Shown: positions 1 to 64,000, numbered from the stretch's first letter. The stretch: 64,000 bases of DNA from Sphingobium sp. (GCF_023266575.1 NZ_JAHFPV010000001.1); one strand, 5' to 3'. Notes: generated by a model not told the origin, from the letters alone. Made by a program: numbers and translations.

Positions 1-287
1 AGCCCCAGATTATCCTCTGCCCGCAAATGGCCCTGCACCGCAGCCTTGCGATACCAGTCCATCGCGGCATTGAGGTCCGGCTGTACGCCGCGGCCCAGCT
101 TATAGGCCTGGCCCAGATTGAACTGCGCGTCGGGATCGCCATTTTGCGCCAGCGGCCGCCATTCGCCGATCGCCTTGGCATAATCGCCCTGCTGCCAGGC
201 ATCGACCCCGGTCTTTACGTCGGCCAACACCGGTGCCGCGATGCCCATCATGGCGCCGACAGCCACAGCTCCCCAGATACGCTTCAT
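1..287 (-). CDS. Sel1-like (SLR/TPR family) repeat protein with signal-peptide-like N-terminus; 3' end cut by the window edge
   Basis: Manual minus-strand translation from ATG at 287: MKRIWGAVAVGAMMGIAAPVLADVKTGVDAWQQGDYAKAIGEWRPLAQNGDPDAQFNLGQAYKLGRGVQPDLNAAMDWYRKAAVQGHLRAEDNLG. The hydrophobic N-terminus is followed by the canonical Sel1 signature (F.LG..Y..G.GV..D...A..WY.KAA.QG). There is no stop before position 1, so the ORF track omits it. The listed 27..311(+) and 100..336(-) ORFs are other-frame shadows. Confidence 0.75.
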   Translation of the reverse strand, partial: MKRIWGAVAVGAMMGIAAPVLADVKTGVDAWQQGDYAKAIGEWRPLAQNGDPDAQFNLGQAYKLGRGVQPDLNAAMDWYRKAAVQGHLRAEDNLG

Positions 288-444
288 ATGCACATGCTCC
301 TGCGCCAATAGATTTGCATCGGCTATGATGAAACAAGGTTAATGTCTGATTAGCATAAGCACATCATGCTTGAAACGCGCTTAACCCTGTTGACACTTCG
401 TCAATCAAACTTCCCCGCTCATTAACCGAATTTTAGGCGCGGTT

Positions 445-1206
445 ATGGCAATCCCAGACGGAACTGGATTTTCTGGGGGGATTTGCGTGCGGATTTTGGC
501 TTTGGCATCGCAGAAGGGCGGATCGGGCAAGACCACCTTGTCGGGCCATCTGGCCGTGCAGGCGCAGATTGCCGGGGCCGGTCCTGTCGTGCTGATCGAC
601 ATCGATCCGCAAGGGTCGCTGGCCGACTGGTGGAACGAGCGGGAGGCGGAACTGCCCGCTTTCGCGCAAACAACCGTCGCACGGCTTGCCGCCGATCTGG
701 AAATATTGCGGCAGCAGGGCTTCAAGCTGGCCGTCATCGACACGCCGCCTGCCATCACCATGGCGATCCAGAGCGTCATTTTCGTCGCCGAACTCATCGT
801 CGTGCCGACCCGCCCCAGCCCGCATGACCTGCGCGCCGTGGGCGCGACCGTCGATCTGTGCGAGCGCGCGGGCAAGCCGCTGATCTTCGTGGTGAACGGC
901 GCAACGCCCAAGGCACGGATCACGTCGGAAGCCGCCGTCGCCCTGTCGCAACATGGCACGGTCGCGCCGATTACCCTGCACCACCGCACCGATTTTGCCG
1001 CATCAATGATCGACGGTCGCACCGTGATGGAGGTCGATCCAAAGGGACGGTCGGCGGCGGAGGTCGTAGCGCTATGGTCGTACATCTCCGACCGGCTCGA
1101 AAAGAATTTCCGCCGCACGGTTTTTTCCGTGCCCCAGGGCAGCGTCGGCACCGTCGCAACCCGTCCGGTCGGCGGGGGCTTCGGTCGCCGCGTGATCGGC
1201 CAGTAA
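445..1206 (+). CDS. parA: ParA-type partition ATPase (deviant Walker A)
   Basis: Track ORF contains RILALASQKGGSGKTTLSGHLA (KGGxGKT deviant Walker A) and LIDIDPQGS. An in-frame GTG at 487, preceded by a G-run at 473-479, is the more likely true start (VRILALASQKGG...). Confidence 0.9.
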   Translation: MAIPDGTGFSGGICVRILALASQKGGSGKTTLSGHLAVQAQIAGAGPVVLIDIDPQGSLADWWNEREAELPAFAQTTVARLAADLEILRQQGFKLAVIDTPPAITMAIQSVIFVAELIVVPTRPSPHDLRAVGATVDLCERAGKPLIFVVNGATPKARITSEAAVALSQHGTVAPITLHHRTDFAASMIDGRTVMEVDPKGRSAAEVVALWSYISDRLEKNFRRTVFSVPQGSVGTVATRPVGGGFGRRVIGQ

Positions 1207-1218
1207 GGGGGACGCATC

Positions 1219-1734
1219 ATGGCCGAACCCAAACCCCTCGCATCGCTCACCTCCGGCCTGCTCGCCCGCAAGGGCGCGGCGCAGCCCGCCATGCGCCGCC
1301 CCATGCTCGGCTTTGGCCGTGCTGCGGGCGCTGCCGTGCAGCAGGATGATCTGGGCTGGAACGACATGGGTTTCGACGTGGAGCCTGCGCCATTGCCGGT
1401 GGACGAGCAGCCGGTCGCGATCGGCCTGACGCCGATGCCGGCGGCGGTCCCAGTCCCGGCACCGGTGCCGCCGGTCGTCATCGAGCGTGAGGAACTGGCT
1501 GAACGCATCGCGGGCAAGCCAGCGCCGGCCAAGGCGAAAGCCACGGCCAGCCGCAAGGCGGCCTTCACGCTGCGGATCGACGCGGATCGTCATCTCAAAC
1601 TGCGGTTCGCCTGCGCCATTACCGGCCGTTCGGCGCAGCAGATCGTCACCGAATCTCTCGACAATTTTCTCAACGGCCTGCCGGAAATTGACCGGCTGAC
1701 ACAGCAGCTGCCGCACATGCGCGGCAACCAGTGA
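1219..1734 (+). CDS. Ribbon-helix-helix (CopG/ParG-like) protein, probable centromere-binding partner of ParA
   Basis: Starts 13 nt after the parA stop. It has a Pro/Ala-rich linker, then the C-terminal segment KAAFTLRIDADRHLKLRFACAITGRSAQQIVTESLDNFL, which has the beta-strand/helix/helix pattern of RHH DNA-binding domains. The ParA + small RHH arrangement resembles type Ib partition loci. Confidence 0.6.
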   Translation: MAEPKPLASLTSGLLARKGAAQPAMRRPMLGFGRAAGAAVQQDDLGWNDMGFDVEPAPLPVDEQPVAIGLTPMPAAVPVPAPVPPVVIEREELAERIAGKPAPAKAKATASRKAAFTLRIDADRHLKLRFACAITGRSAQQIVTESLDNFLNGLPEIDRLTQQLPHMRGNQ

Positions 1735-1741
1735 TTGAAGG

Positions 1742-3103
1742 GTGGGTAGGACTATGAAGCGCAACACATTTGCAAAGGCGGCGATTTCATCGCTGCTCAT
1801 CGCCACCACCATGGTTGGCTGCACCGGGGCGGCGTTCCGTCCTTCCGCATCGGTCGTCCAGCAAAAGGGCAACCCGACCAAGCTTGCCATCGCGGCTGAA
1901 AAGGCGCTGGCCGATCGCGACGGCGGCAAGGCGATTGCGGCGGCTGAGGCAGCGGTGCAACTCGCGCCGCAGAACGCCGCCTATCGCCAGATGCTGGGCC
2001 GGGCCTATGTGTTGGCCGGTCGTTTCGCATCGGCTGAAGCTGCGCTCACCGACGCCATGACGCTGGGCAATAATGACGCGCGCACGATCGTCAGCCTGGC
2101 GCTGGTGCAGGTCGCGCAGGGTCGCGCCGATAGCGCGCGCAGCCTGCTGCTCGCCCATGCCGATACCGTTCCTGCTGGCGACTATGGTCTGGCGATGGCG
2201 ATGGCCGGTGACGCGCCCGAAGGCGTGCGCATCCTGTCCGAAGCGATCCATGATCCGTCCGCCACCGCACGCACCCGCCAGAATCTGGCCTATGCCTATG
2301 CGCTGGCGGGCCGCTGGAAGGATGCGCGGATGATCGTGGGCATGGACCTTGATCCGCTCGCTGCCAACAAGCGCATTTCCGACTGGGCGCAGATCGCTGA
2401 ACCCTCCGCCGCGCCGCAGCGCGTTGCTGCGCTGATGGGCGTGACGATCGATGCTGCCGATGCTGGCCAGCCGGTGGCTCTGGCGCTTGCGCCAGCTACG
2501 TCCGCGCCGGTCGAAATGGCTGCTGCGCCGTCCGACCCAGCGCCTCTGCCCGCTGCGCAGGCGGAAGTGCCGGTGCAGACCGCCTCCGTCGAACCAGTCG
2601 CTGCACCGGTTGCAGAACCCGCGCCGGTGGCCCAGCCCTCACCGGTCCGCGTCACTGCCCGCGACTTCATCGTCGAAGATCATAAGGCCAAGCCGGTCGC
2701 GGCAAAGACTCGCGCCAAGGCGCAGACCGTGACCGCATCCGCGTCAGTCGCCCGTATGCAGCAGGCCGCCTTCATCAAGCCGGTCAGCGCCGGTGCCAGC
2801 AACTGGGTTGTCCAACTCGGTGCCTATGACACGGCGGCGATCGCCAAGGAAAAATGGATGAGCATGGCAGGCCGCAACAGCACGCTTGCGGCTTTCCCGG
2901 TTCTCACCAGCCAGGCGACGGTTAAGGGCAAGCCCTATCACCGCCTCGCGATCAGCGGCTTTGCCAGCCGCAACGATGCGATGACAGCCTGCCTGGCCAT
3001 CCAGTCGCAGCGCGGCCAGTGCTTCGTGCGCGAAGGCGCGCCGGGCGCGACGCCGCAGCGCTGGGCCATCGCGACCAAGGGCCGCCAGTTCGCTTCGCGC
3101 TGA
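1742..3103 (+). CDS. TPR-repeat / SPOR-domain lipoprotein
   Basis: Lipobox-like TTMVGC after a hydrophobic N-terminus (likely start ATG 1754, MKRNTFAKAAISSLLIATTMVGC). TPR-like helices follow (AIAAAEAAVQLAPQNAAYRQMLGRAYVLAGRFASAEAAL), then a Pro/Ala linker. C-terminal SPOR-like segment: NWVVQLGAYDTAAIAKEKW...YHRLAISGFASRNDAMTACLAIQ. Confidence 0.8.
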   Translation: MGRTMKRNTFAKAAISSLLIATTMVGCTGAAFRPSASVVQQKGNPTKLAIAAEKALADRDGGKAIAAAEAAVQLAPQNAAYRQMLGRAYVLAGRFASAEAALTDAMTLGNNDARTIVSLALVQVAQGRADSARSLLLAHADTVPAGDYGLAMAMAGDAPEGVRILSEAIHDPSATARTRQNLAYAYALAGRWKDARMIVGMDLDPLAANKRISDWAQIAEPSAAPQRVAALMGVTIDAADAGQPVALALAPATSAPVEMAAAPSDPAPLPAAQAEVPVQTASVEPVAAPVAEPAPVAQPSPVRVTARDFIVEDHKAKPVAAKTRAKAQTVTASASVARMQQAAFIKPVSAGASNWVVQLGAYDTAAIAKEKWMSMAGRNSTLAAFPVLTSQATVKGKPYHRLAISGFASRNDAMTACLAIQSQRGQCFVREGAPGATPQRWAIATKGRQFASR

Positions 3104-3131
3104 ACTTCCTCTCCCATAGCGCAACCTTGAA

Positions 3132-3164
3132 GCGCGCGAGGCCATCGGCTTCGCGCGTTTTTTC
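3132..3164 (+). terminator. Rho-independent terminator after the SPOR gene
   Basis: Stem GCGCGAGGCC (3134-3143) / GGCTTCGCGC (3147-3156) with one mismatch and a 3-nt loop, followed by TTTTTT at 3158-3163. Confidence 0.7.
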
Positions 3165-3261
3165 TTGGGACGTTCGCGCCAAGCTGTGCCTTTCGCCAGT
3201 GTCATGGATCAACCGGGCGGGGCATAGCGAACGCAAAGCGCAGTCCCTGGAGAGAAACGCC

Positions 3262-4293
3262 GTGATCAACCGCCAGATAGTCCTTGCCTCGCGTCCCCAC
3301 GGTGTCCCTGTTCCAGAAAATTTCGCGCTGGTCGACAATCCGGTGCGGGCGCTGGAGGATGGCGAAATCCTGATCCAGAATGAGGTATTCGCCATCGACC
3401 CTGCCGTGCGCGGGCTGCTGGATGCCAATGATGACAGCTATCTGCCTGCGGTCGCGATTGGTGGCCTGATCCCGACAATGGTGCTGGGCCGTGTCATCCA
3501 GTCGCGCAATCCGGCCTTCAAGGAGGGCGATTATGGCCGCGGCTTTGTCGGCTGGGAGGAATATTCGATCCTGAACCCTGCCAATTTCGCGATCGAGAAT
3601 GTCCATGTCGATCCCACCGTGCCGCTGACCGCCTATATGGGGGCGCTCGGCTGGTCGGGGATCACCGCCTATGTCGGCCTGAAGCGCATCGGCGAGATGA
3701 AGGCGGGTGACACGGTGGTGATGAGCGCGGCGGCGGGGGCTGTCGGTAGCGTCGGGTGCCAGATCGCTAAATTGTCAGGCTGCCGATCGGTCGGAATCGT
3801 CGGATCGCCGGACAAGGCGGCGATGGTCACCGGCACCTTCGGCATCGACGCGGCGATCGACTATCGCGCAGAGGCGGATCTGGATGCGGCGATCAAGGCG
3901 GCCTGTCCCGACGGCGTCAGCGTCTATTTCGACAATGTCGGCGGGCATATACTCGACGCGATGCTGCCCAATATGGCGGCGTTCGGGCGGATCGTGACCT
4001 GCGGCATGATGGCCAATTATAACAACCACAATGATCCCTACCCGATCCGCAACCTGTGGCAGGTGCTGGTGAATCGCATCACGATGCGCGGCTTCCTGGC
4101 ATATGAGCATCTCGACATGCTGGCCGAGGCGGAGGCGCAACTGGGCGGCTGGATCAGATCGGGCGCTTTGATCGCGCAGGAAAATGTCACGACCGGCATC
4201 GAAAATACGCCGAGCGCTTTCATCAACCTGATGTCCGGCAAGACCACGGGGAAGACGGTGGTGCGGCTGAATGAGGGCGTGACGACGTTGTAA
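3262..4293 (+). CDS. NADP-dependent oxidoreductase, MDR superfamily (alkenal/enone reductase, PTGR1/YncB/CurA-like)
   Basis: Track ORF 3019..4293; I prefer the in-frame GTG at 3262 (GGAGAG 7 nt upstream) because 3019 would overlap the SPOR gene and its terminator. Sequence INRQIVLASRPHGVPVPENFALVD...GDTVVMSAAAGAVGSVGCQIAKLSGC shows the AxxGxxG Rossmann motif typical of this family. Confidence 0.85.
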   Translation: MINRQIVLASRPHGVPVPENFALVDNPVRALEDGEILIQNEVFAIDPAVRGLLDANDDSYLPAVAIGGLIPTMVLGRVIQSRNPAFKEGDYGRGFVGWEEYSILNPANFAIENVHVDPTVPLTAYMGALGWSGITAYVGLKRIGEMKAGDTVVMSAAAGAVGSVGCQIAKLSGCRSVGIVGSPDKAAMVTGTFGIDAAIDYRAEADLDAAIKAACPDGVSVYFDNVGGHILDAMLPNMAAFGRIVTCGMMANYNNHNDPYPIRNLWQVLVNRITMRGFLAYEHLDMLAEAEAQLGGWIRSGALIAQENVTTGIENTPSAFINLMSGKTTGKTVVRLNEGVTTL

Positions 4294-4320
4294 TATCAAG
4301 ACATGACAATTGGGTTTCAT

Positions 4321-4426
4321 CTCCCCTCCCCGCCGGGGAGGGGTTGGGGGAGGGGGAGTGAGGCGAAGCCGAGCGTCGACGCTGGCGGCAGCACACCCCC
4401 ACCCAACCTCCCCCTCAAGGGGGAGG
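4321..4426. repeat. REP-like nested G/C-rich palindromic element between convergent genes
   Basis: Hairpin CCCCTCCCC-gcc-GGGGAGGGG (4323-4343). Perfect 12-bp palindrome AGCGTCGACGCT (4372-4383). Hairpin CCTCCCCC-tcaa-GGGGGAGG (4407-4426). The outer arms GGTTGGGGGAGGGGG and CCCCCACCCAACC are imperfectly complementary. Confidence 0.5.
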
Positions 4427-4494
4427 ATTCTGACAGCCCATGTTAGTGTATCAAGGGGCCGTCGGCCTGATAGGCCGTTCGGGCTTAGCCCGCC

Positions 4495-5673
4495 TCACAA
4501 TACTGGCGGTGCCTCGTTCGGGTCGGCACGCTGGAGATAGTCCACATATTTGTGGAAATATTGGTTTCCGCGCTCGTTGCGGCCGAAGATCACCGAGGGA
4601 ATCGCGCCGGACTCCAGCCCCTTCTGGACCTGCAATCCAACGCCATAATCCTCGTCATTCACGACGTCGCGCAGCCAGTCCATCATGGCTTCGATGCCCG
4701 CTGCGTCCGCATCGTCCTTGGGCGGTTGGCGGCGGATGAACATCAGGTTGGTGGTGTTGCTGCCGGGTGTGTCGCCGGGGATGAGTTGCGCGACCTGGGT
4801 GATTTCGGGCGCGAAGAAGATGCTGATATTGGGGAAGATGGTGCGGACGAAGTCATAGCCTTCATTCTCATGCTCGCCCCAATCTGCACGCGGGATCGCG
4901 CTCAGCGCTTCCTTGATCCGCACTTGCGGATAGCCCACGCGCATATGCGGGCCGAAGGCGGTGAAATTCATGATATTGCTGAAGCTGCGCGGATGGATGG
5001 TGGTCGGGTGCGCGGCGGCGAAATGATAGCCCTCCAGATAGCCGTCATAGGCGATCTTCCAGTTCGGCCCGTAAATCCGCCGCGACCCGCAATAATGCCA
5101 GCTGCCCAGATCATAGGCTTCCAGATCATCCAGCATCCCGCCCAGATGCGCGGTGATGTCGAACTCCAGGCCCGGCGTCAGGCACACCCAGATGATCCCG
5201 CCCGCTTCGGCCACCGGCAATTGCGTCAGGCCACGCTCTTCCTTGCACACGGGACCGAATTTCTGCGGCTCGGCCACGCCGATCAGCTTGCCGTCATTGC
5301 CATAGGTCCAGGCATGATAGGGACAGGAAAAGCGCCTGGCATTGCCATGGCCTTCGGGTTTCAGGATCATGCCACGATGGGAGCAGACGTTCAGCATCGC
5401 CGCGACCGTGCCGTCGCTCTTGCGGGTGATGAGGACCGGCTTACCCATCAGGTCCATCGCCTTGTAATCGCCCGGATGAGGCATTTCGGCGGTCAGAGCG
5501 GCCAGCAGCGGCATCTTCATGAAGATTTCCGCTTTCTCCCGTGCGCAATAGGCGGGGTCGGTATAGGCGGATGCTGGCACCTCCATCGTGTCAGGAGCGC
5601 TGTCGGTCGTGCCGGTCTCGACATATTCCAGCATCTTTTCGGCTTCCTGGCCGATGACGTCATGATAGCCCAT
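4495..5673 (-). CDS. Rieske [2Fe-2S] non-heme-iron oxygenase, alpha-subunit-only type (KshA/phthalate-family-like)
   Basis: Rieske motif CSHRGMILKPEGHGNARRFSCPYHAWTY and mononuclear-iron motif LEGYHFAAAHP. Length is 392 aa and there is no adjacent beta subunit. Confidence 0.85.
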   Translation of the reverse strand: MGYHDVIGQEAEKMLEYVETGTTDSAPDTMEVPASAYTDPAYCAREKAEIFMKMPLLAALTAEMPHPGDYKAMDLMGKPVLITRKSDGTVAAMLNVCSHRGMILKPEGHGNARRFSCPYHAWTYGNDGKLIGVAEPQKFGPVCKEERGLTQLPVAEAGGIIWVCLTPGLEFDITAHLGGMLDDLEAYDLGSWHYCGSRRIYGPNWKIAYDGYLEGYHFAAAHPTTIHPRSFSNIMNFTAFGPHMRVGYPQVRIKEALSAIPRADWGEHENEGYDFVRTIFPNISIFFAPEITQVAQLIPGDTPGSNTTNLMFIRRQPPKDDADAAGIEAMMDWLRDVVNDEDYGVGLQVQKGLESGAIPSVIFGRNERGNQYFHKYVDYLQRADPNEAPPVL

Positions 5674-5862
5674 GCAAAGCCCTCTCTATCGTTCGCCGCT
5701 ATGGCTTTGCCCGCATCATAGCGCGCGCGTGACCAGGCCGGAACTCGATAAGGTCATAGGTAGCGCGCGTCTGCGCAACGGGGACTCTGACTAGCGCTAG
5801 TTGCACCCCGCCGCACAGGCGTCACTCTGTGGTGCAAACTATCGGAAGAGGATGTCTGGCGG

Positions 5863-6630
5863 ATGATGATCGACCTTAAGGGCAAGGTAGCGGTGGTGAC
5901 GGGGGCAGCATCGGCGAACGGACTGGGTTTTGCCGCTGCGCTCAAAATGGCGGGGCAGGGGGCCAGCCTGTTCCTGACCGATCTGGACGGCACCGCCGTC
6001 GCCGCCCGTGCCGAAGAATTGCGCGCGCAAGGGGTGCCAGCCCAATCCATGGCGCAGGACGTCACCGATGAAGCAGGCTGGACGGCCCTGATCGACGCGG
6101 TGGTCGCGGCGTTCGGCAAGATCGACATTCTCGTCAACAATGCGGGTATCGCCGTGCTGCGCGCAATGAGCGAGATGACCTCTGCCGACTGGCACAAGCA
6201 GATTTCGGTCAATCTGGACAGCGTCTATCTGGGCACCAAGGTGGCGGTCGATCAGATGCGGGCGCAGGGGCATGGCGGATCGATTGTCAACCTGTCATCG
6301 GTTGCGGGACTGGTCGGCGTACAGGGTACGGCTGCCTACGCCGCCAGCAAGGGCGGGGTGCGGCTCTTTTCCAAATCGGTGGCGCTGGAAACCGCGCGCG
6401 ACAATATCCGCGTCAACACGGTCCATCCCGGCATGATCTGGACTGACATGCAGAAGGTCGCAATCGCCGATAACAAGGATGTTTTCGACCAGATCGTCGC
6501 CGCCATACCGATGGGCCGGATGGGTGAACCGTCCGACATCGGCTCTATGGTCGCCTTTCTGGCGTCCGACGATGCGCGCTACATCACCGGCTGCGAATTT
6601 GTCGTCGACGGGGGGATGGTCGCGCAATGA
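5863..6630 (+). CDS. Short-chain dehydrogenase/reductase (SDR)
   Basis: Motifs VAVVTGAASANGLG (TGxxxGxG), NNAG and YAASKGG (YxxxK); 255 aa. Confidence 0.9.
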   Translation: MMIDLKGKVAVVTGAASANGLGFAAALKMAGQGASLFLTDLDGTAVAARAEELRAQGVPAQSMAQDVTDEAGWTALIDAVVAAFGKIDILVNNAGIAVLRAMSEMTSADWHKQISVNLDSVYLGTKVAVDQMRAQGHGGSIVNLSSVAGLVGVQGTAAYAASKGGVRLFSKSVALETARDNIRVNTVHPGMIWTDMQKVAIADNKDVFDQIVAAIPMGRMGEPSDIGSMVAFLASDDARYITGCEFVVDGGMVAQ

Positions 6631-6720
6631 CCACGACGTTATGTTTGAACGAACGACCAAGGTTTCAACGTGCGGTTATGCCCGTGCGGCAGAGCAGGCG
6701 GAATGGCAGGAGAGACATTA

Positions 6721-8139
6721 ATGGCTGAAAGCGACCCCCGGATCAAAGGCGCGCCCTTGCCGCGCTGCCCCGGCACCAGCGTCCGCGACCTGATGCTGGC
6801 GGATACCAACCCTGTGCCTGAATTTCTCTATACCGACGAATATGAAAATCTGGGGTCGGAACCGATCCCGGCCAGCCGCTACACCAGCCTTGAATTTTTC
6901 GAGGCCGAAAATCGCAAAATGTGGCCGCGCACCTGGCAATTTGCCGCGCGGGACGAAGAATTGCCGGAGGCGGGCGACCATGTCGTCTATGAAAATGTCG
7001 GCAAATCCTTTCTGCTGATCCGGCAGGAGGACGGGTCGGTCCGCGCCTTTGCCAATGTCTGCCTGCATCGCGGGCGCAAGCTCAAAACCGGGGACGGCTG
7101 GTCGGCGGAACTGCAATGCCCCTTCCATGGCTTTACCTGGAATAATGACGGGTCGGTCAAGAAAATCCCCTGCCGCTGGGACTTCGCCCACCTCAAGGAA
7201 GAGGAGATGGCGCTGCCGGAAATCAGCGTAGGGCGCTGGGGCGGCTATATCTTCATCCGCGAAGCGGCCGACGGCCCGACGCTGGAGGAATTTCTCGCCC
7301 CCATGCCGGAGCATTTCCAGCGCTGGCGACATGAGGAGTGCGCGACCGCCATGTGGGTCGGCAAAGTGGTTCCGGCCAACTGGAAGGTGGTGATGGAGGC
7401 TTTCATGGAAAGCTGGCACACCGTCGTCACCCATCCGCAATTGCTGCCCTTCACCGGCGACGCCAATTCGATGTACAATATCTATGGCGACTATGTGAAC
7501 CTGACGGTCACGCCGTTCGGCACCATGTCCCCCCATGTCGATCCGGCGGGCAAGGCAGAGCAATGGATCGTCGATGAATTCGTCAAATATAATGGCCGGT
7601 CGTCCGACAATTATGAGGACAAGGAAACAGCGGCAGGCGGCTACAACGTCAAGGTGCCAGAAGGCGTGACTGCACGTGCGGCATTGGGCGCATCGCTGCG
7701 CGATACCACGACCGCCATGTTCGGCCATGACGTCAGCTTCGCGACCGACGCTGAAATGATGGACGCGCTGCTCTATAATGTGTTCCCCAATTTCAGCCCA
7801 TGGGCCGGTTTCCAGCCGAACATTGTCTATCGCTGGCGTCCCTGGCACGATGTCGATCATTGCCTGATGGAAGTGCGCGTCCTGACCCGCGTCCCGCCGG
7901 GGCAGGCGCATCCCAAGGCGCCGCCAATGAAGTTTCTGTCGGTCGACCAAAAATGGACCGAAGCGCCGGAGCTGGGGATATTGGGGGACGTGTTTGAACA
8001 GGATATGGACAATCTGCCCTACGTCCAGACCGGCCTTAAAGCCTCGCTCAACGGCAAGGTGCAACTGGCCAATTATCAGGAAATCCAGATCCGCCAGTTC
8101 CAGAACACGATCATGAAATATCTGAACGACGAACTCTGA
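6721..8139 (+). CDS. Rieske [2Fe-2S] aromatic-ring-hydroxylating oxygenase alpha subunit
   Basis: Track ORF 6670..8139; ATG 6721 with GGAGAG 8 nt upstream is the likely start. Motifs CLHRGRKL...CPFHGFTW (Rieske) and MESWHTVVTHP (E..H....H iron site). No beta subunit gene is nearby. Confidence 0.85.
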   Translation: MAESDPRIKGAPLPRCPGTSVRDLMLADTNPVPEFLYTDEYENLGSEPIPASRYTSLEFFEAENRKMWPRTWQFAARDEELPEAGDHVVYENVGKSFLLIRQEDGSVRAFANVCLHRGRKLKTGDGWSAELQCPFHGFTWNNDGSVKKIPCRWDFAHLKEEEMALPEISVGRWGGYIFIREAADGPTLEEFLAPMPEHFQRWRHEECATAMWVGKVVPANWKVVMEAFMESWHTVVTHPQLLPFTGDANSMYNIYGDYVNLTVTPFGTMSPHVDPAGKAEQWIVDEFVKYNGRSSDNYEDKETAAGGYNVKVPEGVTARAALGASLRDTTTAMFGHDVSFATDAEMMDALLYNVFPNFSPWAGFQPNIVYRWRPWHDVDHCLMEVRVLTRVPPGQAHPKAPPMKFLSVDQKWTEAPELGILGDVFEQDMDNLPYVQTGLKASLNGKVQLANYQEIQIRQFQNTIMKYLNDEL

Positions 8140-8162
8140 TCGGAGGTTGCGTAAAAGGGAGG

Positions 8163-8194
8163 GCGTCGGAGCGATGGTTCCGGCGCTTTTTTTT
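8163..8194 (+). terminator. Rho-independent terminator after the Rieske oxygenase gene
   Basis: 10-bp stem GCGTCGGAGC / GTTCCGGCGC (two G-U pairs), loop GATG, then T8 at 8187-8194. Confidence 0.7.
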
Positions 8195-8223
8195 GGCGGT
8201 GATCAAAGCCCGCTGTTGCACAC

Positions 8224-8262
8224 AAAAAGAGGCCGGGGATCATCTCCCCGGCCTCCTTCTTT
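8224..8262 (-). terminator. Rho-independent terminator after the TonB-dependent receptor gene (possibly bidirectional)
   Basis: Perfect 11-bp stem GAGGCCGGGGA (8229-8239) / TCCCCGGCCTC (8245-8255). It is flanked by AAAAA on the left (TTTTT on the minus strand) and CTTCTTT on the right. Confidence 0.75.
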
Positions 8263-8279
8263 GCGCTTTGGCATTTCGT

Positions 8280-10550
8280 TCAGAACTTTACCCCCAGCGT
8301 CGCACCATAGGTGCGGGGTTCGCGCGCGGTGCCGAAGGACCAGAGGCCACCGACGGTGAAGCCATGGGTTGGCCCGCGATCATTGGCGAGGTTCCGGCCA
8401 AAGACCGTCAGCCGTGCTTCCGTCCCGCCAATATCGAACTTGGTGGTCAGGCTGGCGTCGATCAGGCCCTGCTTGTCGGTCCGCACGCGCGGGTCATTGC
8501 CGGTGACGGTGATCGGTCCGGTGCTGAGATTGCCCGACAGGCCGCCGATCGAGATTTGCTGGTCATAGCGACCGATATAGCGATAGCTCAGGTTCGCTAT
8601 GATTTCGCCAAAGCTGGTCGGGACGCTATAGTCGGCCCCCAGCGATGCGGTCATATTCGGGTTGTAGATCAGGTCATTGCCCGAATAATCATAGGGAACG
8701 ACCGCACCCGTCACTGGCGAGATGCCGCCGACGATAAAGCCCTTGAACTTGGAGTCGAGCAGGCCGAGCGAGCCGGTGATCGTGAGTTGCGACGTTGGCC
8801 GTGCGGTGAAATCGAACTCCAGCCCCTTGATCTTGGCCGACCCGACGTTCGACGTGATCGTCTCGTTGCCGGTGGCGCAGGACGGGCAGTTGAGCGTGTT
8901 GTTCTGGTGCAGATCCTTGTAGCTGGAATAGAAGGCCGCGACGTTGAACTGCACTTTACGGTCGAACAGATCGAACTTGCCGCCGACTTCAAAGCTGTCG
9001 ACCACTTCGGGCTGGTAGGCGACACCGGCGCTGGCGGCGGTGCCTGCGCGCGGCGAGAAGCCGCCCGACCGGTAGCCCTGCGACCAGCTACCATAGAACA
9101 TGACATCGTCGTTCGGGCGGAAATCGACGCCGACCTTGGGCGTGAACTTCTTGAACGTGTCGGAACCGCGACCGATCTCAACCCCGCCAAAGCTGTTGTC
9201 GAGCGCCTTTTTGTCGCGGGTGAAGCGACCGCCGAAGGACAAGCGCCACTGGTCGGCAAAGGCCCAGTTGAAATCGCCGAACACGGCGATCGACTTGGTC
9301 TTGCCATTCACAACCTGCGGGTTGGTGTCGAAGATCAGCGGATCGACCGTCGGCGCGAAGCCGAATACGCGGCTATATTGCGACAGCTGATATTTGGAGC
9401 TGAAATAATAGAGACCCACGACATAGTCGAAACTGTCGCTGAACTTGCCAGCGGCGCGCACTTCCTGGCTCCATTGCTCGTAGCGTTGGAGGCGACGGAC
9501 ATAATAAAGGTCGGTCGATGACCCGTCGAAATCCTGCGTCTGGTTCTCGCGCGATTTGCGCCAGCCGGTGACGGAGGTCAGCTTCACCCCGCCCAGATCA
9601 TAATTCATCTCCAGCGTCGCGGCGGGCGCGGAATAGTTGGAAACATTGGGCTGGCCGAACACGGTGTAGAGATCGGTCGTATTGTTGCGGTTGCACTCGA
9701 TGGCTGGGATGAACCCGCAGAACAACTCGCTGCTGTTGGTCAGGTTGGACACGACCGGATCGAATTTCTGGATCTGCTTTTCCAGGGTGAACAGCGCATC
9801 GAAATCGCTGCCCTGCGGCGCGATCAGGACCGATCCGCCGAAATTCTCATTATTGGCGAAGCCGCGCCGGTCGCCGGTCTGCGACTGGCGATACCAGCCG
9901 TCGGTTTCATTGTGGAAATGGAAGAATTTGGCACCCACGCTGCCGTCGCCCGACAATGGCACGTTGACGACCGCGCGGGTCGCGAGCGTGTTGAACTTGC
10001 CGTAGGAGACTTCCACCTTGCCACCAAACTCACCGGTAGGGCGGGTGCGGCGGATATTGATGACACCGCCGATCGTGTTGCGTCCGAACAATGTGCCCTG
10101 CGGCCCGCGCAGCACTTCGATCTGTTCAATGTCGAAAAAGTCGAAAAACTGCCCGGTGCTGGTGCCGATAAACACGCCATCTACGACGACGCCCACCGTG
10201 GGTTCCTGAGACTTTTCGACGTCGGCATAGGTCAGCCCGCGAATGGCGAGGTTGGCGGCTGCCGCGCCGCTATTCTGGTTGGTGATCAGCAGGTTGGGAA
10301 CGCCACCGGTCAGGTCGCCGATATTCACCGCCGCCTTGTTTTCCAGCATCGCGGCGTTGACCGCCGTGATCGCGACCGGCGTGTCCTGCAGGCTTTCCTC
10401 GCGGCGGCGCGCGGTGACGATGATGGCGTTGGGATCGACGGCATCGGCCTCCGCCTGCGGTGCCTGTTCCTGCGCCATGGCAGGCGCGGCCCACAGCATC
10501 GCTCCACCCAGAGCCAGCATCACCGGCCGCATGATTAGATTCTGTCGCAT
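8280..10550 (-). CDS. TonB-dependent outer-membrane receptor
   Basis: Signal peptide (MLALGGAMLWAAPAMAQE), plug/TonB-box region (AIIVTARRREESLQDTPVAITAV), long beta-barrel-like sequence and C-terminal aromatic residue (...TYGATLGVKF); 756 aa. Confidence 0.95.
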   Translation of the reverse strand: MRQNLIMRPVMLALGGAMLWAAPAMAQEQAPQAEADAVDPNAIIVTARRREESLQDTPVAITAVNAAMLENKAAVNIGDLTGGVPNLLITNQNSGAAAANLAIRGLTYADVEKSQEPTVGVVVDGVFIGTSTGQFFDFFDIEQIEVLRGPQGTLFGRNTIGGVINIRRTRPTGEFGGKVEVSYGKFNTLATRAVVNVPLSGDGSVGAKFFHFHNETDGWYRQSQTGDRRGFANNENFGGSVLIAPQGSDFDALFTLEKQIQKFDPVVSNLTNSSELFCGFIPAIECNRNNTTDLYTVFGQPNVSNYSAPAATLEMNYDLGGVKLTSVTGWRKSRENQTQDFDGSSTDLYYVRRLQRYEQWSQEVRAAGKFSDSFDYVVGLYYFSSKYQLSQYSRVFGFAPTVDPLIFDTNPQVVNGKTKSIAVFGDFNWAFADQWRLSFGGRFTRDKKALDNSFGGVEIGRGSDTFKKFTPKVGVDFRPNDDVMFYGSWSQGYRSGGFSPRAGTAASAGVAYQPEVVDSFEVGGKFDLFDRKVQFNVAAFYSSYKDLHQNNTLNCPSCATGNETITSNVGSAKIKGLEFDFTARPTSQLTITGSLGLLDSKFKGFIVGGISPVTGAVVPYDYSGNDLIYNPNMTASLGADYSVPTSFGEIIANLSYRYIGRYDQQISIGGLSGNLSTGPITVTGNDPRVRTDKQGLIDASLTTKFDIGGTEARLTVFGRNLANDRGPTHGFTVGGLWSFGTAREPRTYGATLGVKF

Positions 10551-10724
10551 ATACTCTCCCTGTTATTCGGACGCTTATGCTGCGCTTGCTGAAAGCAATG
10601 CCGAATGCGCCTTCGTTCCGAGCGTGAGAAATGCGCCAATATCGGTAGCTTGCGAACTGCGATTTTCGAGAGGTCGGCGCGCACCTGAAACAAAGCACAG
10701 GGGACAAAGCCAGCGGGACGTCGC

Positions 10725-11831
10725 ATGGCAGGATGCAATCTGGCGCGGGAGAGGGATGGGGCCGTGGGCGTTGACCGGCAGGATAAATTCGGCGGCACCG
10801 GCGCGGTGCGCGCGGGGCATGGCTTCGACAGCGCGGCGCTCGATCGCTGGATGCAGGCTAATGTGCCGGGCTATGCCGGGCCGCTTGCCGTCGAACAGTT
10901 TAACGGCGGCCAGTCCAATCCGACCTATCGCCTGGTCACGCCGACCCGCGCCTATGTGCTGCGGCGCAAGCCACCGGGGCAGTTGCTACCGGGCGCTCAT
11001 GCCGTGGAACGCGAATATCGTGTGCTGGCGGCGCTTGGACGGGCGAAATTTCCGGTCGCCCCGGTCCATGGCCTGTGCGAGGATGCTGCCGTCATCGGCA
11101 CGCCCTTCTATGTCATGGACATGGTCGAGGGGCGCATCTTCTGGGACTCCACCCTGCCATCGCTGACGGCATCCGAACGCCCGGCCTATTTCGACGCGAT
11201 GAACAGCGCCATCGCGCAGCTGCATGGCATCGACTATCAGGCGATCGGCCTTGGCGACTATGGCAAGCCGGGCAATTATTTCGCGCGGCAGATTGCCCGC
11301 TGGTCGCGCCAATATCAGGAGGATGAGGCGGCGGGACGGCTGGCTGATATGGACTTGCTGGCCGACTGGCTGCCGGGCCAGATACCGGAAGGCGACGAAA
11401 CCAGCATCGTTCATGGCGATTTCCGCGCCGACAATATGATCTGGCACCCCGCCGAACCGCGCATATTGGCGGTGCTGGACTGGGAATTGTCGACGCTGGG
11501 CCATCCGCTGGCCGATTTCACCTATCATCTGATGATGTATCATCTGCCGCCGCACATCATTGGTGGTTTCAAGGGCGCGGACCTTGGCACGCTCAATATC
11601 CCGTCGCAGGCTGACTATGTCGCGGCCTATTGCGCCCGCACGGGACGGGACGGCATCGCCAATCTGTCCTTCTATCTTGCCTTCAACATGTTCCGCTTCG
11701 CCGCGATCATTCACGGCATCAAGGGGCGGCTGGCGCGCGGCACGGCATCATCGCCCGAAGCGCAATCGCTGGTCGAAACCCTGCCCGAACTGGCGGCCAT
11801 CGCCCGCGCGACGGCGCAATCCAATATTTGA
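10725..11831 (+). CDS. Phosphotransferase-family (APH/choline-kinase-like) protein, ACAD10/11 N-terminal-domain-like
   Basis: Motifs FNGGQSNPTYRL, VHGDFRADNMIW (HGDxxxxN catalytic loop) and LDWELSTLGHPLADF. An alternative in-frame GTG at 10764 follows GGGAGAGGGA. Sits immediately upstream of an acyl-CoA dehydrogenase. Confidence 0.85.
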   Translation: MAGCNLARERDGAVGVDRQDKFGGTGAVRAGHGFDSAALDRWMQANVPGYAGPLAVEQFNGGQSNPTYRLVTPTRAYVLRRKPPGQLLPGAHAVEREYRVLAALGRAKFPVAPVHGLCEDAAVIGTPFYVMDMVEGRIFWDSTLPSLTASERPAYFDAMNSAIAQLHGIDYQAIGLGDYGKPGNYFARQIARWSRQYQEDEAAGRLADMDLLADWLPGQIPEGDETSIVHGDFRADNMIWHPAEPRILAVLDWELSTLGHPLADFTYHLMMYHLPPHIIGGFKGADLGTLNIPSQADYVAAYCARTGRDGIANLSFYLAFNMFRFAAIIHGIKGRLARGTASSPEAQSLVETLPELAAIARATAQSNI

Positions 11832-11842
11832 GAGGAAGTCCC

Positions 11843-13003
11843 ATGTTCAGCACCGATCGCGCGCAGACCATTGCCGACAGGGTCGAAGCCTTCGTCCGCA
11901 CGACTGTCGTCCCCTATGAGGGCGACCCGCGTTGCGGCTTTCATGGTCCGAGCGACGACCTGGTGATGGAGTTGCGGGAAAAGGCGCGCGCGGCTGGCGT
12001 GCTGACCCCCCATGTCCTGCCCGACGGATCGCACCTGACCCAGCGCGAGACGGCGACCGTCCTCATCAAGTCGGGCCTCTCGCCGCTCGGCCCGCTGGCC
12101 TGCAACACCATGGCCCCTGACGAGGGCAATATGTATCTGCTGGGCAAGGTCGGCACGGCCCAGCAGAAGGCGCATTTCCTCAAACCCCTGCTGGAAGGCC
12201 GCGGGCGTTCCGCCTTCTTCATGACCGAACCGGCGGCCGATGGCGGCGCTGGGTCCGACCCGTCGATGATGCAGACGACCTGCCATCAGGACGGTAATCA
12301 TTGGGTCATCAACGGGCGCAAGGCGTTCATCACCGGGGCGCAGGGGGCGATGGTCGGGATCGTCATGGCCAAATCGACCGACGGCGCCTGCATGTTCCTG
12401 GTCGATCTGCCTGATCCTGCCATCCGTATCGATCGGGTGCTGGACACGATCGACAGTTCCATGCCGGGCGGCCATGCCGTCGTCACCATCGACAATCTGC
12501 GCGTGCCTGCCGACCAGATGCTGGGGCAAAGCGGTGAGGGTTTCACATATGCCCAGGTCCGCCTGTCGCCCGCGCGCCTGTCCCATTGTATGCGCTGGCT
12601 GGGCGCCTGTATCCGTGCGCAGGAGATCGCGTCTGCCTATGCCTGCCGCCGCATGGCCTTTGGCAAGCCGCTGATCGATCATGAAGGCGTTGGCTTCATG
12701 CTGGCGGAAAATCTGATCGACCTCCAGCAATGCGAAGTGATGATCGACTGGTGCGCCGGGGTGCTGGATACCGGCGCGCTCGGCACGGTCGAAAGCTCGA
12801 TGGCAAAGGTGGCGGTCTCCGAAGCGCTGATGCGGGTCGCCGACAAATGCGTGCAGGTTATGGGCGGTACTGGCGTGACCGGCGATACGATCGTCGAGCA
12901 GGTGTTCCGCGAAATCCGTGCCTTCCGCATATATGACGGCCCGACCGAAGTCCATAAATGGAGCCTCGCCAAGAAGATCAAGCGCGACCACCGCACCAAC
13001 TGA
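11843..13003 (+). CDS. Acyl-CoA dehydrogenase
   Basis: Track ORF 11630..13003. ATG 11843 (GAGAGGAAG upstream) lies 12 nt after the stop of the preceding gene. Sequence: MFSTDRAQTIADRVEAFV...SAFFMTEPAADGGAGSDPSMMQTT...WVINGRKAFITGA...IYDGPTEVH. Confidence 0.9.
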   Translation: MFSTDRAQTIADRVEAFVRTTVVPYEGDPRCGFHGPSDDLVMELREKARAAGVLTPHVLPDGSHLTQRETATVLIKSGLSPLGPLACNTMAPDEGNMYLLGKVGTAQQKAHFLKPLLEGRGRSAFFMTEPAADGGAGSDPSMMQTTCHQDGNHWVINGRKAFITGAQGAMVGIVMAKSTDGACMFLVDLPDPAIRIDRVLDTIDSSMPGGHAVVTIDNLRVPADQMLGQSGEGFTYAQVRLSPARLSHCMRWLGACIRAQEIASAYACRRMAFGKPLIDHEGVGFMLAENLIDLQQCEVMIDWCAGVLDTGALGTVESSMAKVAVSEALMRVADKCVQVMGGTGVTGDTIVEQVFREIRAFRIYDGPTEVHKWSLAKKIKRDHRTN

Positions 13004-13018
13004 TCGGAGAAGAGCGCC

Positions 13019-14647
13019 ATGGCGGACCTGCCGGAAAGTTTCGACTATATCATCGTCGGCGCAGGATCGGCCGGCTGCGTGCTGGCCGAACGCCTGTCCG
13101 CCGACCCGCGCAACCGGGTGCTGCTGGTGGAGGCGGGCGGGCCGGATCGCTCGCCATTGATCGCCATGCCCAAGGGGATTGCCAAGCTCGTCTCCAACCC
13201 TGCCCATATCTGGGCCTATCAGATCGCACAGCCGCGCCGCCCGGATGAAGCCGCGCATGAAGTGTGGATTCGGGGCAAGGGGCTGGGCGGATCATCATCC
13301 ATCAACGGCATGATCTGGAGCCGGGGCGAACCGCAGGATTATGACGATTGGGAAGCGGCGGGCGCGACCGGCTGGAACGCGGGGTCGATGATCGCCGCCT
13401 ATCGCGCTATCGAGGATCATGGTCTGGGCAGCAGTGCGTTGCGGGGGCAGGGCGGCCCGGTGCATGTCACGCCGCGCACCTATCGTTATCCGCTGGCCGA
13501 ACGGCTGATCGCGGCGGGTGAGCAGATGGGCCTGTCGCGCACTGACGATCTCAACAGCGTGGTCGGCGACCGGGTCGGCTATTATTGCCACAATATCCGC
13601 AAGGGTCGTCGCGAAAGCGGGGCGAAGGTGTTTCTGCGCCCAGCCATGAAACGGCGCAATTTCCATGTGCTGACCGATACGCTGGTGCGCCATGTGCGCC
13701 TGTCCAACGGGCGCGCGGTCGGCGTGGCTTTGGTCAATGATGCGCGCGGGCGTTTCAGCGTCGATTGCGATGGCGACGTGATCGTCTGCGCCGGGACGGT
13801 CGAAAGCCCGCAAATCCTTCAGCGGTCCGGCATCGGTGACGGCGGTGCCCTCTCTGCCAGCGGCATCGCGGTGCGGCATCATAACCCCCATGTCGGGCGG
13901 CACATGCTGGAGCATCTGTCCTACACCATGCCGTTCCGCCTGAAGCGCAAAAGCGGCATCGGCCAGCGCTTCTACGGGCTTGGTCTCGTTCAGTCGGTTG
14001 CGCGCTATTATCTGCGTCATGACGGGCCGATGGCGACTGGCCCGTTCGAGGTTGGCGCCTTCCTGTCCACTGGCGTCACCGGGCCGCGCACCGACCTGCA
14101 ACTCTATCTCAGTGGCTATATGTTCGCGCTGGGTGATGATAATGACCCGGTGCCGCTGGGCAATATCGACAAGCGACCGGGTCTCACCGTGTCCGGCACC
14201 CTGCTGCGCCAGAGCAGCGAGGGGACGATTCAAGTGAGGGGTCAGGAACCGGCCGACGGCGCGGCGATCATGCCCAACTGGCTGGACAGCGAGGGGGATC
14301 GCCAGTCCGCCATCGCCTCCATCCGCCTGATGCGCGACTATGTGGCGCAGGCGGCGCTGGCCGACGATGTCGGGCAGGAACTGATCCCCGGCGCGCTGGT
14401 GCAGGATGACGACGCTCTGCTGGACACATTCCGCTCGCTTTCGACCAGCGGCCTGCATGGTGTTGGCACCTGCCGTATCGGCGCGGAGGGGGACGCGGTG
14501 GTCGATCCATCGCTGCGCGTCCATGGCGTCGAGGGGCTGCGCGTGGCCGATTGTTCGGTGATGCCGCGCCTGATCACCGGCAACACCAATGCGCCCGCCA
14601 TGGCGCTGGGCTGGCGCGCGGCAGAGATCATCCGTGCTGCACCCTAG
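13019..14647 (+). CDS. GMC-family FAD oxidoreductase (choline/alcohol dehydrogenase-like)
   Basis: N-terminal FDYIIVGAGSAGCVLAERLSADPRNRVLLVEAGG, GGSSSINGMIW, and C-terminal HGVGTCRIG...VDPSLRVHGVEGLRVADCSVMP. Confidence 0.9.
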   Translation: MADLPESFDYIIVGAGSAGCVLAERLSADPRNRVLLVEAGGPDRSPLIAMPKGIAKLVSNPAHIWAYQIAQPRRPDEAAHEVWIRGKGLGGSSSINGMIWSRGEPQDYDDWEAAGATGWNAGSMIAAYRAIEDHGLGSSALRGQGGPVHVTPRTYRYPLAERLIAAGEQMGLSRTDDLNSVVGDRVGYYCHNIRKGRRESGAKVFLRPAMKRRNFHVLTDTLVRHVRLSNGRAVGVALVNDARGRFSVDCDGDVIVCAGTVESPQILQRSGIGDGGALSASGIAVRHHNPHVGRHMLEHLSYTMPFRLKRKSGIGQRFYGLGLVQSVARYYLRHDGPMATGPFEVGAFLSTGVTGPRTDLQLYLSGYMFALGDDNDPVPLGNIDKRPGLTVSGTLLRQSSEGTIQVRGQEPADGAAIMPNWLDSEGDRQSAIASIRLMRDYVAQAALADDVGQELIPGALVQDDDALLDTFRSLSTSGLHGVGTCRIGAEGDAVVDPSLRVHGVEGLRVADCSVMPRLITGNTNAPAMALGWRAAEIIRAAP

Positions 14648-14718
14648 CGTTTGAAATAGTCGCCGCAAAGGGCACTCCGGCATAGCATCGCGCCCGACAA
14701 CAGGATGGGAGAGAGACG

Positions 14719-16452
14719 ATGCGCGAGACAGATCGCCTGATGATGGACCGTCGTGCGATGCTGGCGGGCACCGGGCTAGCCGCGGCTGCTGCGATGGTCC
14801 CACTGGCCGGGGCGGAGGCGGCTACCGCAGGTTGGGACCATGAGGTCGACATTCTCTGTGTCGGCAGCGGCGCGGCGGCAGGGACGGCTGCTGTGACGGC
14901 GGCCAGTGCAGGCGCAAAGGTCATGATGGTGGAAAAAATGCCGATCACCGGCGGCACCACCGGCAAGTCGGGCGGGGTCGCATGGATCTGCAACCATTTC
15001 ATCTTCCGCCAGCAGGGCATTGACGACAAGCGCGCCGACGCCATCGCCTATATGGCGCAATATAGCTATCCGCAGTTGTTCGATCCCGTCAGCCCGACGC
15101 TGGGCCTCGACCCGCTCGATTATCAACTGATCGCGGCCTTTTACGACAATGGTTACAAGGCGGTCGATCATCTGCGCGCCATTGACGCGGTGCAGTTCAA
15201 GCAGTTCCGCCTGTTTCAGGTCGATGAGCCAGCGCCCGACTATGCCGATCATCTGCCGACCAACAAGGTGCCCACCGGCCGCGCGTTGGAACCGGCGGTC
15301 GGCTCCGGCTCCTCGGCGGGCGGGGGCAGTCTGGCGGCGCAACTGGCCGCCTGGCTGGAAAAGAACAAGCTGCCGATCCTGACCGACACCCGCGTCACCC
15401 GGCTGATCGTCGATAAGAACCGCGTCATCGGCGCGGAGGCGGAAAGCGAGGGCAAGATCATTCGCATCCGCGCGACCAAGGGCGTGATCTTCGGCACGGG
15501 CGGCTATGCCCACAACACGGAACTGGTGGGCCTGCACCAGACGGCACTCTATGGGGCGTGTGCCATGCCTGGATCTACCGGCGACTTCATCGCCATTGCG
15601 GGCGCGGTCGGCGCGAAGATGGGAGCGCTCGACACCGCCTGGCGGACGCAGGTGGTGCTGGAGGAAGCGCTCGCCAACCGGGCGATCGGCATGGGCGCGT
15701 TCGTCCTGCCGGGGGATTCGATGATCCTGGTCAACAAATATGGCCAGCGCGTCGTCAATGAAAAGCGCAGCTATAATGACCGCACCCGCGCCCATTTCAC
15801 TTATGATCCGTCGAGGGAAGAATATCCCAACCAGCTGATGTTCATGCTGTTCGACGGCCGATCGCTCGACCGGTTTGGTGGCGCTTTCCCCTATCCGCTG
15901 GACGTGTCCGAAAGCCCCTATCTGATCAGCGGCGACAGCTGGGACGCGCTCGTCGCCAATATCGAAAAGCGGTTGGCAAGCCTAGCCCCCAAGACTGGCG
16001 GTGTGCGTCTCGATGCCGGGTTCGGCGCGGAGACCAAGGCCAGTATCGCCCGGTACAACGGCTATGCCAAGGCTGGCGTCGACCCTGAATTTGGGCGCGG
16101 TGCGCGCCTGTATGACACGCAATGGCACAAACTGTTTTCCGCCGTGCGCGAAGGCACGAAAGTCCCGGCCAATCCCTATCCTGCGCTCACCATGCATCCC
16201 TTCGCTGACAAAGGCCCCTATTATGCCTTCATCCTGGCGGCGGGCGCGCTAGATACCAATGGCGGGCCGCGCATCAACGAACATGGTCAGGTGTTGGCGA
16301 CCAGCGGCGCGCCGATCCCCGGCCTCTATGGCGCGGGCAACTGCATCGCATCGCCATCGCGCGGGGCCTATTATGGCGCGGGTGGCACGATCGGCCTGGC
16401 CCTGACCTATGGCTATATCGCCGCCCGCCATGCCACGGGGAACAGCGCATGA
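14719..16452 (+). CDS. FAD-dependent oxidoreductase of the fumarate-reductase/KstD flavoprotein family with twin-arginine (Tat) signal
   Basis: MMDRRAMLAGTGLAAAAAMVPLAGAEAA (RR + hydrophobic + AxA), then the dinucleotide-binding motif DILCVGSGAAAGTAAV...GGTTGKSGG, and C-terminal GLYGAGNC typical of this family. Confidence 0.8.
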   Translation: MRETDRLMMDRRAMLAGTGLAAAAAMVPLAGAEAATAGWDHEVDILCVGSGAAAGTAAVTAASAGAKVMMVEKMPITGGTTGKSGGVAWICNHFIFRQQGIDDKRADAIAYMAQYSYPQLFDPVSPTLGLDPLDYQLIAAFYDNGYKAVDHLRAIDAVQFKQFRLFQVDEPAPDYADHLPTNKVPTGRALEPAVGSGSSAGGGSLAAQLAAWLEKNKLPILTDTRVTRLIVDKNRVIGAEAESEGKIIRIRATKGVIFGTGGYAHNTELVGLHQTALYGACAMPGSTGDFIAIAGAVGAKMGALDTAWRTQVVLEEALANRAIGMGAFVLPGDSMILVNKYGQRVVNEKRSYNDRTRAHFTYDPSREEYPNQLMFMLFDGRSLDRFGGAFPYPLDVSESPYLISGDSWDALVANIEKRLASLAPKTGGVRLDAGFGAETKASIARYNGYAKAGVDPEFGRGARLYDTQWHKLFSAVREGTKVPANPYPALTMHPFADKGPYYAFILAAGALDTNGGPRINEHGQVLATSGAPIPGLYGAGNCIASPSRGAYYGAGGTIGLALTYGYIAARHATGNSA

Positions 16453-16829
16453 AAGGGCTGACCTTCGTTCTCGCCGCGCTGCTGGCGACACCGGCCACGG
16501 CCAAGCCCGTCAGCTTCGCCACCGACATCACGCCGATGCTCAAGACCCGCTGCGCCGTCTGCCATCTGACGGGTCAGGAGGCAGGCAATCTCGCGCTCCA
16601 CCCGAAGGCAGCCTATGCCAGCCTGTTCAGGCGCAAATCGGGCGAAAGCAGTTGGTTGCTGGTCGATCCCAAAAAGCCGGACACCAGCTATCTGGTCATG
16701 AAGCTGGAAGGCACGCACTTGAAGAAAGGCGGCAAGGGCGCGCGTATGCCCTTCGCCGCGCCGCCACTGGACGCAGCAACCATCGCCCTGATCCGCCGCT
16801 GGATCAGCGAAGGCGCAACGAATAACTGA
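16449..16829 (+). CDS. Small exported mono-haem c-type cytochrome (PSCyt1-like domain)
   Basis: The start overlaps the preceding stop (ATGA at 16449-16452). Signal peptide MKGLTFVLAALLATPATA, haem motif CAVCH, and downstream MPFAAPPLD...IRRWISEGA matching the planctomycete-type cytochrome c pattern as I remember it. Confidence 0.65.
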   Translation: MKGLTFVLAALLATPATAKPVSFATDITPMLKTRCAVCHLTGQEAGNLALHPKAAYASLFRRKSGESSWLLVDPKKPDTSYLVMKLEGTHLKKGGKGARMPFAAPPLDAATIALIRRWISEGATNN

Positions 16830-16968
16830 AGGCCGAGGCCAAACAAGCCCGCCATTACGCCGCCAGCATCGCGCGCTGGCGTGGCGCGGGCGAGGCCTGC
16901 CGGAAAGCGCAGTTGTGGCGCAGCATCGCCGCCACGACAACGGCACCGACAGGTTAAAAAGGAGCAGT

Positions 16969-17964
16969 ATGGACATGCGGCAATGGCTTTTGGCAGATCG
17001 CCCGGTCGGACGCGCTCTGGCGGACGGAGATTTTGCGCTGGTCGATGCGCCGATGCCGGTGCCGGGGGAGGGGCAGATGCTGCTTGCCGTCCGCTGGCTG
17101 GGCTTTGAACCGGCGCAAAAGGGCTGGATGGAAAATTTCGGCGGCTATGTCGCGCCGATCGAACTGGGCGACGTCATGCGCGGCATGGGCGTGGCGGAAG
17201 TGGTCGAGAGCCGGGGCGGGCGCTGGCCCGTCGGCACGATGGTCGCCGGAATGACCGGCTGGACCGAATATCTGGTAAGCGATGGCGAAGGTTTCGACAT
17301 CTGTCACCCCGACCTGCCACCCCATGCGATGCTGGGCGTGCTGGGCATCCCTGGCCTGACGGCCTGGCACGGCTTTTTTCAGATTGGCCGCCCGGTCGCA
17401 GGCGATGTCGTGGTCGTATCCGGCGCGGCTGGCGCGACCGGATCGGTCGCCGGGCAATTGGCCAAGGTCGCGGGCTGCCATGTCATCGGCATAGCGGGCG
17501 GGCCGGACAAATGCGCCTGGCTGGTGCAGGAAGCGGGGTTCGACGCGGCCATCGACTATCGCAAGGGCAAGGTCGCAGAGCAACTCAAGGCGCTGGCCCC
17601 CAAGGGTTGCGACATCATCTATGACAATGTCGGCGGGGCTGTGCTTGACGCGATGCTCGCCCGCCTCGCCATTGGCGCGCGGGTGGTGCTGTGCGGGGGG
17701 ATCAGTCGCTACGAGCAGGGCGGGCAGATTGCCGGGCCGGGCAATTATTTCAATCTGGTGCTGCGCCGCGCGCGGATGGAAGGGTTCATCATCCTCGACC
17801 AGCAACACCAGTGGCCCGCGATGCGCGACCGGCTCGCCGCGCTGGTGCTGGCCGACAGGTTGCGTTGGCAGGTGGATGAGCAGCAGGGGTTTGAGGCAGC
17901 GCCCGCTGCGCTCGCCCGCCTGTTCACCGGTGCCAATCGCGGCAAGCAGATCGTCAGGCTCTGA
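16969..17964 (+). CDS. NADP-dependent oxidoreductase, MDR superfamily (second enone-reductase-like paralogue)
   Basis: Track ORF 16915..17964; ATG 16969 follows AAGGAG with 5-nt spacing. MDMRQWLLADRPVG...VVVSGAAGATGSVAGQLAKVAGC has the same architecture as 3262..4293. Confidence 0.85.
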   Translation: MDMRQWLLADRPVGRALADGDFALVDAPMPVPGEGQMLLAVRWLGFEPAQKGWMENFGGYVAPIELGDVMRGMGVAEVVESRGGRWPVGTMVAGMTGWTEYLVSDGEGFDICHPDLPPHAMLGVLGIPGLTAWHGFFQIGRPVAGDVVVVSGAAGATGSVAGQLAKVAGCHVIGIAGGPDKCAWLVQEAGFDAAIDYRKGKVAEQLKALAPKGCDIIYDNVGGAVLDAMLARLAIGARVVLCGGISRYEQGGQIAGPGNYFNLVLRRARMEGFIILDQQHQWPAMRDRLAALVLADRLRWQVDEQQGFEAAPAALARLFTGANRGKQIVRL

Positions 17965-17970
17965 ACGATA

Positions 17971-17994
17971 CGGGGGCCGCTCCCACGGCCCCCG
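17971..17994. terminator. Stem-loop between convergent genes (weak or bidirectional terminator candidate)
   Basis: 9-bp perfect stem CGGGGGCCG / CGGCCCCCG with a 6-nt loop and no clear T-run. Confidence 0.4.
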
Positions 17995-17999
17995 CATCC

Positions 18000-19439
18000 T
18001 TACCCCACCAGCAGCGCCGGTTCCTCGATCAGGCCTTTGAGCGTCTGCATGAAGGCCGCGCCCACTGCGCCATCGATCGCGCGATGGTCGCAGGAGAGCG
18101 AGAGCTGAACGATGGTGGCAAAGGCCAGCGCATTGCCGATCTCGATCGGCTGGCGCGTGCCAGCGCCCACCGCCAGGATCGCGCCCTGCGGCGGGTTTAT
18201 GATCGCGTCGAACTGATCGATGCCGAACATGCCGAGGTTGCTGACCGAGAAACTGCCGCCCTGAAACTCGTCCGGCTGCAACCGTCCGGTCCGCGCCTTT
18301 TCCGCCAGCGCCTTGACCTCACGCGAAATCGCCGCGACCGACAGCGTGTCGGCCCCCTTCACGATGGGCGTGATCAGCCCCTTGTCGGTCGCGACCGCCA
18401 CCGAAATGTCGGCGCTGCCGAAGCGATGGATCTCTTCACCATGCACCTGCACATTGACGTCCGGGTGCCGCGCCAGCGCCAGCGCGCAGGCGCGTACGAT
18501 ATAGTCGTTGATGCTGGGCGCTTCGCCGGTTGCCGCCTTCGCCTGCGCCCGCAGTCCCAGGATCGCGTCGATCCTGACAGCAGAGCGCAGATAGAAATGC
18601 GGGATGGTCGATTTGCTGTGGCTCAGCGCCTTGGCGATCGCCTTGCGCATTGGCGACATTTTGACGATCTCCGCCGTGCCGGGGGCAGGACGGGCAAAGG
18701 CGATCGGTGCGGATGGCGCGGCCTTATCCACCGTCACCGGCTTCACCAGCGCCAGCACGTCCGCCTTGCCGATCCGCCCCTTTGGCCCCGTGCCGGTCAC
18801 GCCGGTCAGGTCCACGCCATGCTGCACCGCCAACCGTTTCGCCAGCGGACTGGCAAACACATTGCCCAACGTCTCGCCCACCGGCGTCAGGTCCACCGAT
18901 GTGCCACCACCGATCGCGACCGGCGGCAGGCTGGCCTGCTGCACATCCTGAAAGGTGATCCGCCCGTCCGGCCCTGACCCGATGATCGCGCTGATATCCA
19001 CGCCCTGCGCTTCCGCAAAGGCGCGCGCCGCCGGGCTGATCCGTGCGTCGGCGGCGATGGCAACCTTGACCGCTGCAGGTGCGGCCGGGGCAGGCGGCGG
19101 CGGCGGCGCATCGCCAGCCTTGGACGCGACCTTGCTGTCGGCGGGCCTGAATCCGGCGACAAAGGCGTCGACGTCAGCCGCGCTGATCGCCTCGTCCGGC
19201 CCCGCCAGCACGGCGATCAGTTCGCCGACGGCATAGGTGCCGCCGGTCTGGGCGATCAGGCGCGGGAACATGCCGTCGGCCTCCGCCTCGACCTCATTGG
19301 TGATCTTGTCGGTTTCGATGAGCGCGAGCAGGTCGCCCTTCTTGAACGGCACGCCCTCGGCAACCATCCATTCGGCAACGACGCCCTCGGTCATCTCTAT
19401 GCCCCATTTGGGCATCGCAAATGCGCGCAGATTGGCCAT
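18000..19439 (-). CDS. Dihydrolipoamide acyltransferase (E2) of a 2-oxoacid/acetoin dehydrogenase-type complex
   Basis: Lipoyl domain with ALIETDKITNEVEA (lipoyl-Lys). Two peripheral-subunit-binding motifs (ISPAARAFAEAQGVDISAIIGSGPDGRI; ASPLAKRLAVQHGVDLTGVTGTGPKGRI). Catalytic SCDHRAIDGA. Confidence 0.9.
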   Translation of the reverse strand: MANLRAFAMPKWGIEMTEGVVAEWMVAEGVPFKKGDLLALIETDKITNEVEAEADGMFPRLIAQTGGTYAVGELIAVLAGPDEAISAADVDAFVAGFRPADSKVASKAGDAPPPPPAPAAPAAVKVAIAADARISPAARAFAEAQGVDISAIIGSGPDGRITFQDVQQASLPPVAIGGGTSVDLTPVGETLGNVFASPLAKRLAVQHGVDLTGVTGTGPKGRIGKADVLALVKPVTVDKAAPSAPIAFARPAPGTAEIVKMSPMRKAIAKALSHSKSTIPHFYLRSAVRIDAILGLRAQAKAATGEAPSINDYIVRACALALARHPDVNVQVHGEEIHRFGSADISVAVATDKGLITPIVKGADTLSVAAISREVKALAEKARTGRLQPDEFQGGSFSVSNLGMFGIDQFDAIINPPQGAILAVGAGTRQPIEIGNALAFATIVQLSLSCDHRAIDGAVGAAFMQTLKGLIEEPALLVG

Positions 19440-19440
19440 G

Positions 19441-20463
19441 TTATGCTGATCCCCGCCGGTAGGACATGAGCTTCACCGCACTTGCCACGATCTTGTCGGG
19501 CGAAGGCAGATAGGCGGACTCAAGTTCGCGCGCGAACGGCACCGGACTGTGCGGCGCGGTGACCATGTCGATCGGTGCTTTCAATGATGCGAACGCCTTC
19601 TGCGCGACCAGCGCCGACAGGTCGGTGGCGAAGGAACAGCGCGGTGGCGCTTCATCGACGATCAGCAACCGTCCCGTCCGCTCGACACTGTCGAGGATCG
19701 CTTCCTCGTCCAGCGGGCTGGTGGTGCGCAGGTCGAGTATGTCGCACCCGATGCCATCCTGCGCCAGTTGCGCTGCGGCCTTCTCGGCAAAGCCCACCAT
19801 CATGCCGGTGGCCAATATGGTGATGTCGTCGCCCTGCGTCACCTGCCGGGCATGGCCGAAGGGGATGACATAATCCCCATCCGGCACCTCGCCCTTCACG
19901 CCATAGAGCGCCTTATGCTCCAGGAAGATCACCGGATCATCGTCGCGGATCGCCTGGGTTAGCAGTCCCTTGGCGTCGGCGGGGGTGGAGGGCATCACGA
20001 CCTTCAGCCCCGGCATGGCGGTGACGAACTGGTGGATCACCTGGCTGTGCTGGGGCGCGGCGTTGAAGCCCGCGCCATAGGGCATACGGATGACCAGCGG
20101 GCAGCTGGTCTTGCCGCCGAACATGTAGCGGAACTTGGCGACCTGATTCCAGATCTGGTCCATGCACACGCCGATAAAGTCGGCGAACATGATCTCCGCG
20201 ATCGCCCGCTTGCCGGTCAGCGCCGCGCCTGCCGCCGCGCCGATGATGGCGCTTTCGGAAATCGGCGTGTCGATCACCCGGTCAGCGCCATATTTGGCCC
20301 ATAGCCCGCCCGACGTGCCCCAGATGCCGCCGATCGCTTCCGGCCCGCCCGGCGCACCATTGCCGCCGACAATATCCTCGCCCAGCATGATCAGGCTGTC
20401 GTCGCGCGCCATTTCCGCGTCGATCGTGTCGCGAATGACGTCGCGGATCATCTTGATTGCCAT
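19441..20463 (-). CDS. Thiamine-diphosphate-dependent dehydrogenase E1 beta subunit
   Basis: MAIKMIRDVIRDTIDAEMARDDSLIMLGEDI...IDTPISESAIIGAAAGAAL...; 340 aa; its stop lies 1 nt before the E2 start. Confidence 0.9.
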   Translation of the reverse strand: MAIKMIRDVIRDTIDAEMARDDSLIMLGEDIVGGNGAPGGPEAIGGIWGTSGGLWAKYGADRVIDTPISESAIIGAAAGAALTGKRAIAEIMFADFIGVCMDQIWNQVAKFRYMFGGKTSCPLVIRMPYGAGFNAAPQHSQVIHQFVTAMPGLKVVMPSTPADAKGLLTQAIRDDDPVIFLEHKALYGVKGEVPDGDYVIPFGHARQVTQGDDITILATGMMVGFAEKAAAQLAQDGIGCDILDLRTTSPLDEEAILDSVERTGRLLIVDEAPPRCSFATDLSALVAQKAFASLKAPIDMVTAPHSPVPFARELESAYLPSPDKIVASAVKLMSYRRGSA

Positions 20464-20481
20464 ATGTCGATCCTCCTGGCG

Positions 20482-21444
20482 TCAGTAGCTGATATAGACG
20501 TCTTGCAGGACGTCCTGCGGAGTTGGCCGGTCGGCCTGTTTGGCTTCTGCGACCGCTCGGTCGATCAGGTCGGTGACTTCCGCATCCACCTTGTCCAGAT
20601 CGGTCCCTTCCAGCAGCTTGGCCTCCGTCACCTTGGTACGGAATGTCTTGAGGCAGTCGCGTTCCTCGCGGATGCGATCCAGTTCGCCTGGTCCGCGATA
20701 GCGCTGCGGATCGCCCTCGAAATGGCCGTAGAAACGCTCACAATCCAGCTCGATCGAGGCGGGGCCGCTGCCTGCCTTGCAATAGTTGATCAGCTCGCGC
20801 ATCGCTTCATAGACGCTGAAAAAGTCGATGCCATTGGCCTTGATCGCCTTCATCCCGAACGCGGCCGACCGCGCCGTCATGCTTTCAGCGCCGACGGCAT
20901 AGGCTTCGCCGGTATGTTCGGAATAATGGTTATTCTCGAACACGAAGATGACCGGCAGTTTCAGCACCACCGCCATGTTCATCGCCTCGAACGTCGTGCC
21001 CTGGTTGCAGGCGCCGTCGCCGGAAAAGGCGATCGAGACAGTGCCGTTGCTCTTGGCCGTAATGCCCGCGCCGACCGCGATCGGCGCGCCTGCGCCGACA
21101 ATGCCGTTCGCGCCCAGCATCCCGACATTCATGTCGGCAATGTGCATCGACCCGCCCTTGCCCTTGCACAGGCCATCGCGTGACCCGTAAATCTCCTTCA
21201 TCATCGCGACGACGTCACACCCCTTAGCGATGCAATGGCCATGGCCGCGATGGGTGGAGATGATATAATCGGTCGGCCCCAGATGCTCGCACACGCCCAC
21301 GGCGCAGGCTTCCTGGCCCGCATAGAGATGGGTGAAGCCGGCAATCTCGCCCAGCGCGATTTCGTCGTGCAGACGCTCCTCGAACAGGCGGATCGTCTTC
21401 ATCTGACGATAGGCCCGGATCAATGCCTCGCGGCTCAATTGCAT
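20482..21444 (-). CDS. Thiamine-diphosphate-dependent dehydrogenase E1 alpha subunit (AcoA/PdhA-like)
   Basis: RQMKTIRLFEERL...FTHLYAGQEACAVGV...STHRGHGHCIAKG and the ThDP-binding region GDGACNQGTTFEAMNMA...NN; 320 aa. Confidence 0.9.
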   Translation of the reverse strand: MQLSREALIRAYRQMKTIRLFEERLHDEIALGEIAGFTHLYAGQEACAVGVCEHLGPTDYIISTHRGHGHCIAKGCDVVAMMKEIYGSRDGLCKGKGGSMHIADMNVGMLGANGIVGAGAPIAVGAGITAKSNGTVSIAFSGDGACNQGTTFEAMNMAVVLKLPVIFVFENNHYSEHTGEAYAVGAESMTARSAAFGMKAIKANGIDFFSVYEAMRELINYCKAGSGPASIELDCERFYGHFEGDPQRYRGPGELDRIREERDCLKTFRTKVTEAKLLEGTDLDKVDAEVTDLIDRAVAEAKQADRPTPQDVLQDVYISY

Positions 21445-21475
21445 ATCGTCTCTCCCGATCGATTGATTCTGCCGG

Positions 21476-22684
21476 TCACAGCCCCAGAACCGTTTTTGCT
21501 ATGATATTGCGCTGAACCTCATTGGTCCCGCCAAAGATGGTCCAGGCGCGTGAATTGAGATAGCGCGGCGCGGCGAGTTGCGCGGCTTTGCCATGCAGCG
21601 CGGGCGGCGCCTGATTGCCATAGAGCGGCCTTTGCCCCTCCAGCGCGATCCCGGCATAGCCGTAAAGCTGCACCGCCAGCCCGTCGACCTGTTGCCGCAG
21701 CGTGGAGGCAACCAGTTTGGACAGCGATGTCTGCGGGCCGGGGGGCAGTCCCTTGGCCATCTCCGCCAGTACCCGCATCTCGGTCATTTCCAGCGCCTGC
21801 GCCTCCAGCTCGACCCGCGCCAGCCGCGCCATATAATGGGGGTCGTCGCTCATGCAGCCGCCCTTGCCGTCCGGCTCTGCACCCGCCGCCTTGCGCAGCC
21901 GGGCGATGTCGGACAGCAATTTGGGCGCATGGCACGCGCCGCCGCGTTCATTTTCCAGCAGGAATTTGGCGATGGTCCAGCCTTGCCCCTCTTCGCCCAC
22001 CAATTCGCTGGCCGGGGTGATGGCGTCGTCCAGAAACACCTCATTGACCTCATGATCGCCCGCCAGCCCGATGATCGGCCGCACCTCTATCCCCGGCTGC
22101 GCCATGTCGATCAACAGGAAGCTGATCGCGCGCTGGGGCTTGGCGGCGGGGTCGGTCTTGGCGAGGCAGAAGATATGGGTCGCATGATGGGCATGGGTGG
22201 TCCACAGCTTGCGCCCGTTGACGACATAATGATCCCCGCGCCGCTCCGCCCGCGTCCGCAGGCTGGCGAGATCGGAGCCGGAACCGGGTTCGGAAAAGCC
22301 CTGACACCAGAAATCGGTGCCGTCCAAAATGCGCGGCAAAATGCGCGTCTTTTGCTCCTCCGTGCCGAACTGGCAGATCACCGGCCCCAGCAGTTTCAGG
22401 CTCAGCACCGGCAGGCTGGGCGCGTCGGCCAGCGCACATTCCTTCTCGAAAATATAGCGCTGGATCGGCGTCCATCCAGTGCCGCCGCAGGCGACCGGCC
22501 AGTTATAGGCGAGCCACCCCTTCGCGTGCAGGATCGCCTGCCACTCGCCGCCAATGTCCGGTTCCACGAACACGCCGGGCGTGCCGCGCATCCCCTCGCG
22601 CAGATGCTGGGGCAGATGCTCGTCCAGAAAGCGGCGAACCTCGGCGCGGAACGCCTGATCCTGCGGGGAAAAATCCAGGTCCAT
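21476..22684 (-). CDS. Acyl-CoA dehydrogenase (FadE-like)
   Basis: MDLDFSPQDQAFRAEVRRFLDEHLP...WCQGFSEPGSGSDLASLRTRAERRGDHYVVNGRKLWTT...IFGGTNEVQRNIIA; 402 aa. Confidence 0.9.
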   Translation of the reverse strand: MDLDFSPQDQAFRAEVRRFLDEHLPQHLREGMRGTPGVFVEPDIGGEWQAILHAKGWLAYNWPVACGGTGWTPIQRYIFEKECALADAPSLPVLSLKLLGPVICQFGTEEQKTRILPRILDGTDFWCQGFSEPGSGSDLASLRTRAERRGDHYVVNGRKLWTTHAHHATHIFCLAKTDPAAKPQRAISFLLIDMAQPGIEVRPIIGLAGDHEVNEVFLDDAITPASELVGEEGQGWTIAKFLLENERGGACHAPKLLSDIARLRKAAGAEPDGKGGCMSDDPHYMARLARVELEAQALEMTEMRVLAEMAKGLPPGPQTSLSKLVASTLRQQVDGLAVQLYGYAGIALEGQRPLYGNQAPPALHGKAAQLAAPRYLNSRAWTIFGGTNEVQRNIIAKTVLGL

Positions 22685-22685
22685 C

Positions 22686-23831
22686 TTATCGTTCCAATAT
22701 GGTCACGCCGGAAATGCCCGGTGCGCCGTAAACATGGGAATAGGCGGTGCGCGGGTTATCCGGCACCTGCCGCCCGCCACCAAGCCCGCGCAATTGCAGC
22801 GCATTTTCATAGACCTGGCGCAGGCCCGACGCGCCGATCGGCTCGCCACAGGCGAGGCACCCGCCATCGGTGTTCACCGGCAGCCGCCCGTCAATATTGG
22901 TCCAGCCATTGGCCAGCCATTCTTCCTGATCGCCATCGCCACAAAAGCCGTTTTCGGCCATGTGCATGATTTCCGCGCCGGACTCGGTGTCCTGCAATTG
23001 GGCGAGATCAATGTCCTGCGGGCCGATCCCGGCCATTTCATAGGCCGCCTTGCTGGCCAGCAGGGTCGGCGCGCCGCCCCTTTCTATGTCCATGCAGGGC
23101 GAGAACACCTCAAACGATCCGGGCGGGCGCGTCCGCACGACGGCGGCCTTGATCCGCACCTGATCGCGCCCCAGTTCGCGCGCCTTCTTCGCGCTTGCCA
23201 GCACCAGCGCGACGCCACCTTCCGCAGGCGAACAGAACATATATTTGGTCAGCGGGTCGCTGATCATCTGGGCGTTCAGGATGGTGTCGATATCCACGGG
23301 CGATCGACGCCAGGCATGGTCGGCATGAACGGCATTGCGAAACGCCTTTTCCGCGACGCGGCCCAGCGACGTAGGGCTGATGCCATGCAGCGCCATATAG
23401 CGTTGCAGCTTCATCGCGAAAAACTGGGTCGTCACCATGAAGCCCGCTTCGCCATACCATTCGGGCAGGCTATATTCGGCGGGCAGGGCGTTGAACGCGC
23501 CGCGCGGATGCTTGTCGAAGCCGATGGCGATGCCGACATCATGCGCGCCCGACGCGATCGCCTGCCATGACCCGATCAGCGCCGACCCGCCGGTGGCGCA
23601 GCCATTTTTGACGTTGATGAAGGGCAGGCCGGTCAGCCCCAGTTCGTTGACGATCGTGTCGGCATTGCCCGCCGAATCCGATCCGCCGAAACCGAATTGC
23701 ATATCGGGCCATTCCAGCCCCGCGTCGGCCATGGCTGCGCGGGCCGCGTTCGCGCCCTGCTGTAGTCCGCTCATCCCGTTCGTGCGCCCGAAGGGGTGGA
23801 TGCCGATCCCGACGATATAGACGTCCTCCAC
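22686..23831 (-). CDS. Thiolase-fold protein, SCP-x / lipid-transfer-protein (Ltp) type
   Basis: VYIVGIGIHPFGR..., NVKNGCATGGSAL (Cys in thiolase nucleophile context), C-terminal NTDGGCLACGEPIGASGLRQV; 381 aa; its stop lies 1 nt from the next gene's start. Confidence 0.85.
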   Translation of the reverse strand: MEDVYIVGIGIHPFGRTNGMSGLQQGANAARAAMADAGLEWPDMQFGFGGSDSAGNADTIVNELGLTGLPFINVKNGCATGGSALIGSWQAIASGAHDVGIAIGFDKHPRGAFNALPAEYSLPEWYGEAGFMVTTQFFAMKLQRYMALHGISPTSLGRVAEKAFRNAVHADHAWRRSPVDIDTILNAQMISDPLTKYMFCSPAEGGVALVLASAKKARELGRDQVRIKAAVVRTRPPGSFEVFSPCMDIERGGAPTLLASKAAYEMAGIGPQDIDLAQLQDTESGAEIMHMAENGFCGDGDQEEWLANGWTNIDGRLPVNTDGGCLACGEPIGASGLRQVYENALQLRGLGGGRQVPDNPRTAYSHVYGAPGISGVTILER

Positions 23832-23834
23832 CGC

Positions 23835-24344
23835 TCAGCCCTCCGTCACGGGGGTGAAGGCGTAGAGGCGGACTTCGTTGCCATCCGCATCGGTGGAGAA
23901 GGACATGGTCGTCAATTCCATGGCCATGCCGATCGTCAGCCGGTCAAAATCCACGCCGCTCAGTTGCGTCTCCACGATCGTCGCGCTGGGCAATTCGACA
24001 TAGCCGATGGCGAAGGGCGTAAAATCCTCCGGCCCGGTATAGGGCGGCGACTTGGGACGAAACCGCTGCACCGTCCAGGACCAAAGCGTCCCGCGGCGCG
24101 GCAGGTCAACCGCCTCCCAGCGCGTGGCATCGCCGGGGCAGGGAAAGACGATCCGGCCTGTCTCACGATGGCGGCCGCCGATCAGGGTCGGTTCGGGCGT
24201 TTCCCGGAACAGTCCTTCGGCAATGGCAGATGCGCCCAACGTCCTAACCCTCTCATCCTTGTGTCGGGCCACTATGGGAAGGAGATGGGGCAAAGGCTTC
24301 TGTAAGAAAGCATAGGTTGGCGGCCAGCCTCCCGCTTCAGACAA
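23835..24344 (-). CDS. DUF35 OB-fold/zinc-ribbon protein (thiolase partner)
   Basis: GRIVFPCPGDA...LPRRGTLWSWTVQRF...PFAIGYVELPSATIVETQLSGVD matches the DUF35 OB-fold pattern. The track start (TTG 24344) lies inside the upstream terminator T-run. An in-frame TTG at 24239, 8 nt after GAGAGGG, would give a more typical protein of about 135 aa. Confidence 0.75.
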   Translation of the reverse strand: MSEAGGWPPTYAFLQKPLPHLLPIVARHKDERVRTLGASAIAEGLFRETPEPTLIGGRHRETGRIVFPCPGDATRWEAVDLPRRGTLWSWTVQRFRPKSPPYTGPEDFTPFAIGYVELPSATIVETQLSGVDFDRLTIGMAMELTTMSFSTDADGNEVRLYAFTPVTEG

Positions 24345-24372
24345 AAAAAGACCAGCCGGTTGCCCGGCTGGC
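24343..24372 (-). terminator. Rho-independent terminator after the LuxR-family gene
   Basis: Perfect 8-bp stem CCAGCCGG / CCGGCTGG (24352-24371) with a 4-nt loop. The A7 run at 24343-24349 gives a T-run on the minus strand. Confidence 0.65.
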
Positions 24373-24401
24373 CCATGCGGTGTCCCAAAGGGGGAGGGAG
24401 C

Positions 24402-25361
24402 TTATTTCGCGGCGACCTGCGCCTCGATCTGCGGATGGGGGACCATCACGGCGGCGACATTCCCCAGATAGCCAAGCTGGGTCGCCTTGAATACGGTCTG
24501 GCTGCGGTTGACGGCTTCCAGCTTGATCGCGGCGTTATGGATATGGAAGCGCACCGTGGCGCAACTGCGCTCCAGGATCAGGGCGATCTCCACATCGGTC
24601 TTGCCGACGGCCGCCCAGCGCAGACATTCGACCTCGCGCTTGGACAGGCGGCAATTTTTGGGAATCCATGGGCGCTGGCTCGATACGCGGGTATAACCAT
24701 GGACGAAGCGCCGGGCGTGATATTCCAGCTGATCGCTGTAAAGATCGAATTCCTTGCTCAGATCGTCGCGCTTGTCGTTGAAGGGTGAGAAGCTGATCGC
24801 CGCGATCTGGCCGAAGGACATATGGACGGGCACGCAGATGACTGCATTCGCATTCACCTCGCCCTGGAAGAGGCTGAGGTCAATCTGATCGAGCAGGGGA
24901 TTGGGCGCGCGGGTGTGGATGCCATGGGCGTTGGCCCAAAAGGGTTCGTTTTCATAGCGACAGGCGAAGGTCAGCGGCGAGCTGAGCGCCAGCAGCGGCT
25001 TTTGCCACCATTGTTCCTTGGTCGCGGGCCAACCGAACACGCCGCTGGCCAGTACGTTGCCATCGGCGTCGGTCATGGGGGATCGGGAGGCGATATTGGC
25101 GCAGGCGGCGACGCGGAAATTGCCCAGATCGCGGGCAATGTCGCGTAGCGCTTCGGCAGCGGGCCGAATGTCGGCGGCCGTCTGAATCGCGGTTGGAACC
25201 TGCCTGCCCATACGAAAATCGGTCGCTGTCTTTGCAGCGTCCCCATTGTCTGATCGGGCGGCGACGAGCATGTCACCTGATCTCTCCATAGCGATGATGC
25301 TATTCCTGCTGCACGGCTGCGACAAGCGGCAAAACCTATGACTAGCGATAGGTTTTTCCAC
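24402..25361 (-). CDS. LuxR-family transcriptional regulator (C-terminal HTH; N-terminal sensor-like domain unassigned)
   Basis: C-terminal LSKREVECLRWAAVGKTDVEIALILERSCATVRFHIHNAAIKL is a LuxR/FixJ-type HTH. The N-terminal domain is about 200 aa. The true start may be an internal Met (MERSGDMLVAA...). Confidence 0.8.
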   Translation of the reverse strand: MEKPIASHRFCRLSQPCSRNSIIAMERSGDMLVAARSDNGDAAKTATDFRMGRQVPTAIQTAADIRPAAEALRDIARDLGNFRVAACANIASRSPMTDADGNVLASGVFGWPATKEQWWQKPLLALSSPLTFACRYENEPFWANAHGIHTRAPNPLLDQIDLSLFQGEVNANAVICVPVHMSFGQIAAISFSPFNDKRDDLSKEFDLYSDQLEYHARRFVHGYTRVSSQRPWIPKNCRLSKREVECLRWAAVGKTDVEIALILERSCATVRFHIHNAAIKLEAVNRSQTVFKATQLGYLGNVAAVMVPHPQIEAQVAAK

Positions 25362-25499
25362 TCACGCGACAGGATCGAGAACCTAGCGGAAAGCCCAGTC
25401 AACGCCGCGCCCGCCCACCGTGCATAAAAGCGTCATGGAACAGCAACAGCGGGGCAGCGCAGGACGCGCCCCAGCCATGACAGACCGGGGGATGGTGGC

Positions 25500-26594
25500 T
25501 TGAATTTCGATCTCAGCGAAGAGCAGGTCATGCTTCGCGATCTGGTCGACCGGTTCGGCGCAGACCGTTACGATCCCGCCCGCCGCCTTGCCTATCTGCG
25601 CGAACCGCGCGGCTTTGCCGACGCCAACTGGGCAATGCTCGCGGAAACCGGCCTGCTGGCCTTTGCCCTGCCGGAGGAAGCGGGCGGATTTGGCGGGTCG
25701 GCTGTGGATATCATTACGGTCATGGAGGCGCTGGGCCGCTGTGTCGTTGTAGAGCCGGTGCTGCCTGCGATCATATTGGGGGCCGGTCTGGTCGCGGCGG
25801 CTGGGACGGGCAGCCAGAAAGCGAAGCTGCTGCCTGCGATCGCAGCGGGCGAGGCGATCGTCGCGGCTGCCCTGTTCGAGCGGCAGGCGCGCTTCGACCT
25901 GGAAGGCATCAAAACCCGCGTCCATGATGGCCGGATCAGTGGCACCAAGCAGATGGTGCTGGGCGGCAGCTATGCCGATCATCTGCTGGTGGCGGCACGG
26001 ACGGGTGAGGGCGCGCTGACGCTCCATCTGGTTAAGGCCGATGCTCCGGGCATCACCATTACTCCCTACCGGCTGGTCGATGGGTCTATCGCCGCCGATG
26101 TGCAATTTATCGACACGCCAGCCCAGCCCATGGCAGGCGGGGAAGCGGCTTTGGCGCAGACTCTGGATCAGGCGCGGCTTGCCATTTGCGGCGAATTGCT
26201 GGGGCTGATGGACATGATGTTTGCTGCCACGCTCGACTATATCAAGACGCGCCAGCAATTTGGCCAGCCGATCGGCAGCTTTCAGGCGATCCAGCACCGC
26301 ATGGCCGATTGCTATGCCCGCGTCGAACTCAGCCGATCGCATCTCTACCGCGCCGCCGCCGATGGCGCGACCGTCGCCGCTGCGGTCATGGGGGCCAAGG
26401 CCTATATCGCCCAGAGCGCGATGCAGGTGGGCGAGGAAGCGGTGCAGCTGCATGGCGGCATCGGCACGACCGAGGAACTGATGGTGGGGCAGGCGTTCAA
26501 GCGGGTAATGACGCTGGCCACGCTGCTGGGCGACACTGACCATGACATAGTCGCTTATATTGCGCTCACCAATCGCGCAGCGGATCGACCATGA
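25500..26594 (+). CDS. Acyl-CoA dehydrogenase-family protein
   Basis: TTG start giving MNFDLSEEQVMLRDLVDRF... (typical ACAD N-terminus), and C-terminal QQFGQPIGSFQAIQHRMAD...LHGGIGTTEE; 364 aa. Confidence 0.85.
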   Translation: MNFDLSEEQVMLRDLVDRFGADRYDPARRLAYLREPRGFADANWAMLAETGLLAFALPEEAGGFGGSAVDIITVMEALGRCVVVEPVLPAIILGAGLVAAAGTGSQKAKLLPAIAAGEAIVAAALFERQARFDLEGIKTRVHDGRISGTKQMVLGGSYADHLLVAARTGEGALTLHLVKADAPGITITPYRLVDGSIAADVQFIDTPAQPMAGGEAALAQTLDQARLAICGELLGLMDMMFAATLDYIKTRQQFGQPIGSFQAIQHRMADCYARVELSRSHLYRAAADGATVAAAVMGAKAYIAQSAMQVGEEAVQLHGGIGTTEELMVGQAFKRVMTLATLLGDTDHDIVAYIALTNRAADRP

Positions 26595-26956
26595 CGGAGA
26601 GCTATCATCGTGTGGTAGAGGCGCGTGCCGTCGAGGACCGTGCGATGCTGCCCTTTGTCGTCAATGGCTGGCCCGTGCTGATCTGCAAGGATGAGGGGAA
26701 GGTCCATGCCCTGATCAACCGTTGCAGCCATGCCGCGGCGGAACTGGCACCGGGTGGACGGGTGCGGCGTGGCGCAGTGATGTGTCCGCTGCACGGCGCG
26801 CGCTTCAAGCTCGATAATGGCGCATGTCTTGGTGGGGCGGACTATAAGCCACTCAAACTCTACCCCTGGCGCGAAAGCGCGGATGGGTGGATTGAGGTCG
26901 CGGTGCCGGATGCTGCGCCGGGTGCGGAGGATATGCCGGTTAAGCAATTGATATAA
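26591..26956 (+). CDS. Rieske-type [2Fe-2S] ferredoxin
   Basis: CSHAAAEL...CPLHGARF (CxH...CxxH); 121 aa; the start overlaps the ACAD stop (ATGA). Confidence 0.8.
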   Translation: MTESYHRVVEARAVEDRAMLPFVVNGWPVLICKDEGKVHALINRCSHAAAELAPGGRVRRGAVMCPLHGARFKLDNGACLGGADYKPLKLYPWRESADGWIEVAVPDAAPGAEDMPVKQLI

Positions 26957-26972
26957 AAAGGATAAGTGAGTT

Positions 26973-27746
26973 TCAAGCTTCCTTCTCCTTGCACCAGTCT
27001 ATCCCCCGCCGCAGCAGATCGTAAAAGACTGGCAGGTCCCAGGCGCAGCGATCGACGGTGGGCCACCAGTCCAGAAATGGCTGCATGTCATAATGGCTGC
27101 GACAATGGCCTAGCGTGTTGTACAGCACCGCGCCCTTGCCCTGCGCCTTGATATACATCACGGGATGCCGGTCCTGCGCCCAGTCATGTTCGTCAAAGCC
27201 GGTCGCCTCGCCCGCAAATTCCGTGTCGAGCAGGACGTGCAGGTCGCCATGCCGCTCCATCAGATAGAGTTCGTCGGTGGTCTCGAACGGTGCGATGCCG
27301 CGCGTCAGTATATGGTCTGGGTCGGCCACATCGACCCGGTAGGGCGCGATCGGCGGGTGGGCGATGAACTGGCTGCCGAGTGTTTCCATCATCAGCGGCG
27401 CCCAGCGCGGGCTGCCATACAGCCCATTGTCGAACAGGCGCAGCACCGAATTGGTGCCGTGCAGCGCATACCAGCGCCCGCCGTCCTGCACCCACTGGCG
27501 CAGTGCTTCCTGCGCGGATAGCGACGGCACGACGTCGCAGGTATAGGTGATGAGCATATCGGCGGCGAGGATGGCGTCGAGATGGCCATAATCCTCGAAC
27601 ACGCGGGTCCGCACGCGCGGATCGTCGGCCAGCAGCTTGAGCAATTCCAGCCGGGCGAAATCCATGTCGTGATAGAGACCACCGACGATCAGCACACAAT
27701 TGATGCGGGCAGGCTGCGTCTCGCTCATCATTGCCGCCTCGCTCAA
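26973..27746 (-). CDS. ThuA-like (class-I glutamine-amidotransferase-fold) protein
   Basis: VLIVGGLYHDMDFARLELLKLL..., FIAHPPIAPYRVDVADPDHILTRGIAPFETTDELY, and PVMYIKAQGKGAVLYNTLGH resemble the ThuA family pattern as I remember it. Confidence 0.65.
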   Translation of the reverse strand: MSEAAMMSETQPARINCVLIVGGLYHDMDFARLELLKLLADDPRVRTRVFEDYGHLDAILAADMLITYTCDVVPSLSAQEALRQWVQDGGRWYALHGTNSVLRLFDNGLYGSPRWAPLMMETLGSQFIAHPPIAPYRVDVADPDHILTRGIAPFETTDELYLMERHGDLHVLLDTEFAGEATGFDEHDWAQDRHPVMYIKAQGKGAVLYNTLGHCRSHYDMQPFLDWWPTVDRCAWDLPVFYDLLRRGIDWCKEKEA

Positions 27747-28504
27747 TATTGCACGCCCTTGGTCAGGCCGCCGTCGATCAGCACATTGGCACCGGTCATG
27801 TAGCGGCAGGCGGGCGAGGCGATGAAGGCGATGGCCTTGGCCAGTTCCTCGCCCGTACCCATCCGGCCGAACGGGATTTGCCTGAGGATGCCATCATGGA
27901 AATCGGCCATATGTTCCTTGATATAGGCCCACGGACCGTCATCGGTATAGACCGGGCCAGGGGACACGCAATTGACCCGCAATCCCTGCGGCGCGTGCTT
28001 CTGCGCCAGCGCGGCGCTGTAGTTGATCACCGCGGCCTTCATCGCATTATAGGGCTGCGGCCCCATAAACTCCTCCAGCGCGCCGGTGGAGGATATGGTG
28101 ACGATCGACCCGGCATCGGATTGTTCCAGCGCGGGCAGGGCGGCGTGGATGCCGCGTACCAGCGGCAAAATGTCGCCGTTCAGCACCGTGGTCCAGGCTT
28201 CGGGCGTATCCACCCCCGGATTGACCGAGACGAAGGAAATGAAGATGTCGCACCCGCCCAATTGCTCAGCGGCGCTGGCGACCCAGTTGGGGAAGGCCTC
28301 CGCATCGGTCACGTCCACCGACGCGCCGATACCGCGCACGCCGAGCGCCTGCACTTCGGCGACGACCGTATCGACCTTGTCCTGCGTCCGCCCGCACAGC
28401 GCCACGTCGCAGCCCTCGGCGGCCAAGACCTTCGCTACCGCCCGGCCGATGCTGGCATTGGCGCCTGCCAATATGGCTTTGCGCCCTTTCAGACCAATGT
28501 CCAT
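27743..28504 (-). CDS. Short-chain dehydrogenase/reductase (SDR)
   Basis: Track ORF begins at TTG 28534. ATG 28504 (AAGGA 7 nt upstream) gives MDIGLKGRKAILAGANASIGRAVA... YNAMKAA supplies the YxxxK motif. The stop overlaps the ThuA-like start by 4 nt. Confidence 0.85.
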   Translation of the reverse strand: MDIGLKGRKAILAGANASIGRAVAKVLAAEGCDVALCGRTQDKVDTVVAEVQALGVRGIGASVDVTDAEAFPNWVASAAEQLGGCDIFISFVSVNPGVDTPEAWTTVLNGDILPLVRGIHAALPALEQSDAGSIVTISSTGALEEFMGPQPYNAMKAAVINYSAALAQKHAPQGLRVNCVSPGPVYTDDGPWAYIKEHMADFHDGILRQIPFGRMGTGEELAKAIAFIASPACRYMTGANVLIDGGLTKGVQY

Positions 28505-28668
28505 GACGGCATCCTTTTCCTGAATTTTCTTCAATCGACCGCCTGTTTACCGGCATATGTGTCGGGCTGCACTGGCAAAAGCGTCAGGGTAAGCTGGCCT
28601 GCTTAGCGATTGTGACAGGGCGACGGCGCGCCTTTTTGCGCTATGCAGAGGTCTCAAGCGGAGGGGCC

Positions 28669-30195
28669 ATGTCGAGCAGCGTCATCACTATAGCGGATCA
28701 TGTCCGGGCGCACGCCGCCGCGACGCCCGATGCCGTCGCCCTGATTTTCGAAAGGCGCGAAACCAGCTATGCTGCGCTCGACCGACAGGCGAGCCAAGTC
28801 GCCAATGCCCTGATCGCGGCGGGCTATGCGCCGGGTGATCGGGTCGCCTATCTCGGCAAGAATCGCGACGATTATTTCGGCTTCTGGCTGGGCGCGGCAA
28901 AGGCGGGCCTGGTCACCGTGCCGGTCAACTGGCGGCTCGCCCCGCCGGAGGTCGCCTATATAGTGGCCGATGCGCGCCCCTGCCTGATCCTGGTCGAACC
29001 GGAATTTCTCGATCGGGTGGCGGGGCAGGAGGCGACCATCCTGCTGACCGATCCCTGCGGCGATCACCTGATCTTTGCCGACTGGCGGGATGCGCAGTCC
29101 GACACTGATCCGCGCCGCGACGGCGGCTATGACGATGCAGTGCTGATGCTCTACACGTCCGGCACCACCGGCAAACCCAAGGGGGCGATGCTGTCCAACC
29201 GCAGCCTGCTGGGCCTGCGCGCGTCGGAGCCGGATTTGCCAGACTGGTATCGCTGGACCGCGGCGGACGTGTCGCTGATCGCCATGCCGATCTTCCACAT
29301 CAGCGGATCGGGATGGGGGCTGTGGACGCTTCAGCACGGCGCGAAGGGCGTTGTCGTGCCCGAGTTCGATCCCGCGCGCGTGCTGGACCTGCTCGTGACC
29401 TTCCGCATCAGCAAGATCATGCTGGTGCCGACCGCGCTGCGCATATTGTGCGATCATCCCGCTGCGGCTGATACGGATTTCAGCTTCCTGCGGACCATCT
29501 GCTATGGCGGATCGGCGATCCCGCTCGATCTGTTGCGGCAGGCGATTGCGGTGATCGGCTGCGGCTTTGCGCAAATGTACGGGATGACCGAAACCGCCGG
29601 CACCATCATCGGCCTGCCACCGCAGGACCATGATCCGCAGGGGAGCGAGCGGATGCGTGGCATCGGCCTGCCGCTGCCAGGCGTCAAGGTGCGGATCGCG
29701 GACGAGGGCGGTGATACGCTGCCGCCCGGCGCGATCGGCGAGATAGTGGTCGCATCGCAGGCCAATATGATCGGCTATTTCGACCGGCCCGACGCGACCG
29801 CCGAAGCGATCGACGCCGAGGGCTGGCTGCGCACCGGCGACGCGGGCTGGATGGACGCGGACGGCTATCTCTACCTGGCCGACCGGATCAAGGACATGAT
29901 CATCACCGGGGGCGAGAATGTCTATCCGGCGGAGGTGGAAAATGCGCTCTACAGCCACCCAGCCGTTGCCGATGTTGCGGTGATCGGCGTGCCGGACGCG
30001 AAGTGGGGGGAGGCGGTTAAGGCGATCGTCGTGCCGGTTGCGGGCGAGACGCCCGATCCCGCGACGCTCATCGCCTGGGCGCGTGAACGGATCGCGGCGT
30101 ATAAGGCACCCAAGACAGTGGAGTTTCGCACCGACCTGCCCCGTAACCCTTCGGGCAAGATTTTGCGCCGCCTTTTGCGCGACGAGTATCGGTAA
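28669..30195 (+). CDS. Acyl-CoA synthetase / AMP-dependent ligase
   Basis: Track ORF 28612..30195; ATG 28669 follows GGAGGGG. Motifs LYTSGTTGKPKGAMLS (AMP-binding P-loop), YGMTET, WLRTGDAGWMDADGYLYLADRIKDMI and PSGKILRR. Confidence 0.9.
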   Translation: MSSSVITIADHVRAHAAATPDAVALIFERRETSYAALDRQASQVANALIAAGYAPGDRVAYLGKNRDDYFGFWLGAAKAGLVTVPVNWRLAPPEVAYIVADARPCLILVEPEFLDRVAGQEATILLTDPCGDHLIFADWRDAQSDTDPRRDGGYDDAVLMLYTSGTTGKPKGAMLSNRSLLGLRASEPDLPDWYRWTAADVSLIAMPIFHISGSGWGLWTLQHGAKGVVVPEFDPARVLDLLVTFRISKIMLVPTALRILCDHPAAADTDFSFLRTICYGGSAIPLDLLRQAIAVIGCGFAQMYGMTETAGTIIGLPPQDHDPQGSERMRGIGLPLPGVKVRIADEGGDTLPPGAIGEIVVASQANMIGYFDRPDATAEAIDAEGWLRTGDAGWMDADGYLYLADRIKDMIITGGENVYPAEVENALYSHPAVADVAVIGVPDAKWGEAVKAIVVPVAGETPDPATLIAWARERIAAYKAPKTVEFRTDLPRNPSGKILRRLLRDEYR

Positions 30196-30256
30196 GACCT
30201 GCGATTTCCGGCAGGTTCGGGGCGTCCGGTCCCCGCCTATCCTCCCACAAAACAGA

Positions 30257-30706
30257 ATGAGGAGAGAGGTTTTGGCTGCGAATTTTCCTCGCAATTTTTC
30301 CGGCCCGCTGGAGGACCGGCTGGCCATTCGCGAACTGCTGGAAACCTATGCCGATGCGGTCAATCGCGTCGATCGCGATTTATGGGCCTCGCTCTGGGTA
30401 GAGGACAGCCACTGGGATCTGTCGCATTATCCTGAACTCGGTATCGTGTCGGGCAAGGACGCGATTGTCGATCTGTGGGCCAGCGCCATGCCCCATTATC
30501 CGCAGCTCAGCTTCCTGCTCAATCCCGGCATGATCCGGGTCGATGGCGACCGGGCGGAGGCGCGCGCCTATTTCTCCGAAGTCTATGCCGAGCCGGGCAC
30601 CGGCAAGGATAAGCGCGCGCGGGCCTGTTATAATGACAGGCTGGTGAAGCAGGACGGACAGTGGTTCTTCCAGAGCCGGTCCTTCACTATCATCCACCAG
30701 AGCTGA
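30257..30706 (+). CDS. SnoaL/NTF2-like fold protein
   Basis: LEDRLAIRELLETYADAVNRVDRDLWASLWVEDSHWDL...RVDGDRAEARAYFSEVY...YNDRLVKQDGQWFFQSRSF shows the SnoaL_4-like pattern. The start is uncertain (ATG 30257 lacks a clear RBS); the track start 30038 overlaps the ligase gene. Confidence 0.6.
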   Translation: MRREVLAANFPRNFSGPLEDRLAIRELLETYADAVNRVDRDLWASLWVEDSHWDLSHYPELGIVSGKDAIVDLWASAMPHYPQLSFLLNPGMIRVDGDRAEARAYFSEVYAEPGTGKDKRARACYNDRLVKQDGQWFFQSRSFTIIHQS

Positions 30707-30748
30707 CGATATTTCCGCCAGCTCGCTCTCCAGGAGCTGGGGAAATTG

Positions 30749-30781
30749 ACCCGGTCGCATCGCGCGACCGGGTTCTTTTTT
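30749..30781 (+). terminator. Rho-independent terminator (convergent gene pair)
   Basis: 10-bp perfect stem ACCCGGTCGC / GCGACCGGGT (30749-30773) with a 5-nt loop, then TCTTTTTTT. Confidence 0.8.
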
Positions 30782-30787
30782 AGGGTG

Positions 30788-31570
30788 TCAATGCGCCGTC
30801 ATGCCGCCGTCGATCACCAGTTCCGATCCGGTCACGAAACTGGCGGCAGGCGCGGCGAGATAGACGATGCCGTCGGCAATCTCCTGCGCGGTGCCCATCC
30901 GTCCCAGTGCATGGCCCGCTGATACCGTCGCCCGCGCGGTCGCTTCATCGGGGAAGGCGCCGGTTTCGACATAGCGGGCGTAGATGGTGTCCATCATATG
31001 GGTGTCGATGCCGCCGGGATGGACGCTATTGACGCGGATCGGCTGGCCGAGCGCGGCATATTCCAGCGCCGCGCATTTGCTGAACAGCCGCACCGCGCCC
31101 TTGGACGCGCAATAGGCCGACATGAACGGCGCGCCCGCCAGCCCGCCGACCGAGGACAGATTGATGATCGACGATCCGCCCCGCCGATCCGCGCCGCTGC
31201 GGGCGAGAAGGTCCGCCATGGCGCGGGTGCCCAGAAATATCCCCTCGACATTGATGCTCATGCACTTGCGAAAGGTCGCCAGGCTGGTTTTGGCGATCGT
31301 ATCGGTGACGGAAATTCCGGCATTATTCACCAATATGTCGAGCCGCCCATAGGTTGCCGCCACATGGTCCGCCAGCGCGGCCCAGCCCGCTTCGTCGGTC
31401 ACGTCGAGCGGTCGATAGTCCGCCGCGCCCCCCACCGTCGCGCTCGCCGCCATATCGGTCCCGATCACGGTCGCTCCGGCGTCGGCCAGCGCCTGAACGG
31501 TTGCCCCGCCGATCCCGCCACCGGCCCCGGTTACCAGCGCCACCGCGCCGCTCAGGTCAAAACTGCTCAT
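30788..31570 (-). CDS. Short-chain dehydrogenase/reductase (SDR)
   Basis: MSSFDLSGAVALVTGAGGGIGG..., NNAG, YCASKGA. ATG 31570 forms an ATGA overlap with the stop of the upstream SDR (31567). Confidence 0.9.
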   Translation of the reverse strand: MSSFDLSGAVALVTGAGGGIGGATVQALADAGATVIGTDMAASATVGGAADYRPLDVTDEAGWAALADHVAATYGRLDILVNNAGISVTDTIAKTSLATFRKCMSINVEGIFLGTRAMADLLARSGADRRGGSSIINLSSVGGLAGAPFMSAYCASKGAVRLFSKCAALEYAALGQPIRVNSVHPGGIDTHMMDTIYARYVETGAFPDEATARATVSAGHALGRMGTAQEIADGIVYLAAPAASFVTGSELVIDGGMTAH

Positions 31571-32376
31571 CGCGCCGTCCATCCTCCGTCCACCACGACC
31601 TCGCTGCCGGTCATGTAGCTGGCGTCATCGCTTGCCAGAAACGCAACCACCTTGCCGATCTCAATGGGTTGGGCCAGCCGCTTGACCGGTGTCGTCTGCG
31701 CCATCTGGTCGATCAAATCGTCCGCCGTTAGCGTTCCGTCGCGCGCGGCCCATCGCTCCATCCCCTGACGCAGCAGCGGCGTATCGACAAAGCCGGGATG
31801 CACGCTGTTGACGCGGATCGGGACGCCCGCATCGGCAAATTCCAGCGCATTGGACTTGCTGAACAGCCGCACCGCGCCCTTGGACGCATTATAGGCCGAC
31901 ACTTCCCCCATGCCGACCAGCCCCATGATCGAGCTGATATTGATGATGCTGGAGCCATAGGGGGTCGTCGCTCCGCTTTGGGCCAGCAGCGGCTGGAACG
32001 TCTTGGTGCCCAGGAACACCGTGTCCATGTTCAGCGTCATCAGTCGCCGCCAGGTCGCCAGTTCCAGATCCTGCACCTTGCCGGTCAGGTCCGCGCCGAC
32101 ATTATTGACCAATATGTCAAGCCGCCCATGCGCCGCCACCACCCGGTCGCGCGCGGCCTGCCATGCTTCCTCCAATGTCGCGTCCAGCCGGATATAGGAA
32201 CAGCCCGGCATTGCGGCGATCGCGGCGGCTACCGCCTCGCTATCCTCCGCATCCAGATCGGTGATGATCGTCGTCGCACCATCCGCGGCCAGGCATTGCG
32301 CTATGGCCCGCCCGATGCCCCGCAGCGCGCCCGATACCAGCGCCACCCGTCCGTCCAGCCGTCCCGCCATGGGCAT
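31567..32376 (-). CDS. Short-chain dehydrogenase/reductase (SDR)
   Basis: MPMAGRLDGRVALVSGALRGIGRAIA..., NNVG, YNASKGA. The track start 32496 is an unlikely extension; ATG 32376 or 32370 (AAGGA upstream) is preferred. Confidence 0.9.
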   Translation of the reverse strand: MPMAGRLDGRVALVSGALRGIGRAIAQCLAADGATTIITDLDAEDSEAVAAAIAAMPGCSYIRLDATLEEAWQAARDRVVAAHGRLDILVNNVGADLTGKVQDLELATWRRLMTLNMDTVFLGTKTFQPLLAQSGATTPYGSSIINISSIMGLVGMGEVSAYNASKGAVRLFSKSNALEFADAGVPIRVNSVHPGFVDTPLLRQGMERWAARDGTLTADDLIDQMAQTTPVKRLAQPIEIGKVVAFLASDDASYMTGSEVVVDGGWTAR

Positions 32377-32514
32377 TCCTTTCCCGTCATGCCCGCGCAG
32401 GGCCATGCTGCATCTTGTTGATCGACTTGTCGGCCCACTGGTCCTTCGCTTCACCTGCCGCTTTTTACAGGTTCGCACTATTCCCCAAGCGCGCATCTAG
32501 GCTGGAACAGGAGA

Positions 32515-32943
32515 GTGATTGCCATGGACTCGCACCGCTATGCCGCCATTCGCGCGATGGTCGAAAATCTCTATACCCTGACGGCTGCGGGCCGCTGGGA
32601 AGAGGCGGAGGCGATGATGACCGACGATTTCCGCATCCTGGAGGCTGACAGCCTGCCCTATGCCGGGGAATATCTGGGCAAGGGCGCGTTGCGCGATCTT
32701 TATACCAAGGTGTTTGCCTTCTGGGAGGATGCGTCGCTCGAAACCAGCGATATCGCCGTGTCGGAGGATCATGCGATCGTCATGCTGACCGTCCATGCTA
32801 CTTCACGCCACAATGGCCAGCGGCTGGCGATGCCGCTGTGCGAGGTATTTCATCTGCGCGGTGACAAGTTCAGTGGCATCACCCCCTATTATTTCGATAC
32901 AGCATCGATCGCGCGGGCGACCGGCACGCTGATGGCGGATTGA
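32515..32943 (+). CDS. SnoaL/NTF2-like (ketosteroid-isomerase-fold) protein
   Basis: IRAMVENLYTLTAAGRWEEAEAMMTDDFRILEAD...VMLTVHATSRHNGQRLAMPLCEVFHLRGDKFSGITPYY is a typical NTF2-like cone pattern; 142 aa; AGGAGA upstream. Confidence 0.65.
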   Translation: MIAMDSHRYAAIRAMVENLYTLTAAGRWEEAEAMMTDDFRILEADSLPYAGEYLGKGALRDLYTKVFAFWEDASLETSDIAVSEDHAIVMLTVHATSRHNGQRLAMPLCEVFHLRGDKFSGITPYYFDTASIARATGTLMAD

Positions 32944-32952
32944 GGACAAGAT

Positions 32953-33732
32953 ATGGCTGATCTTTCGGGCAAGGTGGCGATCGTCACCGGCGGCACATCG
33001 GGCATAGGCCGCGCGACCGTCCAGCGGCTGGCGCGGGATGGGGCGCAGGTCGTGTTCACCGGATCAAATGAGGATGCGGCCAGCACCCTGTGCGCGCAAA
33101 CCGGCGCGCATTTCGTCAAGGCGCGGGTGCAGGAGGAGCGCGACTGGGACAAGGTCGCCGCCTTCATCAGCGACAAGTTTGGCCGCCTCGACATCGCCTT
33201 TGCCAATGCGGGGACCGAAAGCGGCGACGGCAGCGTGGAATCGATCAGCATGGAAGGCTGGGCCGGGATCATCGGCGTCAACCAGACCGGGGTGATGCTG
33301 ACCGCCCGGACGGCGCTGCATCTGATGCGCGTCAATCCCGGCGGGCCGTGCGGGTCGATCATCATCAACTCGTCCATGTCGGCGCACAAGGTGATGGGCA
33401 ATTACATGGCCTATTCGGTGACCAAGGCGGCCGTGCTGGCCATGGCCAAGTCGGTCGCCATCCATTGCGCCACCGAAAAACTGCCGATCCGTTGCAACGC
33501 CATCCTGCCCGGCGTGGTGGAGACGGAGATGATCAGTGCCATCATCGCCAAGTCCGAGTCGCCCGAAGGCGCACGCGCGGCCTATAACAGCATGTCGCCG
33601 ATGGGCCGTATGGGCAGCGTCGAGGATATTGCCGCCCTCGTCGCCTTCCTCGCATCCGACGAGGCCGGTTTCATTTCCGGCGCGGAATATGCCATTGACG
33701 GCGCATCGACGGCCGGGATGACCGGGGTGTGA
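32953..33732 (+). CDS. Short-chain dehydrogenase/reductase (SDR)
   Basis: KVAIVTGGTSGIGRA, ANAG, YSVTKAA; 259 aa. Confidence 0.9.
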   Translation: MADLSGKVAIVTGGTSGIGRATVQRLARDGAQVVFTGSNEDAASTLCAQTGAHFVKARVQEERDWDKVAAFISDKFGRLDIAFANAGTESGDGSVESISMEGWAGIIGVNQTGVMLTARTALHLMRVNPGGPCGSIIINSSMSAHKVMGNYMAYSVTKAAVLAMAKSVAIHCATEKLPIRCNAILPGVVETEMISAIIAKSESPEGARAAYNSMSPMGRMGSVEDIAALVAFLASDEAGFISGAEYAIDGASTAGMTGV

Positions 33733-33875
33733 TCTAGCCTGCGGTGCGGGCGAAGATTGCCCGACCGAAAAACCGACATCCGATGGTCTTGGCCAGCCGG
33801 CTTACCCGCTGCGCGCCGGAACGGGTGCTGGTAATCAGCTTGCGATAAGTTGCAAGGTTTGACAGACTAGTTAGG

Positions 33876-33905
33876 TTGATTCGAAGATAAGCATACCGCA
33901 ATAAT
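33876..33905 (+). promoter_or_regulatory. Candidate sigma70-like promoter upstream of the giant gene
   Basis: TTGATT (33876-33881), an 18-nt spacer, then AATAAT (33900-33905), inside the only AT-rich patch (about 33840-33950) of the 400-bp intergenic region. Identified by eye only. Confidence 0.25.
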
Positions 33906-34129
33906 TCGCGGTCAGGTTTCCACGGAAAATGTTGAGAAAAAGCGGGTCGCGTCGCTCACGTTCTGGTTGCCCCGGCATCAACTAGCCGGCGTGACAGGAA
34001 CGGTCGTCCGCGTTGCCGGTTCCGCTGTTCGACGGTCCGACCGGTTCAACGGAGGGTATGTTCCACCCTCTTGTCCCAAAACAGGACAACAGACGATTAT
34101 TTCAGTCTGGATGCCGTTTTGGGGGGGCT

Positions 34130-37100
34130 ATGGAGCAGGACGTAAAGGCATTTCGCAAGTTGGGCGACTTGCTGGCCCGCGGGCGGCGCTCCTTGGACCG
34201 GTTGCCGGGGGACTGGCGTCTGCGTCGCCGGGCCGCGCTGCGCAATTCCTCCAGTCTGGCAAACCGGCTCCATTTCGAAGCGGTCGAGCCGCGCCTGCTG
34301 CTGGCGGCGGACGTGCCGCCGATCACCGGCACTATCGAAGTGCCCGGCGAAACCGATCGCTTCGCATTCACCCTGACCGAACCCAAAAAGGTGGTGTTCG
34401 ATTCTCTTACCGCCACCAACAATATGTTCTGGGCACTGGCGGACCAGAAGGGCAGCATTGTTTCGAACCGCAATCTGGCCCAGTCGGATTCCTACGATTT
34501 TTCGGGGGGCAACATCCTCGATTTGCAAGCGGGCGAATATACGCTCAGCATTGATGGGCGGGCCGACGCGACCGGCAATTATGCATTCCGCTTGCTTGAT
34601 ACAGCCAATGCCGACGTCTTTACGCCGGGTGATGTCGTCAACGGGCTGCACAAGGCGAACGAAACCGCGCTGTACAAGTTCGACGCGTTGGCCGGGGACA
34701 GTTTCTTCTTCGACGCGCACAGCTATCCGGCTGAATCGACAGCATGGCGGCTGATCGGCCCGGACGGCGAATATGTCACCGGGCCACATGGGTTCGACGA
34801 TTCCGGTGCCTATCTGCTGAACCGCAGCGGTACGTACATGATGGAGATTGAAGGCCGGGTGTATAATTCGGCCACGGCCGACATCAGCTATTCCTTCACC
34901 TTCGGCAAGATTACGCAGACCGGCGCTGCCCTGACGATCAACGAGCGGGTGCAGGGTCGCCTTGCGACCGCAGGCAGCAGCACGGTGTTCGATTTCGATC
35001 TCGCCAGCGACAGCAAGCTGCTGTTCGACAATCTGATCCGCCGCGATAGCCTCAAATGGTCGCTCAGCGGACCGCGTGGTCAGGTGATCAACAACCGGAA
35101 TTTCAACAGTTCGGATTCCTTCAACGGGGACCCGCTGCTCAATCTGGTCGCGGGGCAGTATAAGCTGACGGTATTTGCCGATGGCGACGCAACCGGTGAT
35201 TTTGCCTTCCGCCTGCTCGATTTTTCGACGACCGCTACCGCGATCAGCGCAGGGGACAGTTTTGGCGCGACGATCGAGGATGGCGGCGCGCTGGCCAATA
35301 TTGCGCACCCCACAGGCGCGCCGCTCGACTATTCCGCGCAGGGCGGGACGATCAACCGCAGTTGGGATGTCGCCACGCTCGGCGAGCTTGAAGTCGCGAA
35401 CGATGCGGCACTCAATCCGGCCGCGATCACGGTCGAGGCATGGGTCAACGCACGCAGCGGCGGCGGCTTCTATCAGGGCATCGTCAGCAAGATAAACGAT
35501 ACCGGATGGAGCAACGGCTATGGGCTGGTGCGTGTCGGGGGCAATGTCCGCTTCTTCGTCAACAATTGGAACGATGGCTTTGTCGAAGCACCGCTCGCGA
35601 CGGATCAATGGAAGCATGTTGCCGGTGCCTATGATGGCACGACCTTGCGGCTTTATGTCGATGGCGCGCTGGTTGCCGAAAAGGCCTATGACGCCGCGAT
35701 CAACCACAGCGCCAATGCGCTCAACATCGGTGCGGCACCGACCGGCAATTATCAATTTGACGGGCAGGTGGACGATGTCCGCCTATGGGGCATGGCGCGC
35801 AGCGCAGCCGACATCGCCAGCGGATATCAGCGCCCGCTGACGGGCAGCGAGAGCGGCCTTGCGGGCTATTGGCGCTTTGACGAGGCGACCGGTCAGACCG
35901 CTGCGGATATCGCGCCGGGCGCGCTGGTCGCCAGCGGTGTCCTGCGGCGCGGGACCGAGACAAAGCTGTTCCGGTTCGACGGGGTGAAGGATGACCATTA
36001 TTTCTTCAACCTGCTCAGTGCCAGCAACAACCAGTATATACGGGTCTATCGCCCCGACGGCACGCTGCTGCTCAACGGTTCGGGACTGGGCGATATCGAC
36101 CTTGGGGAGTTGCCCGAAACGGGCGAATATCTGATTGCCGTCGAAGGCTATCTCTACAATCAGGGCAGCGCGGCATTTACCGCAGAGCTGCTAAAGGTGT
36201 CGGACGATGCTGCCGCGCTGACGCTGAACGCGCTGACCAGCGGGCGGATCGATGCCGGAGAAGCCGATCGCTTCACATTCACGCTGAGCGAAGCGACGAA
36301 GCTGGCCTTTGACTCGCTGACGGCAAACTCCGCGCTGAGTTGGTCGCTGACGGGGCCGTTTGGCTCAGAAATCACCAATCGCAATTTTTACTATTCCGAT
36401 TCAGCCGAGATCGACACCAGTAGCAGCCAATTGCTCAATCTTGCGCCGGGCGCATATACGCTGACGGTCGACGGTGCCGGGGACACGGCTGGCGATTATC
36501 AGTTCCGCCTGCTCAACCTTGCAAGCGCAACTGCGCTGACCCTTGACGCAGAAACCACCGGCAGGCTGGAGCCGGGCAACGAGACCGACATGTTCGCGTT
36601 CACGGGGCAAGAAGGCGATGCGATCTCGGTCGAGCGGATTTCGAGTACGAACGTCAATGCGTTCTGGCGACTCTATGATCCGCTGGGCCGTCTCGTCACA
36701 TCCGCGCGCCAGTTCAATGGTTCGGTGCCGCTCACGCTCGATTATGATGGAACCTATGTTCTGGTCCTCGAAGGGCGGGTGTGGGAAGGCGCGCCGGTCG
36801 ACTATGCGCTCAAGGTCAGCCGTACCGGCAGCACGGCACCGCCCGACAGGGGTACAGGCACCGCGTTCACTCTCGGCGCTGCGGTTAGCGATACGCTGAG
36901 CGCCGCAGACGAAATCGATCTCCACAGCTTTACCATAACGGCACCCACCAGGGTCTATTTCGACAGTCTGACGCCCGACACGGGCAAGACCTGGGCGCTG
37001 TTTGGCCCATCCGGGCGCATCACGCCGGATCGCGCCTTCTATTACACCGACAGTTTCGAGAATTACGCAAACACATTTATCGACCTGACCCAACCGGGCG

Positions 37101-40100
37101 ACTATCAGATCCGCGTGCAGGGCAGCACTGGCACCTACAGCTTTCGACTGCTCGATTTTGCAAGTGCCACGCCCGTCGCGGCGGATGGCAGCGTTACGTC
37201 CTCCACGCTCACGCCCGTGCGCGAGTCTGACATTTTCAGTTTTACCGCGAGCGCTGGCGAGAAGATCGTCCTCGACGTGCGCGATTATCCCAACAGCGCG
37301 AGCTGGCGCATTTTTTCGAGCAACGGGCGTCAATTGTTCGGTCCCGCCGGGTTCGATTATCACGAACTCACCATGCCCGTTTCCGACACTTATTATTTTG
37401 TCGTGGAGGGGCGTGTCTGGGATAGCAGCGCATCCGACAATTATGCCTTCATCCTCAATCGCCCGGCCGATCCCGCGCCGATCGATCTGACGCTCAATGA
37501 CATCGTTGAAGGCACCATCGCCAAGACCGGCGATGTCCAGCGCTATCGCTTCACGGTCGATACCCAGAAGCTCGTGATTTTCGACAATTTCAGCGCAGAG
37601 GTCTATCTTGAATGGGCGCTGACAGGGCCGCAGACCTCGGTTGGCAACCGCTTCTATTATTCGGACAGCTACGAACAGCAGAACCGCACCCCGATGCTGC
37701 TGGAGGCGGGCGATTATGAACTGGTGGTCCGTGGATCACAGCAGGTGGAAACCGGCGGACGGACGCTGGGCGACTATAAGTTCCGCCTGCTTGATGCCGC
37801 CGCCGGGACATTGCTCGCGGTTGATGGTTCCAGCACGTCCGGCACGCTCGATCCGGGTCGGGAAACCGATGTCTATCGCTTCACGGCGACCGCGGGCGAG
37901 AAGATATTTTTCGACGGTATTCAGGGGGCTGGCAATGGATCGGTCAGAATCCTCGATGCCTTCGGTCAGGTCGTTTATGGCCCCACCGACTTCCGCGATT
38001 CCGCCATCACCATGCCGCGTGCGGGCACCTATACGCTGCTGGTGGAAGGGCGGCCCTGGGACAATACAGCCACAATCAATTATCAGTTTGCGCTGTCGCG
38101 GATCGAGGCGGACCCGGCGCCCATTGCGCTCAATTTTGGCGAGCGGACGACCGCGACGATTGCCAAACCGACCCAGAAGCAGCGTTATACATTCACACTC
38201 ACCGCGCCAAAATCCTTCTATTTCGACAGTTTTACGCCAGATACCGAGATGTCCTGGACCATCTCAAGCGCCGGGCTGAACCTTGTCAGCAGCAATTTCT
38301 ATAGCACGGATTCCTACGAAAACAGCGCTGATCGCATCTTCACGCTTCCCGCTGGCGACTATAGCCTGGATATTTCCGGCAATGCCGGAAAGACAGGCAG
38401 TGCCGAATTCCGCCTGATCGACACGGTGTCCGCCACCGCGCTTGACTTTGGCCAGCCGGTTCGTTCCGACCTTACGCCATTGCGCGAAACGGATGTCTAC
38501 AGTTTCGAAGGGACGGCGGGCGAGACGATATTCTACCAGAATCTGCAAAGCCAGCCCAACGCCTCTTTGCGGATCATTGATCCCGATGGCCTTCAGTTCG
38601 TCGGCCCGACGAACATGGACAATCGCGAGATCGTCTTGCCCAAGACAGGGCGCTATCTCATCCTTGTGGAAGGACGGGTGTGGGATGCCAGCGCCAGTCA
38701 GAGCTATGGCTTTACCCTGCAAAAGCCGACCAATCCCACCCAGACCATCGTCATCGACGGCACGACCAACGCGGCGCTGACGCGACCGGGCAAGATCGGC
38801 AACGCCCTGTCATTTTCCGCCCATGAGCAGATTCAGATCGTCGATCCCGCGCTTGACCTGCGACAGGATGTGACGGTCGAATTCTGGATCAATCCCGATC
38901 GGCAGGCGGACACATGGTCGCCGATCGTTTACAAGGCTGATGATGCGGGGCAGCGCGGCTATTCCGTGTGGTTCAACGCCAATGGCCAGATCCATTTTTC
39001 GAGTATGCGCGGCGCATCGAACGACACGCTGGAGACGGCGAGCGGCGCGGTTCCCTATGGCGAATGGAGCCATGTCGCCGCGGTGCTGGAACGCAGCACC
39101 GGGACGATGAAAATCTATATCAACGGCGTGCTGGCAGCCTCCCGATCGGTCAGCACGGCGCTGTCAAACGGTTCGCCTGCCACGCCTTTGTTTGTTGGCG
39201 GCACCAGCGAATATAATGAGGCCCATCGCAAGTTCGAGGGCGGGCTGGACGAGGTGCGGGTCTGGAGCAGCGGGCGCACGGAGGCGCAGATCGCCGCGAC
39301 CATGAATGTCGGCGCGCCGACCGACACTACAGGCCTGGCGTTGCGACTGGGTCTGGACGCGGTGACGTCGGGTGCCGTGACAAATAGTGTTACCGGCGCG
39401 GCAATTCCGGTTTTGCGCGACCTTGCAAACGTCAAGGGCGTGGTCGAAGGACGCCTCGACACGCCGGGCGACAAGCGGACCTACACTTTCACCGTCGCGG
39501 AACGCACGATGATGGTGTTCGACAGTCTGCATGACAATGATCAGATGGTCGTTTCCGTCACCGGGCCGGGCGGTTTTTCGATATCGAACAATCTGCGCAA
39601 TGGCGACAGTTACGAACTGGGCGGGCGCAACCCCGTTTTCACGGTTGAGCCGGGCACCTACACCATATTGGTCGATGGCACGGGGGCTGCCACCGGAGCC
39701 TTCGCCTTCCGCCTGCTCAACCTGTCCGCCGCGCCGCTGGTGCCGTTCGATACCGCGATTTCGCAGACGGCAAGCGGTTCATCGGAAAGCTACGCCTATC
39801 GGCTGAACGTCAATCCGGGCGACAATCTGCTGCTCGACGTTCAGCAGGTGACCAATTCGAACAACAGGGTTTCGTATCGGCTGATCGATCCTTATGGCCG
39901 CCAGATTTTTGGCCCAGTCGACTTTGCGTCACGGGAAAGTGGCGCACTGGCGATCGGCGGCGTCTATACGCTGATCGTCGAACCGCGCGTCTGGCGTGAA
40001 TGGCCGGTGGATTTCCGCTTTGCTGCCTATAAGGTTGCGTCCACTCCGCCGGTGGCGATCACGCTGGATGGCCCCAATCCCCAGGCACCACAGATTCAGC

Positions 40101-43100
40101 CCGGCAAGAGCGGCAATGCGCTCACCCTGCGTGGGGTCGATTATGTCGAAGTGCCAAGCAGTGCGGAGGTATCGCCAAGCCGCAATCTGACGGTCGAAGG
40201 CTGGTTTAAGCTCGACCGCTTCACCAACAGCTGGACGTCGCTGGTTGCCAAATCGACCCATAGCACGTCACCTTATCGGATTGCGGTGAACGGCAACGGG
40301 TCCGTCTGGGCGGCGGTGCGCGATGCGTCCGGGGTGCAGTCGATCCAGACTGGCGGCGGCCTGATCGCTGCAGGTGAATGGGCGCATATCGCGCTGGTGG
40401 CCGACCGTGACGGCGGGGCGATGAAAATCCTCGTGAACGGGGTGGAGCAGGCATCGGGAACGATCAGGATCGGCAATAATGCCGATGCGGGCGAGCCGCT
40501 GCTGATCGGCCAGTATGAGGAGGTCGAGACCAGCTACGGCCAATGGGAAGGCGCAGTCGACAGCTTCCGCATCTGGGACATTGCGCGCAGCGAGGCTGAT
40601 GTTGCCGCCGGGATGACCAGTCCGCCGGCGACGGGGACCAGCGGTCTCCTCTACGCGCTCGATTTTGAGAGTATAGCATTGAGCGGTGACGCTCTGCTGC
40701 GCACCACCAACCCAAATGGTGTTTCCGGTCGCATCGCACAGCCGGGCGAAAGCGATATCTACAGTTTCAGCCTGACGGCCGAAACGTTGGTCATGCTCGA
40801 CAGCCTGACAAATTCGGGCGACATCAACTGGACGCTGACCGGCCCGCAAGGGGAGGTTGTGAGTGCCCGGCGCTTTAGCGACACGGATTCCGCCGATTTC
40901 ACGGCGTCGCCGGTCCTGCGACTGGGTGCGGGGGATTATGAGCTGAAGATCGACGCGGTCGGCAGCGTGACGGGCAATTATAACTTCCGTTTGCGTGACC
41001 TTTCCCTTGGTACGCCACTGACGCTGGGTTCGCCGGTATCGGGAACGCTGACACCCACGAGCGAGACCGACATTTATCGCTTCGCTGCCAATGCGGGGGA
41101 AACATTCTTCTTTGACGGCGGCACCGTTCACAACGACATGCGGTGGCGGCTGATCGATCCGTTCGGCAATGAAGTATTCGGCCCCAATACGGTCGGTAAT
41201 ATTGACGGGCTGGAACTCCCCATAAGCGGCGTCTATTCGCTGCTGATCGAGGGACGGGCCTATACCGCGACGGTCGCCGACTATCAGTTTGGCGTCTATC
41301 CCATCACCACGCAGAATGCGGCGCTGACCATCGGGTCGCGTGTGGACGGATCGATCGGCACGGTCGGCGAAAGCGACGCCTACAGCTTCACGCTCGGCGC
41401 GGCCAGCAAGCTGGTATTCGACGCGCTGACGACAGCGACCATATTCAACTGGACGTTGCGTGGCCCCGATGGTGTCGAGGTCGCCAGCCGCAATGTGCAT
41501 GATTCCGACGGGTTTGATTTTGGCGGCAATCCGGTCCTGAGCCTTGGCGCGGGCAGCTATACGCTGACGATCGATGCGACAGCGGAAAATACCGGCGATT
41601 ATAGTTTCCGCCTGCTCGACCTTGCATCTGCCGAGGAACTGGTGCCGGATGGCACGTTCAATCGCACAATTGCCCAAAATGGTCGGGAAACGGACATGTT
41701 CCGTTTCACCGCGACGGCCGGTATGCGCTTCGGCTTCGATGTGGTCAGCAATTCGTCCAGCAACAATAGCTGGCGTCTGATCGACCCGCTGGGGCAGGTG
41801 ATTTTTGGTCCTGTGGGTCTTGGCGATACCGATCTGATGACGGCGGTGATGGCCGGCACCTACACCTTGCTGGTGGAAGGGCGGCGTTCCGCGACCACGG
41901 ATGGCAGCTACAGCTTCATTTACAATCAGCCGACCATCCTGCCTGCCGGTGGCCAGACCAGCCAGAATTTCGACGTGGCGGGCCTGCCCTATATATTGGG
42001 CAATCATCGCGGGACGGCGGCGCAAATACTGGCTGATGGCGGGGATAACGTCATCAGGCTGACCGATTCCCTGCAAGTGAATAGCCAGAATTCGATAGCC
42101 TTCTCCGCCACTGGCAGCGGGCGGCAGGATGTCGTCGATCTCGGTTTCGATTTCCGCCTGACCCGCCGCGCCGGTCAGACGGAAGATGCCGACGGCTTTG
42201 GCCTGCTCTATCTGCCGGTCAGCCAATATGGCAATGGCGGGCCGGGAATGCTGGTGACGCCGGAGGCCAATCTGGCCGGAGCGCTGGGCATCGGTTTCGA
42301 CACGCTGAGCAATGGCGAAGTCAACGCCAATCATATTTCCATCCATTATAATGGCGTCAAGCTGACCGACATCGCCAATCCCGGCCTGACGCTGGCGAGC
42401 GGCAATTGGGCGCGCGCGCGGATAGTTGTGGAGCGGACCGATGGCGGATCGCTGGTCACGATCGAACTCACGCCGGAGGGTGGCGCGACCATCGCCGCTG
42501 TCACCGATTTCTTCGTGGCCGGCATGGAATTGGAGGCCGGGCGGCTGGTGCTGGGCGCCAGTCAGGGCAGCGCGACAGCCGATCAGGATTTCGATAATTT
42601 CGCCATCGCCATGACCGCCGCGGCGCAGCCGATGACGGCGCTGACGCTCAACGATGCAGTCAGCGGTTCGATTGCTGCGGCTGGCGCTGTTCAGCGCTAT
42701 GAATTTACCCTGACGGAAGAAACCGCAGTCGTTTTCGATGCGCTGACCAATAATGGCGCGCTGCGCTGGGAGATTAGCGGCCCGACCCAGACACCCGCCC
42801 CGCGCAGTTTCAACGGCACCGATTCTGCGGAATTTTCCGGCAATCCGGTCATGACGCTCGCCCCCGGCACATATCGCGTCGCCATTTCCGCTACCGGCAC
42901 CAATACCGGCAGCTTTTCATTCCGCCTGGCGTCGCTGGCGGACGGCACAGCGATCAACCTGAACGAAACGCAGGATCTCACCCTCACCCCCGGCAATCTG
43001 ACGGAAATATACCGGTTCGATGCTATGGCGGGACAAGCGCTGTTTTTCGACCTGCTCAGCGGATCGAACGATCCCTTCTGGCGGCTGATCGACCCGGCCG

Positions 43101-46100
43101 GCAATCTGGTTTTCAACACAACGCGGGTCGGCGACGTCGAGGAGCCGCTGTTGCCGCTCGACGGCACCTATACGCTCCTGATCGAAGGGCGTGTCGGCAC
43201 ATCCGCGCCGCAGACTCTGAGTTTCCGTGTGGTCGACATGGTCGAGAGCATCACGCCGCTGACCATCGGTGAGACGATCAACGGTACGATCGCCGCGCCA
43301 GGCACGAAGGTGCGTTACACCTTCAGCGTCAGCGACCCGCAATATCTGATCTTCGACAGCCTGATCAATACGACCCAGTTCGCATGGACCTTGACCGGAC
43401 CTTCCGGGACGATCCTTTCGCGCCATTTCCAGAATGCCGACGCTCATTCGGGCGCATCGCCGGGCGCGATATTTTTCGAGCCAGGTGATTACGCCATCAC
43501 GGTCGACGCCAATGATGATCTGACCGGCGATTTTGCCTTCCGCCTGCTCGATACGGCGCTGGCGAGTGATCTTGTGCTGAACGCGCCGACCACCGGGCGG
43601 CTGGAGCCTGGCAACAGCACCAATCTTTACAAATTCACCGGTGCTGTCGGTGACAATATCTATTTCGATTTCATCTCCAGCCCCGGATCGGGGCAGTGGC
43701 GGCTGTTTGATCCCGATGGCCGGGTGGCGATGAGTGCCAATTACCGCTCGGATACCGGCTTCATCACGCTTGAGAAGGCCGGTGTCTACACGCTGGCTTA
43801 TGAAGGCCAGATCGGCGAAGGCGGCCCGGTCGATTACCAGTTTCAGGTCGACAAGGTGGTCCACAAGAGCCGCACGATCGATCTGGGCGAGACGATCAGT
43901 TCCAAGCTCGATCAACCCGGCCAAAGGGAAGATCTGCTTTTCACGCTGACCGAGGAAACCCTGGTCTATGTCGATGCGCTGTCGCCATTTGGCGATGTCA
44001 GCTGGCGGCTGACCGGCCCGGCCGGTGACTTTGCTGCGCTGCCCTTCACCCAGACGGACAGTTATGACCGGTCCAATGCCCAGGTGGTCTATCGTCTGCC
44101 CGCAGGCGATCATGTGCTGCGGATCGAAAGCGGCACGACGGCGGACCGGGATTATTCCATCCGTTTGCAAAAACTCGCCGATGCGCTGCCGATCACGCCG
44201 GGCGTGCCGGTCAATGGCACGCTTAGCCCCGGTGCCGAAACCGACATGTACCGGTTTGAAGGTGAAGCAGGCGACCGCTTCTTCTTCGACAGGCTCAGCT
44301 ATGCGGGCGTGTCCACCCACTGGCGGTTGATCGCGCCCAATGGCCGGCAGCTCTTTGCCGGTGACATGAACGATGTCGACACGCTGGTCCTTCCCGACAG
44401 CGGTTCCTACACGCTGCTGATCGAGGGCTATGTGCAGCAGGCCGCATCGGTCGGGACCTATAGTTTCAACGTCATCGAAAACACGTTGATCGCGCCTATC
44501 CGAATCTCCTCACTGGAAGTGCGGCCCTCGCCCGACCTCATCCCGATCGAGCTTGCGGTCAGCAGCAGCGGCACGATCAGTTCCGGCAGCGAGATTACCA
44601 TCAGCTGGAAAACCCGCAATCAGGGGACGCGACCAACCGATGGCGCGTGGCAGGACCGGGTGTTGCTGCGCAATCTGGATACCAATGAGATTATCGGCAA
44701 CATCCTGCTGGATGACAGCGGCACAGTGATCGCTGCGGAAGGTGAACGGCAGCGGCAAACCACGCTGACGCTGCCCACGGGCAATCGCGGCGTTGGCCGG
44801 ATCGGGGTGACGGTGACGAACGACGTCGCCAACACGATCAGCGAAGAAAATATCCTGGGCACCGCCGAAACGAACAATGCCGCGACGCTGGAGTTTACGT
44901 CCCAGCTGGCGCCGTTCCGCGATCTTGTCGTTTCCGCCGTTACGGCGGACCCGGCTGGCGGCTGGAACCCCGGCGATACCGTCACGGTCAACTGGACCAC
45001 CACAAACGCGGGCAACAGTGCGACGGCGGCGGACTTTAGCGAACGGGTTTTCGTGCGCAATGTCATGACCGGCCAGCAGGTTCAGGTCGCCACGGTGGGC
45101 TTCACCGGCGCATTGGGCGCGGAGGAGGCGGCGCAACGGTCCGCACAGATCACATGGCCAGCCGGGATAGTGGGGCAGGGCATTTTCGAATTTTCGGTGG
45201 TGACCGATATTTTCGATCAGGTCGCCGAAGCGAATATAACCGCCACTGGCGAAACCAACAACAGCACGGCGGAAACCATCACGTCCGCGCCCGATCTCCA
45301 GATACGTAATCTGGCCATCAGCAACAGCGCGCCCGCTTCGGGCGACGTCATCACGCTGACATGGAACGAAAGCAATCTGGGCAATGTCGGCACCCTTGCA
45401 GGGTTCGACAACCGCCTGCTGGTGCAGAATCTCACCACCGGCGAGACGCTGCTCAACAGCACGATCATCACGACCAGCGCTTTGGCGGCAGGGGAAAGCC
45501 GCGCCCGCACCACCAGCTTCACCCTGCCCGAAGGGCAACGCGCGGTTGGCGACATCCGCGTCACCATAATCGCCGACAGCAATGCGAACGGGCAGACGAG
45601 CGTGCGCGAGGCGGCGGCCGGTGTTGCCGCCGAGGGTAATAATAGCGCGCAAGCGGCGGTCGCCGTTACCGCGCGCCAATATGCAGATTTGCGCGTCAGC
45701 AATGTCAGCGCGCCCGCCAATGGCCTAGGCGGCGGTAATATTACGGTCAGCTGGACCGTCACGAACGCCGGTGTGGCGACGGCTGACGGTGTTACATGGT
45801 CGGACCGGGTGATATTGAGCAGCGACGCCGTTATCGGCAATGCAGACGATGTCATACTCGGCAATGTGACCCGAACAGGCGGACTTGCGGAAGGTGGCAG
45901 CTATAATGGTTCGGGCACGCTGGCGCTGCCGAACGTCACGTCAGGCAATTATCGCATCTATGTCGTGGCCGATGCGGCGCAGGACATTGTCGAACCGGAT
46001 ACGCGGGCAGACAATGTCGGTGGCCCTGCGAACCTCGCCATTACCAGCCGCGCGCCCAATCTGGTGACCGAGGCCATATCCGGCCCGACTGCCACCGTGC

Positions 46101-49100
46101 TGGGCGGCGATCCCTTCACGGTGTCGTGGCGGGTGCGCAACACCGGTGACGCCGCCGCTGCGGGCGGTCATGTCGACCGGCTCGTTCTGTCGGCCGATGG
46201 CGTCGCGGATGCGGATGACCTGGTGTTGGCCGAAGTGTCGCGCGATGCCGGGCTGGCAATCGGCGACAGCTATACCGTATCGGTTCAGGCCCGCGTGCAG
46301 GACGGACGCAGCGGCGATTACCGCCTGATATTGGTGACGGACGCCGGAAGCACGGTATTCGAAAATGGCCTTGAAGGCGACAATGCCGGGGTATCGACCC
46401 CTGTCCGCTTCGCTGTCGCGCCTTCCGGCAATCTGGTCGTCGAAAGCGTCACTGCGCCTGCGGGTGCGCGACCGGGCGAAACGGTAGAGGTCAGCTATAT
46501 CATCCGTAACAGCGGCACGGTGACCGCGAGCGCGCCCTGGGCCGACCGCATCTATGTGGATGACGATACGACGGTTTCGGGCGCGACGACGCTGGCCAGC
46601 ATCGTCCGCACATTCGATCTTGCGCCGGGTGAAACCTATGAGGTGCGTCAGTCGGTCACATTGCCGGTGAACCTCGCCGATGGCACATATAACATCCTTG
46701 TCCGCGCCGATGTGGGCCAGCAAGTGTTTGAAGGCGGCATAGAGGCGGACAATGATGGCGCGTCGGGCGCGCTTGTTCTGACCCATCCCGATCTGGTGCC
46801 GATCAACGTCACGCTGCCGGGCGGCGCCAATCCGCAATCCAACAGCGACATTGCCGTGACTTGGCAGGTCCGCAACGACGGCAGCGGCGCCAGCATTGGC
46901 GGGTGGACCGACAGCCTTTGGCTTTCCCGCGATGGCATAGTGGGTGCCGGGGACATCAAACTGGGCGAAGTCGTGCGCGGGTCGAGCCTGGGCGTTGGCG
47001 AAGTGTACGACGGCGCGCTCACGGTCCGTCTGCCCATCGATGCTTCGGGTGAATATCGCATCATCGTGCAGAGCGACAGCACCGCCGCTGTGCCTGAAAC
47101 CAACGTCGGTGAAACCAACAATAGCGCCTCTGTCGCGCTGACTGTGGGCCTTGCGCCTTATGCCGACCTGGAGGTCAGCAATGTTACCGCGCCAGCCCGG
47201 ACGATCAACGATCCCGCGCGCGTCACTGTCGGCTGGACGGTCACCAATATCGGCACCGGGCTGGGGACCACCGACAGCTGGACGGATCGCGTCTATGTGT
47301 CGCGTGATGATATATTTGGCGATGGCGATGACATATTGCTGGGCGAGCTGGTGCATTCGGGCGGGCTGGCACTGGGCGATAGCTATGACGCCAACCTTGA
47401 TCTGATTCTGCCTGCCGGATTCTATGGTCGCTACACGCTGTTCGTCCGTTCCGACGCGACGGAGGCGGTGTTTGAGAATGGCGCGGATGCGAACCGGACC
47501 GCATTGGCTGGCTTCTTTGACGTGTCGCCCATTGCCTGGGCCGATCTCCAGATCGAAAGCGTGGTCGCGCCGACATTGGCGCAATCGGGCACGTCCATCG
47601 ATGTGACATGGCGGGAAAGCAATCAGGGCATCGGCCTGACCAACACCGGCGAATGGTTCGACAGCGTCTATCTGGAAAAGACCGACGGCAGTGGCCGGAT
47701 ACTGCTTGGTTCCGTCAACCATCTCGGTTTCTTAGGGGTGGGGGACAGTTATGACCGCACCGCCAACTTCACTTTGCCAGATGGCATAGCGGGCGATTAT
47801 CGTATCGTCGTCATCGCGCCGGGCGGGGAAAATCCGGGCAACCAGCCCTATGAATTTGCCTTTACCGGCAACAATAGCGGTACATCGGCCCCGATCAGCA
47901 TCTCGCTTGCGCCGCCACCCGATCTCCGCGTCACGGCCATCTCCGCGCCGACCAATGGGGTCGAGGGCGGCGTGGTCGACATTAGCTGGACGGTGAAGAA
48001 TGAAGGGCTGAGCGCAGCCGAAGGCAGCTGGGTGGACAGGGTCTATCTGCGCAAGGCTGGCGATAGCGGCGCCGGTACGCTGATCGGCACCTATAGCTAT
48101 ACCGGCCCGCTGGCGGCGGGGACCAGCTATACAAGGCGCGAGGAAATGCGCCTGCCGGCCAAAACCAGCGACCGGTTCGAGGTGATTGTCGTCACCGATG
48201 CAGCCGACGCCGTTTATGAGCATACGGCAGAAGCGAACAACCGTTCGGTCGATGATCAATCCATCCTTGTATCGGTATTGCCGCGTCCCGATTTGCAGAT
48301 CAGCGAAATCATTGCGCCTGACAGAGTGACAGCGGGTGCCACCGCCTCGGTTGATTTCACCGTGATCAATCAGGGGCTGATCGAAGCCAATGGCAACTGG
48401 ACCGATCAGGTCTGGCTGTCGCTGGATGACAAGATCAGCGGCGACGACATTCTCGTGTCGCAGCTGGCCAATCCGATCGCGCTCGATTCGCTGGAAAGCT
48501 ATGAGTCCAGCTCCGCGACCTTCACCGTGCCATTGCGATTCCGCGGCAATGTGTTCGTGCTGGTGGCCACGGATACCGGCAACGCCATCGACGAATGGCC
48601 GAACGACACGACCGCCAGCAACGTGCGTGCGCAGCAGATTTATGTCGAACCGGTGCCGTTCGCCGATCTGGTCGTCGACAATGTCGTCACCAATGCCCAG
48701 GCGTTCGAGGGCAACAGCGTGCCGGTGCGCTATACCGTGACCAATCGTGGCGCGGGCACCAGCAATCTTGGCCAATGGACCGAGCAGATCTGGCTGACCA
48801 GGGACAAGAACCGGCCGCATCCCGGCCTTGGCGACATATTGCTCACCAGCGTTGCCTACACCGGCGGCCCGCTGGTGGAAGGGCAGGGCTATGACCGCGA
48901 ACTGACCGTGACCCTGCCGGCCAGCGTGGTGTCCGGCACATATTATATCATGCCCTGGGTCGATCCCTATGCGACGCTGCTGGAAGATTCGCTGGCGATC
49001 AACGTCAATCCCGACGATCCGGCCGAAATCCAGAGCAGCAATTATCGCGCCCGGGCGATCCAGATCGTTGGCACCCCGCCTGTTTCCAGCACGCGCGCCA

Positions 49101-52100
49101 TTGCGGTGACGGATGTAACTGCCCCGGTTTCGGCCAAGGGCGGCGATGATTTCACCGTCAACTGGACAGTGCGGTCAACCGGGGATGCACAGGCCAATGG
49201 CTGGATGGACCAAGTCTATCTGTCCGATGCGCCGTTGCTGGAAAATGCGCGCAACATATTCGATCTTGGCAGTTCCCAGAATCTCTCGCCGCTCGATCCG
49301 GGGGCGAGCTATACCAACAGCGCGACGTTCAAGCTCAATCCTGCCGCTGCGGGCCTTTACGTCATCGTCAAGTCGACGCTGGGCGGCGACCCCAACACGC
49401 TCGACAACGCAAAGTTCGCCGCAACCAGCGTGACGAACGCGCCTGCCGACTTGCAGGTGGTCAGCGTGGTGCCTGCCGCGCCAGGCGTCGTCGCTTATTC
49501 CGGCGAACGGACAAGCGTTACCTATACGGTCGAGAATAAGGGCGCGCCGGTCTGGTCGGGCACGCAATATTGGACCGATCAGATTTGGGTGTCGAAGGAC
49601 CCGACATTCATTGAAAACCGCGCGACCTATGTCGGATCGGTCACACAGGCCAATGAAGGGCTGGGCACGGGGCAGAGCTACACCAACACGCTGGAATTCG
49701 ACATGCCGCCGGGGGTGGATGGCGAATATTATGTCTATGTGTTCACCAACACGCCAAGGCGGCCCGTGGTGCCCAGCGACATCGTCCGGTCGGGCGATAA
49801 TGATGCGCTAAGGGACCAGGCTTTCCGGAATTTCGTATTCGAGCTGCCCGCCGGGACGGTCGAACAGGCGCAGTTCCCGGTCGTCTATCGCGAGGCGGAC
49901 CTGAAGGTTACCGAACTGACCTTGCCCGACACGCTGCCTGCGGGCGGTACGGTCGAAATCAGCTTCCGCGTCGAAAATGTCGGCACGCGGGCGACGCGCG
50001 AGAATTCCTGGGTCGACCGGGTCTATTTGTCGCTCGACGCCTCGCTCGATGAGGGCGACTGGCTGATGTCGCGGGAAGCGTCGCCCGGCGTGATCGTCCG
50101 CGCGGAAAATACGCATGTCGGCATACTCAATCCCGGCGAATCCTATATTGCCAAGGTCACCGTCAGCCTGCCGTTCGAGCTGGAGGGTGGTTTCAACGTC
50201 ATCGCGGCGGCGGATTCGGGCCTTGAACAATCGGGCTATGCCAACAGCACGCTGTCTCCGCGCCTTGCCGGTGTGCGCGGTGCGGTCAACGGCAAGGTCC
50301 GGGAGTATGCAGGGGAGGGCAACAACCTGACCGTGCAACCGGTCACGCTGACGCCCTATACCCCGCCAGATCTTCAGGTCGCGACGCTCAGCGCGCCGTT
50401 GCGCGCCACCCGTGGCCAGCCCTTCCGCGTGGAATATAGCGTCACCAATGTGGGCGGCGCTACCCCGACCCTGCAACCGCAATGGGATGACCTTGTCTAT
50501 CTCTCCCGCGATCCGTTTCTTGACCTGACATCGGATCGTTTCCTGGGTTCGATCCGCCATACCGGCGGTCTGGACGCGGGCGGCACCTATTCCGTGGTCA
50601 AGGATTTCGTCGTTCCAGGAGACCTGGGCACCGAAGCCTATTATGTTTTCGTGGTTACCGATCCGGCGCGCTATGATGCCACCGGCAGTCTCTTTGAAGC
50701 GGACGAGCGCAACAATGTGCGTGGCAGCGATGTGCCGATGGTCATCGAACTGCCCCCGCCAACCGACATTCAGGTCACGGATATCGTGGCGCCGGACAAC
50801 AAGCAGGCGGGCGATCCCGTCACCATAAGCTGGACGGTGACGAACAAAAGCGCGGTCACCGCTTCGGGCAGCTGGAGCGACGCGGTCTATCTGTCGCGCG
50901 ATGCGACCTGGGACGTTGGCGACAAGCTGCTGGGGCGTGCCAATTTCGCCGGATCGCTGCTGGCGGACCAGAGCTATACGCTCAACCTGGATACCACGCT
51001 GCCCGGCGCGGCGGCGGGTGATTATCGCATTATCGTTCGCGCCGATGCGCGCAATCAATTGTTCGAGGATGTGGGCGAGGCGAACAACATCACCGCCGCC
51101 GCCAATGCCACCAGCATCTCGATCGAGACGCTGACGCTCGGAATCCCGCTATCGGCCAATCTCAAGCCGGGGCAGGAGCGACTTTATCGCATCGTCGTGC
51201 CGGCAGAACAGACCCTGCGGCTGCGCGTGGCGTCCGACGATGAGCGTGCAATCAACGAGGTGTTCCTGCGGCATGATGATGTGCCGACCTCCGCACTGTT
51301 CGACGCAACCTATACCGGGCCTCTGGCGCAGGAACTCACCGCGATCGTGCCGGATACGGAACCGGGCGTCTATTATGTGATGGTGCGCGGCTATAGCGGC
51401 CCGGACGAAGGCAGTACGGTACGGCTGATCGCCGATCTGATGCCGATGGTGATCACCAGCATAGACACCGATACCGGTGGCGACAGCCGCTATGTCACCA
51501 CGACGATCAAGGGCGCGCGCTTCCACGAGAATGCGATCCTGAAGCTGTCCCGACCGGGCATTGCCGAGTTTGAGCCGGTCGCTTGGGAAGTGGTCGACAG
51601 CAGCACGATCATCGCGACGTTCGATTTTACCGACGCGCCGCATGGCCTATACGATCTGAAGGTTACCAATCCTGATGGTGCCGAAACGGTCGAACCCTAT
51701 CGATTCCTGATCGAGCGTGGGATCGAGCCCGAAGTCACGATTGGCGTGGGTGGGCCGCGTGTCATACTGGCGGGCGATCAGGCGACCTATTCCATCGCGC
51801 TCCAGAATATTTCCAACCTCGATGCGCCCTACACCTTTTTCCAGGTCGGCGTGCCGGAACTCAATTACAACCAATATGTCTATGGCCTCAAATTCCTGGA
51901 ATTCTTCACCAATGTGCGCGGTATTCCAGAGGGCGCAGAGGGTAGCGACAATGCCAATGTCCCCTTCATCAACCTGGAATCGATCACCAACACCAACGGG
52001 CAATTGCTGACATCGGGCTTCCTGTTCGATCAGCCCGCTGACGGCTTTGGCGGCTTTACCGTCAACATCCGTACCTATCCTGGCCTTAAGGAAATGGCGG

Positions 52101-55100
52101 ATCGGGCCTTCAGCGCATTTCAGGACAGGATGAACAGCCTGTTCCCCGATCTCGCGCCGATCCTGGACGGTGGCGAAGGTGGCCTTGGCGACTGGTGGGA
52201 AGCGGTCAAGGACAAGGTGAGCGAGATCATGCCTGCCGCGCGCAGCACGCTCGATCAGCTCGATTTCGTCGGCCTGTATCAGCAGAATAGCGCCGTTCCC
52301 AGCAAGGATGAAATCCCGTTCATCCCGTTCCGCTTCCATATCGTCGCGGCGGCGACCACGATGACGCGGGCCGAATTTGTCGACTTCCAGTCGAAGCAGG
52401 CGCGCGACCTGCGCACCGCGATCCTTGAGGCGAACGATGCGCCAGCACCTTTGCTGGCGCTGGCGGCCGATGAAGGGCAGTGGACCGACCTCTATCTCGC
52501 CGCGCTGGAGCAGGCCGGTCTGCTGCGCGACGAGCAGGACGTTCCGCCCATTCGGACGAAACAGCATATCGTCAGCATGATGACCACGCTGGCATCGGGC
52601 ATATTGTTCGGCCCCGGCGGCTCTGCGGTTCGCTCCACGGGCGATCTGCTCGCCTTCTTCGATCAAATCCGCGCCTATTACGGGCATCAGGACGGGCTGA
52701 TGGCCGCGATCGAATATATGGACCCGCGCCATAGCGACAAATATGATGGCGAGATACCGGTTCCCGCGCTCCCGGTGCGGGCGGACTATGATTTGGGTCT
52801 GTCCACGCCCACCCATTTCGAAGCATTCCGTATTTTCGTGCCATGGGTGCCGTTCGACCAGCGCGGTGCGGGGTTGCCCGCCGATTTCCAGATTAACGGG
52901 CCGGAGCCGGTGGACGGACAGGAATTTGCCCAGCTGGATTTCTCGCGCTTCTTTGCCAGCGAGGGTCAGGTCAACCGGCTGGCATCGATCACAGGTCCGC
53001 AGACGCTCGACACGCAGGGCTGGCTGCCGGGCGCGGCGGAGCTGCCCTATACCGTCAGCTTCGAAAATGCGGCGGGTTCGGCGCGCTACACGAACGAAAT
53101 CCAGGTCGTGACCACGCTCGACCCCGATCTCGATCCGCGCAGCTTCCGCCTCGGCGATATCAAGATCGGCGATATCAATATCGACGTGCCGGATGGCCGT
53201 ACCAGTTTCGACGCCGAGATCGACTTTACTGCGACCCGCGGGTTCATCCTGCGGGTGAGCGCGGTGCTGGACCTGTTCCAGCAACCAGCGAGCGCCAGCT
53301 GGCTCATCCAGGCGATCGACCCGCTGACAGGCGAAGTCCTGCAGGACGCGACCCGCGGTCTGCTGGCCCCCAATGATGCCAGCGGTAAGGGCGCGGGCTT
53401 TGTCAGCTACACCATTGTTCCTGCGGATGATGTGGCGACCGGCGAGCGCATTTCCGCGTCCGCACGGGTGCTGATGGATGGCTTCGCGCCCGAAGACACC
53501 ATTGTCCTGAGCCAAATGATCGACGCCGCCGCGCCGACCAGCACACTCACCGCCAAAAGAGTGGGGACGACAGCGAATTTCGAGGTCAACTGGCGTGTTC
53601 TGGATGACGTCGGGGGTTCCGGCGTCAAGCATGTGACGCTTTATGCCGCTGAAAACGGTGGCGATTTCAAAATCTGGCAGCGGATGTTGCCCGATGTCAG
53701 CGGTGTGCTCGTCTTTGAGGGCGAGGCCGGCAAAAGTTATGAATTTCTGGCACTGGCGACCGATATTGCGGGCAATCGCGAAGTGCCAAAGCCCGGCGTC
53801 AACGCCATTTCGGATGGGTCCAGCGTCAATCTGGGCGGTGTGCCCACTGTGCCCGACACGACGGCACCCAATTTCGGGCAGCCGCCCGCACCCACGCCGG
53901 AGCCTTCGACCAACGCGCTTTTCACGCAGGCCGAAGCACTGGTCCCCGCTGCGGCTCCGCTGAGTGCGCCGAGCGAATTTGATTCCGTCCTCAGTCCCTT
54001 CGTCGCGCGCGCCTTCGCCACCGGCATCACCCGCAGCACCAGCGAAATCGGCCCGATGGCCATTGTGGAGACGCCGGAGGCCGACTTCCTGGTCTCCGGC
54101 GGCACCAATCGTGGCACGATCTGGAAATTCAGCGGGCAGGGCGGCGCGGCGGCAACACCGTTTGCCGAGCTGGACACGGCCATTTTCAACATGGCGTTCG
54201 ATGCGGACGGCGGGCTGTGGGCGACCACGGGCGGCGGGCCGCTGCTGAGGCTCGATCCCCAGACCGGGGCGGTTCTCGATCGGTTCGGCGATGGCGTCAC
54301 CATCGCGCTGGCGGTGCATCCCACCACCGGCAAAATCTATGTGTCGACGAACAGCGGTGTTTCGATCTTCAACCCCGACGATGGCAGCTTCACCCAGTGG
54401 AGCAGGGACGAAAATCTGCGCGTCGGCAGTCTGGCTTTCGACAATGATGGTGCATTGTGGGCGGTGACATGGCCGGACCGCAAGCAAGTGGTGCGTTTCA
54501 CGGATCGCGCGCGTGCGGAAACCATGCTGACCTTCGACGCGCCCGCGGATTCGCTGGCTTTTGGTCAGGCAGGGACGCGGCTCGACGGACTGCTGTTCGT
54601 CACGCACACCGCCGGAACGGTCGACGATGCGGGTCTTGCGGAACCGGGCGGCGCGCTGACCATGGTGGATACCGCGACTTTGCGGCGGATCGACGTGGCC
54701 AAGGGAGGGTCGCGCGGCGATGTCGTCATCACGACCAGCGATGGCCGTGTGCTGGTCAGCCAGAGCAACCAGGTCGACATCATCGCGCCTGCAACCGCGC
54801 CCGTCGTCGTCGCCACAAATCCGTCTCCCGGTGCGCAGATCGCGCTGCCGCAGGCCTTCCTGTCGGTCACATTCGATCAGGACATGTTCGCCGGAGCGGC
54901 CAGTCAGGCCGGATCGGTGACCAATGCCGAATATTATACGCTCAATCACGCCACGCTGGGCGCGCAGCAAATCCGCGCCGTCACCTATGATGCGGCCAGC
55001 CGGACCGCCTATCTCAACGTCGGCAATATCCCGGCAGGCGATTATACGCTGACCATTGGCGCACCGCTGACATCGGCGAACGGCCAGCGCATGGGCGTCA

Positions 55101-58100
55101 ATTATCAGACCGGATTTGCGGCGTTCGAGGATATCTCGACCCTTGTCGATATATTGTTCGAGGATACCCGGCTGGACCGTGAGACGGGCACCATCTCCTA
55201 CAAGGTGACGATTACCAACAAGACTGACGGGCCGATCACCCTGCCTGCGTTGCTGACGATCGACCCGCTGGGTGGTTTTCCCGGCGTTCCTCTGGGCGCG
55301 ACCGGCCAGACCGACGACGGACGCTTCCTGATCGACCTGTCCGGCGCGTTGCCGCCCGATGGCATATTGGAGGCAGGCGAAAGCACGTCCGGCCGCACGG
55401 TTTCGATCACGACGTCGGCCAATCGCCGGCTTGATTTCGTGACCGGCATCGTTGCGAATGCCGTTCCCAACACCGCACCGTCCTTCGTCAGTGTGCCGCC
55501 GCAATCGGCGACCGTCGGGACGCCGCTCAGCTATCAAGTCGTGGCGAACGATGCCGAAGGGCAGGCGGTGTCCTTCGGATTGCTCACTGCGCCTGCGGGC
55601 ATGACGATCGACGCTACGACCGGCCTGCTGCAATGGACGCCGCCCGCCGGTACGGCATCAATCACCCCGGTGGTGATAGAGGCGTTCGATGCACGCGGTG
55701 CCGTCTCGCTCCAGCGTTTCGTGCTGGCGATCGCCGGGGGCAATCGCGCGCCGGAATTCACATCATCCCTCTCCGCCGTGTCGAGCGGGGAAGGGCAGTT
55801 GTTCGAATTCGAGCTGGTCGCGGTCGATCCTGAATCGCAGCCGCTGACCTATTGGGCGGACGGGCTGCCCGCCGGGGCGACATTCGATCCGGCGACGCGG
55901 GCCTTTTCCTGGTTGCCGGGCTATGAATCGGCGGGGACATATGATGTCCGCTTCTTCGTCACCGATGGCTTGTCCCGTGATGAGGTGGTGGTCACCCTGT
56001 TCGTTGCCGAACGAAACGAGCCGCCCCAGGTGGTGCCTGTTGCCGACAGGATTGCGCGCGAAGGCGATCTCGTCAATTTTCGGATCAATGCCAGCTCGCG
56101 CAGCGATCGCGAACTGTCCTATGGCGCGGAAACCCTGCCCTTTGGCGCGACGCTGAACCCGACGACCGGCGAATTTACCTGGACGCCCAACTATATCCAG
56201 AACGGTGTCTATGACATCGCCTTCTTCGTCACCGATGGCGAAACGCTGGTGCGGTTCGTCACCAAGATTACCGTCGGCAATGCCAATGCCGCACCAGTGT
56301 TCGACCAGCTTGAGGGGTGGCAGATACTCGAAGGCCAGCAGCTTGCCTTCAACGTATTCGCCTTTGACCCCGACAACCCCTATTATACGCCCGCTCTGCG
56401 CAACGGCGAAAACGGGGAGGCGGTTGAAACCAGCGAGACGTCGCGGAGCGTAACCGTCCAGTTGATCGGCGACATCCCGCCCGGCGCGACATTCGACCCG
56501 GACACCTATGATTTCACCTGGACGCCGACCAATGCCCAGGCTGGCGACCATGTCGTGCGGTTCCGTGCGACCGATAACGGTGATGGGACGGGCGTTCCGC
56601 TGACGACGGACATCATCGTTCCGATCAGCGTGTTCAACCAGAACCGCCGGCCGGTGGTCAGCCCGATCGAAAATGCGACGGTTGCCAAAGATGCGGTCCT
56701 GGAAATTCCCGTCAGCGCGAGCGACGCGGACGGCAATCCGCTGGTCCTGGCCCTGCGCAACGAAAGCCCGTTCCGTCCGCTGCCCAATTTCATCACCTTC
56801 GTCGATAATGGCGACGGGACCGGCAAGATCCGCGTCGCGCCCGGCGCCAATGCGCGCGGGGACCATGTCGTCATCGTCACCGCTACCGATGACGGGGACG
56901 GATCGGGTGAGCCGCTGGGCGGCGGCTATGCCTTCACCATCAAGGTGACCAGCCCGAACGAGGCACCGGAAATCGGCTATATCGGCGATGTCGTGGCGGT
57001 GATCGGGGAGGCCATGAAGGTGGTCGTCAATGTCGCCGACATGGACCAGGACGCGCTGACCTATGCGGTTGCCGGGCTGCCCGGAGCCACGATCACGCCC
57101 ACCAGCATTTACGGCAAGGCGCTGATCGAATGGACGCCGACACTGGCGCAGGCCGGCAACCATGACGCTCTGGTGACGGTAACGGATTCCGGCAGCGGCG
57201 TCGTCACGCCCGTGAGCGACACCGCATCGTTCAAGGTGGTGGTGCGCGCCACAAATGCCGCCCCGCAACTGGCCCCGGTGGGCAATCATAGTATCACGGA
57301 AGGCGAAGCCCTGGCGTTCACACTGTCCGGGGCTGACGCGGACAATGACCGGCTGACCTTCACGATGAGCGGCGCGCCGGAGACGGCCTCGCTCGATCCT
57401 GTGACCGGTGCATTTGTCTGGACACCGCCGCTCAATTCCAGCGGCGAATATAGCGTCACCTTCTCCGTCAGCGACGGCCATTCCAGCAGCAGCGAAACGA
57501 TCACACTGACCGTCGCCAATGCCAATCAGGCACCGGTGTTCGTGCCGATGGGCCTGCAACTGGCGCGGGAGGGCGCGCCGATGGTGTTCCGCATCATCGC
57601 GGGCGATCCCGACGCCGACCCCGTCATCTATCAGGCTCCCAACGGCTTGCCCGAAGGGATGTTGTTCATCCCTGCGCGCGGCGAGATCCAATGGACGCCT
57701 GGCTATGCGCAGGCCGGAGATCATATCCTGCGCTTTACCGCGACCGACCCGCTGGGCGCGGTGGATAGCATCGACGTCATGGTCCGGGTGGCCAACGTCA
57801 ATCGTCTGCCGGTGCTCGATGAGGGCTATCACGCCTTCCTGATTGGCGAGGAAAAGCGTTTCACCGTCCGGGCAAGCGACCCCGACAGCGAGGATGTCCT
57901 GACATTCTCCGCCGAGGATTTGCCCGAAGGGGCGAGCTTCGACGCTGTTACCGGCGAATTTGTCTGGACCCCTGGTCCCGGTCAGGCGGGCGATTATGCC
58001 GTCACCCTGATTGCCGATGACGGACGGGCAAAGGTACGCCAGACGATATTGCTGCGCGCGACGATCGATCCCGTGCCGCCAGTCGTCCGCCTGGAGCTGA

Positions 58101-61100
58101 CGCCCAGTTTCCCGGCGGCACCGGGGCAAAATGTGCTGATCCACGCCGTGGCCGACAGCCTGGCGGACATCACATCCCTGCGCGTTCTGCTCGACGGCCA
58201 GGAGGTGCTGCTTGATGCGAACGGGCGGGCAACGGTGGTGGCCGGTTCGCCAGGCAAATATAGCTTCACCGTCACTGCGCGCGACGCAGACGGTGGCGAA
58301 AAGACGATTACGCAAATCCTTAAAGTGCGCGACCCGCTGGACAAGAACGCGCCGAGCGTGCTGTTCGACGGAGCCATCGACGACGCTATCGTCACTTCGA
58401 CCCTGGCGATCACCGGGACCATCGACGACAGCAATCTCGACGGCTGGACGCTGCAATTGATCGACGGGCAGGGTGATGTCACCCTGCTGGGTGAAGGCGG
58501 TGCCAACCTTGCTGGTACGCTCGCGACGCTGGACGGGCGCAGCCTGGCTGACGGATTCTACCGCCTGCGGCTGACCGCCACCGACATTTCCGGCCGGACC
58601 AGCGTGGACAGCGCCACGATCGAACTGCGCACGGGCGCGGACAAGACGTCCCGCTATACCACGCAGCATGTCGATATCTCGACCGTGCTGGGCGGCGTGC
58701 CGTTCGATCTGGTCCGGGCCTATGACAGCATCACGGGCAAATGGACGTTCCTTGGTCTTGACGCTGATATAGTCACCAGCGTCGGCAGCCAGCCCAACGC
58801 AGGCGGCGCGCTGCCCGCGTTCGAGATTGGCACGCGACTGTTCCTGACCTTGCCCACCGGAGAACGGGCGGGCTTCACCTTCAACCCCGTTGAGGAGGTC
58901 ATCGGCGGGCAGACCTTCTACCGCCCCGCCTGGACGGCTGATGGCACACATGGCTGGCAGTTCAGCTCGATCGATGTCCAGCTTCGCAAGATTGGCGGCA
59001 AATTCTACGATGTGGATAGCGGCGCGGCCTATAATCCCGGTTCGCCAGTGTTCGGCGATCGTGACTATGCCTTGCGTGCGCCTGACGGCACGATCTACAT
59101 TCTCGACAGCCAGCGCGGCACGGTCGAAATTCAAAAGGCTGAAGGCAAGCTGCTGATCGGCGACAGCGGCGTCACCGCGCTGGGCGGCGATGCGCTGCGC
59201 TTCCTGCATGATGCGCGCGGCAATGTTACCCAAGTCACCGATGCAACAGGCAAGGCAAGCATCTACAGCTGGGACGAGGACAACCAGCTGACTGCATTGC
59301 GCGATCTCGTGACCGGGGCGGGCGTCCGCTACGGCTATGTCGATGGTCGGCTGGCGCTTGAAGTGCCTTCATCGGGCGCAGGCAAACGGATCGTCTATAA
59401 TGGCGACGGCACCGTGGTGACGGAGGCGATTGTCGCTGATCTGGCGACCCCGGCGACGTTCACCGGCCAGACGGTATCGGGCGATCTTGGCGCAGGCGGC
59501 GCGGAAAGTTTCGCGTTCACGCTGCGCGAAAGCGAGTTGGAGGGGCTTCCCAACACATTCGTTATCCTCAGGGTAGAGACCACGGGAACGGTAATGCCCC
59601 AGATCACAGGGCTGACCCCTCTGGCAAGCGCCCAGGCTGGCGGCAAGCTTGTGACGCTGTTCGCCCTGTCCACATCGGGACTGCACGAGTTGCGGATGTC
59701 TGGCAGTGGTGCCTATTCCTTCGAGATGCGCGCCGCGGGCGATATCAACGGCGATGCGAAGGTCGATGGGCTGGACAGTGCCGCCGTGGTCGCCGCTCTC
59801 GCCGGATCGGATGTCAGTGGCGATGGCGTGACGGACGCGATCGACAATCAGATCGTCGCTGCCAACTATGGTTTCCGGGCGAACCAGTCGCCGGTAATCG
59901 CCGCCACGATTCCGCTGGAAAAAACCCATGTCGACTTGCAGCGTTATGTCGATCTGACCAAGCTGGCGACCGACCCGGATGGCGATCGTCTCTATTTCCG
60001 TATCGTCGGTGCGACTGGTGGAGCGGCTGCCCTGGCCGCCGATGGGCGTGGCGTCCTGTTCACGCCGACCGCCGGCTATTCGGGCGCGGCGTCGATCCGC
60101 TTTTCGGCCGATGACGGCTTTGGCAGTTCGGCCGAAGGCGTCATCGACATCAACGTTTCCGATGCGGCCTTATTGTCCTTGAATTTCGCGCTGCGCCAGC
60201 CAGCCTTTGCGGCACCGGGCGAAAGTGGCGGCGTGGGCCTTGTCGGTCAGTTTGCCGATCAGGCCGATGTTTCGCTGCCCTATTCCTATGTGACGGCGAG
60301 CGTCGGCCATCCCGATATCGTCCGTTTGGGCACGGACGGGACATTATTGGCTCTGGCTCAGGGGTCGACCTATCTGAAGGTCTCACGCGGCAATATCGCG
60401 GCGGCGACGTCGCTGACGGTGGGCGAACCCGACAGCGTGCGTGAGTTGATGACGCAGATTTACGGGATCAACGCCTATCCCGACAGCGTGACCCTGCTGC
60501 CCAACGGCGGCTCACGCGCCATTATCACCAGCCTTGATCCGACGGAGGAAACCTTCGCCAACGGCGCGGCGGCAGGGACCGTCTATGTATCCGCCGACAG
60601 CGCGATCGTGACCGTCGATGAAAACGGCCTGATGCGCGGGGTCGGTGCCGGATCGACCTTTGTCACCGTGATCAACGGCTTCAGCGAGGATCGGGTGATG
60701 GTGTCCGTCACGCCGCCGGTCATTGGGGATGATGTTGCGGTCAATGGCGCTGCGGGTGCCATCGTGCAGAATGCCGATGGCGTCCAGATCGCCTTTGGGC
60801 CGGGCACGCTGAGCGGCAATGCCACGGTCACGATCGATACGCTGACGGAGGCAGAACTGCCCATCGTCATGCCCGCGACCGATGCGTTCCACTTCCTGAG
60901 CGCATTCGACCTTCAGGTCGATGGCGCGGAATTCAACGATACGGTCCAGATCGCGGTGCCGGTAACGGGCAATCCGGGGGATCAGGTCTGGTTCTTTGCC
61001 AGCGTCGATTTGCCGCTTGGACCGAATGGTGAGACTATTCCGGTCTGGACGGTCATCGATTCCGGGGTGATCGATGCCGACGGCATGGCACGAGCCAAGT

Positions 61101-64000
61101 CGCCGCCATTTCCTGGCCTGAGCAGGCGTGGCGCGGTCCTGGTCGCGGGTGCGGCCAAGCCGTTGCCGATCCTGCGGCTGAACGTCGGCTTCACGGCGCT
61201 CAATGCGCTGGTGTTCGCGCCTGCCATCGGCATTGCCGCCGTTGGCGGCCTGGCTGGCGCGACGGTCGCGCTTGGTCTGGCTGGCGCTGCCATCGGGTCG
61301 ATCGCGCTGCCGCTGTTTGCGCAGCTCAAGGAAATCCAGATTTACGCCGATCTGGCGAAAGATCAGGACGCCGTCCGCCGGATCGACCTGTCGCCTGAAT
61401 TTACGCAGGCGGAACTGAATGACGGCAAGACGATCCTTGCCAGCTTCCCGCCGCAGGCCTTCCAGTCCGACAAGGGACCGATTGTCTCCAGCGTCGCATC
61501 GCTGGTCGCCAATGACGGCAGCACGTCCGTCACGATCACAGGGCTTGACTTCATCGACGGTGAAGCCGGATCGATCAGCGCAAAGACCAGCAACGTCCGG
61601 GTCGTCCTGACCCACGGATCGAAGCGGGTTGTGATATCCGATGCAGTCATAACCGGCAGCATTGGCGGGACACAGCGACTAAGCTTCACGGCACCGCCCA
61701 CCGTCCTGCTGGGGGCCAGCGATATCACGATCGTCCGCCCGGCTGTCGGATCGTTCGGGTCGGCGAGCGGTGAGCCCAATGATTTCACCGAACTGGTCGA
61801 AAGCGCGGTGGTCAAGATCGACAACAAGGCGGGATATGCCTTTGTCGGCGATGCGAAGGGCGTGCAGATCATCGATCGCAAACTCTCGTTCGAAACGACA
61901 CAGGCTACGGACCAATTGATCGCCCGTATCGATCTTGGCGCGCCGGTCAGGGAAATCGTCGTGACCGGCGACCTGGGCGCAGCATTTGTGGCGACCGAAA
62001 AGGGTATTGCCGTCATCGATACGCTGACGCTGCGCCAATATGATCTCAACCCCAATAGCGACAATGATTTCATCAAGGTCGAGGGCGGGGTGGTCACGGC
62101 GCTCGCGGTCGATACGGAGAATGGCTATCTCTACGCAGCCGGGCTGGGCAAGGTCTATGTCATCAACATTGATCCGGGCCGGGACAATTATCTGAAGGTC
62201 ATCGCCGACCCGCAACATACGCTGAATATGGAAATCACCAGCAAGGGCGAACAGTTCGGCCATATCACGAGCATGGCACTGAATGCCGATGGCACCCGCC
62301 TCTATGTGGGCCTGCCGGTATCCGAAATGTTCGGTCAGCGCCCCTGGATCAACAATCAGAACAGCGATGCCGGCCTGATCATGGTCGTCAACGTCGATGA
62401 GGAACAGCGCCCGGCCGAGGATCAGGCCAATATCCACGGATGGCGAACTGTTGTGGACAAGGTCGCGGCAGGTATCGAGGTGTTCGATATCCAGCCGACC
62501 GTCGATCCCAACAAAATGGTATTCGTTGCGCGCGGGGACCGCAATCGCGGTGCCAAGTTGCTGGAGCGCACGCCTGCCGGAACGCACATCGTTACCCAGG
62601 TCGCGACCCTGACCATGGGTCAGGAAATCGGCGTGTTCGAACAACCGTTCACCATCGCCGGGCTGGTCATCAGCGTCGACAAGAAGCGCAGCACCGATGA
62701 AGGCCGCTTTTCGATCGGCCGGGTGCCGGATCTCAACGTCCATAATGCGTCGGGCATCGCAGTCACGCCGGACTTGGAATATATGTTTGTCGCTGATTGG
62801 GGTTTGCCGACCCTCTATTGGTATCGCGACCTCGATTACTCTCAGCTGGTCGATGAATTTTACCGGGTCGGTTCAAAAATTCTCGTCATCCAGGATCCCT
62901 TCGGGCCGAACCGTCGGCTCGTCGGGGCGACGACGCCGGTTCCGTTCGCGTTCCTGGAGGAATTGCGTGTCGATAGCTCCGGCACCAAGCTTTACGCGAA
63001 TTACCGGGGTGCCGGTAACATCGTCATCATGGACATCAACAAGGTCCGCGACATCGCCAAGCGCAGCGATTTCGACAAGCTGCTCGTCGAGTTTCAGGAC
63101 AAGGCGATCGATAACCCCAACTATCCCTTCGATATCTATAATGAATCCACCGGCCAGGGTGCCGTTGACGTCACCCGGCATGGGCGCGGACTGGCGCTCA
63201 ATGCGATCCAGGCGCTCAATCTGCTCACCCCGACGACCGAACTGGACCTTCATGGCGACAACCCGCCGCCGCTGACCTTCAAGTGGGAATTCGATCCGAC
63301 GCTCATTCCGGCTGGATCGGTTATGAAAACCAGCTTCTATCTCAGCACCCTCGCGCCCGGCGACGGGTTGTGGCCGGACGATCCGATCCGCGAGAGAGGT
63401 TTGCTGCAACAGCCCGACTGGCAGGGTTCCGACAAGCATCCCAGCCGCATTTTTACCAAGGTGAATCTGGAAGCGGGCAAATGGCGGGTTCTGGCGAGCG
63501 GCGAAGTGGTGTCGGATGGGGCGCTGCCTCCGGGCAAATTTGAACTGACCTTCGATCCTGAATTTGCGCGGGTTCTGACCGGTGGGCAGACCTATTTCTG
63601 GGGCGTCCGTTCAACCGAATTTGGCATTCGCGATTTCCGGCAATTTACCGTTCTGCCCGACAAGGTGCCGGCCGGCACGTTCAACGGCGTGACCGTACTG
63701 ACCCATGGTTTCCAGCTGGACGGCATCTGGACCGACAATGATTCCTTCCACCAGCCTGCGGCTTTCCAGGAAATGGGAGAGATGATCTCGCGTCTGGGCG
63801 GGGGCGGCATCGTCCTGCTCTATGATAAGAACAAGGGCACCTGGGTGGACATGAGCAACCCGACAAGGGTTGTCACTGGTGATATGCTGGCAGCCTATGC
63901 CGGCAAGCCTGTCGTGCTGATTTCGGACTGGGTCCGTGAATCCGCCCATGCCGAAGCGGGTTTCTCCGAAGCTGCCGCCGACGCTCTGTTTGCCGCGCTC
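34130..64000 (+). CDS. Giant (at least 9,957 aa, 3' end beyond window) mosaic repeat protein; candidate extracellular adhesin or lectin-decorated fibre
   Basis: Frame 2 (codon starts = 2 mod 3) opens after TGA 33992-33994. I translated it by eye without meeting a stop over 34130-34700, 35402-35890, 38762-39360, 40082-40670, 41882-46390, 51122-56300 and 59702-64000. The ORF track lists no + frame-2 ORF anywhere in 33995-64000, although frames 1 and 3 hold many 60-200 aa ORFs. That pattern is expected if frame 2 never terminates and the ORF finder requires a stop. 29,871 nt = 9,957 codons. Candidate starts are ATG 34130 (G7 run upstream), ATG 34058 and TTG 34013. The product is domain-like throughout (see sub-features). 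Confidence 0.9.
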   Translation, partial: MEQDVKAFRKLGDLLARGRRSLDRLPGDWRLRRRAALRNSSSLANRLHFEAVEPRLLLAADVPPITGTIEVPGETDRFAFTLTEPKKVVFDSLTATNNMFWALADQKGSIVSNRNLAQSDSYDFSGGNILDLQAGEYTLSIDGRADATGNYAFRLLDTANADVFTPGDVVNGLHKANETALYKFDALAGDSFFFDAHSYPAESTAWRLIGPDGEYVTGPHGFDDSGAYLLNRSGTYMMEIEGRVYNSATADISYSFTFGKITQTGAALTINERVQGRLATAGSSTVFDFDLASDSKLLFDNLIRRDSLKWSLSGPRGQVINNRNFNSSDSFNGDPLLNLVAGQYKLTVFADGDATGDFAFRLLDFSTTATAISAGDSFGATIEDGGALANIAHPTGAPLDYSAQGGTINRSWDVATLGELEVANDAALNPAAITVEAWVNARSGGGFYQGIVSKINDTGWSNGYGLVRVGGNVRFFVNNWNDGFVEAPLATDQWKHVAGAYDGTTLRLYVDGALVAEKAYDAAINHSANALNIGAAPTGNYQFDGQVDDVRLWGMARSAADIASGYQRPLTGSESGLAGYWRFDEATGQTAADIAPGALVASGVLRRGTETKLFRFDGVKDDHYFFNLLSASNNQYIRVYRPDGTLLLNGSGLGDIDLGELPETGEYLIAVEGYLYNQGSAAFTAELLKVSDDAAALTLNALTSGRIDAGEADRFTFTLSEATKLAFDSLTANSALSWSLTGPFGSEITNRNFYYSDSAEIDTSSSQLLNLAPGAYTLTVDGAGDTAGDYQFRLLNLASATALTLDAETTGRLEPGNETDMFAFTGQEGDAISVERISSTNVNAFWRLYDPLGRLVTSARQFNGSVPLTLDYDGTYVLVLEGRVWEGAPVDYALKVSRTGSTAPPDRGTGTAFTLGAAVSDTLSAADEIDLHSFTITAPTRVYFDSLTPDTGKTWALFGPSGRITPDRAFYYTDSFENYANTFIDLTQPGDYQIRVQGSTGTYSFRLLDFASATPVAADGSVTSSTLTPVRESDIFSFTASAGEKIVLDVRDYPNSASWRIFSSNGRQLFGPAGFDYHELTMPVSDTYYFVVEGRVWDSSASDNYAFILNRPADPAPIDLTLNDIVEGTIAKTGDVQRYRFTVDTQKLVIFDNFSAEVYLEWALTGPQTSVGNRFYYSDSYEQQNRTPMLLEAGDYELVVRGSQQVETGGRTLGDYKFRLLDAAAGTLLAVDGSSTSGTLDPGRETDVYRFTATAGEKIFFDGIQGAGNGSVRILDAFGQVVYGPTDFRDSAITMPRAGTYTLLVEGRPWDNTATINYQFALSRIEADPAPIALNFGERTTATIAKPTQKQRYTFTLTAPKSFYFDSFTPDTEMSWTISSAGLNLVSSNFYSTDSYENSADRIFTLPAGDYSLDISGNAGKTGSAEFRLIDTVSATALDFGQPVRSDLTPLRETDVYSFEGTAGETIFYQNLQSQPNASLRIIDPDGLQFVGPTNMDNREIVLPKTGRYLILVEGRVWDASASQSYGFTLQKPTNPTQTIVIDGTTNAALTRPGKIGNALSFSAHEQIQIVDPALDLRQDVTVEFWINPDRQADTWSPIVYKADDAGQRGYSVWFNANGQIHFSSMRGASNDTLETASGAVPYGEWSHVAAVLERSTGTMKIYINGVLAASRSVSTALSNGSPATPLFVGGTSEYNEAHRKFEGGLDEVRVWSSGRTEAQIAATMNVGAPTDTTGLALRLGLDAVTSGAVTNSVTGAAIPVLRDLANVKGVVEGRLDTPGDKRTYTFTVAERTMMVFDSLHDNDQMVVSVTGPGGFSISNNLRNGDSYELGGRNPVFTVEPGTYTILVDGTGAATGAFAFRLLNLSAAPLVPFDTAISQTASGSSESYAYRLNVNPGDNLLLDVQQVTNSNNRVSYRLIDPYGRQIFGPVDFASRESGALAIGGVYTLIVEPRVWREWPVDFRFAAYKVASTPPVAITLDGPNPQAPQIQPGKSGNALTLRGVDYVEVPSSAEVSPSRNLTVEGWFKLDRFTNSWTSLVAKSTHSTSPYRIAVNGNGSVWAAVRDASGVQSIQTGGGLIAAGEWAHIALVADRDGGAMKILVNGVEQASGTIRIGNNADAGEPLLIGQYEEVETSYGQWEGAVDSFRIWDIARSEADVAAGMTSPPATGTSGLLYALDFESIALSGDALLRTTNPNGVSGRIAQPGESDIYSFSLTAETLVMLDSLTNSGDINWTLTGPQGEVVSARRFSDTDSADFTASPVLRLGAGDYELKIDAVGSVTGNYNFRLRDLSLGTPLTLGSPVSGTLTPTSETDIYRFAANAGETFFFDGGTVHNDMRWRLIDPFGNEVFGPNTVGNIDGLELPISGVYSLLIEGRAYTATVADYQFGVYPITTQNAALTIGSRVDGSIGTVGESDAYSFTLGAASKLVFDALTTATIFNWTLRGPDGVEVASRNVHDSDGFDFGGNPVLSLGAGSYTLTIDATAENTGDYSFRLLDLASAEELVPDGTFNRTIAQNGRETDMFRFTATAGMRFGFDVVSNSSSNNSWRLIDPLGQVIFGPVGLGDTDLMTAVMAGTYTLLVEGRRSATTDGSYSFIYNQPTILPAGGQTSQNFDVAGLPYILGNHRGTAAQILADGGDNVIRLTDSLQVNSQNSIAFSATGSGRQDVVDLGFDFRLTRRAGQTEDADGFGLLYLPVSQYGNGGPGMLVTPEANLAGALGIGFDTLSNGEVNANHISIHYNGVKLTDIANPGLTLASGNWARARIVVERTDGGSLVTIELTPEGGATIAAVTDFFVAGMELEAGRLVLGASQGSATADQDFDNFAIAMTAAAQPMTALTLNDAVSGSIAAAGAVQRYEFTLTEETAVVFDALTNNGALRWEISGPTQTPAPRSFNGTDSAEFSGNPVMTLAPGTYRVAISATGTNTGSFSFRLASLADGTAINLNETQDLTLTPGNLTEIYRFDAMAGQALFFDLLSGSNDPFWRLIDPAGNLVFNTTRVGDVEEPLLPLDGTYTLLIEGRVGTSAPQTLSFRVVDMVESITPLTIGETINGTIAAPGTKVRYTFSVSDPQYLIFDSLINTTQFAWTLTGPSGTILSRHFQNADAHSGASPGAIFFEPGDYAITVDANDDLTGDFAFRLLDTALASDLVLNAPTTGRLEPGNSTNLYKFTGAVGDNIYFDFISSPGSGQWRLFDPDGRVAMSANYRSDTGFITLEKAGVYTLAYEGQIGEGGPVDYQFQVDKVVHKSRTIDLGETISSKLDQPGQREDLLFTLTEETLVYVDALSPFGDVSWRLTGPAGDFAALPFTQTDSYDRSNAQVVYRLPAGDHVLRIESGTTADRDYSIRLQKLADALPITPGVPVNGTLSPGAETDMYRFEGEAGDRFFFDRLSYAGVSTHWRLIAPNGRQLFAGDMNDVDTLVLPDSGSYTLLIEGYVQQAASVGTYSFNVIENTLIAPIRISSLEVRPSPDLIPIELAVSSSGTISSGSEITISWKTRNQGTRPTDGAWQDRVLLRNLDTNEIIGNILLDDSGTVIAAEGERQRQTTLTLPTGNRGVGRIGVTVTNDVANTISEENILGTAETNNAATLEFTSQLAPFRDLVVSAVTADPAGGWNPGDTVTVNWTTTNAGNSATAADFSERVFVRNVMTGQQVQVATVGFTGALGAEEAAQRSAQITWPAGIVGQGIFEFSVVTDIFDQVAEANITATGETNNSTAETITSAPDLQIRNLAISNSAPASGDVITLTWNESNLGNVGTLAGFDNRLLVQNLTTGETLLNSTIITTSALAAGESRARTTSFTLPEGQRAVGDIRVTIIADSNANGQTSVREAAAGVAAEGNNSAQAAVAVTARQYADLRVSNVSAPANGLGGGNITVSWTVTNAGVATADGVTWSDRVILSSDAVIGNADDVILGNVTRTGGLAEGGSYNGSGTLALPNVTSGNYRIYVVADAAQDIVEPDTRADNVGGPANLAITSRAPNLVTEAISGPTATVLGGDPFTVSWRVRNTGDAAAAGGHVDRLVLSADGVADADDLVLAEVSRDAGLAIGDSYTVSVQARVQDGRSGDYRLILVTDAGSTVFENGLEGDNAGVSTPVRFAVAPSGNLVVESVTAPAGARPGETVEVSYIIRNSGTVTASAPWADRIYVDDDTTVSGATTLASIVRTFDLAPGETYEVRQSVTLPVNLADGTYNILVRADVGQQVFEGGIEADNDGASGALVLTHPDLVPINVTLPGGANPQSNSDIAVTWQVRNDGSGASIGGWTDSLWLSRDGIVGAGDIKLGEVVRGSSLGVGEVYDGALTVRLPIDASGEYRIIVQSDSTAAVPETNVGETNNSASVALTVGLAPYADLEVSNVTAPARTINDPARVTVGWTVTNIGTGLGTTDSWTDRVYVSRDDIFGDGDDILLGELVHSGGLALGDSYDANLDLILPAGFYGRYTLFVRSDATEAVFENGADANRTALAGFFDVSPIAWADLQIESVVAPTLAQSGTSIDVTWRESNQGIGLTNTGEWFDSVYLEKTDGSGRILLGSVNHLGFLGVGDSYDRTANFTLPDGIAGDYRIVVIAPGGENPGNQPYEFAFTGNNSGTSAPISISLAPPPDLRVTAISAPTNGVEGGVVDISWTVKNEGLSAAEGSWVDRVYLRKAGDSGAGTLIGTYSYTGPLAAGTSYTRREEMRLPAKTSDRFEVIVVTDAADAVYEHTAEANNRSVDDQSILVSVLPRPDLQISEIIAPDRVTAGATASVDFTVINQGLIEANGNWTDQVWLSLDDKISGDDILVSQLANPIALDSLESYESSSATFTVPLRFRGNVFVLVATDTGNAIDEWPNDTTASNVRAQQIYVEPVPFADLVVDNVVTNAQAFEGNSVPVRYTVTNRGAGTSNLGQWTEQIWLTRDKNRPHPGLGDILLTSVAYTGGPLVEGQGYDRELTVTLPASVVSGTYYIMPWVDPYATLLEDSLAINVNPDDPAEIQSSNYRARAIQIVGTPPVSSTRAIAVTDVTAPVSAKGGDDFTVNWTVRSTGDAQANGWMDQVYLSDAPLLENARNIFDLGSSQNLSPLDPGASYTNSATFKLNPAAAGLYVIVKSTLGGDPNTLDNAKFAATSVTNAPADLQVVSVVPAAPGVVAYSGERTSVTYTVENKGAPVWSGTQYWTDQIWVSKDPTFIENRATYVGSVTQANEGLGTGQSYTNTLEFDMPPGVDGEYYVYVFTNTPRRPVVPSDIVRSGDNDALRDQAFRNFVFELPAGTVEQAQFPVVYREADLKVTELTLPDTLPAGGTVEISFRVENVGTRATRENSWVDRVYLSLDASLDEGDWLMSREASPGVIVRAENTHVGILNPGESYIAKVTVSLPFELEGGFNVIAAADSGLEQSGYANSTLSPRLAGVRGAVNGKVREYAGEGNNLTVQPVTLTPYTPPDLQVATLSAPLRATRGQPFRVEYSVTNVGGATPTLQPQWDDLVYLSRDPFLDLTSDRFLGSIRHTGGLDAGGTYSVVKDFVVPGDLGTEAYYVFVVTDPARYDATGSLFEADERNNVRGSDVPMVIELPPPTDIQVTDIVAPDNKQAGDPVTISWTVTNKSAVTASGSWSDAVYLSRDATWDVGDKLLGRANFAGSLLADQSYTLNLDTTLPGAAAGDYRIIVRADARNQLFEDVGEANNITAAANATSISIETLTLGIPLSANLKPGQERLYRIVVPAEQTLRLRVASDDERAINEVFLRHDDVPTSALFDATYTGPLAQELTAIVPDTEPGVYYVMVRGYSGPDEGSTVRLIADLMPMVITSIDTDTGGDSRYVTTTIKGARFHENAILKLSRPGIAEFEPVAWEVVDSSTIIATFDFTDAPHGLYDLKVTNPDGAETVEPYRFLIERGIEPEVTIGVGGPRVILAGDQATYSIALQNISNLDAPYTFFQVGVPELNYNQYVYGLKFLEFFTNVRGIPEGAEGSDNANVPFINLESITNTNGQLLTSGFLFDQPADGFGGFTVNIRTYPGLKEMADRAFSAFQDRMNSLFPDLAPILDGGEGGLGDWWEAVKDKVSEIMPAARSTLDQLDFVGLYQQNSAVPSKDEIPFIPFRFHIVAAATTMTRAEFVDFQSKQARDLRTAILEANDAPAPLLALAADEGQWTDLYLAALEQAGLLRDEQDVPPIRTKQHIVSMMTTLASGILFGPGGSAVRSTGDLLAFFDQIRAYYGHQDGLMAAIEYMDPRHSDKYDGEIPVPALPVRADYDLGLSTPTHFEAFRIFVPWVPFDQRGAGLPADFQINGPEPVDGQEFAQLDFSRFFASEGQVNRLASITGPQTLDTQGWLPGAAELPYTVSFENAAGSARYTNEIQVVTTLDPDLDPRSFRLGDIKIGDINIDVPDGRTSFDAEIDFTATRGFILRVSAVLDLFQQPASASWLIQAIDPLTGEVLQDATRGLLAPNDASGKGAGFVSYTIVPADDVATGERISASARVLMDGFAPEDTIVLSQMIDAAAPTSTLTAKRVGTTANFEVNWRVLDDVGGSGVKHVTLYAAENGGDFKIWQRMLPDVSGVLVFEGEAGKSYEFLALATDIAGNREVPKPGVNAISDGSSVNLGGVPTVPDTTAPNFGQPPAPTPEPSTNALFTQAEALVPAAAPLSAPSEFDSVLSPFVARAFATGITRSTSEIGPMAIVETPEADFLVSGGTNRGTIWKFSGQGGAAATPFAELDTAIFNMAFDADGGLWATTGGGPLLRLDPQTGAVLDRFGDGVTIALAVHPTTGKIYVSTNSGVSIFNPDDGSFTQWSRDENLRVGSLAFDNDGALWAVTWPDRKQVVRFTDRARAETMLTFDAPADSLAFGQAGTRLDGLLFVTHTAGTVDDAGLAEPGGALTMVDTATLRRIDVAKGGSRGDVVITTSDGRVLVSQSNQVDIIAPATAPVVVATNPSPGAQIALPQAFLSVTFDQDMFAGAASQAGSVTNAEYYTLNHATLGAQQIRAVTYDAASRTAYLNVGNIPAGDYTLTIGAPLTSANGQRMGVNYQTGFAAFEDISTLVDILFEDTRLDRETGTISYKVTITNKTDGPITLPALLTIDPLGGFPGVPLGATGQTDDGRFLIDLSGALPPDGILEAGESTSGRTVSITTSANRRLDFVTGIVANAVPNTAPSFVSVPPQSATVGTPLSYQVVANDAEGQAVSFGLLTAPAGMTIDATTGLLQWTPPAGTASITPVVIEAFDARGAVSLQRFVLAIAGGNRAPEFTSSLSAVSSGEGQLFEFELVAVDPESQPLTYWADGLPAGATFDPATRAFSWLPGYESAGTYDVRFFVTDGLSRDEVVVTLFVAERNEPPQVVPVADRIAREGDLVNFRINASSRSDRELSYGAETLPFGATLNPTTGEFTWTPNYIQNGVYDIAFFVTDGETLVRFVTKITVGNANAAPVFDQLEGWQILEGQQLAFNVFAFDPDNPYYTPALRNGENGEAVETSETSRSVTVQLIGDIPPGATFDPDTYDFTWTPTNAQAGDHVVRFRATDNGDGTGVPLTTDIIVPISVFNQNRRPVVSPIENATVAKDAVLEIPVSASDADGNPLVLALRNESPFRPLPNFITFVDNGDGTGKIRVAPGANARGDHVVIVTATDDGDGSGEPLGGGYAFTIKVTSPNEAPEIGYIGDVVAVIGEAMKVVVNVADMDQDALTYAVAGLPGATITPTSIYGKALIEWTPTLAQAGNHDALVTVTDSGSGVVTPVSDTASFKVVVRATNAAPQLAPVGNHSITEGEALAFTLSGADADNDRLTFTMSGAPETASLDPVTGAFVWTPPLNSSGEYSVTFSVSDGHSSSSETITLTVANANQAPVFVPMGLQLAREGAPMVFRIIAGDPDADPVIYQAPNGLPEGMLFIPARGEIQWTPGYAQAGDHILRFTATDPLGAVDSIDVMVRVANVNRLPVLDEGYHAFLIGEEKRFTVRASDPDSEDVLTFSAEDLPEGASFDAVTGEFVWTPGPGQAGDYAVTLIADDGRAKVRQTILLRATIDPVPPVVRLELTPSFPAAPGQNVLIHAVADSLADITSLRVLLDGQEVLLDANGRATVVAGSPGKYSFTVTARDADGGEKTITQILKVRDPLDKNAPSVLFDGAIDDAIVTSTLAITGTIDDSNLDGWTLQLIDGQGDVTLLGEGGANLAGTLATLDGRSLADGFYRLRLTATDISGRTSVDSATIELRTGADKTSRYTTQHVDISTVLGGVPFDLVRAYDSITGKWTFLGLDADIVTSVGSQPNAGGALPAFEIGTRLFLTLPTGERAGFTFNPVEEVIGGQTFYRPAWTADGTHGWQFSSIDVQLRKIGGKFYDVDSGAAYNPGSPVFGDRDYALRAPDGTIYILDSQRGTVEIQKAEGKLLIGDSGVTALGGDALRFLHDARGNVTQVTDATGKASIYSWDEDNQLTALRDLVTGAGVRYGYVDGRLALEVPSSGAGKRIVYNGDGTVVTEAIVADLATPATFTGQTVSGDLGAGGAESFAFTLRESELEGLPNTFVILRVETTGTVMPQITGLTPLASAQAGGKLVTLFALSTSGLHELRMSGSGAYSFEMRAAGDINGDAKVDGLDSAAVVAALAGSDVSGDGVTDAIDNQIVAANYGFRANQSPVIAATIPLEKTHVDLQRYVDLTKLATDPDGDRLYFRIVGATGGAAALAADGRGVLFTPTAGYSGAASIRFSADDGFGSSAEGVIDINVSDAALLSLNFALRQPAFAAPGESGGVGLVGQFADQADVSLPYSYVTASVGHPDIVRLGTDGTLLALAQGSTYLKVSRGNIAAATSLTVGEPDSVRELMTQIYGINAYPDSVTLLPNGGSRAIITSLDPTEETFANGAAAGTVYVSADSAIVTVDENGLMRGVGAGSTFVTVINGFSEDRVMVSVTPPVIGDDVAVNGAAGAIVQNADGVQIAFGPGTLSGNATVTIDTLTEAELPIVMPATDAFHFLSAFDLQVDGAEFNDTVQIAVPVTGNPGDQVWFFASVDLPLGPNGETIPVWTVIDSGVIDADGMARAKSPPFPGLSRRGAVLVAGAAKPLPILRLNVGFTALNALVFAPAIGIAAVGGLAGATVALGLAGAAIGSIALPLFAQLKEIQIYADLAKDQDAVRRIDLSPEFTQAELNDGKTILASFPPQAFQSDKGPIVSSVASLVANDGSTSVTITGLDFIDGEAGSISAKTSNVRVVLTHGSKRVVISDAVITGSIGGTQRLSFTAPPTVLLGASDITIVRPAVGSFGSASGEPNDFTELVESAVVKIDNKAGYAFVGDAKGVQIIDRKLSFETTQATDQLIARIDLGAPVREIVVTGDLGAAFVATEKGIAVIDTLTLRQYDLNPNSDNDFIKVEGGVVTALAVDTENGYLYAAGLGKVYVINIDPGRDNYLKVIADPQHTLNMEITSKGEQFGHITSMALNADGTRLYVGLPVSEMFGQRPWINNQNSDAGLIMVVNVDEEQRPAEDQANIHGWRTVVDKVAAGIEVFDIQPTVDPNKMVFVARGDRNRGAKLLERTPAGTHIVTQVATLTMGQEIGVFEQPFTIAGLVISVDKKRSTDEGRFSIGRVPDLNVHNASGIAVTPDLEYMFVADWGLPTLYWYRDLDYSQLVDEFYRVGSKILVIQDPFGPNRRLVGATTPVPFAFLEELRVDSSGTKLYANYRGAGNIVIMDINKVRDIAKRSDFDKLLVEFQDKAIDNPNYPFDIYNESTGQGAVDVTRHGRGLALNAIQALNLLTPTTELDLHGDNPPPLTFKWEFDPTLIPAGSVMKTSFYLSTLAPGDGLWPDDPIRERGLLQQPDWQGSDKHPSRIFTKVNLEAGKWRVLASGEVVSDGALPPGKFELTFDPEFARVLTGGQTYFWGVRSTEFGIRDFRQFTVLPDKVPAGTFNGVTVLTHGFQLDGIWTDNDSFHQPAAFQEMGEMISRLGGGGIVLLYDKNKGTWVDMSNPTRVVTGDMLAAYAGKPVVLISDWVRESAHAEAGFSEAAADALFAAL
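34283..34309 (+). other. LEPR-x-LL-type N-terminal motif of the giant protein
   Basis: Residues ...RLHFEAVEPRLLLAADVPP... about 50 aa from the start. They resemble the LEPRxLL motif reported at the N-termini of very large repetitive bacterial proteins (recalled from NCBIfam descriptions, not searched). Confidence 0.5.
35345..35890 (+). other. LamG / concanavalin-A-like lectin domain 1 (inserted between the A and B domains of module 2)
   Basis: DAALNPAAITVEAWVNARSGGGFYQGIVSK...DQWKHVAGAYDGTTLRLYVDGALVA...NIGAAPTGNYQFDGQVDDVRLWGMARSAADI...LAGYWRFDE is the classic Laminin_G_3 pattern. Confidence 0.8.
38780..39360 (+). other. LamG / concanavalin-A-like lectin domain 2
   Basis: GKIGNALSFSAHEQIQIVDPALDLRQDVTVEFWINPDRQADTWSPIVYK...GEWSHVAAVLERSTGTMKIYINGVLAA...FEGGLDEVRVWSSGRTEAQI. 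Confidence 0.8.
40095..40670 (+). other. LamG / concanavalin-A-like lectin domain 3
   Basis: GKSGNALTLRGVDYVEVPSSAEVSPSRNLTVEGWFKLDRFTNSWTSLVAK...GEWAHIALVADRDGGAMKILVNGVEQA...WEGAVDSFRIWDIARSEADV. Confidence 0.8.
41960..42610 (+). other. L-type (legume-like) lectin-fold domain
   Basis: NSIAFSATGSG...FDFRLTRRAGQTEDADGFGLLYLP...LGIGFDTLSNGEVNANHISIHYNG...GNWARARIVVE...LVLGASQGSATADQDFDNFAI parallels the legume-lectin landmarks (ADG.aF; vEFDT..N....NHiGIdvN) as I remember them. Confidence 0.55.
44515..51130 (+). repeat. About 17 tandem CARDB-like (cell-adhesion-related domain in bacteria) repeats, period about 365-480 bp
   Basis: Repeat heads of the form (P/A)DL.V..V.AP.....G....V.W.V.N.G lie near 44527, 44920, 45287, 45683, 46053, 46424, 46785, 47160, 47537, 47917, 48286, 48660, 49095, 49443, 49888, 50367 and 50765. 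Each ends ...Y.I.V..D....V.E..E.NN. Confidence 0.75.
53990..54790 (+). other. Beta-propeller region (NHL/SGL-like blades), followed by an SbsA-type Ig-like domain to about 55130
   Basis: Recurrent blade-like segments: FNMAFDADGGLWATTGGGPLLRLDPQTG, IALAVHPTTGKIYVSTNSGVSIFNPDDG, SLAFDNDGALWAVTWPDRKQVVRF and VVITTSDGRVLVSQSNQVDII. Then VVATNPSPGAQIALPQAFLSVTFDQDM...YTLTI. Confidence 0.55.
55460..58060 (+). repeat. 9 tandem cadherin-like / putative-Ig (He_PIG, dystroglycan-type) repeats, about 270-350 bp each
   Basis: Repeat heads N.AP.F lie near 55475, 55745, 56020, 56290, 56640, 56950, 57255, 57525 and 57795. The recurring core is ...LP.GA.FDP.TG.F.WTP...Q.G.Y.V.F.V.DG......I.V.N.N.AP. Confidence 0.75.
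59738..59875 (+). other. Dockerin-type-I-like duplicated Ca-binding loop/helix segment
   Basis: GDINGDAKVDGLDSAAVVAALAGSDVSGDGVTDAIDNQIVAANYGF holds two D.NGD/D.SGDG..D..D loops, each followed by a short helix. This is the dockerin duplicated F-hand layout. Confidence 0.55.
61178..61322 (+). other. Internal hydrophobic Gly/Ala-rich (glycine-zipper-like) segment, long enough for a transmembrane hairpin
   Basis: LNVGFTALNALVFAPAIGIAAVGGLAGATVALGLAGAAIGSIALPLFA: about 48 uncharged residues with repeated G-x3-G spacing. It lies between Big_2-like domains (about 60270-60720) and an IPT-like domain (about 61470-61760). Confidence 0.5.

Follow-up and report, generated by a model that had tools for sequence, protein, structure and literature searches.

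A stop-free reading frame of 30 kb

Proteins longer than 10,000 aa are rare, and their export by bacteria is an open question. The locus studied here, in a window of 64,000 nt of Sphingobium sp. DNA, raises the question whether such a protein is encoded and how it could leave the cell. The original prediction was of one plus-strand gene of at least 29.9 kb (at least 9,957 codons). This gene and its upstream neighbour were located as follows:

32953-33732, plus strand: SDR oxidoreductase, upstream neighbour, not part of the system (Pfam adh_short_C2, 186 bits)
34130-64000, plus strand: giant ORF, codons 1-9,957 of about 12,219-12,397, cut by the window end (no in-frame stop, dN/dS, orthologues)

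Frame 2 of the plus strand was free of stops from 33995 to 64000 (30,006 nt or 10,002 codons, to the window end), and no in-frame stop was present between 34130 and 64000, in agreement with the prediction. With about 302 stops predicted by a mononucleotide model, log10 P of a stop-free frame 2 is about -133; the other two sense frames contained 275 and 261 stops in the same span. The GC content of the giant ORF by codon position was 0.62, 0.48 and 0.74, a typical coding pattern. As had been recognised from the start, an ORF track limited to closed ORFs is blind to this gene, since frame 2 is still open at the window end. The minus-strand ORFs of 1328, 1156, 692, 593 and 552 aa all exist exactly as described. 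The long antisense open stretches were all found in a single antisense frame with only 32 stops, compared to 326 and 453 in the other two. A single stop-poor antisense frame is what one expects opposite a gene of high GC content, and it supports the earlier interpretation of these ORFs as antisense shadows.

The ATG at 34130, from which 9,957 codons extend to the window end, was also the start called in L015, L016 and L017, three public assemblies made independently from the same strain or one nearly identical to it, and it fits the gene of 12,393 aa called in Sphingobium sp. B2 (L005). Translation could alternatively begin at an in-frame ATG at 34058, preceded by GGAGG at a distance of just 2 nt, which would lengthen the protein by 24 aa. 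L016 has GTG in place of this ATG; two further substitutions lie between 34058 and 34130, and both are synonymous in frame 2. The choice between the two starts matters little (24 aa).

Conservation and full length of the giant gene

Near-identical orthologues, the search for which had been proposed with the original prediction, were present in public genomes, and those of the window strain's protein were 94-99% identical at the protein level. The dN/dS ratio was 0.04-0.06 over the last 3,733 window codons in comparison with four Sphingobium genomes (L001-L004) and 0.09 over codons 1-3,201 in comparison with L016. The four genomes were collinear with the window across the 3,733 codons, and no indels were found relative to any of the five related loci. 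Purifying selection on the giant gene matches in strength that on many ordinary genes. Using the SDR oxidoreductase gene as an anchor for finding identical assemblies, we found L015 and L017 to be 100% identical to the window over 9.6 kb.

The true length and the C-terminus had been placed outside the window, and an extension downstream to the stop codon had been suggested. In the orthologues a TGA stop was reached 2,262-2,440 codons past the window end, giving a total of 12,219-12,397 aa; the complete gene was called with 12,219 aa in L016 and with 12,393 aa in L005. For analysis of the whole protein, a composite of 12,397 aa was formed from the window protein and the L001 extension.

In principle the long ORF could result from misassembly (chimera or collapse), belong to a pseudogene, or have stayed open by chance in DNA of high GC content. 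Such explanations gain some prior weight from the occasional misassembly of giant ORFs rich in repeats, and from one low-coverage (3x) metagenome contig (L011) in which a related gene is fragmented. A tandem-repeat scan of the giant-gene region revealed no DNA tandem repeats except one 33-nt mini-repeat, and self-similarity was limited to a single 30-nt match; there is therefore no DNA self-similarity able to cause collapse. The repeats of the protein were mostly no more than 54% identical, with one block reaching 71%. Together with the probability of the open frame, the dN/dS values of 0.04-0.09, the lack of indels relative to five other genomes or assemblies, and the identity of two independent assemblies, this means that an artefact is effectively refuted on present evidence. 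Positions 34130-64000 are the first 81% or so of a real and functional Sphingobium gene that is strongly conserved and encodes about 12,200-12,400 aa.

The N-terminus carries a basic leader and an LEPR-XLL motif

Two elements were found at the N-terminus:

34130-34267, plus strand: basic Arg-rich leader of 46 aa without a hydrophobic Sec-type h-region (translation; no N-terminal hydropathy peak)
34268-34336, plus strand: LEPR-XLL motif, aa 47-69, 'RLHFEAVEPRLLLAAD' (NCBIfam NF012209, 25.2-29.1 bits)

NF012209 is the 24-residue LEPR-XLL ("LEPR-8K") model with a curated cut-off of 17 bits. Its score was 25.2 bits with a chunk of 996 aa and 29.1 bits with the N-terminal 200 aa alone, and the window protein therefore belongs to a recognised, uncharacterised class of giant proteins. 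The motif begins at residue 47 of the approximately 12,200-12,400 aa, a layout found in 80 of the best 150 relatives, and family members have the same leader layout as the window protein. The N-terminal 400 aa matched 2,171 representative clusters, indicating a widespread family. No 19-aa window with a Kyte-Doolittle value above 1.6 occurred before residue 7615, so no hydrophobic h-region was found by the hydropathy scan. The LEPR-XLL motif and the near-identical orthologues in public genomes had both been overlooked by the earlier reader.

Pfam Planc_extracel (PF07595) was expected over the leader and was rejected, as no Pfam family, PF07595 included, was reported at the window N-terminus even at E <= 10. 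PF07595 is a planctomycete cell-surface signal (Studholme 2004) with an 'LE.R.LL'-type motif. Like LEPR-XLL it is short, N-terminal and carried by predicted extracellular proteins, and the two may be related.

Domain architecture

The remainder of the window protein was divided into the following regions:

34328-44467, plus strand: 24 PPC-like beta-sandwich modules of about 105 aa, aa 67-3446 (iterated self-built HMM, E 1e-18 to 1e-29)
35399-35818, plus strand: Laminin_G_3 (ConA-like) domain 1 (Pfam, 95.7 bits)
38822-39295, plus strand: Laminin_G_3 domain 2 (Pfam, 101.5 bits)
40136-40606, plus strand: Laminin_G_3 domain 3 (Pfam, 86.6 bits)
41918-42664, plus strand: non-repeat insert with sub-threshold likeness to L-type (legume) lectins (Lectin_L-type_dom E = 0.021, Lectin_legB E = 0.097)
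44549-51067, plus strand: 17 CARDB modules of about 124 aa, aa 3474-5646 (iterated self-built HMM; Pfam CARDB up to 196.6 bits)
51068-53029, plus strand: unique region with a PPC-like module (PPC E = 0.0011), an IPT-like stretch (by eye) and an unassigned block of about 430 aa
53027-53809, plus strand: DUF7619-like domain (Pfam, 28.7 bits, cut-off 27)
53807-54829, plus strand: beta-propeller 1 of SGL / Reg_prop type (SGL 27.2, above 26.3; Reg_prop 21.7, above 20.4)
54767-55459, plus strand: Big_5 Ig-like domain (Pfam, 31.3 bits, cut-off 23.6)
55427-58129, plus strand: block of at least 8 He_PIG / Big_9 / cadherin-like ('tandem-95') Ig modules (Pfam, NCBIfam)
59207-59305, plus strand: single RHS/YD repeat, aa 8360-8392 (RHS_repeat 30.0 bits, cut-off 22; TIGR01643 20, cut-off 15.8)
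59735-59860, plus strand: dockerin-like Ca-binding loop pair, sub-threshold (Dockerin_1 17.3 bits, cut-off 22.9, E = 0.005)
59882-60157, plus strand: Big_9 / Cadherin_5 module (48.4 and 36.6 bits)
60548-60682, plus strand: Big_2 domain (24.4 bits, cut-off 22.8)
61178-61327, plus strand: Gly/Ala-rich hydrophobic stretch of 50 aa, aa 9017-9066 (Kyte-Doolittle maximum 2.02)
61757-63769, plus strand: family-specific conserved region with a YVTN-type beta-propeller (four-homologue profile against PDB)
63767-64000, plus strand: start of a conserved domain of about 450 aa, cut by the window end (homologue alignment)

Pfam and NCBIfam scans agreed with the earlier description of a modular, extracellular-type protein with an ordered series of domains. 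Seven of the ten module types named at that time (PPC, LamG, CARDB, propeller, cadherin-like Ig, YD and Big_2) each passed a Pfam cut-off, the cadherin-like Ig matches being He_PIG, Big_9 and Cadherin_5, whereas L-type lectin (E = 0.02 and 0.1), IPT/TIG (E = 0.23) and dockerin (E = 0.005) were sub-threshold hints only. The combination had also been considered unrecognised; no relative is characterised experimentally, which fits that statement, but the LEPR-XLL class as such was already recognised.

The PPC-like array was interrupted by the three LamG inserts and the lectin-like insert. Its copies shared at most about 50% identity, and Pfam PPC reached 29.9 bits (cut-off 25.9) in one chunk. The best PDB match of the lectin-like insert was 1f9k, a legume lectin (E = 0.14), aligned on the signature motif. 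A 431-aa segment of the unique region had no Pfam match. In the Ig block, He_PIG scored 263.8 bits in 8 stretches, Big_9 151.7 bits and NCBIfam tandem-95 99.7 (cut-off 90); the window part of the protein contained approximately nine cadherin-like Ig modules. The only strong hydrophobic segment in this part was aa 9017-9066, preceded by a conserved '...SPPFPG' motif; the giants of three other loci (L007, L014 and L012) have a hydrophobic stretch at the equivalent position.

The region 61757-63769 had no Pfam match with the single sequence, and with the four-homologue profile it matched the PDB propellers 1l0q (E = 8.4e-15), hydrazine synthase beta (9e-8) and YncE (1e-5). It was collinear with the giants of Sulfuritalea (31%) and Croceibacterium (40%). 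The following domain of about 450 aa contained 'GHSRG' in Sphingobium, with a Ser that was not conserved, and had no PDB relative in a profile search. A lipase/esterase function was rejected on account of this empty search and because the putative nucleophile Ser was Gly in two of the four homologues. Structure models made with AlphaFold2 from the single sequence were unusable, with a mean pLDDT of 35.8 for aa 8965-9957 and of 32.8 for aa 5850-6650.

Past the window, the orthologues encode the approximately 450-aa conserved domain, a metzincin-like HExxH module, more Ig modules, a PKD domain and a cohesin-like domain. The protein, rich in beta-sandwich domains, is without Cys until the last 62 residues, and its basic C-terminus carries the only two. 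The C-terminal 200 aa were conserved among three Sphingobium species. The 12,397-aa composite was free of RTX nonapeptides (GGxGxDxUx), and in neither the window protein nor the C-terminal extension from L001 was a SecA domain found. The domain content suggests an extracellular fibre or adhesin-type scaffold binding glycans or surfaces, in which the metzincin-like module may serve proteolysis or self-processing.

The YD repeat above cut-off and the HExxH and GHSRG motifs in the C-terminal part could be read as signs of a polymorphic toxin of the Rhs/YD type, whose toxin domain would be C-terminal and variable. We regard this as very improbable, since the YD repeat is single and no Rhs shell was seen, the C-terminus is conserved between Sphingobium species and not polymorphic, and the stop codon is followed by no immunity-like gene but by an export-type cassette.

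A cassette downstream of the giant gene

The export route had been expected outside the window, and a candidate cassette was found just past it in the orthologues. It comprises DUF3467, a GAF-HlyD adaptor (GAF-GAF-HlyD), a fusion of a PqqD (RRE)-like domain, an M50 intramembrane protease and HlyD, and a truncated SecA-like ATPase; a second, small HlyD-type adaptor was present in most cassette loci. For the window's own strain we infer the same cassette from the orthologues 94-99% identical at the protein level. In L001, L002 and L004 the stop codon of the giant overlapped the DUF3467 start (ATGA), and the order was DUF3467, GAF-HlyD and the start of an M50-type gene with HELGH, L001 ending before HELGH. 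No description of the cassette was found in the literature.

All 12 cassettes examined, from chromosomes and plasmids of Alpha- and Betaproteobacteria (L001/L002/L004, L005, L006, L007, L009, L010, L011, L012, L013, L014 and RefSeq plasmids), adjoined a gene for 10,303-12,737 aa or a small LEPR-XLL protein. All cassette-linked giants found here were within that size range; two of them, of 10,518 aa in Mesorhizobium and 12,737 aa in Pseudosulfitobacter, were encoded on RefSeq plasmids. Only L010 had no giant, and its cassette was followed by a 612-aa LEPR-XLL protein with a metzincin-like module as in the giants. All six visible N-termini, from the window protein and five further cassette-adjacent proteins, passed the LEPR-XLL model.

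From their sequences, the cassette proteins look functional. The M50 fusion had HExxH in all three copies examined and NPxxxxDG in two, the latter not being found in the Methylobacterium copy. The 717-aa fusion of L005 has 6-8 TM-like segments and carries HELGH at residue 210 and NGNPFLRFDG at residue 304. Pfam Peptidase_M50 scored 28.0 bits (cut-off 27.2) and HlyD_3 also matched; the PqqD match was marginal, with 21.9 bits (cut-off 23.4) in Sphingobium and 26.6 in Accumulibacter. The best NCBIfam match was daptide protease at 142.6 bits, below the cut-off of 300, and YydH/LiaK matched as well. The SecA-like protein, a separate gene product of 660-685 aa, contained Walker A and the DEAD box and ended just after NBD2. 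It aligned only with residues 32-552 of B. subtilis SecA, ending about 58 aa later and so falling short of the complete SecA architecture with wing domain and two-helix finger, and was below every SecA/SecA2 cut-off (best 561 bits compared to 814).

A TolC-family gene near the cassette was confirmed only in Sphingobium sp. B2 (L005; 265.7 bits, cut-off 225), with a faint OEP match at the locus edge in L006; a SapC gene was nearby in L013. DUF3467 was absent or replaced in L006, L012 and L013, where the LEPR-XLL partner was present. DUF3467 as a SecB-like chaperone was rejected, no informative PDB or Pfam relative being found. In ten loci, the genes called up to 10 kb from the cassette and annotated with Pfam included no ABC transporter.

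Proposed export route

We consider it probable, if by no means certain, that the real giant gene encodes a surface scaffold protein exported N-terminus first via the linked cassette. Drawn from gene linkage and domain content, the mechanism would be as follows. The giant protein would be exported unfolded, its leader and LEPR-XLL motif being recognised by the cytoplasmic PqqD-like domain as leader peptides are by RiPP recognition elements. The SecA-like ATPase would power translocation, the M50-HlyD fusion, two adaptors and TolC would form the conduit across the envelope, and the M50 site may cleave off the leader. SecA normally needs SecYEG; the M50-HlyD fusion is the putative channel of this proposal. 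More tentatively, the leader could target a new Gram-negative secretion pathway consisting of PqqD-M50-HlyD, the truncated SecA, two adaptors (one GAF-regulated) and TolC, with Cys-free substrates of 10,000-12,700 aa; this we hold to be possible but somewhat doubtful. While the giant gene joins an already known class, its export route may be new.

Elements of the route have been reported elsewhere. In Omnitrophota and Actinobacteria, giant proteins contain fused, truncated SecA-like domains, for which a role in the export of these giants was proposed (bioRxiv 10.1101/2023.11.21.568195). Cag_663 and Cag_665, two LEPRxLL giants, are without known export signals and share a co-expression cluster with SapC, TolC and a horizontally acquired secA (bioRxiv 10.64898/2026.03.19.712371).

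The cassette might have a job other than exporting the giant, as a RiPP-like peptide maturation/export or signalling system that, for example, processes the small DUF3467 product or regulates the giant gene. The best NCBIfam matches of the M50 fusion are indeed RiPP-maturation proteases (daptide, YydH/LiaK) accompanied by a PqqD-like domain, the adaptor GAF domains suggest sensing, and the small DUF3467 gene precedes the cassette in most loci. However, DUF3467 is dispensed with in three loci while the LEPR-XLL partner is constant, and the cassette tracks the LEPR-XLL leader even with a 612-aa partner. A SecA-type preprotein-binding motor is not known as a component of any RiPP system, and nothing on such a motor in RiPP systems was found in the literature. 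A real giant surface protein beside a cassette that does not export it is thus unlikely.

We find it a little harder still to accept a conventional type I (RTX/LapA/SiiE-like) giant adhesin exported C-terminus first by a distant ABC/HlyD/TolC system, the cassette again serving another purpose. A giant, almost Cys-free, Ig-rich protein is what such adhesins look like, and HlyD-type adaptors were near in all loci and a TolC-family gene in L005. Moreover, a Vibrio LEPR-XLL giant was reported with C-terminal RTX and serralysin domains (PMC10868602), so the leader is not exclusive to RTX-free proteins. Against this stand the complete lack of nonapeptides in the composite, the lack of an ABC transporter within 10 kb in the ten loci, the N-terminal position of the family-defining conserved element, and the basic C-terminus with the protein's only two Cys.

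Comparison with known systems

The Sphingobium-type LEPR-XLL subfamily, described here from its genes, resembles the Chlorochromatium giants Cag_663 (36,806 aa) and Cag_665 (20,647 aa) in the 24-aa N-terminal motif following a basic stretch. Like the window protein, LEPR-XLL giants are modular and without a recognised export signal; genes for TolC, HlyD or SapC frequently lie close by, and the acquired secA is co-expressed in Chlorochromatium. The modules differ, being haemagglutinin-type repeats and HK97-like folds in Chlorochromatium and PPC-like, LamG, CARDB, propeller and metzincin-like domains in the window protein.

The RTX adhesins LapA, SiiE, MpIBP and FrhA are likewise long, Cys-poor strings of Ig/cadherin-like domains with ligand-binding inserts, and depend on HlyD-type adaptors, found near the window family too, and a TolC-type channel. 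Unlike them, the window protein is free of RTX nonapeptides and has its family signature at the N-terminus instead of the C-terminus, and no adjoining ABC transporter was seen. Its repeats are old and diverged (mostly <=54% identity) whereas those of RTX adhesins are near-identical, and its candidate motor is a SecA paralogue.

In the giants of Omnitrophota and Actinobacteria, a SecA DEAD and preprotein-binding module without scaffold/wing is tied to proteins of more than 10,000 aa (West-Roberts et al., bioRxiv 10.1101/2023.11.21.568195). The module is a separate operon protein in Sphingobium-type loci but is fused inside the giant in the Omnitrophota type. The window giant has one hydrophobic stretch instead of the many TM helices of the Omnitrophota/Actinobacteria type, and its partners are an M50-HlyD fusion, adaptors and TolC instead of T2SS/T4P-like genes. 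RiPP systems (daptide, YydH/LiaK epipeptide) combine a PqqD-like element with an M50 HExxH / NPxxxxDG membrane protease as in the 717-aa fusion, but the fusion of the cassette has a periplasmic HlyD-like domain, a SecA-like partner and a candidate substrate of 10,000-12,700 aa, not a short peptide.

Visibility in databases and significance

No full-length orthologue was obtained from two protein libraries, and no protein longer than 7,913 aa was among the matches listed. When the final 993 aa encoded in the window served as the query of a word-index homology search, a single match with 7% coverage was obtained. Since genomic orthologues 96-98% identical exist and the listed protein-library matches do not exceed 7,913 aa, this result is not evidence of novelty. 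Megablast of a plasmid collection with 6 kb of the giant gene gave no match. With closed-ORF tracks blind to such genes and two libraries returning no full-length orthologue, genes of this kind are systematically under-reported.

If the more tentative reading of a new pathway is true, the window gene would encode a protein secreted by a Gram-negative system of a new type and not a type I adhesin. The family is tied to one compact gene set, with a SecA paralogue, an RRE-M50-HlyD fusion, adaptors and a TolC-family channel in one locus. Such loci occur in the tractable genera Sphingobium, Mesorhizobium and Methylobacterium and in roseobacters, which makes the export question directly testable in culturable organisms.

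An uninterrupted reading frame of 10,002 codons

The + strand frame 2 contained no stop codon from 33995 to the window end (10,002 codons), while about 302 stops were expected from the local base composition (log10 P about -133). The remaining two sense frames had 275 and 261 stops, and GC at codon positions 1, 2 and 3 was 0.62, 0.48 and 0.74. The giant frame proposed in the original prediction was thus found intact, and its start, ATG 34130, was also the gene-finder call in three independent assemblies. An alternative in-frame ATG lies at 34058 with GGAGG just 2 nt upstream. Since this codon is GTG in the near-identical-strain assembly L016 and the two further substitutions in 34058-34129 are both silent in this frame, translation might really begin 24 codons upstream of the called start. 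The minus-strand ORFs of 1328, 1156, 692, 593 and 552 aa, already regarded as antisense shadows, were all recovered. Their long open stretches were confined to a single antisense frame, and one antisense frame had only 32 stops vs 326 and 453 in the others, as is usual for shadows of genes with high GC.

The left part of the window (1-33732) is a dense catabolic-type gene block, seemingly unrelated to the giant gene. Named by identity with the annotated near-identical assemblies L015 and L016, its genes include several SDRs, an AMP-binding acyl-CoA ligase, an acyl-CoA dehydrogenase, a thiolase, and Rieske, ThuA and SnoaL-like proteins as well as a GerE regulator.

Orthologues, selection and full length of the gene

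When the genome collection was scanned with the last 400 aa of the window protein, orthologues were found in Sphingobium sp. AS12, Sphingobium sp. AN641, S. xenophagum and S. indicum (best segment 96-98% identity), which places the window in Sphingobium. Over the last 3,733 window codons all four were collinear with zero indels, and dN/dS was 0.041-0.062. Near-identical assemblies were located by looking up the complete upstream SDR gene. Over 9.6 kb of the giant gene, two independent public assemblies matched the window at 100% identity; the third, L016, showed 98.9% nucleotide identity and a dN/dS of 0.09 (codons 1-3,201).

No tandem repeats of note were detected in the 30-kb ORF DNA, self-similarity amounted to one 30-nt match, and protein-level repeats were mostly at most 54% identical, i.e. 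old; there is therefore no sequence cause for assembly collapse in the window. The only tandem repeat reported by TRF, at 53151-53183 (15-nt unit x 2.2, TCGGCGATATCAAGA), is probably insignificant. Two identical assemblies, four orthologues free of indels and little DNA self-similarity argue against the assembly chimera that had been named as a risk.

The orthologue frames ran 2,262-2,440 codons further and then ended in TGA, so that the stop sought downstream was reached only in orthologue loci and the C-terminus lies outside the window, as had been foreseen. Complete gene calls were 12,219 aa in L016 and 12,393 aa in Sphingobium sp. B2 (L005); from these lengths the window contains about 81% of the gene. 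Among Sphingobium strains the protein varies in length by 90-178 aa, which fits the duplication, at 95% identity, of a 528-nt unit coding for two Ig-like modules. The duplicated unit (15579-16406 of L001, another Sphingobium locus) belongs to the C-terminal He_PIG/Big_9 block outside the window; nowhere else in the gene could a short-read assembly collapse. Taken together, the giant gene was shown to be real, under selection, about 12.3 thousand codons long and of the LEPR-XLL class. The original prediction was largely right as to the gene, the shadows and the modular protein.

Anatomy of the giant protein

Features encoded inside the window (+ strand; residues numbered from Met 34130)
aa 1-46: Arg-rich leader
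aa 47-69: LEPR-XLL motif (NCBIfam NF012209, 25-29 bits vs a cut-off of 17)
aa 67-3446: 24 PPC-like modules, broken up by three Laminin_G_3 domains and a 249-aa insert with sub-threshold likeness to legume lectins
aa 3474-5646: 17 CARDB modules
following: non-repetitive stretch with one further PPC-like module, a block of about 430 aa without a Pfam match, DUF7619, an SGL/Reg_prop propeller and Big_5
aa ~7100-8000: at least eight He_PIG/Big_9/cadherin-like modules
following: weak Ig/PKD matches, one RHS/YD repeat, a sub-threshold dockerin-like loop, Big_9 and Big_2
aa 9017-9066 (window 61178-61327): Gly/Ala-rich hydrophobic stretch of 50 aa
following: YVTN-type beta-propeller (four-sequence profile vs PDB 1l0q, E = 8e-15)
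window 63767-64000 onward: conserved domain of about 450 aa, inside which the window ends

Among the module families named from the sequence, PPC, LamG, CARDB, propeller, cadherin-like Ig, YD and Big_2 were matched; the lectin, IPT and dockerin assignments stayed below threshold. Pfam gave no match in the propeller region after aa 9066. The stretch at aa 9017-9066 has a glycine-zipper look and stands out in a protein that is otherwise hydrophilic, some 9,000 residues from its start. A conserved '...SPP(F/Y)PG' motif precedes it, and a hydrophobic stretch occupies the equivalent position in three distant homologues (the giants of Accumulibacter, Sulfuritalea and L012); it could be a hairpin or anchor in the membrane, or an insertion element. 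No PDB relative of the 450-aa domain was found by sequence profile. Its 'HFIGHSRGT' motif (L005 769, alignment A1) resembles the nucleophile elbow of alpha/beta-hydrolases; GHSRG is not conserved, since its Ser is Gly in two of four homologues (Croceibacterium and L012), and the hydrolase reading was dropped.

The protein past the window end was read from L001. A single HExxH module there could be aligned to the zinc-binding helix of metzincins (karilysin, E = 4e-3), and a Met downstream of it is conserved; each of the six giants compared contained one HExxH motif. More Big_9/He_PIG modules, PKD and a Cohesin match follow, and the basic C-terminal tail carries the protein's only two Cys.

Its ConA-like and lectin-like inserts, its spacers of CARDB and Ig-like type, its propellers and its cohesin/dockerin-like elements suggest that the protein is a scaffold outside the cell, of the fibre or adhesin kind. 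Judged from the metzincin-like module, a proteolytic or self-processing activity is possible.

A conserved cassette adjoins the giant genes

In L001, L002 and L004 (all Sphingobium) the TGA of the giant gene and the ATG of a gene for a 100-aa DUF3467 protein overlap. After these come a GAF-GAF-HlyD adaptor gene and then a gene that has HELGHGF in L002 and L004. Further cassettes were collected with the adaptor as probe by reading the surrounding contigs, and tblastn with the SecA-like protein also located the cassette on annotated RefSeq plasmids.

Further cassette loci and their giant genes
Sphingobium sp. B2: 12,393 aa
Croceibacterium aestuarii: 12,558 aa
Accumulibacter (L007): 10,565 and 11,962 aa
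Methylobacterium: 10,303 aa
5.8-Mb JGI genome: 10,593 aa
ENA metagenome scaffold (L013): 12,431 aa, SapC replacing DUF3467
Sulfuritalea: 11,368 aa
3x-coverage ENA contig (L011): giant gene in fragments
Mesorhizobium ciceri plasmid: 31,557-nt CDS annotated 'Ig-like domain-containing protein'
Pseudosulfitobacter plasmid: 38,214-nt CDS annotated 'putative Ig domain-containing protein'

The accessory genes on the plasmids bear generic names ('DEAD/DEAH box helicase', 'translocase', 'PqqD family peptide modification chaperone'). In L011 (1-10001) gene calling split the homologous giant into seven consecutive fragments (46-1,019 aa), probably owing to frameshift errors; one of them (P0001) was the sole match of the first homology search. 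In L013 the SapC-family gene (9192-9965, 229.7 bits) has the giant gene on one side and the GAF-HlyD adaptor gene on the other.

These loci showed genetic linkage of the giant to the cassette in Alpha- and Betaproteobacteria, on chromosomes and plasmids. A cassette function unrelated to the giant is possible. One cassette, L010, has no giant gene nearby. The 612-aa protein that comes after it begins '...GLEALEPRVLLSGD' and holds the same metzincin-like module as the giants. NF012209 was passed by all six visible N-termini (window protein, Accumulibacter giant 2, Methylobacterium, L010, Mesorhizobium and Pseudosulfitobacter). With this small partner and six of six passes, the cassette therefore goes with the leader, whatever the partner's size. 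Because two LEPR-XLL-type giants (1-9623 and 18106-21866) flank one cassette in L007, one exporter may serve more than one substrate in Accumulibacter.

Cassette proteins and a possible export route

The M50 fusion protein (715-725 aa) has a marginal PqqD-like domain, 6-8 TM-like segments and a C-terminal HlyD_3 match. All three copies examined had HExxH, and two of them also NPxxxxDG; the best NCBIfam relatives were RiPP-maturation intramembrane proteases, all below cut-off. The SecA-like ATPase (660-685 aa) contains SecA_DEAD, SecA_PP_bind and P-loop_SecA matches, Walker A and a DEAD box, and fell under every curated SecA and SecA2 cut-off. It aligned with residues 32-552 only of B. subtilis SecA and ends about 58 aa later. 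By SecA domain order, neither the wing domain nor the two-helix finger can fit into what is left.

LEPR-XLL has a curated domain entry in NCBIfam. The motif has been noted on a Vibrio protein of about 8,000 aa with RTX and serralysin domains (PMC10868602) and on two Chlorochromatium proteins of record size, Cag_663 and Cag_665, which are said to be without known transport signals, adjoin SapC (preceding both giants) and TolC genes, and share a co-expression cluster with a horizontally acquired secA (bioRxiv 10.64898/2026.03.19.712371). West-Roberts et al. described truncated SecA-like domains fused within giants from other phyla, with self-export as their proposed role (bioRxiv 10.1101/2023.11.21.568195), whereas in the cassette the SecA-like module is a stand-alone gene. 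No paper describing the stand-alone cassette was found among the journals covered by the search. The gene belongs to a known, uncharacterised kind, with orthologues already public under generic names. Two protein libraries did not return the giant orthologues, though these are in NCBI genomes; the longest among the matches listed was 7,913 aa, and many matches look like giant fragments from short contigs. Homology searches therefore under-report the giant family.

We infer that the cassette is the export and processing machinery of the giant protein. The PqqD-like domain would recognise the leader, the SecA-like ATPase would thread the unfolded, Cys-free chain N-terminus first, HlyD-type domains and TolC would span the envelope, and the M50 site may cleave off the leader. 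Export by a conventional T1SS route is also possible. A small HlyD-type adaptor is encoded in most cassette loci, and L005 additionally has a TolC-family protein passing TIGR01844. Among the Pfam-annotated genes called in the cassette loci no ABC transporter was seen, RTX nonapeptides were absent across the whole protein (window and L001 extension), and the giant has no N-terminal hydrophobic segment. What makes the locus most interesting is the conserved operon immediately beyond the window, which points to an export route for giant proteins that is possibly new.
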